Below are positions 1 through 64,000 of a stretch of DNA of 64,000 nt, in pieces. How positions within the stretch are numbered: the first letter of the stretch is position 1; each line of letters begins with the position of its first letter. The position numbers were made by a program, and so were the translations under genes. Under the pieces are notes generated by a model. That model ran no database searches. It saw only the letters and a program-made list of their open reading frames with translations, and was not told the DNA's origin. Origin of the DNA: Mobula hypostoma (Eukaryota); NCBI RefSeq assembly GCF_963921235.1, contig NC_086108.1, positions 43,154,001 through 43,218,000 of the forward strand, in the 5' to 3' direction.

Positions 1-29
1 CCATCAATACTATCAGGAGCCAGGTACTC

Positions 30-470
30 ACAAGACTACAAATGTGAGCAGGAGAGAGGCACCTGGCCCCTCAAACCCACCTCACCATTCAATATGATCT
101 TGGCTGATTTGCTACAAGCTTCAACTCCTCTTCTATTCCCCATTGCCCTTAATTCCACATTTTCCCTAAAAGATGTCAACTTCCTCTTTAAATACACTCC
201 ATGAGCCTCCAGGGTTGAAAAATCCTGAGATTTACCATTCTTTGCAAAAGAAATTCCTTTGCACTTCTGTTTTATATCTCATCCCTTTATCTTATAATTA
301 GATTCTCTTGTTCAAAGCTCTCCCACTAGTGAAACTCCCATAATTTCCTCTAAGGATCTTCTCTGTTTCAGTAAGATCACACTTCATTCTTTTAAATTCA
401 AAAGTATATAGATCCAAATTCTTCAGATGCTACAACTCTTTCAATCCAGGAGTTAGGTTATCCCAGACAT
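30..470 (-). mobile_element. Old, degenerate CR1-type LINE 3' fragment
   Basis: Resembles the CR1 3' UTR and tail seen in other copies (gagcagga..ggcccctcaaaccc..ccattcaatatgat). Confidence 0.5.
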
Positions 471-2366
471 TTTCTGTTCTCACCTCTCCCCCTGACTATC
501 CTCACGATGTTCGCTCGCAAGATAAAGCAGATTAAATCAACTTCAGAGGAAGAGTAATGAGTCAGAAAGCACCTCTTACACAAGTGTAATTTAAGATACA
601 TGAACAGCACCACTTAAGGTAGAGTTTAATATAAAATGCTCCAATATGATTTACATCATGAGGAACAGCAATTTCTTTCATTCATAGAACATGAAATTTT
701 CTATTTGATTTGTGTAGAATGATTTCCTGACTATAATCAAACTGAAAAATCCAATTATCTGTCAAACTATACTATAACAAAGGGGTTTCAATATAGTAAA
801 TATATTTGTACACTATTATTAATCTCTAGAAATCATTTTCTGTAATAATTAAGCTGTAAAAAATGGATCTATATCATCTGTCAATCAAATCTTGTAATTA
901 ACAAATTAATTTACTTCAGTAGTCAGAAGTGCAATTAATTTCTAAACTGTCAAAAATAATTTACATTTGATTCCATTAATAAAAAAATTATTGTACATAT
1001 CTTTGTACTCTTCATGAAAGTCCCTCATCTATCACAAACATTTTTTCAAATGATTTCTTAACGATCAATAAGGAAATTTAAAATTTAGGCCATAAGCAAC
1101 AGACTATACACGAACCATCTGCTTACTTAACTTTGCATCGAAACTGTATTTCAATAACATCTCATAAATATGGAGGCTTATCATTCCACTACCTTCATTC
1201 TGGTAACCCTCTGGGGCTTCACATTATTCATGTTTGATCTTGAAAATTGCTTGGCAGACATACGTGAGATAGATGCACAATTTTGTTTGACTGCAATATC
1301 CTTTCTACTTTAAAAAAACACAACATATGTTATACCAAATCTCATGTAAATAATGATTATGGCCAATCTAGGAAGAAGTCAACATCAGAGAGCAAATTTT
1401 ATGACAAGTATACTCAGTTGAAAAGTTTCTCTTTCTATATCTTAAATGACATCAGCATCACCATTGATCATTTCAACTCAAGAACGTGATAATAAATTAC
1501 CCTTTTTATGTGACTGCAGTCTCACTACTAACAGTACTCCTGCAGCATTATTGTAAAAGAATTTGCAAGATTTCAGCCAAGAAACAATAAAAGGACATGT
1601 CAGAATTGTGAATGACTCAAAGGGGAATCTGTGGTACTTTTCACATTAACTTTTCGGTCCTGTCCTTCTTGGTAATAGAGGTTGTGGGTCTGAGAGGCAC
1701 TGTTACAATCACCTAGTCAAGTAACCGGAGTACATATCACAGAACACTGCTGCCACAGTATATCAGAGATGAACAAAACTAGGATAATGGATAAATGCCA
1801 ATCAAACAGATTGCTTTGGCCTGAATGGTGTTCAGCTTGTGTATTATTTTGGTGCACTCACTGAGGCTAATAGAGAGTATTCCATCAAATTTTTGATATT
1901 AGACTTATTATCATTGATTTAGATCATGTGAAATTTAGTGGAATATAATGAACTGTGAAGTGGCACAATGGTGTTATGATTTAATTGGATTGAAGGAAGT
2001 CACTCACCTCAGGACACTCTCCCTTAAAAATGCTAAATTTATGTACGGCATGTCCAGATGAGCTACTGGTCAATTGTGACCCCAGGATGTTGTTGGGGAG
2101 ATCTCACTGATGATAATGCCACCTTAAGTCAACGGTAGGTAGTCAAAATCTCTTATTGGAGATGCATATCTCTGGAAACTAACTCAATGTTTGGATTATG
2201 TCATTAAGGGGCTGATAGAAAAAGAACTATACATGAGGTAGTGGAAAGGATGAGACACTGGAGGTTGTGGAGAAATATGAAATCAGCAGAGGTTAGAGCT
2301 ACTGAAGTCAACCAGGGAATAACCAGGAGTCTGATTTGTCAACTCTGCAGAAGGTTGCAAAAAATT

Positions 2367-4290
2367 ATAAGACCATATGACCAAAAGACATAGGAGCAGA
2401 ATTAGGCCAGTTGGCCCATCAGATCTGCTCCGCCATTTCATCATGGCTGATCCAACTTTCCTCTCAGCACCAATCTCCTCTTCTCCCTGAGGCTGTGTCT
2501 GGTGTTAGGCTCTCTCATCATAGGAAACATTTTCTCTATATCCACTCTATCAAGGCCTTTCAGCATTAGATAAGTTTCAAATAGGTCACCCCTCATTCTT
2601 CTGAATTCCAGTGAATAGAGGCCCACAGCTATCAAATGCTCCTCATATGACAAGCCTTTCAATCCCAGAATCATTTTCGTGAACCTCCTTTGAACCCTCT
2701 CCAATGTCAGCACATCCTTTCTCAGATAAGGGGCTCAAAACTACTCACAGTACTCCAAGTGAGGCCTTACCAGTGCCTTATCAACATTACACCCTTGCTT
2801 TGATATTCTAGTCCTCTCGAAATGAATGCTAACATCACATTTTTCTTCCTTACCACCAACTGAACCTGCAAGTTAACCTTCAGGGAATCCTGCACAAGGA
2901 CTCCCATGTCCCTTTGCACCTCAGATTTTTGAATTTTCTCTCGATTTAGAAAATAGACCACCCATTTATTTCTTCTACCAAAGTGCATGATCATATATTC
3001 CATTATATGATCCAACACTATATTCCATCTACCACTTCTTTGCCATTCTCCTAATTGGTCTAAGTCCTTCTGTAGCCTCTCTACTGCCTCAAAGCTACCT
3101 GCCCATCCACCTACCTTTGTATTGTCCACAAACTTGGCCACAAAGCCATCAATTCCAGTCATTAACATATAACATAAAAATAAGCAGTCCTAACACAGCC
3201 TCCAACATCTTCCCAACCACTGAGTCAGTCTAACTGGCCTATAATTCCTTTTCTTCTGCCTCTCCCCCTTCTTGAAGAGTGGAGTGACATTTGCAATTTT
3301 CCATTCCTCTGGAACCATCCCAGAGTCAACTGATTCTTGAAAGGTCATTACTAATGCCTCCACAATTGCTTCAGCCACCGCTTTCAGTCCCCTTGGGTCT
3401 ATACCATCTGGTCCAGGTGATGTGTCTACCTTCAGACCATTCAGCTTCCCAAGAATCTTCTCCCTAGTAATGGCAACTTCCAACACTTATGTCACCTGCC
3501 CTCAGGATACTTTTAATTTCTTCCATAGCACACTTCATTTATCTGAAGAATTGTTTGGTATCCTCTTTAATATTGTTGGCTAGCTTACCTTCATATTCCA
3601 TCTTTTCCTTCTTCATGACTTTTTAGTTGCTTTCTGTTGGGTTTATAAATGTTTCCCAATCTTCTAACTTCCTACTAATTTTTGCTCTATTATATGCCCT
3701 CTCTTTGGCTTTGACTTCTGTTGTCAGCCATGGTTGTGTTATCCTGCCTTTAGTATGCTTCTTCCTCTTTGGGATGTATATATCTTGCGCCTACTGAATT
3801 GCTCCCTGAAATTCCAGCCATTGCTGCTCTGCCATCATCCCTGCCAGCTCCTTTCATGCTTCTGAAATTCCCTTTACTCTACTGTAATACACAATGACTT
3901 TAGCTTCTCCTTCGCAAATTACAGGGTGATCATCACTTATTATCATATTATCATCACTTTTCCCTAAGGGTTCCTTTACCTTAAGCTCTCTAACCAATTC
4001 CAGTTCATTGCACAACACCTAATCCAGTATAGCTGATCCCCTAGTGGGTTCAACCATAAGCTGCTCTAAAAACCTTTCTCGTAGGCATTCTAGAAATTCT
4101 CCTCTTGGGATCCAGTGCCAAGCTGATTTTCTCAATCTACCTGCATATCGAAATCCCCTTTGACTATCATAACATTACCCTTTCGGCATGCACTTTCTAT
4201 TTCCTGTTGTAACTTGTATACAACATCTTTTACTACTGTTTGGGGGTCTGCATATACAGTAACTCCCATCAGGGTCTTTTTACCCTTGCA
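2367..4290 (-). mobile_element. CR1 LINE ORF2 remnant, frameshifted
   Basis: ORF pieces KGDFDMQVD (endonuclease), SPGPDGI..NVTPLFKKG..NYRPV, KFVDNTKVGG and ERVQRRFTK..LYSLEFRRMRGDL; microsatellite-like tail near 2370. Confidence 0.9.
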
Positions 4291-5869
4291 GTAATAATCA
4301 TTATGTATCTTTTTATTAAGGGTGGAGTTTGGAGTTTGGAATTTTTTATTTTGCACATGCCATCTTGAGTGTGTATGCTGCAGGTTCACCATCCTACCTG
4401 TTCACGTATCATTGAAAGAGTTTCTTAAATATTGCTATTGTATCTGCTTCCACTGCTCTCTCGGTAAGTGTGATGCAAGTTTGATTCATAAAAGATAACA
4501 TGTTGAAAAAGAAAACATACTGCATGGGTCATCACTATGTAATAAATGGGTTTTGTAGTTAAACACGTCAATAAGTTGATTTTGTTGCTATGACAAAAAA
4601 TACACAAAAAAAATCACTTTGTAGTTACCATACCTCCACTGTATTGTGATGAATGGCATCAAAAGCACATAAGACAGATAGGAAAGTGCAACTATTAAAT
4701 TGAAGAGAGAGAGTGAGTTGGAAAATACCACTGCCTTTATAAGAACCAATGTACATTATATACCTATTGTCAGGATTTTGAATTTAATAATATTATGGCA
4801 GCTTACTTCTATGTAGGTGTGTCCTTAAGTTGGTTGTTTCTAACTTGGGCATTGCTTGCAGTCTTAAATCTCTTTCTGGTTGGCTTCATTTCTATTACAA
4901 GTCCCAAGTAGCATCAGTTCACTGACATGGTTAATAGACTTGCCAAAATATTAATAGGACCCTAAGGGATGGTCTATGCTGTTTGCTAATCACTTAAACA
5001 TACTTTATTTATAATATGAAATCACAGTCTTGAATTCTAGATCACAACTCAGTCACCTGCCCTGGACAGATTAATTGCTGGTAGGCTTTGCCAGCTTTCC
5101 ATCGCCTCGTTTATTAGTTTAAGTTCTGGGGAGGATGTCTGAAACATGGTATGTTCCACATGTTGTAATTTACCCTCGAAGACACAGAATAAATGTAAGT
5201 GATGCTTGGGTCTTCTTAAGCAATTCCTCAGAATTGAACATGACTTGATTTCATTCTGGTTTTGTAGGCTCTTGGATAATTAATGAAGTTAATATAGGAA
5301 CTATGAGATCTTCTACAGAGAAGGTGCCTGACTGGTTAGTTGGATAGTTGTAGATGATTCTAGAAGAATGTGTTTGTTTCCATGTTTCACTTGAGTACAC
5401 TCACATTGATGTCAAAATTTAAGGATTCCTGAGCTCCGATTGCTGAGTAGAGTTTAGGTCGGGCTTTTCTGGGATTGACTTTGACAGTAGTGATAATCCA
5501 GATGATAAAAGTTAATAGTGTGAAGTGCAAGTTGCCTGGTGGTGTAGCTGATGCACATCAATCATCATGCTGATGTCACGGAACAAGATCTTGATGTAGT
5601 GAGAATTGAGATCAAGATGATTGGTGGACAGGCTCTGCTGCAAGGATATTAACGTTCATTCTGTTATGCTTTGTGACTCATCCACAGAATTCTCGCTGCC
5701 ATTTTCACTTGCTCAAAAATTACGGCGCTATTTTTTTCCCCTTTCTTCAGAAATCCTAAAGTATTATTTCCTACCAATTTAGTGACAGTCATAGTGCCAA
5801 AATATTCATAACAATCACAAATGAACTTCCCTTTTACAGTGGCCTTCCTCTTTGTCCATAAAGGAACAC

Positions 5870-6360
5870 AAGTCATTGGGTATATTTAAGGCAGAGGTTG
5901 ACAGATTCTTGATTCCAGTATTGAATGGCTTGTCATATGATGAGCATTTAATGGCTCTGGGCCTATATCCACTGGAATTTGGAAGAATGAGGGGTGATCT
6001 CATTGAAACCTATTGAATGCTGAAAGGCCTTGATGGAGTGGATGTGGAGAGTCTAAGACCAGAGGACACAGCCTCAGAATAGAGGGGTGTCCTTTTAGAA
6101 TGGAGATGAGGAGGAATTTCTTTAGACAGGGAGTGGTGAATCCGTGGAATTCTTGGCCACAGACATCTGTGGAGGTCAAGTCTGTACGTATATTTAAGGC
6201 AGAGATTGACAGATTCTTGATTACTCAAGGCATGAAGGGATCTGGTGGGAAAACAGAAGACTGGGACTGAGAGGGAAAGTTGGATCAGCCATGATGAAAT
6301 GGTGGAGCAAACTAGTTGGACCAAATGGCCTAATTCTGCTTCTATATCTTATGGTCTTAT
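5870..6360 (+). mobile_element. CR1 LINE 3' end
   Basis: Encodes GLYPLEFGRMRGDLIETY and carries the CR1 3' UTR and tail; same family as the 2367-4290 copy, opposite orientation. Confidence 0.85.
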
Positions 6361-8593
6361 CATCTTTACTGCCAAAAAGAAGCAGCAAATTATTTTTAAC
6401 AACCTGAGAACAGTGAGATGTTTTCACAGGAGACATTTCACATCAAGTTAACATTTGCAGGACCACATGATATTGGATGATACACTTAGAAATTCTCCAG
6501 ATCTGGTGTATATCAGTATTTGGATAGTTAATGGTTACAATAACAATACTATTTAGAAATTATAAAATCTTTTATTTATTTCAATGTTTCTATTTTTATT
6601 AATATTAAAACAACTAATACATGTAAATAAGCAACAGTACTAATAATTAAAAATCCATAATTATTATTAAAACATTAATAATAACATCTGCTCAAAATTA
6701 CCACGACATGTAAAAAAATTCTTCTAGAAGATTATCACCAGTTTCAGCAGACGCTCTCAAAAATGTTCACCACCCCTTGAATAGAGGAATATGTGAAGTA
6801 GGTGGGATTAGTTTAAATTAGCATCATGGACTGCACAGACGTGGCGGGCTGAAGGTGGCCCTGTGCTGTATTGTTCTATCCTCTATGGGTTGGCTTGCAT
6901 GCACTTGGAATCAGGCAGATAACGTTTATAGAGCTTTGTCATTTTCAACATTTAAACATTAAACCTCAGGCACAGAGTATGTACAATGTTGGGGTTAGGC
7001 TACCTAGGCATTCCACTATGCAAACACCACCTTCCAGCAACGAGAACACAAGCACCCAGCTTGTTCTTTGCCACATAATATATTTAACAAAATAAACTTC
7101 ATTCATTTAAAAAAATGTTTACGTGAATAAATCGTTCAATGCCTTTTCATTCTTTACGTTCACAGTCAATGCTTTCCATACTGTTCTATGACATTCATAC
7201 ACTGCTGCCACTCATGTGGCACCCTGGGGTGCTGTACTACCACAATAATTGAGGGACTTCCTACTCCAACACAGCCCCTTCCTCTCCAGTCGGAGAAGAA
7301 CCCTACACCGTGGTCCTTCCCCAATGCGCCCTTACAGTGGCGGCATCAAGCTTCAGCCCGTCCCTCACAATGTATTTCTGCAATCTGGAATGTGCCAGTC
7401 AGCAGCGTTCCTCCAAGGACACCTCGATGTGTTGGCAGATCAGCAAGTTTTGGGCAGACCAAAGGGCATCTTTCACTGAGTTGATGATCTGCCAGCAGGA
7501 TTTAATGTTTGTCTCCAAGTGTGTCCCTCAGAACAGAGAGTCCTCTTTCAGGCAGCTGCTCAGAATGAACTGCAACACAGGCCCTTTCACTTTTCTCCAC
7601 AGCCTTTTCGCAAACCCACAGTCAGCAAAGAGGTGAGCTACCATCTATTCCCCACTCCAGTCATCCTGTGGGCAGTTTGCTCCTGGCATGCAAGATGGAT
7701 ATTACAGCAAAGTAAGATTTAAAATGTGTGCTAGCCGAGCAGAGAAGCAGGCACTTTGTACAGCCTTTCTCTGCAAGGCAGCAAGTTAAGATAACAAGCT
7801 GACAGAGACATTGTGCAGTCACCTAGGCTGACAGCCCAAAGCTTATGCAGCCTTTCTGTTTAAGCAAAGTCCCCAAGCATACTGAGGCATGAAAAAGATC
7901 CAAATAAAGAATTCTAGGACAACACTTACTATTGAATTATTATTACTTACTATTGAACTATTTTATTAATTCTTAACTATTATTGGCCTTTAACACATAG
8001 TTTTAATTGCTTATTAATGCCTGAAATATGTATTATGGTCAGTACTTAAAAATGCAAACGATGGGATTCAGAAGTATACAAAGTTTCTATTGGATTACTA
8101 TTGATATACAACTGGTCAATCTCTATAAAATGGTATTTCTTTGTTCAAACTTCAGAGCAGTGTGATGATAGGGGCCATGCTGTTTTCCTTGTGCACAAGC
8201 AAATAAAGTATGATTAAGGCATCTACAACCTGCTTTGGAGGACCCTTCTCACTGCCAGCCAGGCAAGGTCTTAGTGCCTGTTGGTGAGGCCTAGCGATGA
8301 GGCATTCTGCCAGATGGTCCAGACAGTCACCCCACTGTTTCCATCAAGTCCTTCTCCTGCAATGTCTTCAAGATGTTCAATGCAGAGCACTACTGATGGA
8401 CTTATGGTTAAAGGTGTTGGTTTGGAAGAACTCTCCACAAAGGACAGGTAGTGAGGCAACGTCCGGCTGACTGGAACATTGCGCAGAAACAGGGCAAGTA
8501 GTGGTACTTGATGCCCACATATTTAGGTTCCACACACAGCCTGATGCAGCCACACATGAAAGTGGTCATCAGGGTGAGGTTGACTTTGGATAC

Positions 8594-10900
8594 AACAGGA
8601 AATCTGCAGATGCTGGAAATTCAAGCAACACACATCAAAGTTGCTGGTGAACGCAGCAGGCCAGGCAGCATCTCTAGGAAGAGGTACAGTCGACGTTTCA
8701 GGCCGAGACCCTTCGTCAGGACTAACTGAAGGAAGAGTTAGTAAGAGATTTGAAAGTGAGAGGGGGAGGGGGAGATCCAAAATGATAGGAGAAGACAGGA
8801 GGGGGAGGGATGGTGTCAAGAGCTGGACAGGTGATTGGCAAAGGGGATATGAGAGGATCATGGGACAGGAGGCCCAGGGAGAAACACAAGGGGGGGGAAC
8901 AGAGGTTGGGCAAGGGGTATAGTCAGAGGGTCAGAGGGAGAAAAAGGAGAGTGAGAAAAAGAATGTGTGTATAAAAATAAATAATGGATGGGGTACGAGG
9001 GGGAGGTGGGGCATTAGCAGAAGTTAGGGAAGTCAATGTTCATGCCATCAGGTTGGAGGCTACCCAGACGGAATACAAGGTGTTGTTCCTCCAACCTGAG
9101 TGTGGCTTCATCTTTACAGTAGAGGAGGCCGTGGATAGACATGTCAGAATGGGAATGGGATGTGGAATTAAAATGTGTGGCCACTGGGAGATCCTGCTTT
9201 CTCTGGCGGACAGAGTGTAGGTGTTCAGCAAAGTGGTCTCCCAGTCTGCGCGGGTCTTGCCAATATATAGAAGGCCACATCTGGAGCACCGGACGCAGTA
9301 TATCACCCCAGCCGACTTACAGGTGAAGTGTCGCCTCACCTGGAAGGACTGTTTGGGGCCCTAACTGGTGGTAAGGGAGGAAGTGTAAGGGCATGAGTAG
9401 CACTTGTTCCGCTTACAAGGATAAGTGCCAGGAGGGAGATCAGTGGGGAGGGATGGGGGGACGAATGGACAAGGGAGTCGCATAGGGAGCGATCCCTGTG
9501 GAAAGCAGACAGGGTGGGGAGGAAAAGATGTGCTTAGTGGTGGGATCCCGTTGGAGGTGGCAGAAGTTATGGAGAATAATATGTTGGACCCGGAGGCTGG
9601 TGGGGTGGTAGGTGAGGACCAGGGGAACCCTATTCCTAGTGGGGTGGCGGGAGGATGGAGTGAGAGCAGATGTGCGTGAAATGGGGGAGATGCGTTTAAG
9701 AGCAGAGTTGATGGTGGAGGAAGGGAAGCCCCTTTTTTTAAAGAAGGAGGACATCTCCCTCGTCCTGGAATGAAAAGCCTCATCCTGAGAGCAGATGCGG
9801 CGGAGACAGAGGAATTGTGAGAAGGGGATGGTATTTTTGCAAGAGACAGGGTGAGAAGAGGAATAGTCCAGATAGCTGTGAGAGTCAGTAGGCTTATAGT
9901 CGACATCAGTGGATAAGCTGTCTCCAGAGATAGAGACAAAAAGATCTAGAAAGGGGAGGGAGGTGCCGGAAATGGACCAGGTAAACTTGAGGGCAGGGTG
10001 AAAGTTGGAGGCAAAGTTAATAAAGTTAATGAGCTCAGCATGCATGCAGGAAGCAGCGCCAATGCAGTCGTCGATGTAGCGAAGGAAAAGTGGGGGACAG
10101 ATACCAGAATAGGTACGGAACATAATTTGTTCCACAAAGCCGACAAAAAGGCTGGCATAGCTAGGACCCATACGGGTGCCCATAGCTACACCTTTAGTTT
10201 GGAGGAAGTGGGAGGAGCCAAAGGAGAAATTATTAAGAGTAAGGACTAATTCCGCTAGATGGAGCAGAGTGGTGGTAGAGGGGAACTGATTAGGTCTGGA
10301 ATCCAAAAAGGAGAGCTTTGAGACCTTCTGGGGCCCTAACTGGTGGTAAGGGAGGAAGTGTAAGGGCATGAGTAGCACTTGTTCCCTTACAAGGATAAGT
10401 GCCAGGAGGGAGATCAGTGGGGAGGGATGGGGGGCCAAATGGACAAGGGAGTCGCATAGGGAGCGATCCCTGTGGAAAGCAGAGAGGGTGGGGAGGAAAA
10501 GATGTGCTTAGTGGGGGATGGAAGTATATAGGGACTGGACATCCATGGTGAAAATAAAGCGGTGGGGGCCAGGGAACTTAAAATCATCGAAAAGTTTAAG
10601 TGCGTGAGAAGTGTCACGAACATAGGTACGGAGGGATTGAATAAGGGGGGATAAAACCGTGTCGAGGTATGCAGAAACGAGTTCGGTGGGGCAGGAGCAA
10701 GCTGAGACAATAGGTCTGCCAGGACAGGCAGGTTTGTGGATCTTGGGTAGGAGGTAGAAACGGGAAGTGCGAGGTGTGGGAACTATAAGGTTGGTAGCAG
10801 TTGATGGGAGATCCCCTGAGCAGATAAAGTCGGTGATGGTGTGGGAGACAATGGGCTGGTGCTCCTTAGTGGGGTCACGATCGAGGGGTAAATAAGAGGA
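8594..10900 (-). mobile_element. Penelope-like element (RT plus GIY-YIG), 5'-truncated and frameshifted, 6-bp TSD GGATAC
   Basis: PLE RT motifs PKIHK..GRPIVS, MDVQSLYTSIPH, GVAMGT and RYIDD; GIY-YIG VIYCVRCSRCGLLYIGKT; C-terminal QPDGMN. GGATAC occurs at 8588-8593 and 10901-10906, and removing the insert restores the Tx1 reading GGKNVSKV. Confidence 0.93.
8688..8723 (-). ncRNA. Minimal type-I hammerhead ribozyme motif in PLE terminus
   Basis: Minus strand reads AGUC-CUGACGA-A-GGGU-CUCG-GCCU-GAAA-CGUC-GACU: stem I AGUC/GACU, conserved core, stem II, palindromic mini stem III. Confidence 0.75.
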
Positions 10901-12359
10901 GGATACGTTTTTGCCCCCAATGTCCAAGGATTTGTGCATTGTGACCCATCTGACCCTCTCCATCTTGGATTCTCAGATGAACTGAACACAGCTCGGATGA
11001 CTCCCAAGCAGGAGTGAAGAATGGACTACACCTGTACCAAGTACAGCATCCCTGAAAGCACCTCACACCTGGTGATCAGGTTCTTCCCAGTTATCAACAG
11101 GGAGCACCCTCCCCACAGTTCCAATTTCTGTTTTACTTTCCCAGACCACTCCAGCCAACTCTTGTGCATGCCTCGACCTTTCTGAACCAGATACCCAGCA
11201 CCTTCAAGTAATCAGACCCGATGATGAAGGAGACTCTGGATCAATTGGGCCCGTTGCCAAAGACCACGGCCTTGTTCTTCATGTGGTTAACCCTGGTCCG
11301 ATGCCAACTCAAACTGGTTACAAATGCTGATCAATTCTATGAACTGACCTCGGATCTGTGCAGAAGATAGTGATATTATCCATGTACTGGGATATTCTCA
11401 CTTGAGTTCCTCAACTATACAGCAGTGTCACCCCTCTTATGCTCTCATTTTTCCTGATGGCTTTGCAAAGGGTATTATACAGTACACAACCCTGCCTGTC
11501 CTCAGACTTGATGGGGAAGCTATCCGTTTCTCACCCATTGATTTGTACTGCACTACAAATGGATCCAATTCTGATTCCCTCCCCAATTCCCATTTTGGAG
11601 AGTACATCCATCAGGTAAGTGTGTGATATGCTGTCAAAAGACTTTCTCTTAGTCCAAGCTGACCAGGGAGAAATCCACCCCACCCCCCATCCTGCACACA
11701 GGCAATGGTGTCCCTAAACAACATGAGGTTGTCAAAGATCTTCCTGCGAGGTACAGCACAGGGTGGATCATCCATCTCAGAACAGACTTTACCCTGTTGG
11801 TGAACGTAGTCTACATTCAACAGCAAAATGAGTCTCCAATTCCTGATATCATCCCTCTCCCATTTCTGCTTCTAGATGAGGGCAATGATGCCCTTCCTCA
11901 TGGAGTCTGATATGCTGCCAACTAGAAGCATTTAATTGTACACTTCCAGCAGATCTGGACCTATCCAGTCCCACAGAGCCAAGTACAACTTAGCCAGTAA
12001 GCTGTCACTTCCAGGAGTTTTATTCGAGTCAAAGGAATGGATGGAGCCAGTCAGCTCCTCCTGCATCAGTAGCTGGGTCCAGACTCCCCAGCTTACTGTC
12101 ATCTACACCTTCATGATGGACGACAGGAAGTTCTGAGAGGCTGTGGCCTTTCTGTAATATAGGCTGGCATAGAATGATCTGCAGATCCTCAATATATTCG
12201 CCTGTGAGGATGTGACTGAGCTGCCCTCTTCCTTAAAGGATGTGGATCACAGATCCCAGTGAACCTTTTGGACGAAGAAATGTGAGCACATCTCATCCTG
12301 TTTCATGGTGCAGACCCTGGATCTGCAGATGATCTTGGAGGATTTGGTAGTGAATGAGG

Positions 12360-12648
12360 GGTTTAGGCAGGGTAAATATAAGAAGGCGTTTTCCACTGAG
12401 GTTGGGTGGGACTACAACCAGAGGTCATGGGTTAAGGGTGAAAGGTGAGAAGTTTGAGAGGAACATGAATGGAAAACTTCTTCACTCGGAGGGCTGTGAG
12501 AGTGTGGAATGAGCTGCCAGCACGTGGTGCATGCCGAGCTGGATTTCAATGTTTAAGAGAAGTTTGGGAGTCGGCAGTTTAATTGGTTTCAGCATGAACT
12601 AGATGGCAGAATAGTCTGTTTCTGTGCTGTACTTCTCTATGAATCTAT
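12360..12648 (+). mobile_element. CR1 3' fragment inserted in the Tx1 element
   Basis: Encodes FPLRLGGTTTRGHGLRVKGEKF and ends in the tail ttctctatgaatctatg. Confidence 0.8.
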
Positions 12649-12899
12649 GTAGGGCTGGGCTTGCCACCCTTTCACCTCTCGTAACTCCTCCCTCACATCA
12701 TCCACCCCCCCCCCCCACTTTGATTGCAGGAGTTGCTGCAACCGTCTGGAGTCTACACAGTTCCCTCTGACCCTGCCTTGCTTTCTGAACCCCGTTGCAT
12801 CTTGATGCTTTCATTGGTGGCTTCCCACCAGTGAACAGGGGGAATTAAAGAGGGATTTCAAGGTTGTCCAACCGGCATACTTCCTCCCTAGTTCCTTAA

Positions 12900-14030
12900 T
12901 GTTCTCTGGGGTCGGCAGTTTGACCTTCAGCTTCCCCTGCCTGCTTCCGTAGACGACAGTAGGCTCGGAGGAGGCAGTGGTCAGAGAAGAAAACTGGCAC
13001 GACGCCGGTGAACCTGACCCAAAGAGGAAGTCGACCCTCAAGCGGGCTGAGCCGTCTGATCGTGACCAGGTGGGTTGCGATGTGCTCCACCGCAGAGATG
13101 CCAAAGCGTTACGATTTGAACCGTTTCCATCAGGAATCTGGAGGTGCTGCCGGAACTACGGGATCGTCCAGCCGCGTCGATGAGGCAGTTAAAGTCACCG
13201 GTCAGAATAACCGGCTGGGACGTCGCCAGCAGCGGGAGGGGCTTGAGGGGCTCACTCCGCAGGGTGAGGCGTACACTTTAATTAGACGGAGCGGAGCGGA
13301 CATTATTCTGCCTCGAGGAGACGCCCCCCAACAACCGCTGACATGGGTGATTGAGCTGTTGCTTCCCCGTCGCCGGATCCCCGAGCAAGAAGCGCGACAA
13401 TCATTGCCACCCCCACCCCGCGACCAAACAGACAAACCTAGGAGCCACCATCGCCACCACCTCCGGTAGCCCGCACTCCTGAGGGAAAATCACATCAGCC
13501 TTGACTTTGACCAGGTACCATAAGGCGATGACACGTTGCACCGTTCTCTTCACACTACACACGTTCAAATGTGCCCATTTTATATCCATGGTATTACGAT
13601 GAGCAATGTACTACACTTAACCGCGTGTTCTCGGTGGAGAATAGCCGCCGGCCCTTTCTCTTATTACCCGAACCCGACTGCATTCAAACCTGCCGCCTCC
13701 ATCTGCCGTTGGCATCCCGAGACGGCGGGCGGGGCGGAGCCGGGCGCCATCTGACCTTCGACCCCGGGCGCCTGCGCACTCACTCGTTGACCTGCTGCGT
13801 GTGGCGGAGCTGTTCGCTCTCACTGTACTTCGGCGTCGGCGGGTGGCTGCCTCTTCACAGAGCCCACCATGGGCGGCGTGGGGGCTGCAAATGGCATCGA
13901 TGCGCCTCTGCCAGGAAGATGCGGGTATTTCGTGGCAAAGAAAAAGAGATACTGCAAAATGATCGTGGCAGAAGGGAAGCTGCTGTGTGGGGAACATGCG
14001 AATACCGCTTCAGATAACAACGTATGACGA
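12900..14030. promoter_or_regulatory. CpG island and TRMT13 promoter, probably bidirectional
   Basis: Abrupt GC- and CpG-rich block in an AT-rich, CpG-poor window. Tandem GC boxes GGGCGGGGCGG at 13727-13737, a YY1-like GCGCCATCT at about 13744 and an NRF1-like TGCGCA at 13773, all just upstream of the ATG. Confidence 0.8.
13869..14021 (+). CDS. TRMT13: TRMT13 coding exon 1 (MGGVGAANGIDAPLPGRCGYFVAKKKRYCKMIVAEGKLLCGEHANTASDNN)
   Basis: Strong Kozak context gcccaccATGG; CCCH zinc finger; donor gtatga at 14022; phase 0. Confidence 0.92.
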
Positions 14031-14130
14031 TTCTTCAGTAAAGTATTTAGAAGAGTTTTTGCATTATCATCACAATATAACATCTTGGGTTAGAAAGTGT
14101 AGTCAGGACGTATAAAGTTGGCTATAAATT

Positions 14131-14232
14131 ACAAGCAACACACACAAAATGCTGGTGGAACGCAGAAGGCCGGGCAGCATCTATAGGAAAAAGTACAGTC
14201 AACGTTTCGGGTCGAGACCCTTCGTCAGGACC
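14131..14232 (-). mobile_element. Short PLE terminal fragment carrying a hammerhead motif (14197-14232)
   Basis: Matches the 8594-8723 terminus; minus strand GGUC-CUGACGA-A-GGGU-CUCG-ACCC-GAAA-CGUU-GACU. Confidence 0.85.
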
Positions 14233-14604
14233 TGGTCATGTTTTAGACTGGGGTGGACAGCTATGCTTTTTGTCAACAATTCTTAATATTTAGACTTTTT
14301 ACGGCCTCATTTTACATATTGATTCCAGTAATAAACACATGACTACGTGTGTACTTCAATTCAAACATAAAAGTGATATAATTAATTTGGTAGGGAAAGT
14401 GTACTCTTAAAACAGTAAAATGTGCAGGAAAGAAGCAATTCAACTGTAATTATTTGTATAAGTTTATATTCAGTGCTGTAATTTTTTAATAGTACCCTTG
14501 AGTATTAATTGTCTTTGATTCAGATGAAGGTTTTACATTACCTTTTCAAACAAATACAATTATGTTGATATGAAAAAAACTTTTCCTTTCGAGCTCTATA
14601 CTAA

Positions 14605-15250
14605 ATGGATATTGTGGAGGGTTATAGGTTGCATTGGGTTGAGAAGTGGCAGACAGAGTCACCCTGGAAAAGTGTGAAGTGATTAGTTTTGGAAGGTAAA
14701 ATGTGAAGGCAGAATACAAAGTATAATGGCAGGGTTCTTGTTGGTGTGGAGGAACAGAGGGATCTTAGGTCCACGTCCATTCCTCAAAGTTTCTGGATAA
14801 ATTAACAGGTTTGCTAGGAAGGCACGTGGTGTGTTGGCCTTCATTAGTTGGAGGATTGAGTTTAAGAGCCCTGAGGTATTGTTGCAACTTTATAAAACCC
14901 TGTTTAAACCACACTTAGAATATTATGTTCAGTTCTGGTTGTCTCATTATATGAAGGATCTAGAAGCTTTAGAAAGGGTACAGAGGAGATTTACCAGGAT
15001 GCTGCCTGGATTAGAGGGCATGTCTTAGTTTGAGCGAGCTAGGGCTTTTCTCTTTGGAACAAGGGAGGATGACGGGTGACTTGATAGAGGTTTACAAGAT
15101 GTTAAGAGGCATAGATAGCCAGAGAGACCTTTTCCAAGGATGGAAATGGCCAATATGGGGGGGGGGGGGGAGAGCACAATTTTAAGGTGATTGGAGGAAA
15201 GTGTGGGGGGGGGGAGATGTCATAGTTAAGTTCTTTATACAGAGGGTGCT
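14605..15250 (+). mobile_element. CR1 3' fragment in TRMT13 intron 1
   Basis: ORF 14831..15028 (LYKTLFKPHLEYYVQFW..ERVQRRFTRMLPGL). Confidence 0.85.
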
Positions 15251-15373
15251 GCTATCCCTGTGCCACTTCCTACATTATAAACGGCTTAATTTGATGCTTT
15301 AGAAAGATGAAAATTAAACAAGTTGGTTCATGAATAGCAGCCAGAATAGTGTTGATGCTTTATTTCCTTCTAG

Positions 15374-15420
15374 GATGAAAACCAACGGAAAAGAATTCCG
15401 TGTCCTCTGGACCCAAAACA
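15374..15420 (+). CDS. TRMT13: TRMT13 coding exon 2 (DENQRKRIPCPLDPKH)
   Basis: Acceptor ttccttctag, donor gtaagt; 47 nt; KRIPCPLDPKH motif. Confidence 0.95.
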
Positions 15421-15821
15421 GTAAGTGTGGTACATTTCCCCATTTTTGTATTTATGCAAATACACTGGACATTTTTGTAGCCTTATACTGGACAGCATTA
15501 TTTCAGATCTCGAAAGCAACTGCACAGTTCCCTCCTAGTCATGCACTCTCCTCAGATGTATCATTCCTCCCCAGGGTTCCCTGCATTGGTGTTTTTTTTT
15601 TACAGATGTATGGACCAACCATTGCTCTGAGCAGGTATTTTTACACAGCTGTGTAGCACTTTAGATGTTTTTTTGTAATAAGCACATCAAACAAATACAA
15701 ACCACATCTCACAACACAAGTAAAAATGTCAGACAGTAAAAAAAAACAAAAATAAAATGTCTTGACTAGACGGTGTTTGCATTCAGCAGGGCATCAATTT
15801 ATTAAGAGTGAGCTACTGACT

Positions 15822-16086
15822 GGCCGGCTGGTGGCGCAGTGGCATCAGCGCTGTACTTCGGAGCGAAGGCGCCTGAGTTCGAATCCAAGTCAGCGCTCCC
15901 CCCCCCCGACCATGCTTTCCATCCGTGCGGGGTTGAGTGTCGAGCTAGCCACTCGGCCTCGTAAAAAAACAAGGGTTGAGTCAGAACCATTCATATCGTG
16001 ACCCGGTTAATCTGAAAGGAGACCAATCCTAACACTATGCGCCAAACAAGAATGGCTGACTGTCTAGTGCAACACACTAGGAGGAG
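15822..16086 (+). mobile_element. tRNA-derived SINE, full length, 12-bp TSD
   Basis: Pol III A box TGGCGCAGTGG and B box GAGTTCGAATCC; (GAG)n tail; GAGCTACTGACT at 15810-15821 and 16087-16098; CpGs retained. Confidence 0.9.
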
Positions 16087-16732
16087 GAGCTACTGACTTT
16101 CATCCTGTGTTTATTGTTATAACTTGTAACAATGTTACAACTTGAAATACGGACAATATAAATACGTGGAAGTTCTGAAATGTTTCAAAGTAAAGGTTGT
16201 GGTATGTTTATTATTTTGAAAATTTATGGATTGTATTCATTAACACAATTACAGGGTATTTCACAATTATATTAACATAGATTTTAAAATTATATCAATA
16301 CTATATAAAGAAAATTCCAGCTGCGAGGCAACAAAGACTATGTGCACAGGAGCATTTCAACTTAGACAGAACAGTGCTCTTCTCTGTATCTTAAATCCCT
16401 AATTTCCCTATCCTATAATGCTGTTGGACTACCTTACCAAGGACTGCAGCAGTTCAAGAAAGCATGTTGCCACTACCTCCAAAGGCATATAAACACTGGC
16501 CTTGCTAATGATGTTCAGCTGTTGATAAACAAGAATAAAAAGACTTTTGCATCAGCTTCATGATCAAATTAATGTGTTATATTGTTACATTTTTATCTAC
16601 AATGACTACTCCAGAGTCTTTTGGAGATGACCACAAATGCATCCATTGGTACTGTTTTAGAATAAAGGATTTACTGGCCTTAAGTCCCTTTAATTTCCCA
16701 AGTGCCTTCTCCTAATAATTGTTAAATTCCTT

Positions 16733-17262
16733 CAACACACATAAAAAATGCTGGTGGAATGCAGCAGGCCAGGCAGCATCTATAGGAAGAGGTACAGTCA
16801 ACGTTTCGGGCCGAGATTCTTCGTCAGGACTAACTGAAAGAAGAGATAGTAAGAGATTTGAGAGGGGGAGGGGGAGATACGAAATGATAGGAGAAGACAG
16901 GAGGGGGAGGGATGGAGCTAAGAGCTGGAAAGTTGATTGGTAAAAGGGATACGAGGCTGGAGAAGGGAGAGGATCATGGGATGGGAGGCTTAGGGAGAAA
17001 GAAAGGGGGTGGGAAGCCCAGAGGATGGGCAAGGAGTATAGTGAGAGGGACAGAGGGAGAAAAAAAAGGAGAATAAAAATAATGAATAAATAAGGGATGG
17101 GGTACGAAGAGGAGATGGGGCATTACGGGAGTTAGAGAAGTCAGTGTTCATGCCATCAGGTTGGAGGCTACCCAGATGGAATATAAGGTGTTGTTCCTCC
17201 AACCTGAGTGTGGCTTCATCTGGGCAATAGAGGAGGCCGTGGATAAACATATCAGAATGGGA
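16733..17262 (-). mobile_element. PLE 3' fragment (end of GIY-YIG plus terminus; hammerhead at 16796-16831)
   Basis: ORF 16990..17250 (IHGLLYC..RLEEQHLIFHLGSLQPDGMN); terminus matches other copies. Confidence 0.9.
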
Positions 17263-18356
17263 GTACTTTTGACACTTAATTCTGTATTTCGAGAAATCAG
17301 AAATATAAGTGTTCCTTCAATTGCTCAGTCATTTCCTGCTTTCCCCATTACAAATTCTCTTGTCATTGTTTTTATGAGTTCCACATTCTTACCTGGCCTT
17401 TTACATTGTTGTAAAGCTCAGGTTTTAAAAAAGATTATTTCTAGTTTACTTTAATATTCTGTATTCTCTATCAATTGTTAAGAATACACATCATAGTCTA
17501 TTCCTTAGCCTTATTAGTCATAACTGATTTCTTCCATTGATCATATTTCTCTAAGTATAGTAATTAGGGATTGTCATTTCTTTAAATTTTTGCTATTGTT
17601 TACCATTTGATTGAATTTGTCACTTTCCTCAGTAAACATTCTTCAAATCTATTTTTTACCAAGTGGCAAGTAACATTTGCACTGTACAAGTCCTAGAAAT
17701 GACCGTGTCTAACAGAAATATTCATTAGAGATATCGGCATCAGATCCCCCATCCGGAACCCTGAACAAAATCCAAAAAGAACCAGCCACACAAATACTGT
17801 ATCAACAAGAGCAGGCCTGAAACTAGATATCTGGATGTGAATAAACACTTCAATCATTCAGGCCATGTGGAAATGACAGACAGGAAAAGACCAGCTGATC
17901 AGTCAAGTCTGCCCCACTTATACAACCTTGTATAAGAAATACAATTTTTTTTTTATCCTTGCCAGTTTTACATTACTGTCTGTGTCCAGATGGATATCTT
18001 ACTGTGAAAGCAGTTTGTCCTCCTCACTGCATTTCCTATTACTTCCCTAGGAATGGGATTCATAATTTTTATGATGAATTCTTCTTATAGTTCTAAGGGA
18101 ACCATTATCTACATATTAGACTTCAAATCCATATAATATTTTGATGCTACAGTAGTCTTATGTGCTAGTGTATTTGGTGAAGGGAATTTCCATACGTTTG
18201 GTGGAGAGAAGAGAAAGAAGAATCTTGGACATTTCGTTGTTTATTTGTTTAATACATGTAAAGTTCAAAGCAAAAGATTCAAGATGGGTTTTGCTGCTTG
18301 CCCACAGTGTTCAAGGACAACAACCACGTTAACCATTTTAGAAATTATACAGAAAT

Positions 18357-18860
18357 GTAAGAGCTGGGAAGTCGATTGGTGAAAGAGAAAAAGGGCTGGA
18401 AAAGAGCACCAGAGAGAGGTGATGGGCAGATAAATAGATGAGGTGAGAGTGGGAAATGGGAATAGTGAAGGAGAAGGGAGGGGTGATCACAATTACTAGA
18501 AGTTCAAGAAATTTATGTTTATGCCATCAGTTTGGAGATTACCCAGATGGAATACAAAGTGTTGCTCCTCCAACCCAAGTGTGGCCTTATTGTGGCAGTA
18601 GAGGAGGAGGCCATGCCCCCCCCCAGCCCTTTATCTCTTTCACCAATTGACTTCCCAGCTCTTTACTTCACCGCTGACCCCTCTTCTGGTTTCACCTATC
18701 ACCTTCTACCTTCCTCTCCTTCCCTCCACCTTTTTACTCTAACTTCTTATCTCAGTTTTCCAGCCTTGATGAAGAGTCTCAGCCAGAAACCTTTACTGTT
18801 TACTCTTCTCCATAGATGCTGCCTGGCCTGCTGAGTTCCTCCAGCATTTTGTGTGTATTA
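18357..18860. mobile_element. Older PLE fragment with internal inversion (minus piece ~18357-18612, plus piece ~18615-18860)
   Basis: GIY-YIG tail on -, then terminus on + with a decayed hammerhead core (TTGATGA...GAAAC); 39-bp inverted repeat at 18361-18399 and 18623-18661. Confidence 0.75.
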
Positions 18861-19073
18861 AAATATTTTTATTTTAATACACGCAAATACACTGAAAGGT
18901 TCATTTTACTTGTAGGCCAAGTCAAATCCCATGCCTGTAGTAGTCTTCTTCTGTTACCTTTCAGTCATTGTCTTTTCAAAAATTAGCAAGATGAGAAAGA
19001 TAAATATTGATCTGTTTGTAATTGAAGTTAGATTCTTAATAATCTAATGTCAAACTACAACATTTTTTTCTAG

Positions 19074-19140
19074 TACAGTTGATAAAGATAAATTAGAAAA
19101 GCATCTGAAAAAATGTAATTCAAGGGAAAAACCAAAACCT
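19074..19140 (+). CDS. TRMT13: TRMT13 coding exon 3 (TVDKDKLEKHLKKCNSREKPKP)
   Basis: Acceptor tttttttctag, donor gtaagt; 67 nt; completes the CHHC finger. Confidence 0.95.
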
Positions 19141-19524
19141 GTAAGTTGTTATTTTTCTTCTTTTCTGCATGAAATACTATTACAGTTTATTTTCAAAAAC
19201 TGTATAAAATTTGCAATATTCATTTAAGCATTAATATTTTTAAATAGTTGTGACGTAAAGTGTTCACTTGTTAGTTTTATTGTGTCACTAAAAAATCAGA
19301 GTATTGCCACACTGAAACTACGCACTTACATCAGGCTCTATAGTCTTTAAATTAGTAGGTTACAACTGAAGTATGTTGGAAAATATACACAAATTAACTA
19401 AATGTTTGATTATTAAAACCAAAATCTTGTGGAAATGCAAATGTTAGTTCCAGAGAATGAATTGTACTTCCATTTCTCCAGATCAATCATGAAGAAATTT
19501 TGAGTGGCTAAAATTGTTCTGTCA

Positions 19525-21265
19525 GTCAAGGAAGATAATGAGGAATCTGCAGACTATTGAGTCTCATATCAGTATAGGGAAGCGATTCAGATCGATTCTT
19601 AGGGATAGGATTTATGAGTATTTAGAAAACCATGATCTAATTGGGGACAGACAGCTGGTCAAGTTATGTCTTACTAATTTGTTTGAGTTTTTTAAGGAAG
19701 TGATTCTCTGTGGATTTTAGCAAGGTGTTTGACAGGTCCATCATGGTAGGCTCATCCAGAAGATTAAGATGCATGGGTGTAATGTTGAATCGGGTTCCTG
19801 GGTCTGGAAAGTGAGATGGGAAATACACTGACTTCGAATAGGTATATTTGCCATTTATTTACAAACAGTAAAAATTTGACCAAACATTCATGTTCCCCAA
19901 GTTATAGACACTACAAAGCTGAATATTCAACAAACATACTTAGCTAAAAGCGTGCACAGAGTATACCTTCCCATTGGTCATGTGCATCGCTTGCCTTAAA
20001 CAGAAGGAGTGAGACATAACCTCCCACATATGCTTTCTATATACCCAAGTTATTTGAAACTGGACACCAGGCAGCTATCCAATGGGAAAAGCAGCTGCAG
20101 TTTCTAAACTAACCAATCATGACAAGTGACTTTTGACAATCAGAATAAGGCATGGCCTCCACAGGACACTGGGAAACATGGTAACTTGGCCACTTAGATT
20201 CGGAATTGACTTGGCATAAAAGACAGGGTAGTAGTTGATGGGACTATTCTGGGTAGGTGTCTGTGACCAGTGGCATTCTGCAGGGATCTGTACTGGGACC
20301 TCTGCTATTTATGACCTGATTGAAAATGTGGATGGTTGGGTTAGTAAGTTTGCAGATGATGCAAAGATTGGTGGTGGTGTGGATAGCGTAAAAGATTGCC
20401 AAAGAATATAGCAGGATATAGGCCAATTGGACATGTGACAGAGAAATGGCAGATGGAGTTTAAGCTAAGTGTTAGGTGTTGCTCTTTGGGAGATCAAATA
20501 TAAAGTGACGGTACACTATTAACGGTGAGACCCTTAACATTGTTGGGGTACAGAGCGATCCTGGGTCCAGGTCCATAGCCCCCTGAAATTGGCTGCACAG
20601 GTTGATGGGGGATTAAAAAAAAGGTCTATGGCATGCTTGCCTTTATTTGTTGAGATATTGAGTTCAGGAATCAGGAAGTTGCGTTGCAGCTTTATAAAAC
20701 TCTAGTTAGGGCCACATCTGGAATATTGCATTCTTTTCTGCCCTATCTTAGGATGGACGCGGAACCTTTGGAGTAGGTACAGAAGACGTTTACCAGGTTG
20801 CTGTATGGATTAGTAAACCTGTGCTATAAAGAGAGATTAGGCAAATTTGGGTTGTTTTTTCTGGAACAGCAGGGACTGAGAGAGACCTGAAAGAAGTTTA
20901 TAAGATTGAGAGGCATAAATAGACAGCTGGTATCTTTATCCCAGGGTCAAAGTGCCTAATACTAGAGGACATACATTTAAGGTGAAAGGGCACAAGTTCA
21001 AAGGAAATCGGTAGAGCAAAAGTTTTTTTTTTACACAGAGTCTTGGGTGTCTGGAATGATCTGCCAGGGGTGGTGGTGGCAAATATGGCAGGGGTGTTTA
21101 AGAGGGTTTTAGACAGGCACATTGATGTGTAGAGAATGGAGGAATATGGACGTTGTTGGCAAAATGGATTAGTTTAGTTAGGCATTTAACTCATTTAATA
21201 AGTTCAGCGGACCATCATGAGCTACAGTGCCTGTTCCTGTGCAGTACTGTTCAACGTTTTTATGT
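19525..21265 (+). mobile_element. Degenerate CR1 LINE (RT to tail) in TRMT13 intron 3, interrupted by a solo LTR
   Basis: ILRDRIYEYLENH..CLTNLFEFF, KFADD region near 20345, CR1 tail near 21250. Confidence 0.85.
19778..20168 (-). mobile_element. Solo LTR, about 391 bp
   Basis: TGT...ACA termini; flanks ATGGG and CTGGG (5-bp TSD, one mismatch); CR1 sequence resumes after it. On - it shows CCAAT/ATTGG boxes, then TATATA (~20040), then AATAAA (19854-19859). Confidence 0.7.
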
Positions 21266-21562
21266 TAAAAATTGAACATGGATCAGTTTAATGTTCTATT
21301 TTCATTTTTAAGTAGATTCTCATTAGTGTGGATCATGACATGAAAATGTTTGTTACAATGGTGAGCTACAAAGTATTTTGCAAATAGATAATAGGTAGGT
21401 AGTGAAGGGTTGTAGCAAATTGGAGTTCAGGTACAGATCAACTTTGATTCAATGGATGACCATTTTTAATTTCTTGTCAGAAAAGGTTCTTGATGTTTCT
21501 AATTATATGCATGATCAATAAGCTTGAAAGAAACAAATAATTTCTGTATTTTCTCATTTCAG

Positions 21563-21622
21563 ATTTATTATAGTAAAGGTATCAATGGGGGCTATGAGGA
21601 TTCAGTAGAGGAGACCAAACAG
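21563..21622 (+). CDS. TRMT13: TRMT13 coding exon 4 (IYYSKGINGGYEDSVEETKQ)
   Basis: Acceptor ttctcatttcag, donor gtatag; 60 nt; in frame. Confidence 0.9.
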
Positions 21623-21723
21623 GTATAGCTTTCTGTTCTGTGAAAATCAATAAAATATTGCCTATATGATAAAATTAGTTTTTCAGCAAAGCGACTTATT
21701 CTATTTCTCAATATTATTTCAAG

Positions 21724-21793
21724 GTTTCTATTTGTGCTTTGTCCAAAGGAGAATTGGAGAAAATGATCAGAAAGTTGCTAAAAGTAACCAACA
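21724..21793 (+). CDS. TRMT13: TRMT13 coding exon 5 (VSICALSKGELEKMIRKLLKVTN)
   Basis: Acceptor ttatttcaag, donor gtaagt; 70 nt; follows a 101-nt intron. Confidence 0.9.
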
Positions 21794-24700
21794 GTAAGTA
21801 AGACATAGAACAAAAGAAAAAATTATCTAACTCTCATAGGGGTGATGAGAAAAGTTAAATGCAAGACAAAAGTAGATTAACAGAATTTTCACAATACTGA
21901 TGTACCTTTTGTTTAAAATACTATTTGAAGCCTTTGTGAACATTGTCCTTTCATGTAATGGGATACGGTATTGGAGTGTGTTTTGGTATTTGAACAATCA
22001 ATGGGTTATTGGTTGTAATGAAATATAATAAAACTCTTAATCTGTACATTGAACTTATTGTGCTCTGGGCACAACATCGAGTTTTTAGAAAAAGTAACTG
22101 TGCCAATAAACTAAAATTGCATCAGTCTATTTTCATAATTATATGCTTAAAGAATCCTAAAAAGGTGTATAAATCTGGTCAATATTGTATGTAAATTAAT
22201 TTATTCACCTGTACCAGATTCCTAGCATATGATGATAAGACCACAGTAAATACAATAAAGTAAATTTATCAATCCTACTTTCCGAGTTGTGAGGTATAAA
22301 GAGTGTTACAATACCGTGATGAAAATTTTGGTAAAAGTGAAGTCAGTGTCATTCAAGGTGAACCTAGTCCAATAATTTTTCATACCTCACACAAAGAAAG
22401 ACACAATTGTTTAATCATAGAAGTAGTATATAAACGTCACTGATTTTTTTTTAGCCCATAAAAAAAAGTTTCCTCACTATTGATTCCATTGTTCTCTCTG
22501 ATTGTATGATAAATTAAACTGTACCTGTTTCATAGCCCTGTTCAAGGACTATTCTTTATATTACATCATATACCACAACATTACCCATTAACATCCCTGC
22601 CTCATTCTACGTACTGCTGAAAGTCTCAACCATGCTTTTATTATTGTTGGTCTCTAATTTTCTACTTCTCATAAATTTCTTTTTTCTAAATAGTATGAAG
22701 TCCCACACTGCCATTACTTCATTAAATCCACGAAATGTGTTGCTTCTCTCGTGTGTTTTTAGATCATGCCTACATAAACAAATTGGAGCAAAATCTGACA
22801 TTTGTACTTGCAGGCAGATTTACTGTGTTGATGGAAATGACATTGAAAATGTCCCAATTTTATGGTATTAGTGTAATCCATAGTCAGAGACCAATGGCAA
22901 ATTTCAGATCTACAAAACCAAGTCTGAAACATACTGAATAGCTTAATCAATTGCACGATAAAATGTAATGACTCCCAGTTTCTAATGCATTAAGTTTAAA
23001 ATTTTTATTGTGTTCTAATTCTTACAGGGTCTGGAATATTTATGTAGGGTTCTCTAGCACACAACTCCTGTTGCTCTATCTTCCTCCAGCTGTGGCTGTC
23101 TTGCACCAAAACTGCTCTGTGCCTTCAACTATACAAGCCAATAACTCTGAAATTTTCTTCTTCATTTCCCCCCTACTCCTTCAACAAGACTCTATTTAAT
23201 AGGTCCCACTTACTGAGCTTTTAATCATCCTACCTACATCTCCTTTAATATCAGTTTCTTTTATTACACTTCTTTTTAAAAAGTGGAAGGAAAAATGTGG
23301 TTGATTTTCAACTCCTCTTTGAAATGGCCCAGCAAGCCACTCAGCATTATCATATGCTCTACATTTAAGCAAAAAATAAAATTGGATGGCACTGGATTCA
23401 GCAAAGCAAAGTTACTTTCAACCCAGTTGAATTTTCCTCATGAACATCTAGGCACTGGTGTGTAAATTGTGAGAACTGTCCTACAGATTAATCACACAGC
23501 AATCTACTACTGTCATACTCAAAAGAATCATACTTTACCGATAATAAGGCTGACTTTCCCAACAGTCCACAACAGGATAGTTCAGCTGGAGGTGATGTTA
23601 TGATGACTTATGAAGACTTTAAGCCCTATCCTATATCTAAACGTTTGTAAATAGCCGTGAGTACTCCCATGAAAGGGAGTTGTACTGTAACCATCCGATC
23701 TCCAAAGACTAGTTCATTTCCCTGTTTGTTCTCCGTGGTGAGTTTAATTGCCAACTATTTGAATGGTGGACCCCCCACCCCAAACCAAGGAGAAGATGCT
23801 TCCTGCTAACAAAATAGTTTAAAATGCAGTTTATTTATTTTCAGTGATACACATTTAAATCCCAAAAAATTCTTAAAACACATTTAAGACAGAGGATTTT
23901 TATCTTATAAAAGACTTACAAATTACAAACCATTTCTAAAACTCAAAAGATTTCCAAACCTCAAGTACAGTTCCTACAAGCTATGATTCAGATGAACTAG
24001 TCGACCATTGCAGAAATTGAAGGTAGAAGAATAAACACTAGTTCATCCCGTGCTTCTTCTATGCTTCTTGATATTCCTTACCCCATTTCTAACAAACCTG
24101 AACTGCTGTGTACATTTATACTAATTCTTTGCATCTTTGGTGACTTGACATGCAGTTTTCTTTCAGGTACCTTTTAACACAATGATGTAAAAGCATGGAT
24201 ACACACATCCCAGTTACCCACAACTAATGCTGTGAAGCTAACTTTCCTGAGATCATAAACCTACCAACTTATTAATACATCAGTTAATTATGCGCTTAGT
24301 GATTGTCTCCATCTGGTCTACAAGCTTCCTTGAAATAAGCAGCTTTCCCAGCATTGTATGTTTTGAAACAACCAAGTTAAATAATCCAGGGTCTTATATT
24401 GCACCTCTTCTGCAATAAGACAGATGCTGTGAACCAACATCCTGCTTGCTACAGGCAGTACATCTATTTGCAATTTGCATGCTGAGTTTTTTTTTCAATT
24501 TTAAGTTGATATTGCTTCCATTTACATTTTAAAAACTGAAGACTGGTGCCAGTTTATGGCCAGAAGCTAAACAATCAATATTAGTTGGAAGTTTTAACAC
24601 AACTGTTTGATCTTTACAAGTAGCAGCTGAATGTACCTCTGCATAGAGGAAATTCATTCTAGGAGTAAGCAGAGGAAATCTGGCCCAGCTGGATTACAGT

Positions 24701-24909
24701 AATGCAGTTAGAGGAAGTTGTTCTAAATTATTAAAGGCTCCATCAAGGCATAGTGTACTTTGGTCTGTTCATGGAAAATGCAATTGTGATTTTCATTAGG
24801 GTTCTTTGCATGTTGTGAAAGCTTGACAATAAGATGGGCACATTTTTTAAATTTAAGTAAAACTATTTGTAATTCATATTTTTATAATGTTTTTCTTAAT
24901 TATCTTTAG

Positions 24910-25016
24910 ATTTGGATTTTCAGCTAACTGATCGAACATCAACCCATACAGCATTTGAGGAAGCTCTGAATGATCCAAAAAATGGAGACTATGCCTTTAA
25001 GCATTTGAGGCAGAAG
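24910..25016 (+). CDS. TRMT13: TRMT13 coding exon 6 (NLDFQLTDRTSTHTAFEEALNDPKNGDYAFKHLRQK)
   Basis: Acceptor tatctttag, donor gtagga; 107 nt; ALNDPKNGD..KHL motif. Confidence 0.94.
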
Positions 25017-25404
25017 GTAGGATGTGGAGATGAATGATTTGAATTAAAAACTCAAGTGTATATGTATGTGCTTGGGTGGTGTGTAACTTGTAAGTTCAAC
25101 CATGGAAGTTGCTAATTGTGCTACAACCAATACAACAATTATTGGTTACATAAAACAAGCAACAAGTATTGCAAATGAGGGAGATGTCTCCTGCATTTTC
25201 ATCGGACACACAAGTCATTTGGAGACTATCAGTAAAATCTTGAACTGTACTGAGCAAGCTTATTGTCTCATTGTATTAGAGTTATTCCAACCTTGAATAA
25301 ATATTAATCCTTTGAGTTAAAAAAGAAATGACATACACAGGAATTGTATTAATCTGTTTACTCCTTCTGGTTTGTTCTGCCATTTATTGAAATCATAGTT
25401 GATC

Positions 25405-25885
25405 AATAATCAGAATCAAGTTTAATATCATCGGCATATGTCGTGAAATTTATTGACTTTGTGGCAGCAGTGCCATGCAATACATAATAATAGAGACAAA
25501 ATAAGCAGTGCAAAACAGAAATTAAAAAGTAGTGAGGTAATATTCATGGGTTCAGTATCCATTCAGAAATCAGATGGCAGAGGGGAAGAAGCTGTTCCTG
25601 AAGCATTGAGTGTGTGCCTTCATGCTCCTGTACCTCTTTCCTGATGGTAGCAATGGGAACAAGGCATGGCTTGAGTGATGGGGTTCCTTAATGATGGACA
25701 CTGCCTTTTTAAGGTATCGCTCCTTAAAGATGTCTTTGATACTACGGAGTCTAGTGCCCATGATGGTGCTAACTAAGTTTACAACTTCCTGCAGCTTACT
25801 TCATTCCTGTGTAGTAGCACCCCCCCACCCCCATCCTCATACCAGACAGTGATCCAGCCAGTTAGAATGCTCTCCACAGTACAAC
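25405..25885 (-). mobile_element. Rex1/Babar-type LINE 3' fragment
   Basis: ORF 25570..25761 (IIKEPHHSSHALFPLLPSGKRYRS..FRNSFFPSAI); tail gattctgattatt. Confidence 0.75.
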
Positions 25886-25956
25886 TGCAGCTGTTTTATG
25901 TATAACACGGTATAACTGCTTTATGTGTTTTCTCTCGTATAATAACAATTTCAGTA

Positions 25957-27573
25957 CAGGTGTCCCCCGCATTTCGAATGTTAGCTTTACGAAACCTCAC
26001 TGTTACGAAAGATCTACATTAGTTACGTGTTTTAGCTAACAGAAGGTGTTTTCACTGTTACAAAAAAAGGCAGCGCGCGAAAAAAGGTAGCGTGTGAAAA
26101 AAGGCAGCACGTGCCCCGAGCAGCCGCTCTCCCCCGGATTTGGAACGCCATTCTCGCCAGCATTGCTTAAACACATGCCTGTGAGCAGCCGTTTGCAAAA
26201 TGAGTTCTAAGGTATCAGAAAAGCCTAAAAGAGCTCATAAGGGTGTTACACTTAGCGTAAAACTAGACATAATTAAGCGTTTCGATCGTGGTGAACGAAG
26301 TAAGGACAAAGTGAGTTTGACTTGTGGAAGTTGACAAAGATGATGTTGAAGAGGTTTGGCATCCCATGACCAAGAACTGATAGGTGAAGAGCTGATGCAA
26401 TTGGAAGAGGAAAGGTTAACAATCGAAACCGAATGTAGTAGTGAACGGACCGAAAGTGAAGTCGTCCAGGAACTGAACGTGATGCAACTGCGTGAGATTT
26501 TCGCTGCAATGATAAAGTACGACTTTAATTTTGAAAGGGTACGTCGGTTTAGGGCATATTTACAAGATGGTTTGAGTGCTTACAAAGAACTGTATGGTAG
26601 AAAAATGCATGGGGCTAGCGGTCAAGCAAATCTTCAGCAGACGACGAACCTCGACCTTCGACATCGAGGCAGGCAGACGTAGAAGAAGATGACCTGCCTG
26701 CCCTGATCGACAATGAGATGACACCCCAGTGTCCCACCATCCCAACCCCTGGGCTGCGGACAGATACAAATTCACGGAGAATGCAGCGGTAGCCGGAATG
26801 CACCCAGCACATCTTTAAGAAAAAAGCCGAAATAAACAAGCTAATTAATTAGGTGCCGCCCGGCACGTAAATGTTGGCCCAGATCAGAGCCGATTGCGGA
26901 TTGCATCGCCTCTGATCTGGGCCGACATTTATGTGCCGGACAGCACCTAATTAATTAGTTTGTTTATTTTGGCTTTTTTCTTAAAGATGTGCTGGGTGCA
27001 TCCCAGCTACCGCTGTACCCCTGCATGCTTTGTGGATCAGTATCGGTTTGCTGCCCAGAGGGTGGGGGCCACTGCACCACCCCAACCTCCGACAGCTCAG
27101 CCTAACACACCATCATCAGTGTGCTCGATGTCTTCCTGATTCCCATAAGTGATACTACACTGTACATACATTATTTCCAATTTATATCGGCTGTGTATTT
27201 TTAGGTGTTATTTGGTATGATTTGGCAGCTTCGTAGCTTAAAGGTTACTGGAGAGCGCTTGCGCCGTGTTTTTGCCGACAGCGCTAGCGTGAGATTTTCG
27301 CTACAGAGAACAGCGCAGGCAGTGATTGTAGAGAAGTATTTCTACTTTATATAGGTGCTGTATTTATCATATCATTCCTGCTTTTACTATATGTTACTGT
27401 TATTTTCGGATATATGTGTTATTTTGCATGATTTGGTAGGTTATTTTTGGGTCTGCAAACGCTCACAAATTTTTCCCATATAAATAAATGCTAATTGCTT
27501 CTTCACTTTACGACCTTCCAGCTTACGAACCGTTTCATGGGAACACTCTACCTCGGATGGCGGGGGAAACCTG
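25957..27573 (+). mobile_element. Non-autonomous Tigger/pogo DNA transposon, internally deleted
   Basis: TA-flanked TIRs CAGGTGTCCCCCGC and GCGGGGGAAACCTG. An N-terminal HTH peptide MSSKVSEKPKRAHKGVTLSVKLDIIKRFDRGER (from 26200) is joined to a C-terminal SHDQELIGEELMQLEEER segment; no DDD domain. Confidence 0.88.
26782..27017. repeat. Long inverted repeat (hairpin, arms about 110 bp)
   Basis: cagcggtagc..cacccagcacatctttaagaaaaaagcc..ctaattaattaggtgc..ggcccagatcagag is mirrored by ctctgatctgggcc..gcacctaattaattag..ggcttttttcttaaagatgtgctgggtg..gctaccgctg. Confidence 0.95.
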
Positions 27574-27954
27574 TAGTTAACTGTGATTTTTCATATGGGA
27601 CATTTAACCACCCTTAAAATGTAGAAATGTAACTTTAAATATGGTTCTACCTGTTTGGTTGTACTCTTCAAGATTCCCTAACTGGTGGAAATATTTTATT
27701 TCAAAAAAATAGTTAGCTACTATTTTGTCAATTTTCTTCAAATTCATTCGTGATTTTCTATATTAACAGTAACCCTGGTTTGTATAATCTTTGCGTATAT
27801 TGAAATCCATTTACCAAAGTTTGACCATTTACAGTATTTGTATCTCTGATTTTCTGCTTTATTTATTTATAAATGGCAAACAGAGATACATGGCTCTATC
27901 CCATCATCTTTGCCTCAACTATATGATATAGGACCCTTAACAGCAGTTTACAGC

Positions 27955-28485
27955 TGTCAAGTTTGCTGTGTACTGTTTTGGTCCCCGTGTAATAGGAAAA
28001 ACATAGTTAATCTGGAAAGAGAGTTGAAAAGATCTATGAGGATGTTATCAGAACTAGAGAGCCTGAGTTATAAGGAGAGGATGGCCAGGCCAGATCTATT
28101 CCTTGGAGCATAGGAGAATGAGAGGTAGCCTTATAGAGACTTATAAAATTATTAGGGGCATAGATAAGGTGGATGGTAGCAGTCAAAACATTTAAGGCGC
28201 AGAGATTTTGGGGTGAGATGAGAAAGTTTTGAAAGAGACTTGAGAGACAACTTTTTCGTGCAGAGGGTGGTCACTATATGGAACGAGCTGCCAGAGAACG
28301 TGGTTGAGGCAGGTACAGTAGTATCATTTAAGAAACACTTGGATGTATACTGTACATGCAGGAGCGAAGCTTGTACGGATGTAAGCTGCTGACATGAAAT
28401 TGGGACTAACTAGCTAAGCACCATGGTGGGCATGGACTCACTGGGTCTAAGTGCCGGTAACCATGCCATATTGCTCCATGACTGA
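27955..28485 (+). mobile_element. CR1 3' fragment
   Basis: CCVLFWSPCNRKNIVNLER..RMLSELESLSYKER and CR1-type 3' UTR. Confidence 0.8.
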
Positions 28486-28583
28486 CAGAGGGACCTTAAC
28501 ATCCAATTTCATAGCTCCATGAAAGTGGCTGCACGAGTTGATGGCATGTTTGCCTTTAATAGTCAAGGCATTGAGATTAAGAG

Positions 28584-31553
28584 TTGGGAAGTTGCATTAC
28601 ATTAACATACAGAGAGGCTTTGAGGAAAGAGAAGCAGAATAAACGGTGTAAAGACAGTAAGGTAGAAGGGCTGAAATGTGTGTACCTCAATGCAAGAAGC
28701 ATCAGGAACAAAGGTGATGAACTGAGAGCTTGGATACATACATGGAATTATGATGTAGTGGCCCTTACAGAGACTTGGCTGGCACCAGGGCAGGAATGGA
28801 CTCTCAATATTCCTGGATTTCAGGATAGAGAGGGCGGAAAAAGGGGAGGAGGGGTGGCATTACTGGTCAGGGATACTATTACAGCTACAGAAAGGGTGGG
28901 TAATGTAGCAGGATCCTCTTTTGAGTCAATATGGGTGGAAGTCAGGAACAGGAAGGGAACAGTTACTCTACTGGGGGTATTCTATAGGCCCCCTGGTAGC
29001 AGCAGAGATACAGAGGAGCAGATTGGGAGGCAGATTTTGGAAAGGTGCAAAAATAACAGGGTTGTTATCATGGGTGGCTTTAACTTCCCTAATATTGATT
29101 GGCACCTGATTAGTTCCAAGGGTTTAGATGGGGCAGAATTTGTTAAGTGTGTCCAGGATGGATTCCTGTCGCAGTATGTGGACAGGCCGACCAGGGGGAA
29201 TGCCATACTAGGTCTAGTACTAGGTAATGAATCGGGTCAGGTCACAGATCTCTCAGTGGGTGAGCATCTGGGGGACAGTGACCACTGCTCCCTGGCCTTT
29301 ATAATTATCATGGAAAAGGATAGAATCAAAGAGGACAGGAAAATTTTTAATTGGGGAAAGGCAAATTATGAGGCTATAAGGCTAGAACTTGCGGGTGTGA
29401 ATTGGGATGATGTTTTTGCAGGGAAATGTACTATGGACATGTGGTCGATGTTTAGAGATCTCTTGCAGGATGTAAGGGATAAATTTGTCCCGGTGAGGAA
29501 GATAAAGAATGGTAGGGTGAAGGAACCATGGGTGACAAGTGAGGTGGAAAATCTAGTCAGGAGGAAGAAAGCAGCATACATGAGGTTTAGGAAGCAAGGA
29601 TCAGCTGGGTCTATTGAGGATTATAGGGAAGCAAGAAAGGAGCTTAAGAAGGGGCTGAGAAGAGCAAGAAGGGGGCATGAGAAGGCTTTGGCGAGTAGGG
29701 TAAAGGAAAACCCCAAGGCATTCTTCAATTATGTGAAGAAAAAAAGGATGACAGGAGTGAAGGTAGGACCGATTAGAGATAAAGGTGGGAAGATGTGCCT
29801 GGAGGCTGTGGAAGTGAGCGAGGTCCTCAATGAATACTTATCTTCGGTATTCACCAATGAGAGGGAACTTGATGATGGTGAGGACAATATGAGTGAGGTT
29901 GATGTTCTGGAGCATGCTAATATCAAGGGAGAGGAGGTGTTGGAGTTGTTAAAATACATTAGGACAGATAAGTCCCCGGGGCCTGACGGAATATTCCCCA
30001 GGCTGCTCCACAAGGCGAGAGAAGAGATTGCTGAGTCTCTGGCTAGGATCTTTATGTCCTCGTTGTCCACGGGAATGGTACCGGAGGATTGGAGGGAGGC
30101 GAATGTTGTTCCCTTGTTCAAAAACGGTAGTAGGGATAGTCCGGGTAATTATAGACCAGTGAGCCTTACGTCTGTGGTGGGAAAGCTGTTGGAAAAGATT
30201 CTTAGAGATAGGATCTATAGGCATTTAGAGAATCATGGTCTGATCAGGGACAGTCAGCATGGCTTTGTGAAGGGCAGACCGTGTCTAACAAGCCTGATAG
30301 AGTTCTTTGAGGAGGTGACCAGGCATATAGATGAGGGTAGTGCAGTGGATGTGATCTATATGGATTTTAGTAAGGCATTTGACAAGGTTCCACACAGTAG
30401 GCTTATTCAGAAAGTTAGAAGGCATGGGATCCAGGGAAATTTGGGCAGGTGGATTCAGAATTGGCTTGCCTGCAGAAAGCAGAGGGTGGTGGTGGAGGGA
30501 GTACATTCAGATTGGAGGATTGTGACTAGTGGTGTCCCACAAGGATCTGTTCTGGGACCTCTACTTTTCGTGATTTTTATTAACGACCTGGATGTGGGGG
30601 TAGAAGGGTGGGTTGGCAAGTTTGCAGACGACACAAAGGTTGGTGGTGTTGTAGATAGTGTAGAGGATTGTCAAAGATTGCAGAGAAACATTGATAGGAT
30701 GCAGAAGTGGGCTGAGAAGTGGCAGATGGAGTTCAACCCGGAGAAGTGTGAGGTGGTACACTTTGGAAGGACAAACTCCAAGGCAGAGTACAAAGTAAAT
30801 GGCAGGATACTTGGTAGTGTGGAGGAGCAGAGGGATCTCGGGGTACATGTCCACAGATCCCTGAAAGTTGCCTCACAGGTGGATAGGGTAGTTAAGAAAG
30901 TTTATGGGGTGTTAGCTTTCATAAGTCGAGGGATAGAGTTTAAGAGTCGCGATGTAGTGATGCAGCTCTATAAAACTCTGGTTAGGCCACACTTGGAGTA
31001 TTGTGTCCAGTTCTGGTCACCTCACTATAGGAAGGATGTGGAAGCATTGGAAAGAGTACAGAGGAGGCTTACCAGGATGCTGCCTGGTTTGGAAAGTATG
31101 CAATATGATCAGAGATTAAGGGAGCTAGGGCTTTACTCTTTGGAGAGAAGGAGGATGAGAGGAGACATGATAGAGGTGTACAAGATAATAAGAGGAATAG
31201 ATAGAGTGGATAGCCAGCGCCTCTTCTCCAGGGCACCACTGCTCAATACAAGAGGACATGGCTTTAAGGTAAGGGGTGGGGGGATATTAGAGGAAGGTTT
31301 TTTTACTCAGGGGGTGGTTGGTGCGTGGAATGCACTGCCTGAGTCAGTGGTGGAGGCAGATACACTAGTGAAGTTTAAGAGACTACTAGACAGGCATATG
31401 GAGGAACTAAGGTGGGAGCTTATATGGGAGGCAGGGTTTGAGGGTCGGCACAACATTGTGGGCCGAAGGGCCTGTACTGTGCTGTACTATTCTATGTTCT
31501 CTATGTTCTATGTTCTATTGCAGTTTTATCAAACTGGTTACTCTACATTTTGA
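28584..31553 (+). CDS. CR1 ORF2 (APE endonuclease plus reverse transcriptase), 989-aa open frame; element-encoded, probably non-functional
   Basis: YLNARS, ALTETW, YRPP, SDH, SPGPDG, YRPVSLTS, YMDFSKAFD, GVPQGSVLGP, KFADD. Endonuclease GDFN reads GGFN and LDL reads LGL. Confidence 0.8.
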   Translation: MGSCITLTYREALRKEKQNKRCKDSKVEGLKCVYLNARSIRNKGDELRAWIHTWNYDVVALTETWLAPGQEWTLNIPGFQDREGGKRGGGVALLVRDTITATERVGNVAGSSFESIWVEVRNRKGTVTLLGVFYRPPGSSRDTEEQIGRQILERCKNNRVVIMGGFNFPNIDWHLISSKGLDGAEFVKCVQDGFLSQYVDRPTRGNAILGLVLGNESGQVTDLSVGEHLGDSDHCSLAFIIIMEKDRIKEDRKIFNWGKANYEAIRLELAGVNWDDVFAGKCTMDMWSMFRDLLQDVRDKFVPVRKIKNGRVKEPWVTSEVENLVRRKKAAYMRFRKQGSAGSIEDYREARKELKKGLRRARRGHEKALASRVKENPKAFFNYVKKKRMTGVKVGPIRDKGGKMCLEAVEVSEVLNEYLSSVFTNERELDDGEDNMSEVDVLEHANIKGEEVLELLKYIRTDKSPGPDGIFPRLLHKAREEIAESLARIFMSSLSTGMVPEDWREANVVPLFKNGSRDSPGNYRPVSLTSVVGKLLEKILRDRIYRHLENHGLIRDSQHGFVKGRPCLTSLIEFFEEVTRHIDEGSAVDVIYMDFSKAFDKVPHSRLIQKVRRHGIQGNLGRWIQNWLACRKQRVVVEGVHSDWRIVTSGVPQGSVLGPLLFVIFINDLDVGVEGWVGKFADDTKVGGVVDSVEDCQRLQRNIDRMQKWAEKWQMEFNPEKCEVVHFGRTNSKAEYKVNGRILGSVEEQRDLGVHVHRSLKVASQVDRVVKKVYGVLAFISRGIEFKSRDVVMQLYKTLVRPHLEYCVQFWSPHYRKDVEALERVQRRLTRMLPGLESMQYDQRLRELGLYSLERRRMRGDMIEVYKIIRGIDRVDSQRLFSRAPLLNTRGHGFKVRGGGILEEGFFTQGVVGAWNALPESVVEADTLVKFKRLLDRHMEELRWELIWEAGFEGRHNIVGRRACTVLYYSMFSMFYVLLQFYQTGYSTF
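28600..31516 (+). mobile_element. Young CR1 LINE (near-complete ORF2, ORF1 absent) inserted in an older CR1 remnant (~28488-32680)
   Basis: Stop-free ORF2 and (TTCTATG)n tail. The older CR1 sequence breaks near 28598 and resumes near 31517. Confidence 0.93.
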
Positions 31554-31782
31554 GTATTACATTCAATTCTAGTTGCTCTATTGTAGGAAGGATGTGAAGG
31601 GTTTGGTGAGGGTATTGAAGAAGTTTACCAGTATGTTGTCTGAATTAGAGGACACGTGCTACTGATGTGCTGGGTTGGACAAACTAGGGTTGCTTTCTCT
31701 GGAGCAGCAGAGCCTGACAGAATTTTATAAAATTATGAGAGGCATAGATGAGTAACCAATAGGTATCTTTTTTCATAACTCT

Positions 31783-32370
31783 TTCATAAGTCGAGGGATA
31801 GAGTTTAAGAGTCGTGATGTAATGATGCAGCTCAATAAAACTCTGGTTAGGCCACACTTGGAGTACTGTGTCCAGTTCTGGTCACCTCACTATAGGAAGG
31901 ATGTGGAAGTATTGGAAAGGATACAGTGGGGACTTACCAGGATGCTGCCTGGTTTGGAAAGTATGCATTATGATCAGAGATTAAGGGAGCTAGGGCTTTA
32001 CTCTTTGGAGAGGAGGAGGATGAGAGGAGACATGATAGAGGTGTACAAGATAATAAGAGGAATAGATAGAGTGGATAGCCAGCGCCTCTTCCCCAGGGCA
32101 CCACTGCTCAGTACAAGGGGACATGGCTTTAAGGTAAGGGGTGGGAAGTTCAAGGGGGATATTAGAGGAAGGTTTTTTTACTCAGGGGGTGGTTGGTGCA
32201 TGGAATGCACTGCCTGAGTCAGCGGTGAAGGCAGTTTAAGAGACTGCTAGACAGGTATATGGAGGAATTTAAGGTGGGGGCTTATATAGGAGGCAGGGTT
32301 TGAGGGTCGGCACAACATTGTGGGCCGAAGGGCCTGTACTGTGCTGTACTATTCTATGTTCTATGTTCTA
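31783..32370 (+). mobile_element. Second 5'-truncated copy of the same young CR1 family
   Basis: Near-identical to ~30917-31510; ORF 31822..32217; same tail. Confidence 0.92.
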
Positions 32371-33335
32371 AGGTCCAAATCTCTCAGAGGTCTTGCATTT
32401 TAAGGTAAGGGGGGAAAGTTCAAAGGATATGTCTGGGACATGTTTTTTATATTTACACAGAACAGTGGATGCCTGGAATGCTCTGCCAGGGGTGGTGGTG
32501 GAGGTGGAGGCAGATATGACAGGCATTTAAGAGGCTCTTAGGCATATGAATATGCAGAAAATGGTGGGATATGGACTATGTGCATTCAGAAGCAATTGAG
32601 TGTCATTAGATAAATTAGTTCAGCACTATATCATGGTTCAAAGAGCCTATCCCTGTGCTGTGCTGTGCTGTCCTGTGTTCCAACTAGTTACATCCTGCTA
32701 CTTGAAGTACTTGCTCTAACTTCTATCCCTTTATCAACTTCCTAACTGATTCAGTAATTTCCTCCTCAGCCTCATGAAATTCAACTTTAGATAACAATCA
32801 CTCAAGAAGGTCTTTATGAATTATCTTCTGGAAGTCCCTATAATCCATATTTCATTTGTTACTTCTAAAATCTTGGAAAAGATTCATAATGCATTTCTGC
32901 TTTTGTATAGAATTATCTGAAACTCTTACCAATTGAACGTTGTCAGCAGTTCATCCACCTCATGGTAAAAATTGTTGTCATTTCCCCAAAACAGATGTTG
33001 CGTTGACATCTAATTTCATGGGTTGCTTTCACTCACTTGCTTAAAAAAAGAGCAATGTGCAATTTTCCAAACGGGAAAAAAAAGAATGGCTTACCACACC
33101 GTTACTTATCATTTGGGTAATATTAATTATCTCCCAGAAAAGTTTATTGCTATTGTAAATAGCATTTCTGTTATAACTCTGATAGGTGTTAGCTAATGTC
33201 AGAAACTGGACCTTGTGCATAATGCCAAACTATTAACTAAATAAAGCATCTGAGCCATATGTAATAGAAGTGATTAACTTTTTAAAGTTTTTGATTGTGT
33301 TGTTAACCCATACAGTACTGGATATATTATTCTAG

Positions 33336-33503
33336 GCTTCCCTTGCTGGTAATTTGGAAAGACTGGGCTTGCTGGGATCAAACAGATGTTATGTGGAGTT
33401 CGGTGCTGGTCGAGGAAAGTTGTCTCATTGGATAGATCTTGCTTTGCAAGGTTCTGATAATGTTCACTTCCTCCTTGTGGAAAGGGCCACTACTCGTTTC
33501 AAG
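33336..33503 (+). CDS. TRMT13: TRMT13 coding exon 7 (ASLAGNLERLGLLGSNRCYVEFGAGRGKLSHWIDLALQGSDNVHFLLVERATTRFK)
   Basis: Acceptor ttattctag, donor gtaata; 168 nt; SAM-binding motif I EFGAGRG. Confidence 0.96.
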
Positions 33504-33595
33504 GTAATAGTTTTCTAGAATTAGATAAGAAATAGTGATGATCTTCTACAAAAGTTCTAAAGTTCTTTGAATAAATATGGTATTTTCTTTTAAAG

Positions 33596-33668
33596 GTAGA
33601 TGGTAAGCACAGGCATCAAGGCTCAACATTTGAGCGGCTTCATATTGACATAGAAGATCTCAACCTAA
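33596..33668 (+). CDS. TRMT13: TRMT13 coding exon 8 (VDGKHRHQGSTFERLHIDIEDLNL)
   Basis: Acceptor ttttcttttaaag, donor gtaagt; 73 nt. Confidence 0.95.
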
Positions 33669-33764
33669 GTAAGTGCTGTTTCAATTTTACACACATGCAT
33701 AGAATGTATTTTTCTTTTGTTAAAATATAATAAATTTTGTTTAATAATAGTAACATCATTGCAG

Positions 33765-33839
33765 GTAATGTGCCACTTCTAGCAAGTGAAAAGTTGCCAG
33801 TGGTTGGAATTGGCAAGCATTTGTGTGGAGCTGCAACAG
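33765..33839 (+). CDS. TRMT13: TRMT13 coding exon 9 (SNVPLLASEKLPVVGIGKHLCGAAT)
   Basis: Acceptor ttgcag, donor gtatga; 75 nt; KHLCG motif. Confidence 0.95.
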
Positions 33840-34019
33840 GTATGAATGGCTTTAAAATAAATACAAATGTCAAAAAAAAGTAAACATTTATTGTTTATCA
33901 GTATGAGGCACCTTTTTAAATTTGTGCTTTGAAAAGTTAAGGTGATAAATATTGAGGTTAATGCTGACTTTTAGGATGGTGCCCTCTAGTGATGTCCCAA
34001 GGCCAGTAATTATTGTTTG

Positions 34020-34213
34020 TTAAGTTGTTCCTTTCTGTGCATTGGATGGCAACCTTGCTGTTTCTTCAGCATTTTTTGTCTGTTTTTACAAGGCTACGTT
34101 GCTAGTTTGATGTTCAACCCAATACAAATGGAAAGTACGCAAGGAGTCGGCCAATTTAAACCCAGGACCATTTGCCTCGAAGTCCAGTGTGGATGCCACT
34201 ACATCACTGGCTA
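34020..34213 (-). mobile_element. Older tRNA-derived SINE related to the 15822 copy
   Basis: Minus strand agccagtgatgtagtggcatccacactggacttcgaggc..gggttgaacatcaaactagcaacgtagccttgtaaaa parallels the 15822 head and body. Confidence 0.7.
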
Positions 34214-35780
34214 ACCACGTTTATTAAGCAATCATCCTAAATTAAGATATAACAATGAATCAGGAGAAACTTAACAATTATGCTCAAAATTTCATTCAAT
34301 ATTACAAATGTACAGGACTAATTTAGTATCAAAATATATCATGATCCTGAAGCTTCCAAATTACGGGATTATAGAGTGAAAGTCGTACAGTACTGAAATT
34401 GCAAGGGTAAAAAAACGCTGATGGGAGTTATGTACAGGTCTCCGAACAGTAACTACAATAGGAGACAAAGAAGACATGTAAAATGGGCAATGTAAGAGTG
34501 TTCATGGAGGATTTCAGTATGCAGGTAGATTGTGAAAATCAGGTTGGTGCTGGATCCCAAGAGAAGGGATTTGTAGATGCCTATGAGATGTTTTTTTTAA
34601 GATGAGCTTGTGGTGGAGTAGTCCACTAGGGAAAAGGCATTTCTGAATTAGCTATGTGTAATTAACTAAATTTGATTAGGGAGTTTAAAGGAGCCCTTAG
34701 GAGGCAGTGATCATAATATGATAGCATTCACCCAACAGTTGTAAGAGGGAGAATTAAAATCAGATGTATCGGTATTGCAGTGCAGTAAAGGGAACTACAG
34801 AGGTGTTAGAGGGGAGTTAGTTGGCCAGAGTTGATTGGAAAAGTACACTAGCATGGATGATGGTAGAGAACAATGATTTGAGTTTCTGGGAGTAACTTGG
34901 AAGATGCAAGATTGGTTCATTCCAAAGAAGAATAAGCATTCTAAAAGGAATGGCTGATAAGGGAAGTCAAAGACAACATAAAAGGAAATGAGGCATATAA
35001 TATAGCAAAAATTAGTAGAAAGCTGGAGGATTGGAAGCTTTTAAAAACCCAACAGAAGGCAAAAAGAGCAATAAGGACTGAAAAGATGAAATATGAAGGG
35101 AAGCTAGCCAATAGTGTAAAAGAGGATGCTAGCAAGTAAAAGAGAGACAGGAGTGGACATTATACTGCTGGAAAATGATGCTGGAGAGGTAATAATGGGG
35201 AACAAAGAAGTGGCAGATGAACTAAGTATTTTGTGTCAAGCTTTACTGTGAAAGGCTACCAGCAACATTTCAGAAATTTGAGAGTGCCAGCGAACAGAAG
35301 GAAGGGGGGCAGAAGAAAGAAAATTATAGGCCAGTTCGCCTGACTCCAGTGATTGGCATGATGTTAAAGCCCATTATTAAGGATAAGATGTCGGCATACT
35401 CAGAGTTATTTGATAAAATAGGCCAAAGTCAGCATGGTTTCTTTAAGGAGAAATCTTGCCTGACAAATCTATTGGAATTATTTGAGGAAATAATAGGCAG
35501 GATGTACAAAGGAGAGTGGGTGGATGTTGTTTACTTGGATTTTCAGAAGGCCTTTTACAGAGTACCGCATATGAGGCTGCTAAACAAGATAAGAGCCGTT
35601 GGTATTACTGGAAAAATACTAGCACGTATAGAAATTTGGCTGACTGGCAAGAGGCAAAGAGTGGGAATAAAAAAGGCCTTTTCTGATTGGCTGCCAGTGA
35701 CAAGTGCTGTTCCACCTCTTTTCGTGTTATTCGTCAATGATTTGGATGATGGAATTGATGGTTTTCTGGCTAAGTTTGCA

Positions 35781-37392
35781 TATCAACTGTCAATCAATAA
35801 GCTTCAAGACCTTGGCCTTCTGGAATTGGATCCTCGGATTTCCTCACTTGCAGATCCCTGTCAGTTTGGATTGGTAACAACGTCTTCTCCACAATCTCCA
35901 TCAGCAGAGGAGCACCACCAGGTTGTGTTCTTAGCCTCCTGCTCTACTTACTTTACACTTACGACTCTGTAGCTAAGCACAGCTCCAATGCCATTTAAGT
36001 TTGCTGAAAACACCACTGTTGTTGGTTGAATCAAAGGTGGTGATGAATCAGCATATAGGAGGAAGATTGAAAATCTGGCTAAGTAGTGCCACAATGACGA
36101 CCTCTTACTCAATGTCAGCATGACTAAGCATAGGATTATTGACTTCAGTAGGAAGAGACCAAAGGTCCATGAGCCAGTCCTTATTGGGAGATCAGAGGTG
36201 GAGAGCGTCAGCAACTTTAAAATGCCTCAGTGTTATAATTTCAGAGGACCAGTCCTTGGCCCAGCACATACATACAATTATGAAGAAAGCACAGCAGCGC
36301 CTGCACCTCCTTAGAAATTTGCGAAGATTTCCATGACATCTAAAACTTGTGCAGTGGAGAGTATATTGACTGGCTGCATCATAGCCTGGTATGAAAACAC
36401 CAATGCTCTTGAATGTAAAATCCTACAAAAGCTAGAGGATTATTGTGTACAGTTCTGGTCACCTAGGATGGATATCAGTAAGATTGAAAGAGTGCAGAAA
36501 AGATTTACTAGGATTGCCTGGTCTTCAGCAGTTGAGTTACAGGGAAAGATTGAACAGGTTAGGATGTTATTCCTTGGAGCGTAGAAGAATGAGGGCAGAT
36601 TTGATAGAGGTTTACAAAATTATGAGGGGTATAGACAGAGTAAATGCGAACAGGCTTTTTCCACTTAGATTAGGAGAGATAAATATGAGAGGACATGGCT
36701 TTAGGGTGAAAGGGGAAAGGTTTAGGGGGAACTTCTTCACTCAGAGAGTGGTAGGAGTGTGGAACGAGCTGCTATCTGACGTGGTAAATGTGGGCTGACT
36801 CTCAAGTTTTAAGAATAAATTGAATAGATACATGGATGGGAGAGGTCTGGAGGGTTATGGACTGGGGGCAGGTCAATGGGACTAGTGGAATAAAGTTTCA
36901 GTACAGACTAGAAGGGCTGAATGGCCTGTTTTCTGTGCCGTAGTGTTCTAGGATAAGGCCCAGTCCCTCAGAGGTACAGCTCTCCCCACCACTGAGCACA
37001 TCTCCATGGAGCATTGTTGCAGGAAAACAGCATCCGTCATCAGGGACCCCCACCACTTGTGTAATGCTCTTTTCTCACTGTTGCCATCAGGAAAATAAGA
37101 GCCTCAGGACTCAAGCCACCAGGTTCAGGAGTAGTTATTACCCCTGATCCATCAGGTTCTTGAACCAGAGGGGATAACTTTACTCGACCCAAAACTGACT
37201 CACTTTCATGGTCCCTTCATCTCATGTTCTCGATATTTATTTACTATTATTTATCTACTTTTGTATTTGCACAGTTTGTTGTCTTTTGCACACTGGTTGT
37301 CTGCCCTGTTGGTGTCTTAGTTCATTGATTCTATTATGTTTATTGGATTTATTAAGTATGCCCACAAGAAAATAAATCTCAGGGTTGTATAT
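35781..37392 (+). mobile_element. Rex1/Babar-type LINE fragment, split by a CR1 insertion
   Basis: TKHRIIDFSRK, KKAQQRLHLLRNLRRF, ESILTGCIIAWY; resumes near 36955 with a HH..LFSLLPSG region and 3' UTR. Confidence 0.75.
36437..36950 (+). mobile_element. CR1 3' fragment nested in the Rex1-type element
   Basis: DYCVQFWSP; ORF 36445..36798 (YSLERRRMRADLIEVYKIMRG..FFTQRVV); CR1 tail. Confidence 0.88.
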
Positions 37393-37397
37393 TACAA

Positions 37398-38322
37398 CAC
37401 ACAGGGGACTGTCTTGTCTCCCTTTCTCTTCACCATTTACACCTCAGACTTCAACTACTGCACAGAGTCTTGTCATCTTCAGAAGTTTTTGGATGACTCT
37501 GCCATAATTGGATGCATCAGTAAGGGAGGTGAGGCTGAGTACAGGGCTACGGGTGTGAGCAGAATTGTCTGTAGCTTAATGTGAAAAAGACTAAGGAGCT
37601 GGTGGTAGACCTGAGGAGAGCTAAGGTACCGGTGACCCCTGTTTCCATCCAGGGGGTCAGTGTGGACATGGTGGAGGATTACAAATACCTAGGGATACGA
37701 ATTGACAATAAACTGGACTGGTCAAAGAACACTGAGGCTGTCTACAAGAAGGGTCAGAGCCGTCTCTATTTCCTGAGGAGACTGAGGTCCCTTAACATCT
37801 GCCGGACAGTGCTGAGGATGTTCTACGAGTCTGTGGTGGCCAGTGCTATCATGTTTGCTGTTGTATGCTGGGGCAGCAGGCTGAGGGTGGCAGACACCAA
37901 CAGAATCAACAAACTCATTCGTAAGGCCAGTGATGTTGTGGGGATGGAACTGGACTCTCTCACGGTGGTGTCTGAAAAGAGGATGCTGTCCAAGTTGCAT
38001 GCCATCTTGGTCAATGTCTCCCATCCATTATATAATGTACTGGGTGGGCACAGAAGTACATTCAGCCAGAGACTCATTCCACCGAGATGCAACACAGAGC
38101 GTCATCGGAAGTCATTCCTGCCTGTGGCCATCAAACTTTACAACTCCTCCCTTGGAGGGTCAGACATCCTGAGCCGATAGGCTGGTCCTGGACTTATTTC
38201 ATAATTTACTGGCATAATTTACATATTACTATTTAACTATTTATGGTTCTATTACTATTTATTATTTATGGAGCAACTGTAACGAAAACCAATTTCCCCC
38301 GGGATTAATAAAGTATGACTAT
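37398..38322 (+). mobile_element. Young Rex1/Babar LINE 3' part (RT C-terminal half)
   Basis: QGTVLSPFLFTIYTSDF..LQKFLDDSAI; ORF 37581..38180 (KTKELVVD..YKYLG..KGQSRLYFLRRLRS..SFLPVAIKLYN); ends gggattaataaagtatgact. Confidence 0.9.
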
Positions 38323-39285
38323 TTGATACTAAATTTACTTTGAACTTTCAGTCTGCGGAAGAAGTGGCAGATAAAATACACAGTAGCAAAGTGTATGGTC
38401 ATACACTTTGGTGAAAGGAATAAAGGCATAGACTGTTTTCTAAATGGGGAATGGCCTAATTTTGCTCCCATGTTTTATGAGCCCTCAATCCACGATGTTC
38501 AGGCCAACCATTTTGCTCCTCCACATTAGTCCATTTGCCCACATTAGGTCCATATTGTGTTGCCTATTTAAGTGCCTGTCTAAATGTCTCTTAAGTATCA
38601 TGATTATATCCTACTCTACCACCTCCTCTGGAAGAAAGTTCCAGATATCAATACTGTGTTTCTCCATAAAGGCATTTTCTTGATGTGTATGGCCAATCAA
38701 GTCTTTTTGCATCTGACAACTGTCTGGTAAGCTATCAAGACTCCAGGTAGGAGTTGGGGTCAGCTATCATATCATGTGCCCTTCTGGACACTTCTAACAG
38801 TCTTTAACAAGTCACACATTCTTTTAAAATGTCTTTGATAGTCAGAGATTATGAAAATTATTACAAAAGTTATACCTTAAGTATAATATAAAATTAATTT
38901 AAAACATCTTTTTCCACATGGAGAGTCAAGCAACGGAACAGATGGTGAGAACGTATCAAACATTCACACATCTGCTGATGGCTAAGATACAAAGGTCTTG
39001 AGTCAGCAGTTCCTCAGCTATAAATCAGCAAAATTCTGGTCACTTGTTTATTTTCTTGCATGTGTAATTAGATGGTGAAAAAGCAAAGTGAAGCTTTAAA
39101 AATGAAACGTGTTTGTGGGCAGATGGGCTGATCTGCCAACCTGGATTTCTTTTTAGTATAACTGTCAGTTGGTAGAAAGTTGCTTGAATTCATGTTGAGA
39201 TACCCCAGTTGCATATAAATAGCCCCAAATATAAAAACTGGGAAAAATAAATCTATTAAATTGTTGGTCTTTTTAAATTGGACAG

Positions 39286-39694
39286 ATCTTGCACTGAGGT
39301 GTCTATTGAGAAATTATAAAACCAAGCAGGAGGATGCTGACGAAGAACCCCTGAAGAAAAGATCTAAGGATGAAATGGAGACAAGTGGACACCCTTTGAA
39401 TCTTCCTAACTGTACTGTTTTGAACACTCCAAATGGACTGTCAGTACTTGGTATTGCCATTGCACTGTGCTGCCATCACAAGTGTGAGTGGAAGCATTAT
39501 GTGGGCAAAGAATTCTTCTCTTCACACGGTCTTGGTGCAGAGGACTTTAAGATATTTCAACGTTTGTCAAGCTGGGCCACCTGTGGCATGAAAAAGCATT
39601 CCATTGACATTAGTGAAGTAGAATTTGGCAATGCAGATGAGAAACTGCATCTGAAAGATCACAACTTTGAGGAGGAAAGTTCTGCATATGAAGG
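39286..39694 (+). CDS. TRMT13: TRMT13 coding exon 10 (DLALRCLL...ALCCHHKCEWKHYVGKEFF...LSSWATCG...SAYEG)
   Basis: Acceptor gacag, donor gtatgt; 409 nt; lies within ORF 39261..39821. Confidence 0.95.
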
Positions 39695-40517
39695 GTATGT
39701 ATCAAATCTTGAAATATTTTTGTTATACACTGGTTTAAAGTTAGTGATAAATGCTAGTTCTGGAATAATCTGGTGGGGGGCATTAAGATATCTATGTAAT
39801 TTTAATAGCTTGATTAACTAGAATACTTAGGTGCAAAACATAGTTTAATTGCTGGAGACAGTAATACTAAAAGTTGTACAAACTTATATGGGTGAGCATA
39901 CTTGGCATTTTGTTGATTAAGAAAATTGTGGCCTTGGAGTGAGTGTGGTTCAAATTCACTAAAATGACACCGGGGTAACTATGTGTTATAAGGAGAAGTT
40001 GCAAAGATTATTTTTTATCACCTGAATAACATAACAGGCAACTTAATTGAAGTTTAAGATCATTTCATTGGATAAAGAAAAGACAATTCAGGAGTCTGGA
40101 GCAGAGGGATACAATCTTAAATTAGAACATGGATGGTTACACACACCAGGAGATAACATATAAGGAGGAGGAGCTTTGGCTAATTTTTCTCTTCTCTGGA
40201 CCAGGAGCACAGAAACAAACCACTGCTCCTGGTATTATTTTAGCTGGTACTGTTGTTGGAGAGTTAGTGGCTCATGCTGAGGACACCTTTACTGAAATTC
40301 CTATTTATTCAATTTAACAGTTGTAAGCATTTCAGCTCCATTGAGAAAAGTCATTATATCATAACTACATTCTAGAATGCCTTTAATTACCAACAATAAC
40401 GAAGTCAACCACTGATGTACAACTGAAATTTTCTGTATGCACTATAGTTCCTAGTGCACAGATGGCTATCAATCCTTTCACCCTTTTGTGTTCTGGCTAT
40501 TCAACTCTCCACACATC

Positions 40518-41192
40518 TTGCGGACCGGCCGGCAGTGGGGGGGGGGGGTTGTTCAAGTAGGGTTAAACTCACCTCATCGTGTCTTTTACAGTTAGGTGTT
40601 GCCAACTTTCTCACTCCCAAATAAGGGACAAAAGTAGCAGTCAAATCCCGGGTCACTTGTGTTTACCCCAGGAAAGACTACTATGACCATGAAGCGTTGT
40701 GCAGGCTGATGCACATACGTGCCAATTTTTTTCCACAAATCGGTTTTGGCTTAATCTTCCTGACTATACTGTACATACATTATTTCTACTTTATATAGGC
40801 TGTGTATTTATCATATCATTCTTGTTTTTACTGTATGTTACTGTTATTTTAGGTTTTATGTGTTATTTGGTAGGTTATTTTTTGGATCTGGGAACGCTCA
40901 AAAAATTTTCCCATATAAATTAATGGTAATTGCTTCTTTACGCCATTTCGGCACGAAAGGTTGCATAGGAACGCTCTACCTTAGCAGGGAAATATGGGAC
41001 AAGGGCGGTCCCGTATGGGACAAACTAATTTAGCCCAATATACGGGATGTCCCGCAAATATGGGACAGTTGGCAACCCTATGTTCAAGTTTAACAGTGCG
41101 TGACAGGGAATGAGGAAAGGTGCAGCTGACTCATATCGTTTCCTCGCAGCCCGGTAGCACATGCTTTGCGGCCCGATGGTTGGGGACCACTG
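40518..41192. mobile_element. hAT-Charlie-like non-autonomous element (left end truncated) hosting the 40558-41080 insertion
   Basis: Ends GGTTGGGGACCACTG (Charlie-type TIR) with GCGGCCCG-like subterminal motifs. Confidence 0.6.
40558..41080. mobile_element. Non-autonomous hAT element, 8-bp TSD, carrying a Tigger right-end fragment
   Basis: TAGGGTT...AACCCTA termini flanked by TGTTCAAG (40550-40557 and 41081-41088); repeated GGGACA subterminal motifs; ~40767-40990 matches ~27155-27570. Confidence 0.8.
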
Positions 41193-41682
41193 CTGTAGAT
41201 TGAGGAAAATGCTAGGCTACAAGTTAACCAAATATGATTCAATATGGTAATTAGCTATGGTATCATGTACATTTATCGATAACCTGCTCAAAATATTTAA
41301 ATTATCTAAACTATAAAATTAAGTAAATGAAAAAGTGTTTGTAATTTTTTTTAGAAACTCAATTTCCAAAAAAATGAGCATTTTCGGGTAGCTTACCCAG
41401 ATTGGTTTATAAATATCTTTCAGTTCAGTGATTATTCTTTGAATTGGAAAAAATTGCTAAATAATAGTGCTTAATTATCAAAACTAATTCCCCGACTTTC
41501 ATACATGAGGCTGTTGCAACAATCTTCAACACTTGTAGTGTATTGAAGGTACATAGAGTTTCACTTAGCATAATATCAAAATCAAATGAGAAGCTCCCTT
41601 TACTTCTGGTACAACATTGTGTGTACTATTTACAAGATGTATTATGGCATCTCTCAAGCTTCCCAAGCCCACATTATCTATT

Positions 41683-41946
41683 TTATTTTACTTACTCAGA
41701 GGTGCAGCGTGGAACAGGCTCTTCTAGCCCAATGAACTGCACTGTCCAGCAACCAATCACAGGACAATTTACGGTGACCAAATAACCTAACTGGTACATC
41801 TTTGGACTGTGGGAAGAAACTGGAGCACCTGGAGGAAACCCACACAGTCACGGGAGAACATACAAACTCCTTACAGATGGCACAGGAATTGAACTCTGAA
41901 CCCCAACACCTAACACTGTAATAGTCATACTAACCAATATACTACA
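41683..41946 (-). mobile_element. V-SINE (HE1-like) with CR1-derived tail
   Basis: Minus strand: tRNA-like head with GAGTTCAATTCC B box, V-domain GGAGTTTGTATGTTCTCCC..GGGTTTCCTCCAGGTGCTCCAGTTTC..CCAAAGA, CR1-like tail. Confidence 0.8.
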
Positions 41947-42290
41947 ACCTAAAAAGATGGGCAACTTTTATGTCACCACCTCATGGACATTTCAGATTCT
42001 ACCTTGGAAAGAAATTCCTACCAAGCAACAAAGTGCAAGTACGTTTATCAATTCAACTGAAACACTTCAGAAGGACGGTCCTTCCCATTTGCATCAATAT
42101 TCCATGCAAAATCCACTTTAGAATTTAAGTTTTCTGTGAGTAGCATTCCAGGTAATGGTAAATTACTTTGGGACATTATTGCGCAAAGCAAGGGAAGAAA
42201 CTGAAGGTGGATGCTTCCACTGTATTATAAGTACAAACCAAGCAGTTTTATTTTACAGCTGATCACCTTTTAAATTTTAAATCCCCTCAG

Positions 42291-42507
42291 AACACTGAAT
42301 GTAGAGGAAAGAGAACACGTGGGACGCCTGTGCAAACTGTTGATAGACCATGGCCGGATCTGGTATTTGCAGCAGCGGGGATTTGATTCTGCTTTGCAGT
42401 ATTACACTAGTACCAGCATCTCACTGGAAAATGTCCTGCTCACAGCTGTTCCCCATCCAACAACTAAACAAACTGAGGACTCTGAAATAAGATTCAATGT
42501 TTTTTAA
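42291..42507 (+). CDS. TRMT13: TRMT13 last coding exon (TLNVEEREHVGRLCKLLIDHGRIWYLQQRGFDSALQYY...SLENVLLTAVP...NVF*)
   Basis: Acceptor atcccctcag; phase matches exon 10; TAA stop ends at 42507. Confidence 0.95.
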
Positions 42508-42603
42508 AGAACGGAGAACTCTTAACAACAATATTTGTTAAGCAACATGTTCCATTCATTAACTAATCTTTAGTCCTTGATTCTCTTTGTCACATACAAT
42601 GAA

Positions 42604-42612
42604 TTTAATAAA
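42604..42612. terminator. Candidate poly(A) signal(s): AATAAA on + (42607-42612) overlapping ATTAAA on - (42604-42609)
   Basis: TTTAATAAA lies about 100 nt after the TRMT13 stop and about 180 nt after the LRRC39 stop. A T/GT-rich tract follows on +. Confidence 0.55.
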
Positions 42613-42786
42613 ATGCAGCCGTGGAGTTTTTCTTTTATGTTTTTGATGGTTGATGTCAAAGTTCTTGCATTTCATAAATTCACAAGTTTCAAAGAATCCA
42701 GTCAGGTTCACTTAAGTGTTCATTGTTTAAATTTGCATTATGTTCTTTTCATACAGCATTTGCTTTGTGACAGTGGTAGCATGATT

Positions 42787-42848
42787 TTAATTGACTATTT
42801 CAGCCTCATTTGTAACTGACAGTGCTGAGTTACAAGTTTCAGTTTTGC
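42787..42848 (-). CDS. LRRC39: LRRC39 probable last coding exon (CKTETCNSALSVTNEAEIVN*)
   Basis: Strong acceptor tttttttctctctttcag; phase fits the previous exon; gives a short C-terminal tail. The peptide is poorly conserved, so the call rests on splice signals. Confidence 0.7.
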
Positions 42849-43530
42849 CTGAAAGAGAGAAAAAAAAGTTTGGAGTTTTATATACAGTGTTCAGTAGGTA
42901 TTTTCTGTCTTGTATATGTAAAGTAGTCAAAACATTTTTTAATAAGCATTTACAGTTTCATTTTAAATTGCACAAAGACTAATTTCACTGGGTCTTTTTT
43001 TACTGGCTATAACTTCGTATAAAATTGTAGTATAGTTTTGTGGTTTTCCACAAAACAATTATTTAATCAATAACAAAATTAACTAAGTTAAAACTATCAA
43101 CAGTACTATACAATATTATTACGGAAGAAAGATTGTTATTATTGAAATATGCTGTGACTATATGGAATTGCATTTATTAATTTACATGTGCTTTACTCCA
43201 AAAGACTTAAACGTGTGTGATTTGCACTCATGTCTGACTTCCACTCTGGTAGAGTTGCCATGCATCTCTCATCTTCCTTGATATGTAAGTTTCCTGAATG
43301 ATGTTAAACTGGGTATTTAAATAACACTCCAGCAAGTGTTTGGATACCATTTCCAGAATACTCTATGTAAGTGTGGCTCAGGAATGGCATAGAACCTGCT
43401 TACCCACAAAGTCTGAAGCCTGGAGTAATTAGAAGTAATTAGCTAAACCTAAGGTAATAAGCTAAAAATTGAGTTTCAGTGGTGCTCTCCCAACCAATGT
43501 GCCTTGGGCAAAACAACAAATTTCACAATA

Positions 43531-44051
43531 CACATCAAAGTTGGAGGAACAACACCTTATATTCCGTCCAGGTAGCTTCCAACCTGATGGCATGAACATT
43601 GACTTCTCTAACTCCGCTAATGCCCCACCTCCCCCCGTACCCCATCCGTTATTTATTTATATACACACATTCTTTTTCTCTCTCTCTCTCCTTTTTCTCC
43701 CTCTGTCCCTCTCACTATACCCCTTGCCCATCCTCTGGGTTTTTCCCCCCCTCCCCCTTTTCCTTCTCCCTGGGCCTCCTGTCCCATGATCCTGTCATAT
43801 CCCCTTTGCCAATCACCTGTCCAGCTCTTGGTTCCATCCCTCCCCCTCCTGTCTTCTCCTATCATTTTGGATTTCCCCCTCCCACTTTCAAATCCCTTAC
43901 TCACTCTTCCTTCAGTTAGTCCTGACGAAGGGTCTCGGTCTGAAACGTCGACTGTACCTCTTCCTAGAGATGCTGCCTGGCCTGCTGCGTTCACCAGCAA
44001 CTTTAATGTGTGTTGCTTGAATTTCCAGCATCTGCAGAATTCCTCGTGTTT
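43531..44051 (+). mobile_element. PLE 3' fragment, 13-bp TSD, hammerhead at 43918-43953
   Basis: LEEQHLIF..QPDGMNIDF plus terminus; AAATTTCACAATA at 43518-43530 and 44052-44064. Confidence 0.92.
43918..43953 (+). ncRNA. Minimal type-I hammerhead ribozyme motif
   Basis: AGUC-CUGACGA-A-GGGU-CUCG-GUCU-GAAA-CGUC-GACU. Confidence 0.7.
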
Positions 44052-44235
44052 AAATTTCACAATATGTCAGTGATAACAAATCTGATTCTGATACTGTGAA
44101 CCAAAATCCAGCCCCACTCATGTCTTGATCTCAATTACTTTAGCAAAGGGATCCAAACTTCCATATGCCAGATCTTCTATCCACCATGACATAACTGATA
44201 CCTGCAGCTCAATCTTTAAGGGCAACAGTGACCGT

Positions 44236-46955
44236 TGTTAGTTAAGTCTGTCACCTCCACTGAGGCATAGGCTGCTAACAGCAGCTCACCAGAATCATCT
44301 GTCCTGGGCCAGTCTTCCAAGTTGTCCCTAGGTGTAGCCATCATCTTGGTGTCAGCTTCAAGGTTGTGTTGCCAGGTGTTCTTCAGCCAGCATCTCTTCC
44401 ACTTTCTCTGGGGACGTTTTGTAAGGTTCTGGCTGGTGATGTTGATACTTGGCTAACACAGCGCGTGTCCTATCCATCCCCAACTTCATTTCTTTAATTC
44501 TTTTTCTGCTGGTAGTTTCTGTGTTCACTGCCATCGATCAGTGTTGCTTATGACTTCTGGTCAGCATATCCAGAGGATTTTTTTCACAGACAGCTATTAA
44601 TAAAAGTCTGCACTTTCCTGATAGTCTTTGTTGTCCTTCAAGTCTCTGCCCTGTACAGAAGAACTGACCACAAGTTGGAGTTGAACAGCCTGATCTTAGT
44701 GTGCTGCGACAGCTCCTTCAAGGACCAGCTGTACTTGAGCTGGATGAAGGCTGCCCTAGCTTTGCTAACCCTTGTCTTGACACCCACATTGGTGTGCCCT
44801 GTCTGTTAATGACATTGCTTCTACTTCCTCAAGTGAACTTCCCTTGAAAGTGACTGGGTCACCGCAAGTTGAGTTGATCTTGGAGACTTGTTTTCTCTTT
44901 GTTGGTTATCAGATCTGGTTTCTTTTCCCCCCTGTATTTGCTTGTGGGTGTGGGACAGGGGAGTTATATCGTCAGCAAAGTCCAGGTCATCCAGTTGCTT
45001 ACATAGGATCCACTGCATCCCATTGCTTTTCTGTCCTGTAGATGGCTTCATGATCCAGTCTTTGACCAGCAGGAACAGGAAAGGGGACATCAGACAGACT
45101 TGTGTGATTCCTTTCTTCATCTAAAAGTGACTGGTGAGCTGTCCACCATGGTTAACTCTTCAGGATATTCCCTTATACGAATTCTTGATCAGTCTGACCA
45201 TCTTGCCTGGTACTCCGTAGTGCTCCGGGATTCTCCACAAGGTCTCTGTCTACACTGTTCAAGGCTTTTTCATAATTGATTATGTTAATACTTGACATTA
45301 GGAGGGGATTTATTCTTATGAATTCTTTGAAACCAGGTGATGCTCCAATTTTCTACATCAACATCTTGGCCTCACAGTTTTGGTTTTTTAATTTTAAGTA
45401 AATTGTTGACAGATTTTGGAATTTTTTAAAATTTAGATTGATGCTTAGTGTTTTATGGATTAGCTCAAAAGATCCTACTTCAATATGCTTTAAATTTAGA
45501 AAATAGAACAAAACATGTGAAAGTAGTTAAGGGGGCTGAATACTTTTTCAAGGCAGAGTTACTTGGTGGTGTCGAACAGTTTCCTCAAGTTGCCACACCC
45601 TGCTCCTTTTTCTGCTGCTTCTTCCAGGCATAACTGTCTATGTAACTGCACTTACCTGCTTTAGCGCTCCTCTTCTCTACCTGTGAGTCTCTGCATGCTC
45701 TCTCTGTGCTTTCCCCTTTCCCATTCTAGTCCTGTTTTTATTCATGATTGCTTTCTTCTGCCTCCTTGCCTTGATCTTGTGGAATGTTTCAATTGAGATC
45801 TATTCTTCCTGCTGGTTCTTTTTAGCACCTAGTACCTCTTGACATGTTGAGACTAGTGACTCCTTAACTTTCTGCCGTTGTTGTGCAGATCCTCTGTCTC
45901 ATGCAATTCTTGTAACACTGGAACTTGTTGCTGAGGGCCAGTTTGAATGTTTCTTGGGTCTGCGTGGTGCTTAAAATGTTGTTTCCATCTAATTCTTCAG
46001 TTGAACTTCAGCTTCTCAACCAAGAATTGGTGGTCTGATGTGACATCTGCTCCTCTTCTTACTCTGACATCTTGAAGTGGTCTCCTGCATTTCATGGATA
46101 TACAGATGTGGTCTATTTGGTTCTCGGTTTATATGGTCAGCTGACACCCAGATGTTCTTGTGAATTCTTTTATGGGGAAAGATGCTGCCTCCAATGACCA
46201 TGTTATTCAATGCGCACATGTCGGCAAAATGCTCTCCATTCTCATCGTACCCAGTCCATGTGTTGCCATCACATCTTTGTAGCCAGTGTTATCTGATCCT
46301 ATTTTTACATTGAAGTCTCCCATGAGAACGTTAATCTCTCTCTCAGGATGCACTACTTGGATGCTCTGGAGTCTGCTGTAGAAAGCATCTCGTTTTCTTT
46401 GTCACTGTCTTTAGTGGGCGCATAACATGTATGACATTCATCATGATCTTTCTCTTCATTCTAAAGGATGCCAAGATGACTTGGGGATCATGGGCTTTCT
46501 ATCCAATCATGTCTTCTGTACTACTTTCGATAGCACTAGTGCCACTCCTTGTGTGTGGGGGCCATCATCTTCCTCATGCCCTAAATAAAGCAGTAGTTCC
46601 TCTGTCAACAGCTGCCTCTGCTTATACTGTCCATTTTGTCTTGCTGGTGCCAAGCAGGCTCTGATTGTCATTCTTCATTTCAGCCTCCACTTGCACTGTC
46701 TTTCCACTTTTGTAATCGTCTTTACATTCCATGTTCCAGTGGTGGTGGTCCTGGATGTTAGGAGGTCCTGTGGCTTAAAACGGGCTTGTGGCTTTCAACA
46801 CATGACTTCATATGTCTTCTTGGCAAAGATCTTTCCTCTCCCAGGGATGAGGTCTTTGGAGCTTCTGGTGCCATTTTTGTAGTTTTGGGTTTTACGGGAT
46901 AGGGTTGTTGGCCCCAGGCCTAACCTTCCTCCTTTCACAGCCGAGCTTGGGACCG
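44236..46955 (-). mobile_element. RTE-clade LINE, decayed with internal deletion and insertion, retaining both ends
   Basis: TWNVKT (~46730), MGDFNVK (~46315), GGSIFPHKRIHKNIWVS, MSPFLFLLVKDWIMK..LDDLDFADDI; 5' UTR CGGTCCCAAGC..GGAGGAAGGTT..CCCGTAAAA. Confidence 0.85.
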
Positions 46956-47895
46956 CTACGATTTAATTTTCCAGTGTTGGGTTTCTACAGAGTTTGACTT
47001 ACCAGGCATTACTCATTTAACACACTCAGACCTTCAAAAATTTCTCCTATAGTGTATTTACACCTGGATAACGTATAGAAAATCCACCTTTCTCTGGCAT
47101 AGCATCTGATTTATCCAGTGCCTGTTACATCTGTTAACATACTTAAAAGTCCTGACTGGTTACATATAGCCTTAAATACACAGAACAAGACAAAGGACCA
47201 AATCAATATGTTGAAAAATGAATGCTCTGATGTCAATGTCCTTCAGGCAACTGTAGCATACAAATGAGGGGGAGAGATGAACAACTATACAAGACTGAAA
47301 AAAAGAAAAATAGAAATACCGAGCGTTTAATTACATCAGGAATAAAATACATATTAACAATGCAATGCCATATAGCCCATTAGAATAACGATATTTTCCT
47401 TCAATATTGGCATGACACTAGTGTTAGCTGCAACTTAGATGTAAGAGTCTGCATTTAAGAAATTGTTTCCCAAGAAATTCTATTACATAGCGTATTCAAT
47501 GTGTTCTATGTGTTCAATGTGATTACATGTGTTCAATGCCGTCTAACAAGAGACAGGAGATTTTCTTACTCCATCACATATTTTGTTTCTAATCAGATCC
47601 CTGATACTTGTTTTTCTCTGATTCATTCAGCCGCACATTCCTGCATTTAAGTTTAGTTTAATGAAATTTTAGCATTATTAAGCAGGGTAACTGTATGTTT
47701 GAGATAATACAAGTTGTAACACTGCCTATTAATGCTGACAATTTTATGGTTGATTTACAATAATTAAATTTGAATGTTTTTGATGTTGAGTCAGTCTGCT
47801 TAATAAGCTCACAGCTTAAAATCTGAATTTTAAATGTTTACACTTTTACTAAATTCTGCAAAACCAATGTAAATTGAAAATACAATTTCCTTTCA

Positions 47896-48036
<141 letters not shown>

Positions 48037-49078
48037 TTAACATACATTAACAGTATCAGTGCAGAGATAGGGTAATTTTTGTTTTGCTCAGCATGATCAG
48101 TTTTTTTTTTAAACGGACATAGCCAAGATTTGTAATCATGCATGCCTTTACCAAATAGCATTCCAGTATTCTTATATAGCACCCTGGTTTTCTCTTTATC
48201 AAGGCTATTTAGAGTTAGCCAAAACCTAAACCTTATTACTTATAGGTGGGGAAAACAGAAACAAAAGGCAGTGCTCACTCAGGTACTAGTATTTTGCTGT
48301 ATTTCAATGCCTTGTTTGGAAACTATCTTTCAGTCACAGTTTGCTAAGCCATTCAGAAGGGGTATCCAATGCTAAACTTTCTAACATAAATAGGACTGCC
48401 AGCACTAAGTCATAGGCTAACGCCACACAATCTGTATTTCCAGAAAACAAAAGGTCCACTTATTTGGTTTAAACAATTACAGTTCACAACCTAGATAAAA
48501 GAACATGTAATTCTCAAAGAAAAATGTCTCTTAAGTGCAGAAAATGGCAATGAAAAGTGATGAAATTATAAAAAAATAATAAAGCTGTGCATAGAGGGAA
48601 CTGGAAAAGTTTTCAAGGGACATAGCGGCATATACGTTTGTAGTAGTACTTCTTCCCAATACAGGTCTTAAAAAATAACATACAAATGGCACATCAATGG
48701 CAGATCAGGTGTGACTTTAAGGAAATCCCAGCCATTTTAATGATTTTTTTCCTACACAGAGGAAAAGGGAAAAACAACCAAGGCAGTGTAATGAGAGGAA
48801 ATAATCTTGAAATTTGTTATACTCAATAAAAAGATGAGATGTATAGCCAGGAATTGATGGGTCTATCCTAGACCTTTAAAAGAAACTGATGAGAAAATTA
48901 AAGACATAACTTAAAGTTCCCTACATTCAAATATTACAAAATGTCCATGTGAAGAACTTACTGGCTTGGCCTTCAACCTTTGTTCTCATCAGTCAATAAT
49001 TTTCTACTAGGTAAAATGAATTAGCTAGAAATTACTGATTACCAAGTTCATATAGAACAAATAGTTTCTAGTACTTTA

Positions 49079-49234
<156 letters not shown>

Positions 49235-50039
49235 TTAAGTAGAAAAATAAGAGCATTTTAGTAAATAAATGCTAAGTACGTTACTGCTTTTAGAAATTCT
49301 GATGGCTTTGTGTAGATATTTTTGTAGGTTTTCATCTGTCATCCACTGCACTATTTAACCATGTAATAATTATATTTTTTGTACCTTGCTATTGTCAGAG
49401 GTCCTGAAACACCATCAACCTCGCTGGGTTCTCCCGAGACACATTGCTTGACCTATTGAGTATTTTCAGCTTTCCCCCACCCCTCCAGATTCGTCATCAT
49501 TTGCAGTTTTTTTTGTTAATTTTTTATTACCGTCACATTTGTAACGCTCTGTTGAATTCAGCTCTATACTTCAATATTTTTTAAAGTTTTACTTCTAGTG
49601 ATTACAAACAGTAATAATTCTAGCAAGACTCCCAGAAAGTTGAAATTGGAATTTTCCTCTTGATTACTGTGCCTTATTTGTAATTGCTTTTGGTTGATCC
49701 AGAGCACTTCAGTTCAACAGGAGAAAAGCGAAAATTAACTTTTACTATGGGACTTTTATCCTCTCTCTTTACCAAGATTCCTAAAGCTGGATTGAAAAAG
49801 AAAGTGGAAGCAGTCATTTGGTTCTGCCACAATAATGATATGCAGAAAGGGAAATTAGTTTTACTTGGAGGTTCAAAATGATGTATTAACTGAGCATGTA
49901 AAGGACGATGTGAAAATAGAAAACTTTTAAAGGAAAAACTGGCAGAAGTAACTGAATGAAATGCAAGGTGGACTGTAATAAAATAACACAAATGTGATTG
50001 GGAAATTTGGAAGAAATTGAGAAAATTATTTCTTTGTTA

Positions 50040-50186
<147 letters not shown>

Positions 50187-51179
50187 CTAAGCAAGTGAAG
50201 GACATTTACAAAAAGAAAATTTAATCCTACACTTTCTTTTTCAACAATTGCAAAAACAAAAAAAACATTCACAGCTAACGTTAACAAAACAAATTTTTTT
50301 ACCTAGCCCTAAATCTCCATAGTGAACCATTGCACATGAAACATATTTTGCATGGAGGCTAGGATCAAAACACAATGTAGTTTGTTTGGAGCACGGTCAA
50401 GCAGATTTTATGCTCATTCCATGTGCTCCATTGAACATGAAGTTCCAGGAGATGATTTGGTCCCATAATCTGAGTTGTTGGGCCAATTACATAACCATAT
50501 CCAGTAATGGTGTGTGAATGTTTACAAATTTGTGCACAGGTTATTTTTAAATCAATTATCCATAGCCGTTAAATAGCTTATATAACAATGACCAATCTGA
50601 AACAAGAGTGTTCAAAGAACCAATGTGGTAAATTGAGTTGCCAGGATACATTTGTAGGGCAGAGAAAATAATAGAAGAAACAAGCTGTAATGCCTTGAAT
50701 AATCATGCAGACAGTCTCAAATTCTTTAATCATTTCCAAGTTCATTCCATTCATTGCATAATAGTGCCATTTAAACCCACCTATTCTTGGCATTCAACTT
50801 CCTGTGAGATACCAGTGTCCAGAAATTTATTTGGACCAGCCATATAAATACTGCAGTTATGACTGCAGATTCCATGCTGGGCATCATAACAGCAACTGAC
50901 TCATCTCCTGACCCCTGCAAAGCCTTCCTACCATCAACAAGCACAAGTCGTCACTGTGATAGAATAAGCCCTACATGCCTAATGTGTTTATCTCCTTCAA
51001 CATTTTCAAACTTGATTTCATCTAAGGCAAGGTAGTCCATTTGATTGGCACCTTACGTACCGCCATAATTATCGATTCCTTCCATCTCCGGTGCACGGTG
51101 CCCACAGATTTCCCTCCAACGATACCTTGCCTAAGATACCCCAAATCCATGACTGCTAATACCAGGAACAAGGTATTCT

Positions 51180-51790
51180 CATTCAGGAGGCAGCAGTGGA
51201 AAGGGTAAGCAGCTTCAAGTTCCTGAGTATCAACATCTCGGAGGATCTATCCTGGGCAATCACAAAAAACCACAATAGTAGCTATACTTTATTAGAAGTT
51301 TGAGGAGATCTGGTATGTCACCAAAGTCTTTAGTGAAGACTTCTAGAGATGCCCCATGGAGAACATTCTGACTGGTTGCATCACTGCCTGGTATGGAGAC
51401 TCTAATGAACAGGATCACAAGAGGCTATAGAGGGTTGTGGACTCAGCCAACTCCAAACGAGCCTCCCCACCTTCAAGGACACCTCCACAAGGTGCTGCTT
51501 CAAGTAGGCAGCATCCATCATCAAGTACCTTCACCATCTGGGACATGCCTTCTTCTCATTGCTACCATCAGGACGGAGGTTCAGGAGACTGAAGATGTTT
51601 TGGGAACAGCTTTTTCTCCTCCACCATCAGATTTCTGAATGCTGTTTGAATCCATGAACACTGCCTCATTGTTCCACCTTTGTATAATTTTTTTTGCTGT
51701 AACGTAGGTTTTTTTTTAAATGTCTTGCACTGTAGTGCTGTCACAAAACAACTAATTTCATGACATGTCAGTGGTAACAATTTTGATTCC
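51180..51790 (+). mobile_element. Rex1/Babar-type LINE 3' fragment
   Basis: SSFKFLSINISEDLSW, NILTGCITAWYG and LLPSG-like segments; tail like other copies. Confidence 0.7.
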
Positions 51791-52532
51791 ATCAGTAGGT
51801 CTACATCCTGGAAGATCCTACCCACCAGCATTGTGGGACTACCATCATCCAGCAGCTCCCCAGGCCCTTCTCAAGAGCAATAAGGGTTGGACATTAATTA
51901 TCTACAACACAAAAACAGAGTAAAAAAGAAAAATATGGACAAGACTGTAGATTCTAGAAATTCTAAAATAACAACATAAAAGGTCAAATTAATATTTTTG
52001 CTCAACACTATCCTAGCTTCTTTCAAATAGATGTTGTTTGGTGTCAGGTGAATACAGTAGTTCCAGCAATGTTTAGAATTTTGTATGAATTTGGATTTTT
52101 TTGTATTAATTTGCCAAAGCATTTATGTCAGTCCAAACTAAGCTACAAAACTACCAGCTCTCTAGAAAGGAGCCCTGAAAATGTATTGGAGTGCATAATC
52201 CTCCTTCCTGAGATTTCATTCCAAAGTACAGAATAGTTACGGTAGTGAGGCAAACTACTGAGTCAAGTCCAGTCAATTAGTGTCATTGCAAACTTTCTCC
52301 AGGATTCTGCAAATTCTTCTTTCAGATATTTATCCAGTTTCCTGTTGAACACCACGATTTATATTGCCTCTACAAAGACACCTGGCAAAGCATTCCGGGA
52401 CATAATCAGTCACTGCAATAAAAAAATCCTCTTGCCTTTTGTTCTTTGCCGATTATCATTATTCTACATGACTTCTATGCCAATGGAGATAGTTTCTCTC
52501 TTCTCAGGAGCTTAAACACCTCTATCATTTAT

Positions 52533-54790
52533 AGTCATATAACAATACAGCATAGAAACAGGCCCTTTAGCCCATCTACATAACCATATAACAATTACAG
52601 CACGGAAACAGGCCATCTCGGCCCTTCTAGTCCGTGCCGAACGCTTACTCTCACCTAGTCCCACTGACCTGCACTCAGCCCATAACCCTCCATTCCTTTC
52701 CTGTCCATATACCTATCCAATTTTACTTTAAATGACAATATCGAACCTGCCTCTACCACTTCTGCTGGAAGCTCGTTCCACACAGCTACCACTCTCTAAG
52801 TAAAGAAGTTCCCCCTCCTGTTACCCCTAAACTTTTGCCCCCTAACTCTCAACTCATGTCCTCTTGTTTGAATCTCCCCAACTCTCAATGGAAAAAGCCT
52901 ATCCACGTCAACTCTATCTATCCCCCTCATAATTTTAAATACCTCTATTAAGTCCCCCCTCAACCTTCTACGCTCCAAAGAATAAAGACCTAACTTGTTC
53001 AACCTTGTTTTGTAACTTAGGTGCTGAAACCCAGGCAACATTCTACTAAATCTTCTCTGTACTCTCTCTATTTTGTTGACATCTTTCCTATAAATCGGTG
53101 ACCAGAACTGTACACAGTACTCCAAATTTGGCCTTACCAATGCCTTGTACAATTTTAATATTACATTCCAACTCCTTTACTCAATGCTCTGATTTATAAA
53201 GGCCAGCATACCAAAAGATTTCTTCACCACCCTATCCACATGAGATTCCACCTTCAGGGAACTATACACCATTATTCCTAGATCCTTCTGTTCTACTGCA
53301 TTCTTCAATGCCCTACCATTTAGTATGTATGTCCTATTTTGATTAGTCCTACCAAAATGTAGCACCTCAATTTATCAGCATTAAACTCCATCAGCCATCT
53401 TTCAGCCCACTTACTGGCCCAAATCTCTCTGCAAGCTTTGAAAACCTACTTCATTATCCACAATGCCACCTATCTTAGTATCATCTGCATACTTACTAAT
53501 CCAATTTACCACCCCATCATCCAGATCATGAATGTATATGACAAACAACATTGGACCCAGTACAGATCCCTGAGGCACACCACCAGTCACTGGCCTCCAA
53601 TCTGACAAACATTTATCCACCATTACTCTCTGGCGTCTCCCATCCAGCCACTGCTGAATCCATTTTACTACTTCAATATTGATACCTAACGATTGAACCC
53701 TCCTAACTAACCTTCCGTGTGGAACCTTATCAAAGGCTTTACTGAAGTCCATATAGACAACATCCGCTGCTTTACCCTCGTCAACTTTCCTAGTAACCTC
53801 TTCAAAAAATTCAATAAGATTTGTCAAACATGACCTTCCACACACAAATCCATGTTGACTGTTCCTAATCAGACCCTGTCTATCCAGATAATTATATATA
53901 CCATCTCTAAGAATACTTTCCATCAATTTACCCACCACTGACGTCAAACTCACAGGCCGATAATTGCTAGGTTTACTCTTAGAACCCTTTTTAAACAATG
54001 GAACAACATGAGCAATACGCCAATCCTCCAGCACCGTCCCCATTTATAATGACATTTGAAATACTTCTGTCACAGCCCCTATTTCTACACTAACTTCCCT
54101 CAAGGTCCTAGGGAATATCCTGTCAGGACATAGAGACTTATGCACTTTTATATTCCTTAAAAGCGCCAGTACTTCCTCTGCTTTAATCATCATAGTTTCC
54201 ACAACTTCCCTACCTGTTTCCCGTACCTTACACAATTCAATTTCCTTCTCCTTAGTGAATACCGAAGAAATTGTTCAATATCTCCCCCATCTCTTTTGGT
54301 TCCACACATAGCTGTCCACTCTGATTCTCTAAGGGACCAATTTTATCCCTCACTATCCTTTTGCTATTAATATAACAATAGAAACCCTTTGGATTTACTT
54401 TCACCTTACTTGCCAAAGCAACCTCGTATCTTTTAGCTTTTATAATTTCCTTCTTAAGATTATTTTTACATTCTTTATATTCCTCAAGCACTTCATTTAC
54501 TCCATGCTGCCTATATTTATTGTAGATATCTTTTTCGGAACCAAGTTTCCAATATCCCTTGAAAACCATGGCTCTCTCAAACTTTTAACCTTTCCTTTCA
54601 AGCTAACAGGAACATAAAGATTCTGTACCCTCAAAATTTCACCTTTAAATTACCTCCATTTCTCTATTACATCCTTCCCATAAAACAATTTGTCCCAATC
54701 CAATCCTTCTAAATCCCTTTGCATCCCTTCAAAGTTAGCCTTTTTCCAATCAAAAATCTCAACCCTGGGTCCAGACCTATCCTATCATAT
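52533..54790 (-). mobile_element. CR1 LINE ORF2 (RT to tail), several frameshifts, in LRRC39 intron
   Basis: ORFs 52796..53152, 53177..53365, 53411..54043 (YMDFSKAFD, GVPQGSVLGP, KYADD) and 54044..54569. Confidence 0.93.
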
Positions 54791-54794
54791 CTAG

Positions 54795-55265
54795 GCAAAC
54801 ACGAGGAAATCTGCAGATGCTGGGATTTCAAACAACACACACAAAAGTTGCTGGTGAACGCTGCAGGCCAGGCAGCATCTCCAGGAAGAGGTACAGTCGA
54901 CGTTTCGGGCCGAGACCCTTCATCAGGACTAACTGAAAGAAGAGCTAGTAAGGGATTTGAAAGTGGGAGGGGGAGAGGAGATCAGAAATGATAGGAGAAG
55001 ACAGGAGGGGGAGGGATAGAGCCAAGAGCTGGACAGTTGATTGGCAAAAGGGATATGAGAGGATCATGGGACAGGAGGCCTAGGGAGAAAGAAAAGGGGG
55101 GGAGCCTGAAGGATGGGCAAAGGGTATAGTGAGGGGGACAGAGGGAGAAAAAGGAGAGAGAGAAAAATAATGTGTGTATATAAATAAATAATGGATGGGG
55201 TACGAGGGGGAGGTGGAGCATTAGCGGAAGTTTGAGAAGTCAATGTTCACGCCATCAGGTTGGAA
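54795..55265 (-). mobile_element. PLE 3' fragment with hammerhead at 54895-54930
   Basis: Near-identical to 8594-9060 and to the reverse complement of 43580-44051. Confidence 0.92.
54895..54930 (-). ncRNA. Minimal type-I hammerhead ribozyme motif, best-formed copy
   Basis: AGUC-CUGAUGA-A-GGGU-CUCG-GCCC-GAAA-CGUC-GACU. Confidence 0.78.
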
Positions 55266-55269
55266 GCAA

Positions 55270-55520
55270 AATCCTTATAGATTTTCTCTGCACTCCTTCA
55301 TTCTTATTGATATCTTTTCTGTTGGTAGGTGACCAGAAATGCACACAAAACTTTAAATCAGGCCTTATCAATGTCTTATACAACTTCAACAAAACATCTC
55401 AATCCCTGTACTCAATACTTTGACTTATGAAGGCCTGTATGCCAAAAGCTCTCTTTATCTCCCTGAGATACCACTTTCAAGGAATTATGAATCTCTACTC
55501 CCTGATCCCTCTGTTTTACT
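55270..55520 (-). mobile_element. CR1 fragment
   Basis: Minus strand encodes LLKLYKTLIRPDLKFCVHFWSPT. Confidence 0.7.
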
Positions 55521-56547
55521 TTTTGGAGCTACTCCTTTTCCAAGAAGATCAGCCCCAGCTTCTCCAGCCATCCACCCAACTCCTCATCCCTGGAATCAAT
55601 TCAGAAAATTTCTCTGCATTCTCTCCAAATCCTTCACATATTTCCAAAAACGTGACACACCCAGAAATGGATACAATTTTCCATTTGTAACTGAATCAGC
55701 ATCTTATAAAAGTTCATCTCAACTTCCTTGCTCTTATACTCTATTCCCCCATTTATAAATGCAAAATCCCATCTTTTTTCTTATACCCTTTTATAACAGT
55801 GCCCTCTAGTTTCAATTGTCTCCTCATTCTTCCCATTTCACACATCTCAGTATTAAATTTCATCTGCCACTTATCCACCTGTCCTAGCTCCTATTCTGTC
55901 ATCTGCAGATTTGAAAATTATACTCTGCTTGTAGATATCCAAATCATAAGTCTGTATTAAAAGGAACAATGCCATTATATTGCTTATCTTAGTACACATT
56001 ATATCACTTCCCTCCAGTCCTAAAATCTTATCACAGATACTTTTAACCAATTTCTATCAGTGCTGCTACAGCCCATTTTATTTGATAGCCTTATCAATCA
56101 AATGCCTTCAAAGTTCAGAAATATTACATAAATTGTATTTCCTCACACTGAGAATGTATTGAGATATGCACACATTTTGGACATGGAGTCACAGAACATT
56201 CACTGATTTGATGTTATACTAGAATTAGATGTATTAAATGAGCTACAAAATCCTGAAGATGAAAGTCCTCCTCACCCAGGGATTGCACAAACCCTTTCAT
56301 TAATAAGTCTCAGAAAAATACCCGAAAATAGTGCACTTATAATCATGGTTCTTAAACCACAAACATTTGCCAAAGAACTCTGATATTTACACATAATTAA
56401 AGATGGCACCATTCTGCTACATAACTGATAAGATTACAAGTCCCTGACACTTCTGTGCATGAAAGTACATTTAAGCAGCCTGCAGTTTCTTTTTTCTCTG
56501 ATACAAAGAAATGAGTAAAAGAAATGAGTAAAAGAAGCAGCACTTGC

Positions 56548-56684
56548 CTGTTCAGGTAAGTTACAGAGATCTCTGTTTACAGCTAGGTCCAGTTTCTCCA
56601 GGTTTATGCAGCTCGCAAGCTCTCGAGGTACTTGCCGTAGTCTGTTATAGCTGACATACAGCTCGCGCAGTTTGGTCAGTTGAC
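56548..56684 (-). CDS. LRRC39: LRRC39 internal exon (GQLTKLRELYVSYNRLRQVPRELASCINLEKLDLAVNRDLCNLPEQ)
   Basis: Acceptor cttcccatgcag; 137 nt; ends at a GC donor, CAG|gcaagt. Confidence 0.9.
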
Positions 56685-57829
56685 CTGCATGGGAAGAGAG
56701 TGATAATCTGAAGTTCAACTGCTACTGTTACCATTTAATCTTCACTATTAAAAAATAAAGTTGAAGTAACTTGTTCTGATTCTACACAATTAACATTAAT
56801 AGCATACAAATTGTTGCAGAGTTTCTTACATAAAGTCTCCCTACAAATTCTTTTAAATTTTCAAAAGGACTTTACAAACTATTATGTTCACAATTAGGGC
56901 ATTTAAATTCAGCAATTAATGCTCACAGCTGAATATATAAATTAAATCGAATCATTTCTATATTAAAAATATGAATATATTTTAAGCAAATAATGTGAGT
57001 AATCATTTTGACTTGTAATGTGATTAAGTTTAGAGCTGCTCAATTTCTTGGCAAAGTCGTAACTGATTTCTTTCATGTCTCACTGGGATAAATGTAGTTT
57101 AATCAATCACGCTCCTCTAAATTGCTACCTTCAACAATGATTAAGACTAAGTGTGCATAATGATTTATTATAACTTGGCCTTAAATTTATCCAGACGTCT
57201 GCAGCACACTATACTAAACTATTAGTGGTCTCAAAACATTGTCATGAAAGTAATGTTTAATAGAGCAACAGAACCAAACCAAATGAGAAAATACACTCCA
57301 CAGGATACACTAAACTGCGGTCTGATCTGACATCCACTGGGATAATACTAGGTTGTGATCTCCATAAGGCTGATAATGGAGGTAATTGAGGGGTGTTTGT
57401 AAAAGCTGACTGAGGGAGAGCAAAGTTAGCAGTAATACCCTATAACATTTAATAGCAAACCAGTTTTCCCTGGCTAGAATCACTCAAAGAACTTTGACAA
57501 ACTATCAAGAGGTAACTGGTGTCCGTACAAATCTTACAGGAGACCACCCGCAGTAAGAACAGGGACGGGAAATCAGGTTGAATAAATTCATTATATTGAG
57601 CATCATTAAAGATAGTATATTCTATATATCGATGTGGTATTCTGTTGGAATAAAGTTTGCGACACTGAATAATGGCCGTTAGTCATCAAGGACAACCTCT
57701 CTGGCACTGACCTGAATTCCTCTCTCAGCCTGTAACTGCAAACCTTAGATAAACAAACCAGTGCTATGGTCTGCTGAGAGTGACAGAAGCTGGATGGAGA
57801 AAAGATCATCTGACCAATCCAGCAGATTC

Positions 57830-58235
57830 CTTCGCAGACATTGCCCAAGTGCTTTTGGCACTCAACTTCACTCGCCCCTTCACTGAACTGTTCCCACACC
57901 TGTGGACTCACTTTCAAGGACTCGTGTTCTTGATATTTATTGCTTCTGTATTTATTATTACTATTTTTTCCTCTTTTTGTATTTGTACAGTTGTACACTG
58001 GTTGTTTGTCCTATCCTATTGGGTCCAGTCTTTCATTGGGTTTATTGTGTTTCTTCACTTACTGTGAAGGCCTGCAAGAAAATGAATCTCAGGGTTGCAT
58101 ATAGATAGATACTTTATTGATCCCAAAGGAAATTAGCGTCACAGTAGCATTACCAGTGCACAGATATTTTAGAAGGGAAGTAAAAAAAATTTAATAAGTA
58201 TATGTACTTTGATAATAAATTTACTTTGAACTTTA
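57830..58235 (+). mobile_element. Rex1-type LINE 3' UTR and tail
   Basis: Matches the 37170-37392 tail (aatgaatctcagggttg..tttgataataaatttactttgaacttt). Confidence 0.65.
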
Positions 58236-58863
58236 TTTCCAACTGCTGGATCTTAAGCCTGAGTAAAATGGTAATGTGGCAACAGATTCATGTAAAGGGA
58301 TTTGATCAGTTTCTGTACTAAAACCCCAGGTTTGTACTTTGTGTACATGCACAATTTTGGCATTTGCCTTTGATGTCCAATCAGCAGTAGTGCCAGAGAT
58401 GGCTTTATTGAATAATATAATTATTATTTTCCTTGTAAGATGAACATCAATGCATTTCACTTGCCTTTATAGGTAACAGGACATGTTGATTAGCTTTGTA
58501 AAAGCAAACATCTACAAGTAGAGGCATACATTATAAAACAAGCAGGCAGCAGATCTTCATTAATGGCCAGTTTAAGCCTCATAGAGCAATCTGAGGAAAA
58601 TTCTTGGCACCATATTTTGAGGAAAGCAATAAGGCCAAAGAAATAGAACGAAAGAGGATTGTTTCAGTTTTGAGGAAACATTGAAAAAGTTAAACAGAGG
58701 TCAGGAGGAGGTCTAAATGTGATTTTGAACTTCATTTGGACGTGGCCCAAGAGACGATCAAGATCCAAAGGTGAGAAGATATTTGGAAGGTGCAATCTGG
58801 AAAAAGTTGGTGAAAGAAGCTCATTATTCCCTTAATTGGGAATTTACAGGTTCAAAGAAGATA

Positions 58864-59556
58864 CAGGTCAAGTATCCCTTATCAAAAATGCTTGGGACCA
58901 GAAAGGTTTCAGATTTTGGATTTTTTTGAATTTAGGAATATATAAATGAGATAGCTTGGGATTGTCATCATTTCTGATTCTGAATTTATGTGCTACCGGT
59001 AAGCAGTTTTTGTCTTTAACCTGTTCTTCACACATATGTACTGATACAGCCATTCAGCATGTTAGATTATCATCAGCGGAGATCTTGGCAAGCTCAATGG
59101 ATTTCTCTGTTGCTTCATGATCAGCAGATGCTTTATCTCCACAAATCTTAAAATTTTAATGCCGTACCTTTTCTTAAATTTCTGCAACCAGTCTGCTGAA
59201 TATTCACAATTACCTTCAATTTTCAGTTCATTTTGATAGATCTTTGCTTGTTTCATGATCAGCATACTATTAAGTGTAAATGTTCACCCTGATGCTGTCG
59301 AATCTGCTACAATACAAATGATCAAGATCTTCAATTTTCTTTTTGCGCATTTTTTTTCCCCTCTATTTTTCATCAACTTCTGTTCATTACATATGTGAGG
59401 TCACTTCTCAGAATTGTTTGTGGTGCAGAGTGGCCTGCACATGAACTGGGGATTTTCTCAGCACCTTGTGGAATTTTCCATTTGTGATGTCAAGTCAGCA
59501 CTCAAAAAAAAATTGGTTTTCAGTTTTGGAATTTCAGATAAGTGGTACTCAGCCTG
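58864..59556 (-). mobile_element. Tigger (Tigger4/Zombi-like) DNA transposon, internally deleted
   Basis: TA-flanked TIRs CAGGTCAAGTATCCCTTATC and GATAAGTGGTACTCAGCCTG; ORF 59062..59265 encodes a CENP-B/Tc5 HTH (KIEGNCEYSADWLQKFKKRYGI). Confidence 0.85.
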
Positions 59557-59916
59557 TAGTATTTTGCACAAAATCATGACTAATTTAAATAATAATCATA
59601 ATTCACATTTATTGTCAAAGGTTATAAATGCCATGAAAATTAGCTTTTTGCAAGGAGCAGCTGAGTCAATTACAAACTTGACAAACATAGGTTAAACTTA
59701 ATTAACAAATTATACATAATTTACACAATAAAATGAACATAATGACATTAAGTGCTAGTTAAGAGTGAAAAAAAATACAAACTGAGATAGTGTTAGAGTT
59801 TTTCCAGCAGCCAGGGCAGGCATAACTAACATCGTTCATCGATATTGTTTAATATCTATGATGGAGTTCATGAAGAAATATATTTAGTCATCCAGACAAA
59901 ATAACCAAATATGCTA

Positions 59917-60135
<219 letters not shown>

Positions 60136-61744
60136 CTAAGAAATAAAATAACACATTAGCATCCAACATAGAAAAGCAACAAAACTCAGGAAAAATTGAA
60201 TCACAAACTTGCACCAGAACTATTTCACTCAACATGGCCCTCCATTCAACTGCAAAAAGTAAATATCTGAGTAAAATTCGAGCTGGACTAATTCTGCATG
60301 CTTTCTAAAATGGATGTTATAAGAAACCTCTGATCAGAAATATGGTCAGGTGAACCTAAAAATTAGTAAAATCTGTTTCATCTCCAGATTTATCTCTCGC
60401 CTTGAGCAGGAAGTTTAAACAAACTAAATACAGCAAATTTACTCTCTGATCACTTGAAGTAATGTTTCTTGATTTTAAAAAAACTTGACTTTCTACTTAA
60501 GGGTTCATAAATACTGTACTTCAGTGCACTTAAAGTTACTTAATTACTTGCCAAATGCAAGTCATGATTAGTCCTAAGTTACCTTTTACTTGTCTGAACA
60601 CGATTTTCCTAAACAGTTGCTTTAAATTTAAAATCTTAATATTTTTGCTGATGCTTGACTCACATTAACAAGTTGTTTTCAAGCACCTCTCTAATTGACT
60701 GACATCTCCCAGGATTATCTATCATAATTCAAGCTCATAACACTACAATCAGACTTCTGGATCTTCTCTTTAGTTTTTCTCAAACTTGAATGCATTGTTT
60801 CTTGGTAACCAGAAGAGGACATAGTACATCTTGTGCAGAACGCCATGCCAGAACTAGCATAGCACAGTTTGAATAAAACTATCTCTAATTAGTATTTTAT
60901 TATAGCTATAAATTTAGCATTCTAATTGTGTTTTATTCATTAGATGATTGTTGAGCTCATTAAGACTCTTAGGTTTCTTTGAACTTCATCATAAATCAGC
61001 ACAGTTAATTGCACACATTGCTGTGAGTCACCTGCCTGTGCTAACTCTGCTGTTCTGCTTTAATTATTCCTTTAGTGTTTGTTTATCCTGTTACTAATTT
61101 CAAGCATTCTACAAATGTGACCATCTTTCAGTCTATTTTTACATTAAAGTTATGGATAAATTTAAACAGTAATGATCCCAAATCTATGGCCAGTAATACC
61201 AAACAATCTAAAATGATCCCTCAAAACATTTTCCCTCCAATTGAGTTCTTATCCATGTTAAGTGTTTCCCTGAATTTTTCCCTGCACTGAGTTTAGAAAT
61301 AAAATTTAACATTACATGTTGCTTAGTCTTCTTGAGATCTAACCATGCAATGGAGTCAGAAAAGATCTTTCCTTTCAAATGATTCCACTCCTTTGGCCCC
61401 CGAACACTTTCTCCTCCTTTCAATCATCTGTAAAACTGGATTGCCCTAACATTAGAGACACAGAGGGGTGGAGTTTGAGTGTGCTGGGCAGCTCTTTAAA
61501 TGCAGTATGTAGACAGACGAATGAAAGAAGGAGTATTATTAGACTTTGTTATGGAAAAGGAAAATGATGTACCAATAATAAAAATCTTAAATGGCGGGGC
61601 GGGGGGGGGGGGGTTGCAGTAGGCCAGTTTCACCATCATTAGGGATGACTTGCCTAAGGTAGATTGGGAACAACTGCTTGCAGTTAAATCTACATGTTCA
61701 CAGCAGGAAGCGGAAAAAAGGGTAAATAACAAGAGTTCAAGAGC

Positions 61745-63608
61745 AACACGTACTGACTGTAAAAGCTTTTATAGATATGTAAAAAGGAAAAGACTGGTAA
61801 AGACAAACATAGGTCCCCTACAGACAGAAACAGGTGAATTGATTATGGGGAGCAAGGACATGGCAGACCAATTGAATAATTACTTTGGTTCTGTCTTCAC
61901 TAAGGAGGACATAAATAATCTTCCAGAAATAGTAGGGGACAGAGGGTCCAGTGAGATGGAGGAACTGAGCGAAATACATGTTAGTAGGGAAGTGGTGTTA
62001 GGTAAATTGAAGGGATTAAAGGCAGATAAATCCCCAGGGCCAGATGGTCTGCATCCCAGAGTGCTTAAGGAAGTAGCCCAAGAAATAGTGGATGCATTAG
62101 TGATAATTTTTCAAAACTCGTTAGATTCTGGACTAGTTCCTGAGGATTGGAGGGTGGCTAATGTAACCCCACTTTTTAAAAAAGGAGGGAGAGAGAAACC
62201 AGGGAATTATAGACCGGTTAGCCTAATGTCAGTGGTGGGGAAACTGCTGGAGTCAGTTATCAAAGATGTGATAACAGTACATTTGGAAAGCGGTGAAATC
62301 ATCGGACAAAGTCAGCATGGATTTGTGAAAGGAAAATCATGTCTGACGAATCTCATAGAATTTTTTGAGGATGTAACTAGTAGAGTGGATAGGGGAAAAC
62401 CAGTGGATGTGGTATATTTGGATTTTCAAAAGGCTTTTGACAAGGTCCCACACAGGAGATTAGTGTGCAAACTTAAAGCACACGGTATTGGGGCTAAAGT
62501 ATTGATGTGGTTAGAGAATTGGTTAGCAGACAGGAAGCAAAGAGTGGGAATAAACGGGACCTTTTCAGAATGGCAGGCAGTGACTAGTGGGGTACCGCAA
62601 GGCTCAGTGCTGGGACCCCAGTTGTTTACAATATATATTAATGACTTGGATGAGGGAATTAAATGCAGCATCTCCAAGTTTGCGGATGACACGAAGCTGG
62701 GCGGCACCGTTAGCTGTGAGGAGGATGCTAAGAGGATGCAGGGTGACTTGGATAGGTTGGGTGAGTGGGCAAATTCATGGCAGATGCAATTTAATGTGGA
62801 TAAATGTGAAGTTATCCACTTTGGTGGCAAAAATAGGAAAACAGATTATTATCTGAATGGTGGCCGATTAGGAAAAGGGGAGGTGCAACGAGACCTGGGT
62901 GTCATTATACACCAGTCATTGAAAGTGGGTATGCAGGTACAGCAGGCAGTGAAAAAGGCGAATGGTATGCTAGCATTTATAGCAAGAGGATTCGAGTACA
63001 GGAGCAGGGAGGTACTACTGCAGTTGTACAAGGCCTTGGTGAGACCACACCTGGAGTATTGTGTGCAGTTTTGGTCCCCTAATCTGAGGAAGGACATCCT
63101 TGCCATAGAGGGAGTACAAAGAAGGTTCACCAGATTGATTCCTGGGATGGCAGGACTTTCATATGAAGAAAGACTGGATGAACTGGGCTTGTACTCGTTG
63201 GAATTTAGAAGATTGAGGGGGGATCTGATTGAAACGTATAAAATCCTAAAGGGATTGGACAGGCTAGATGCAGGAAGATTGTTCCCGATGTTGGGGAAGT
63301 CCAGAACGAGGGGTCACAGTTTGAGGATAAAGGGGAAGCCTTTTAGGACCGAGATTAGGAAAAACTTCTTCACACAGAGAGTGGTGAATCTGTGGAATTC
63401 TCTGCCACAGGAAACAGTTGAGGCCAGTTCATTGGCTATATTTAAGAGGGAGTTAGATATGGCCCCTGTGGCTACGGGGATCAGGGGGTATGGAGGGAAG
63501 GCTGGTACAGGGTTCTGAGTTGGATGATCAGCCATGATCATAATAAATGGCGGTGCAGGCTCGAAGGGCCGAATGGCCTACTCCTGCACCTATTTTCTAT
63601 GTTTCTAT
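61745..63608 (+). mobile_element. Young 5'-truncated CR1 (RT to C-terminus open) inserted in an older CR1 remnant (~61590-64000)
   Basis: 622-aa ORF 61650..63518 with intact RT motifs (YLDFQKAFD, GVPQGSVLGP, KFADD); 3' UTR ends ttttctatgtttctat. Confidence 0.93.
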
Positions 63609-64000
63609 TACATGTAAAAGCCGGGGGTAGCAAGCACAGGAAACCTTGGAAGTCGAAGGAGATTGGCAGTTGGAGAAAGGAAAAGGATGCACATGACAGG
63701 TAAAGATAATCAATGATGAGGAAGACTATCGAACATAAAAAGTGTAGGGAGACACCTGTAATGGAAATTCAGAAGGTTGAGGGGTCATCAAAAAATAACA
63801 ATCGGCAGATGGGGATAAGGCAAACTCAAAGACGGTCTATAAATATATTAAGGGCAAAGCAATAGCCGGGGGAAAGCGATGCCCATTATCGACAGTATGG
63901 ACAATCTGTATGTGGAGTGAGAATATACTGGTGTGGTCCAAAATAAATGCTTTTCATCAGTATTCATAAAGACAGACTCTGTAATTGGAAAATTCAGTGA

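Follow-up and report, generated by a model that had tools for sequence, protein, structure and literature searches.

Minimal hammerhead ribozymes have been described in the pseudo-LTRs (pLTRs) of metazoan Penelope-like elements (PLEs) by Cervera and De la Pena (2014; PMC4209133). Members of this class combine a CUGANGA box with one extra nucleotide, a G10.1 that opens stem II, and a GAAA box, and hold a palindromic 15.2-16.2 segment without loop 3, a short stem I, and a pyrimidine-rich 5' side. Most occur singly, in the 3' terminal part of truncated PLEs, and the published single motif did not cleave (PMC4209133). The Neptune EN+ PLEs encode a reverse transcriptase (RT), a CX2-5CxxC linker, which is also found in Nematis, and a GIY-YIG endonuclease, followed by a hammerhead near the 3' end and an optional tail of 30-40 nt (PMC8557442). 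The PLE groups reported in vertebrates are Neptune and Poseidon (bioRxiv 10.64898/2026.07.22.740005). The Anolis Poseidon element PAc carries a hammerhead without a stable stem III, inside which its ORF begins, and its two 3' end sites, separated by the length of one tail, fall about 65-100 nt past the hammerhead (PMC11167929).

Type-I hammerheads from PLE pLTRs are also found in the animal non-LTR retrozymes, which have been reported in one chondrichthyan genome (bioRxiv 10.64898/2026.07.22.740005; see also PMC7229834) and consist of tandem arrays with one hammerhead per unit. Amniotes, in turn, have intronic type-I hammerheads in RECK and other genes, which are single, canonical motifs conserved between species (PMC6155905).

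The locus described here is a 64,000-nt stretch of the Mobula hypostoma genome (the window), where six solitary copies of a similar motif are found. The family shares the sequence features and the placement given above with the 2014 class, and its ACGU palindrome, GUU cleavage site, and G10.1-U11.1 pair are all present there; Fig. S3 shows the last of these in at least 8 of its 56 rows, as read here (PMC4209133). The core and stem III are nearly identical to those of an Acropora Neptune element, and the stem II of 4 bp is at the short end of the class (PMC4209133). The extra A, singled out in a preliminary description of this DNA as a variant worth testing, is already a listed feature of the class and is thus not new. 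Supplementary file 2 of the same paper contains no shark, skate, or chimaera names that could be found, and the present family seems to be absent from that listing. Very probably, these motifs are minimal type-I hammerheads from the pLTR of an abundant Neptune-type Penelope-like retrotransposon of cartilaginous fish, the window copies being solitary dead fragments and the motif being kept by selection on the source elements. As it stands, a class known since 2014 gains one family from cartilaginous fish, which matters little.

Motif copies and the elements that carry them

The five minimal hammerheads of the preliminary description were each re-read directly in the window sequence and lie where it had placed them. 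The best preserved of the copies is at 54895-54930 (minus strand), with stem II GGGU/GCCC and a GUC cleavage site, while that at 8688-8723 (minus) has the full core, GUC, and a G10.1-U11.1 pair. Those at 14197-14232 (minus) and 16796-16831 (minus) hold a GUU site, the second with a broken stem II, and the one at 43918-43953 (plus) has a private change in stem II. The core (C3 U4 G5 A6 N7 G8 A9, G12 A13 A14 A15.1, U16.1, and H17) is intact in all five. A decayed sixth copy, announced near 18765-18795 (plus), was also found, spanning 18762-18798; its core is broken, with C3, stem III, the cleavage site, and G1.1 altered. The 5' arm of stem I, previously given as AGUC in every copy, is GGUC in the 14197 copy. 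One unpaired nucleotide stands between positions 9 and 10.1, an A in six of six copies, and this position has no variant at 3% or more in four sequencing runs. Stem III is, as had been stated, only an ACGU palindrome with no loop 3 in the five listed copies and, being palindromic, needs a partner. The six copies are solitary, at least 2.0 kb from one another, and differ in this from the tandem retrozymes.

The core pattern matches five times in the window against 0.06 expected, with a maximum of one in 100 shuffles, and each of two fuzzy searches returned the same six loci and none further. The five matches are not independent, since they are copies of one repeat family, the four long ones being 83-91% alike across 450-560 nt. 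The comparison with hammerhead covariance models suggested in the preliminary description brought no support: Rfam families had no hit above the gathering threshold anywhere in the window, and none at E<=10 around the best copy (54780-55000).

Every motif sits within a 5'-truncated PLE, about 60-100 nt from its 3' end. The longest of these elements, at 8594-10900 (minus), holds a broken RT (10894-9506), a C-x4-C-x2-C linker (at about 9418-9388) with the start of a GIY-YIG domain (9462-9253), and the remaining endonuclease (9250-9017). A pyrimidine-rich stretch follows, then the hammerhead, about 290 nt past the endonuclease stop, a hairpin, and a tail. Stops and frameshifts break its ORF, as does a 193-nt duplicate within it (10329-10519 corresponding to 9354-9546). 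The element is nested in an older LINE-like frame, which it interrupts and which continues across it, and a 6-nt repeat flanks both junctions (10901-10906 and 8588-8593). Using as tblastn queries P0010 and P0048, which bear Pfam RVT_1 and GIY-YIG matches, the RT, linker, and endonuclease are covered in order at E 1e-122 or better; Pfam applied to the broken window pieces alone gave no match. In four further copies, a same-strand PLE ORF ends upstream of the motif, and the 14197 fragment is too short to show one. The earlier assignment of the motifs to PLE ends is thus borne out: one motif directly follows RT, linker, and GIY-YIG, and four more are preceded by the end of an endonuclease. The Cys linker is absent from Poseidon, and the element is probably of Neptune type by its domain order, an assignment in which Neptune and Nematis are not separated by a tree.

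The 3' ends fall into two classes, with three tailed and three tailless copies. Besides the longest element, the tailed fragments are those at 43531-44051 (plus) and 54795-55267 (minus), the latter adjoining a LINE fragment at its 5' end. The former is flanked by a 13-nt target-site duplication (43518-43530 and 44052-44064), whereas none of 300 random control pairs shared 10 or more letters. No target-site duplications were found at the 16796, 54895, and 18765 copies. Tailless are the very short fragment at 14130-14232 (minus), which begins at the 5' edge of stem I, the fragment at 16732-17265 (minus), which runs from the endonuclease end to beyond the hammerhead, and the older copy at 18490-18858 (plus), which contains the decayed hammerhead and belongs to a second, diverged family. 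In two DNA sequencing runs, 3' ends accumulate at 44051-44052, and inverted joints connect 44014-44018 to 44051-44052 (runs X1 and X5), which agrees with the tail of 30-40 nt known from other PLEs (PMC8557442, PMC11167929) and resembles the paired end sites of PAc. Inverted insertions, like partial tandem ones, are expected of Neptune-type elements. Most copies have C7, so that, in contrast to PAc, there is no AUG at the equivalent ORF start. In run X1, 96,276 contigs match a 201-nt stretch, although contig depths are not copy counts. Frames of 135-150 aa running through the motifs were dismissed as chance frames of pyrimidine-rich DNA, the one tested having no Pfam match.

By analogy with the described PLEs, the transcript of an active tandem element would bear two motifs, or one aided by the protein of the element. 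The ACGU palindromes of two motifs would then pair to form stem III, and the RNA would be slowly cut after GUC. Reverse transcription would begin either about 65 or about 100 nt past the motif and mostly halt early, leaving nearly every fragment with a single hammerhead at its end and, in some, a tail of about 35 nt. After insertion, the motif decays like its flanks. No tandem pLTR-ORF-pLTR unit is found within the window, where all copies are truncated or broken.

Stem stability, folding, and decay

Stem II evaluates at -5.1 (54895), -4.8 (14197), and -2.5 kcal/mol (8688), and at +3.1 (43918) and +5.1 kcal/mol (16796). The last value agrees with the damage reported for the 16796 copy. The other four had been described as compatible with pairing, which is formally correct, but in the 43918 copy (GUCU) three of the four pairs are G-U, and its damage is nearly that of 16796. 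Across the six copies, the 10.1-11.1 pair is G-C in three, G-U in two, and unpaired in one, and stem II is stable in three of five. The stem II variants, put forward earlier as support for a ribozyme, do not provide it: none is compensatory, with 0 of 8 pairs showing such a change among six copies, a small and young sample of low power, and the run data hold no linkage information between stem positions. The copies depart from the five-copy majority in 10 cases, all of them transitions and 5 at CpG. Pairing the extra A with U11.1 gives another register, which was less stable in all five copies and was discarded.

None of the copies exceeds its shuffles in fold stability (z from -0.27 to +1.03 over six short folds), and the preferred fold is never active-like. 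In the copies that form stems I and II, the stem III arm pairs with the core and sequesters it. A nearest-neighbour model gives the double hammerhead of the three best copies -11 to -16 kcal/mol, against -31 to -34 for other two-strand folds. Since the double hammerhead is far less stable than its alternatives, folding alone gives no support for activity, even of the family type.

In the family-wide run data, none of 10 core positions has a non-CpG variant at 3% or more, and neither do 25 of the 26 motif positions, against 17 variable positions of 65 to 17 of 94 downstream; this comparison is weak (Fisher p 0.011 to 0.069 by window), and its windows were picked after inspection of the data. 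The fixation of the non-CpG core positions points to constraint on the source elements, not on the copies. Core CpG sites decay much like flank CpGs across four runs, with G12A at 5.5%, G16.2A at 10.3%, and G1.1A at 8.5% in X1, and loop or flank CpGs at 12-15%. Each of the four runs has less G8A than C7U (4.1% and 9.5% in X1), whereas the four remaining fully CpG pairs are roughly balanced or tilt to G>A. This deficit may reflect an inherited U7, or could reflect some selection on G8. Four of the six copies share 91.4% identity within the motif, compared with 89.3% upstream and 92.7% downstream.

Position relative to the host genes

Two genes are found around the copies. TRMT13 (13868-42612, plus; Pfam zf-TRM13_CCCH and TRM13) has exon pieces at 13868-14022, from 19048, 33336, 33575, and 39219, and at 42291-42490, with a first poly(A) signal at 42607 and a second at 44599. 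A leucine-rich-repeat (LRR) gene, presumably LRRC39 from vertebrate synteny, lies at 48030-60135 (minus; approximate ends), with exon pieces at 59917-60135, 56437-56721, 50040-50186, and 49079-49234. SASS6 is the usual neighbour of TRMT13; Pfam and short motifs showed no gene divergent from TRMT13 near the 8688 copy in 41 of 104 minus-strand frames below 8700 and in one at 13620-14009.

The preliminary description saw a self-cleaving module dispersed through two host genes, a picture that does not hold. The 8688 copy is about 5.1 kb upstream of TRMT13, with no host exon found around it, and the 43918 copy is 1.3 kb beyond the first TRMT13 poly(A) signal and ahead of the second, so both are outside the coding spans. 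The 14197 copy (intron 1) and the 16796 copy are in TRMT13 introns in antisense, and the 18765 copy, in sense within a TRMT13 intron, has a broken core. Only the 54895 copy, in an LRR-gene intron, is both intact and sense to its host gene, and it is solitary, with no same-strand partner motif in that gene. It shares the intronic type-I setting of the amniote hammerheads; unlike those, the present copies are young repeats, with no real stem III and no constraint seen. The inserted copies give no sign of service to TRMT13 or to the LRR gene.

Candidate 3' splice site at stem I and alternative readings

Directly before and within the 5' arm of stem I of the 43918 copy lies a candidate 3' splice site (43896-43919, plus), consisting of a branch-point-like heptamer, a pyrimidine tract, and CAG followed by TAG. 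An equivalent arrangement precedes the 8688, 16796, and 54895 copies and, with other letters, the 18765 copy, so that heptamer, tract, and AG at stem I are common to both families. The predicted arrangement resembles Drosophila Penelope, whose intron in D. virilis terminates in helix I (PMC4209133). In the run data, a diverged family leaves the reference at both motif borders, 43918 and 43955. The pile of loose ends at 43918 was considered as a truncation hot spot and set aside, since its consensus ends like the upstream sequence of another family and is at least partly a family border.

The motif might be kept mainly for a non-catalytic job, as a structure over a 3' splice site that gates splicing, protein binding, or cDNA termination, with cleavage being vestigial. 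The splice-site-like letters of both families and the D. virilis intron speak for this, as do the anole hammerhead mutants that left in vitro insertion unaffected (PMC11167929), the weaker G10.1-U11.1 pair being the commonest allele (70% in X1, 64% in X5), and the 9 of 12 joints with intervening letters, among those listed, that end at 43917-43919. Nevertheless, it is quite unlikely: catalytic residues beyond the stems, needless for pure structure, are fixed at non-CpG positions, and no spliced joint into the motif appears among the matches listed for run X9. Moreover, the entire upstream stretch is pyrimidine-rich, so its first AG resembles an acceptor by composition.

A role in the host, where some copies, 54895 first, would cut or regulate pre-mRNA through trans pairing with other copies or proteins, is very unlikely. 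The 54895 copy does have the full core, a stable stem II, and a sense position in its intron, the family is abundant and has matching contigs in a run guessed to be RNA, and an anole PLE hammerhead cleaves on protein addition (PMC11167929). For the run guessed to be RNA, X9, no position at which many molecules end is listed, although contigs do not reveal RNA ends. Against this stand the missing same-strand partner, the inactivity of the published single motif (PMC4209133), preferred folds in which the core is held by the stem III arm, the family-wide decay of core CpGs, and anole RNA-seq with zero reads ending at the cut site (PMC11167929). Exceedingly improbable is that the motif looks like a hammerhead by coincidence within one repeat family and was never a ribozyme. 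The five copies are indeed one event copied, with no covariation, Rfam match, or folding signal; yet all core residues, the spacing, both stems, the extra nucleotide, and the palindrome agree with the class of 2014, and so does their location in a PLE. Among 95 chance pattern matches in unrelated metagenome (91 loci) and viral (4) contigs, none of which resembles the element by blastn or tblastx, only one has both 4-pair stems.

The motifs belong to a young and very abundant family with several subfamilies. It is thus good material for the question of source-only selection, and for asking whether PLE hammerheads need a dimer, the protein of the element, or splicing. A literature search on measured effects of GUU or G10.1-U11.1 returned no usable result.

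A more speculative proposal, rather unlikely and drawn from the letters around stem I, is that the 5' stem I arm in Neptune elements of sharks and rays doubles as a 3' splice site for the spliceosome, with branch point, pyrimidine tract, and two AGs, which both diverged families have retained. On splicing, the sequence completing stem I would be exchanged and the ribozyme thereby switched, and cDNA synthesis would preferentially end or jump at the same border. If true, the Drosophila Penelope arrangement would extend to vertebrates, and some 10^5 dispersed copies would be potential cryptic acceptors in host introns.

Hammerhead motifs of the window and their known class

The six hammerhead copies, named here by their start positions in the window, are real and correctly named as such. 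All five motifs of the preliminary description (8688, 14197, 16796 and 54895 on the reverse strand, 43918 on the forward strand) were verified by reading the sequence, and the decayed sixth copy (18765) was located at 18762-18798(+). The pattern CUGANGA, 4-30 nt, GAAACG gives five matches in the window against 0.06 expected, with a maximum of one in 100 shuffles. Two fuzzy searches of the window, one with the motif and one with the sequence behind it, each returned the same six loci. The five listed copies belong to one repeat family and are not independent finds, and 18765 represents a second, diverged family. C3, U4, G5, A6, G8, A9, G12, A13, A14, A15.1 and U16.1 are kept in all five listed copies, as are the single extra A ahead of stem II and the ACGU palindrome. 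The stem I 5' arm, described as AGUC throughout, is GGUC in 14197. Stem II of 43918 is formally paired, as claimed, yet unstable at +3.1 kcal/mol; the other values are +5.1 (16796), -2.5 (8688), -4.8 (14197) and -5.1 kcal/mol (54895).

The proposed check by hammerhead covariance models gave no support, the Rfam search leaving the copies in the window unrecognised. None of six short folds was better than its own shuffles, an active-like monomer fold is preferred in no copy, and the double hammerhead reaches -11 to -16 kcal/mol in the three best copies versus -31 to -34 kcal/mol for other two-strand folds; since folding models leave out the core contacts, this is weak evidence only.

This kind of motif has been known since 2014. 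A nucleotide between 9 and 10.1 and a palindromic 15.2-16.2 are described as class features of minimal hammerhead ribozymes (min-HHR), which are reported in Neptune elements of fishes (PMC4209133); the extra A, previously put forward as a variant worth testing, is thus standard for the class in that paper. Its supplementary file 2 gives the consensus CUGANGAH. In the supplement, an Acropora Neptune row shares its core and stem III with the window copies. U17 is frequent there, and 8 or more of the 56 rows, read by eye, have G10.1-U11.1. No shark, skate or chimaera names were found in supplementary file 2, and among the results listed by a search that reached few subscription articles there was no published work on hammerheads in Penelope-like elements (PLEs) of sharks or rays. 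PMC3846280, PMC2837043 and PMC7151607 contribute no decisive point. Retrozymes are described from a single chondrichthyan in a preprint of 2026 (bioRxiv 10.64898/2026.07.22.740005), and its supplements may cover the Neptune-type family of the window.

Anatomy and abundance of the carrier element

The 8688 motif is preceded, on its own strand, by a reverse transcriptase (RT). Among the matches listed, the best named relatives of this RT come from Chiloscyllium punctatum and Stegostoma tigrinum (66-68% identity); of 1431 candidate proteins 192 passed, 120 of them listed. These relatives suggest a cartilaginous fish as host. Two full-length relatives, which carry Pfam RT and GIY-YIG matches, align in order to the element at 8594-10900(-), placing the RT at 10894-9506(-), a C-x4-C-x2-C linker with the start of the GIY-YIG domain at 9462-9253(-), and the remainder of the endonuclease at 9250-9035(-). 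This linker is given as a mark of Neptune and Nematis elements (PMC8557442), and the PLE groups reported in vertebrates are Neptune and Poseidon (bioRxiv 10.64898/2026.07.22.740005). The carrier is thus probably a Neptune-type PLE, assigned by linker and vertebrate group range rather than by a tree. Stops, frameshifts and a duplicated internal segment break its reading frame. The element itself splits a LINE-like frame of greater age, and each of the two junctions carries a 6-nt repeat. The duplicate spans 193 nt at 97% identity (10329-10519 versus 9354-9546, reverse strand): the RT-linker junction is repeated within the RT region, replacing a short RT segment, likely by a template jump or a later rearrangement.

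Copies 16796, 18765, 43918 and 54895 start inside the last endonuclease codons, and 14197 starts at stem I. A target-site duplication of 13 nt flanks 43918 (10 or more letters were reached by none of 300 random pairs). The first eight letters of the 14197 fragment (14224-14231) recur at 14102-14109(-), about 20 nt past its 3' end, and may weakly suggest a target-site repeat with microhomology that brought the 5' junction to the hammerhead; at least eight shared letters occur in 17 of 300 random pairs. At the 3' end, three copies stop just past a GU-rich hairpin and three continue for about 35 nt. A hairpin is predicted downstream of the cleavage site, at 43950-44051(+) and in the corresponding stretches of 8688 and 54895. 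The tail of two of the three tailed copies also pairs back with a segment some 20 nt beyond the hammerhead (folding z only -0.9 to -1.2).

Contigs of 4 of 24 listed sequencing runs (X1, X5, X10 and X9, the last guessed to be RNA) were aligned to 43860-44060 at 80% likeness, yielding at least 96,276 in X1, at least 60,048 in X5, 3,768 in X9 and 18,717 in X10; such depths are not copy numbers, and variants come from the best 40 of 41 rows. Extrapolation from six copies per 64 kb suggests a family of the order of 10^5 copies. Of 95 loci matched by pattern scans in metagenome and viral contigs, none is related to the PLE. In all four runs 3' loose ends stack at 44051-44052, and among the best 15 of 40 joint rows inverted joints tie 44014-44018 to 44051-44052; both fit an optional PLE tail of 30-40 nt. 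In the anole element the tail marks two internal reverse-transcription start sites (PMC11167929). U11.1 (window 43941) has a share of 70% in X1, 64% in X5, 81% in X9 and a minor 14% in X10, values that the U of the reference may inflate; these run shares indicate that a subfamily with the weaker G-U 10.1-11.1 pair expanded in some species.

Conservation, decay and proposed mechanism

Among the variants listed, non-CpG variants of at least 3% fall on 0 of 10 core and 1 of 26 motif positions. Downstream, depending on the window, they fall on 17 among 65 positions (p 0.011) or 17 among 94 (p 0.059), and in both flanks on 21 of 124 (p 0.069), in windows picked after seeing the data and with CpG positions and two private reference changes left out. 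A diverged family departs from the reference at 43918 and 43955, both motif borders (best 24 of 951 loose-end rows). This weakly suggests conservation between source lineages. After insertion the motif is not conserved. In X1 its CpG changes (C15.2U 9.3%, G16.2A 10.3%, C17U 7.5%, G1.1A 8.5%) stand beside 11-13% within loop 2 and 12-15% for a CpG in the flank, and G12A reaches 5.5%, or 18% of the share with C11.1. G12 is described as the general base of the hammerhead (PMC6155905), so its loss would not be tolerated in an active ribozyme. The opposite trend is seen at G8A, which lies below C7U in all four runs (4.1 versus 9.5% in X1) and could be explained by an inherited U7 or by selection on G8. 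Departures from the five-copy majority are all transitions (10 of 10), five at CpG, and the four long family-1 copies are 91.4% identical to one another within the motif, compared with 89.3% on its upstream side and 92.7% on its downstream side. The G-U variants of stem II, taken earlier as compatible with pairing, lend no support, as C-to-T decay alone yields them and none of eight stem pairs among the copies in the window is changed on both sides.

The hammerhead most likely belongs to the pseudo-LTR, the PLE terminal repeat. A transcript of a tandem source element would carry two motifs that pair through the ACGU palindromes, or folding would be aided by the protein of the element, and the RNA would then be cleaved after GUC. 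Reverse transcription would begin downstream of the motif and halt early, scattering solitary hammerheads. The copies in the window are such solitary fragments in sequence, anatomy, ends, decay and gene context; the cleavage and copying steps are proposed by analogy with published relatives. A lone min-HHR is described as showing no cleavage and dimers weak cleavage (PMC4209133). The anole motif is reported to cleave only with protein and to be dispensable for insertion in vitro, with no RNA-seq reads ending at the cleavage site (PMC11167929).

The stem I border could double as a spliceosomal 3' splice site, a candidate role that we consider improbable. Stem I is directly preceded, in each of the two families, by a branch-point-like heptamer, a pyrimidine tract and CAG, and it contains another AG. 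Of the 8583 AGs in the window, 34 satisfy a simple acceptor filter devised after the pattern was noticed, and four of these are the stem I sites. The intron of D. virilis Penelope has its 3' end in helix I (PMC4209133), and introns are suspected in the 5' UTR of other PLEs. Against this reading, the entire stretch is rich in pyrimidines, the sites descend from just two events, and the joint rows listed include no spliced joint. Of the best 12 of 76 joints with letters between (X1, X5), nine end at 43917-43919, the stem I 5' border. The deepest, 43954 to 43918 with one letter between, would be a hammerhead-only head-to-tail repeat if both sides are on the same strand.

Host genes and neighbouring elements

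Exon and domain evidence places TRMT13 on the forward strand between about 13868 and a poly(A) signal at 42607, and exon evidence a leucine-rich-repeat gene, presumably LRRC39, from beyond 60135 to about 48000(-). Of the copies that the preliminary description treats as a module dispersed through these two genes, only 54895 is both intact and sense, and it is solitary in an intron of the leucine-rich-repeat gene. Copies 14197 and 16796 are antisense within TRMT13 introns, 18765 is sense to TRMT13 but retains neither C3 nor stem III nor the cleavage site, and two copies lie outside the coding span of both genes: 8688, 5.1 kb upstream of TRMT13 with no exon found nearby, and 43918, beyond the first TRMT13 poly(A) signal (a second is at 44599). 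A hammerhead role in either gene is not supported.

The host of the PLE insertion is a decayed LINE-like element at about 7300-13580(-), its family judged by eye, with an endonuclease-like frame near 13460-13580 and RT-like frames around 11000 and 8400. Within a TRMT13 intron, an open frame of 990 aa at 28581-31553(+) with endonuclease and RT domains (Pfam) represents a young, near-intact LINE, decayed relatives of which lie at about 2400-4300, 20170-21150, 35200-36900, 52600-54050 and 61600-63520. An imperfect palindrome of 326 nt (26741-27066, 81% identical to its own reverse complement) is possibly a MITE, and a frame at 37575-38180(+) with an ALKBH8_N match (Pfam) resembles the terminal part of a further LINE RT.
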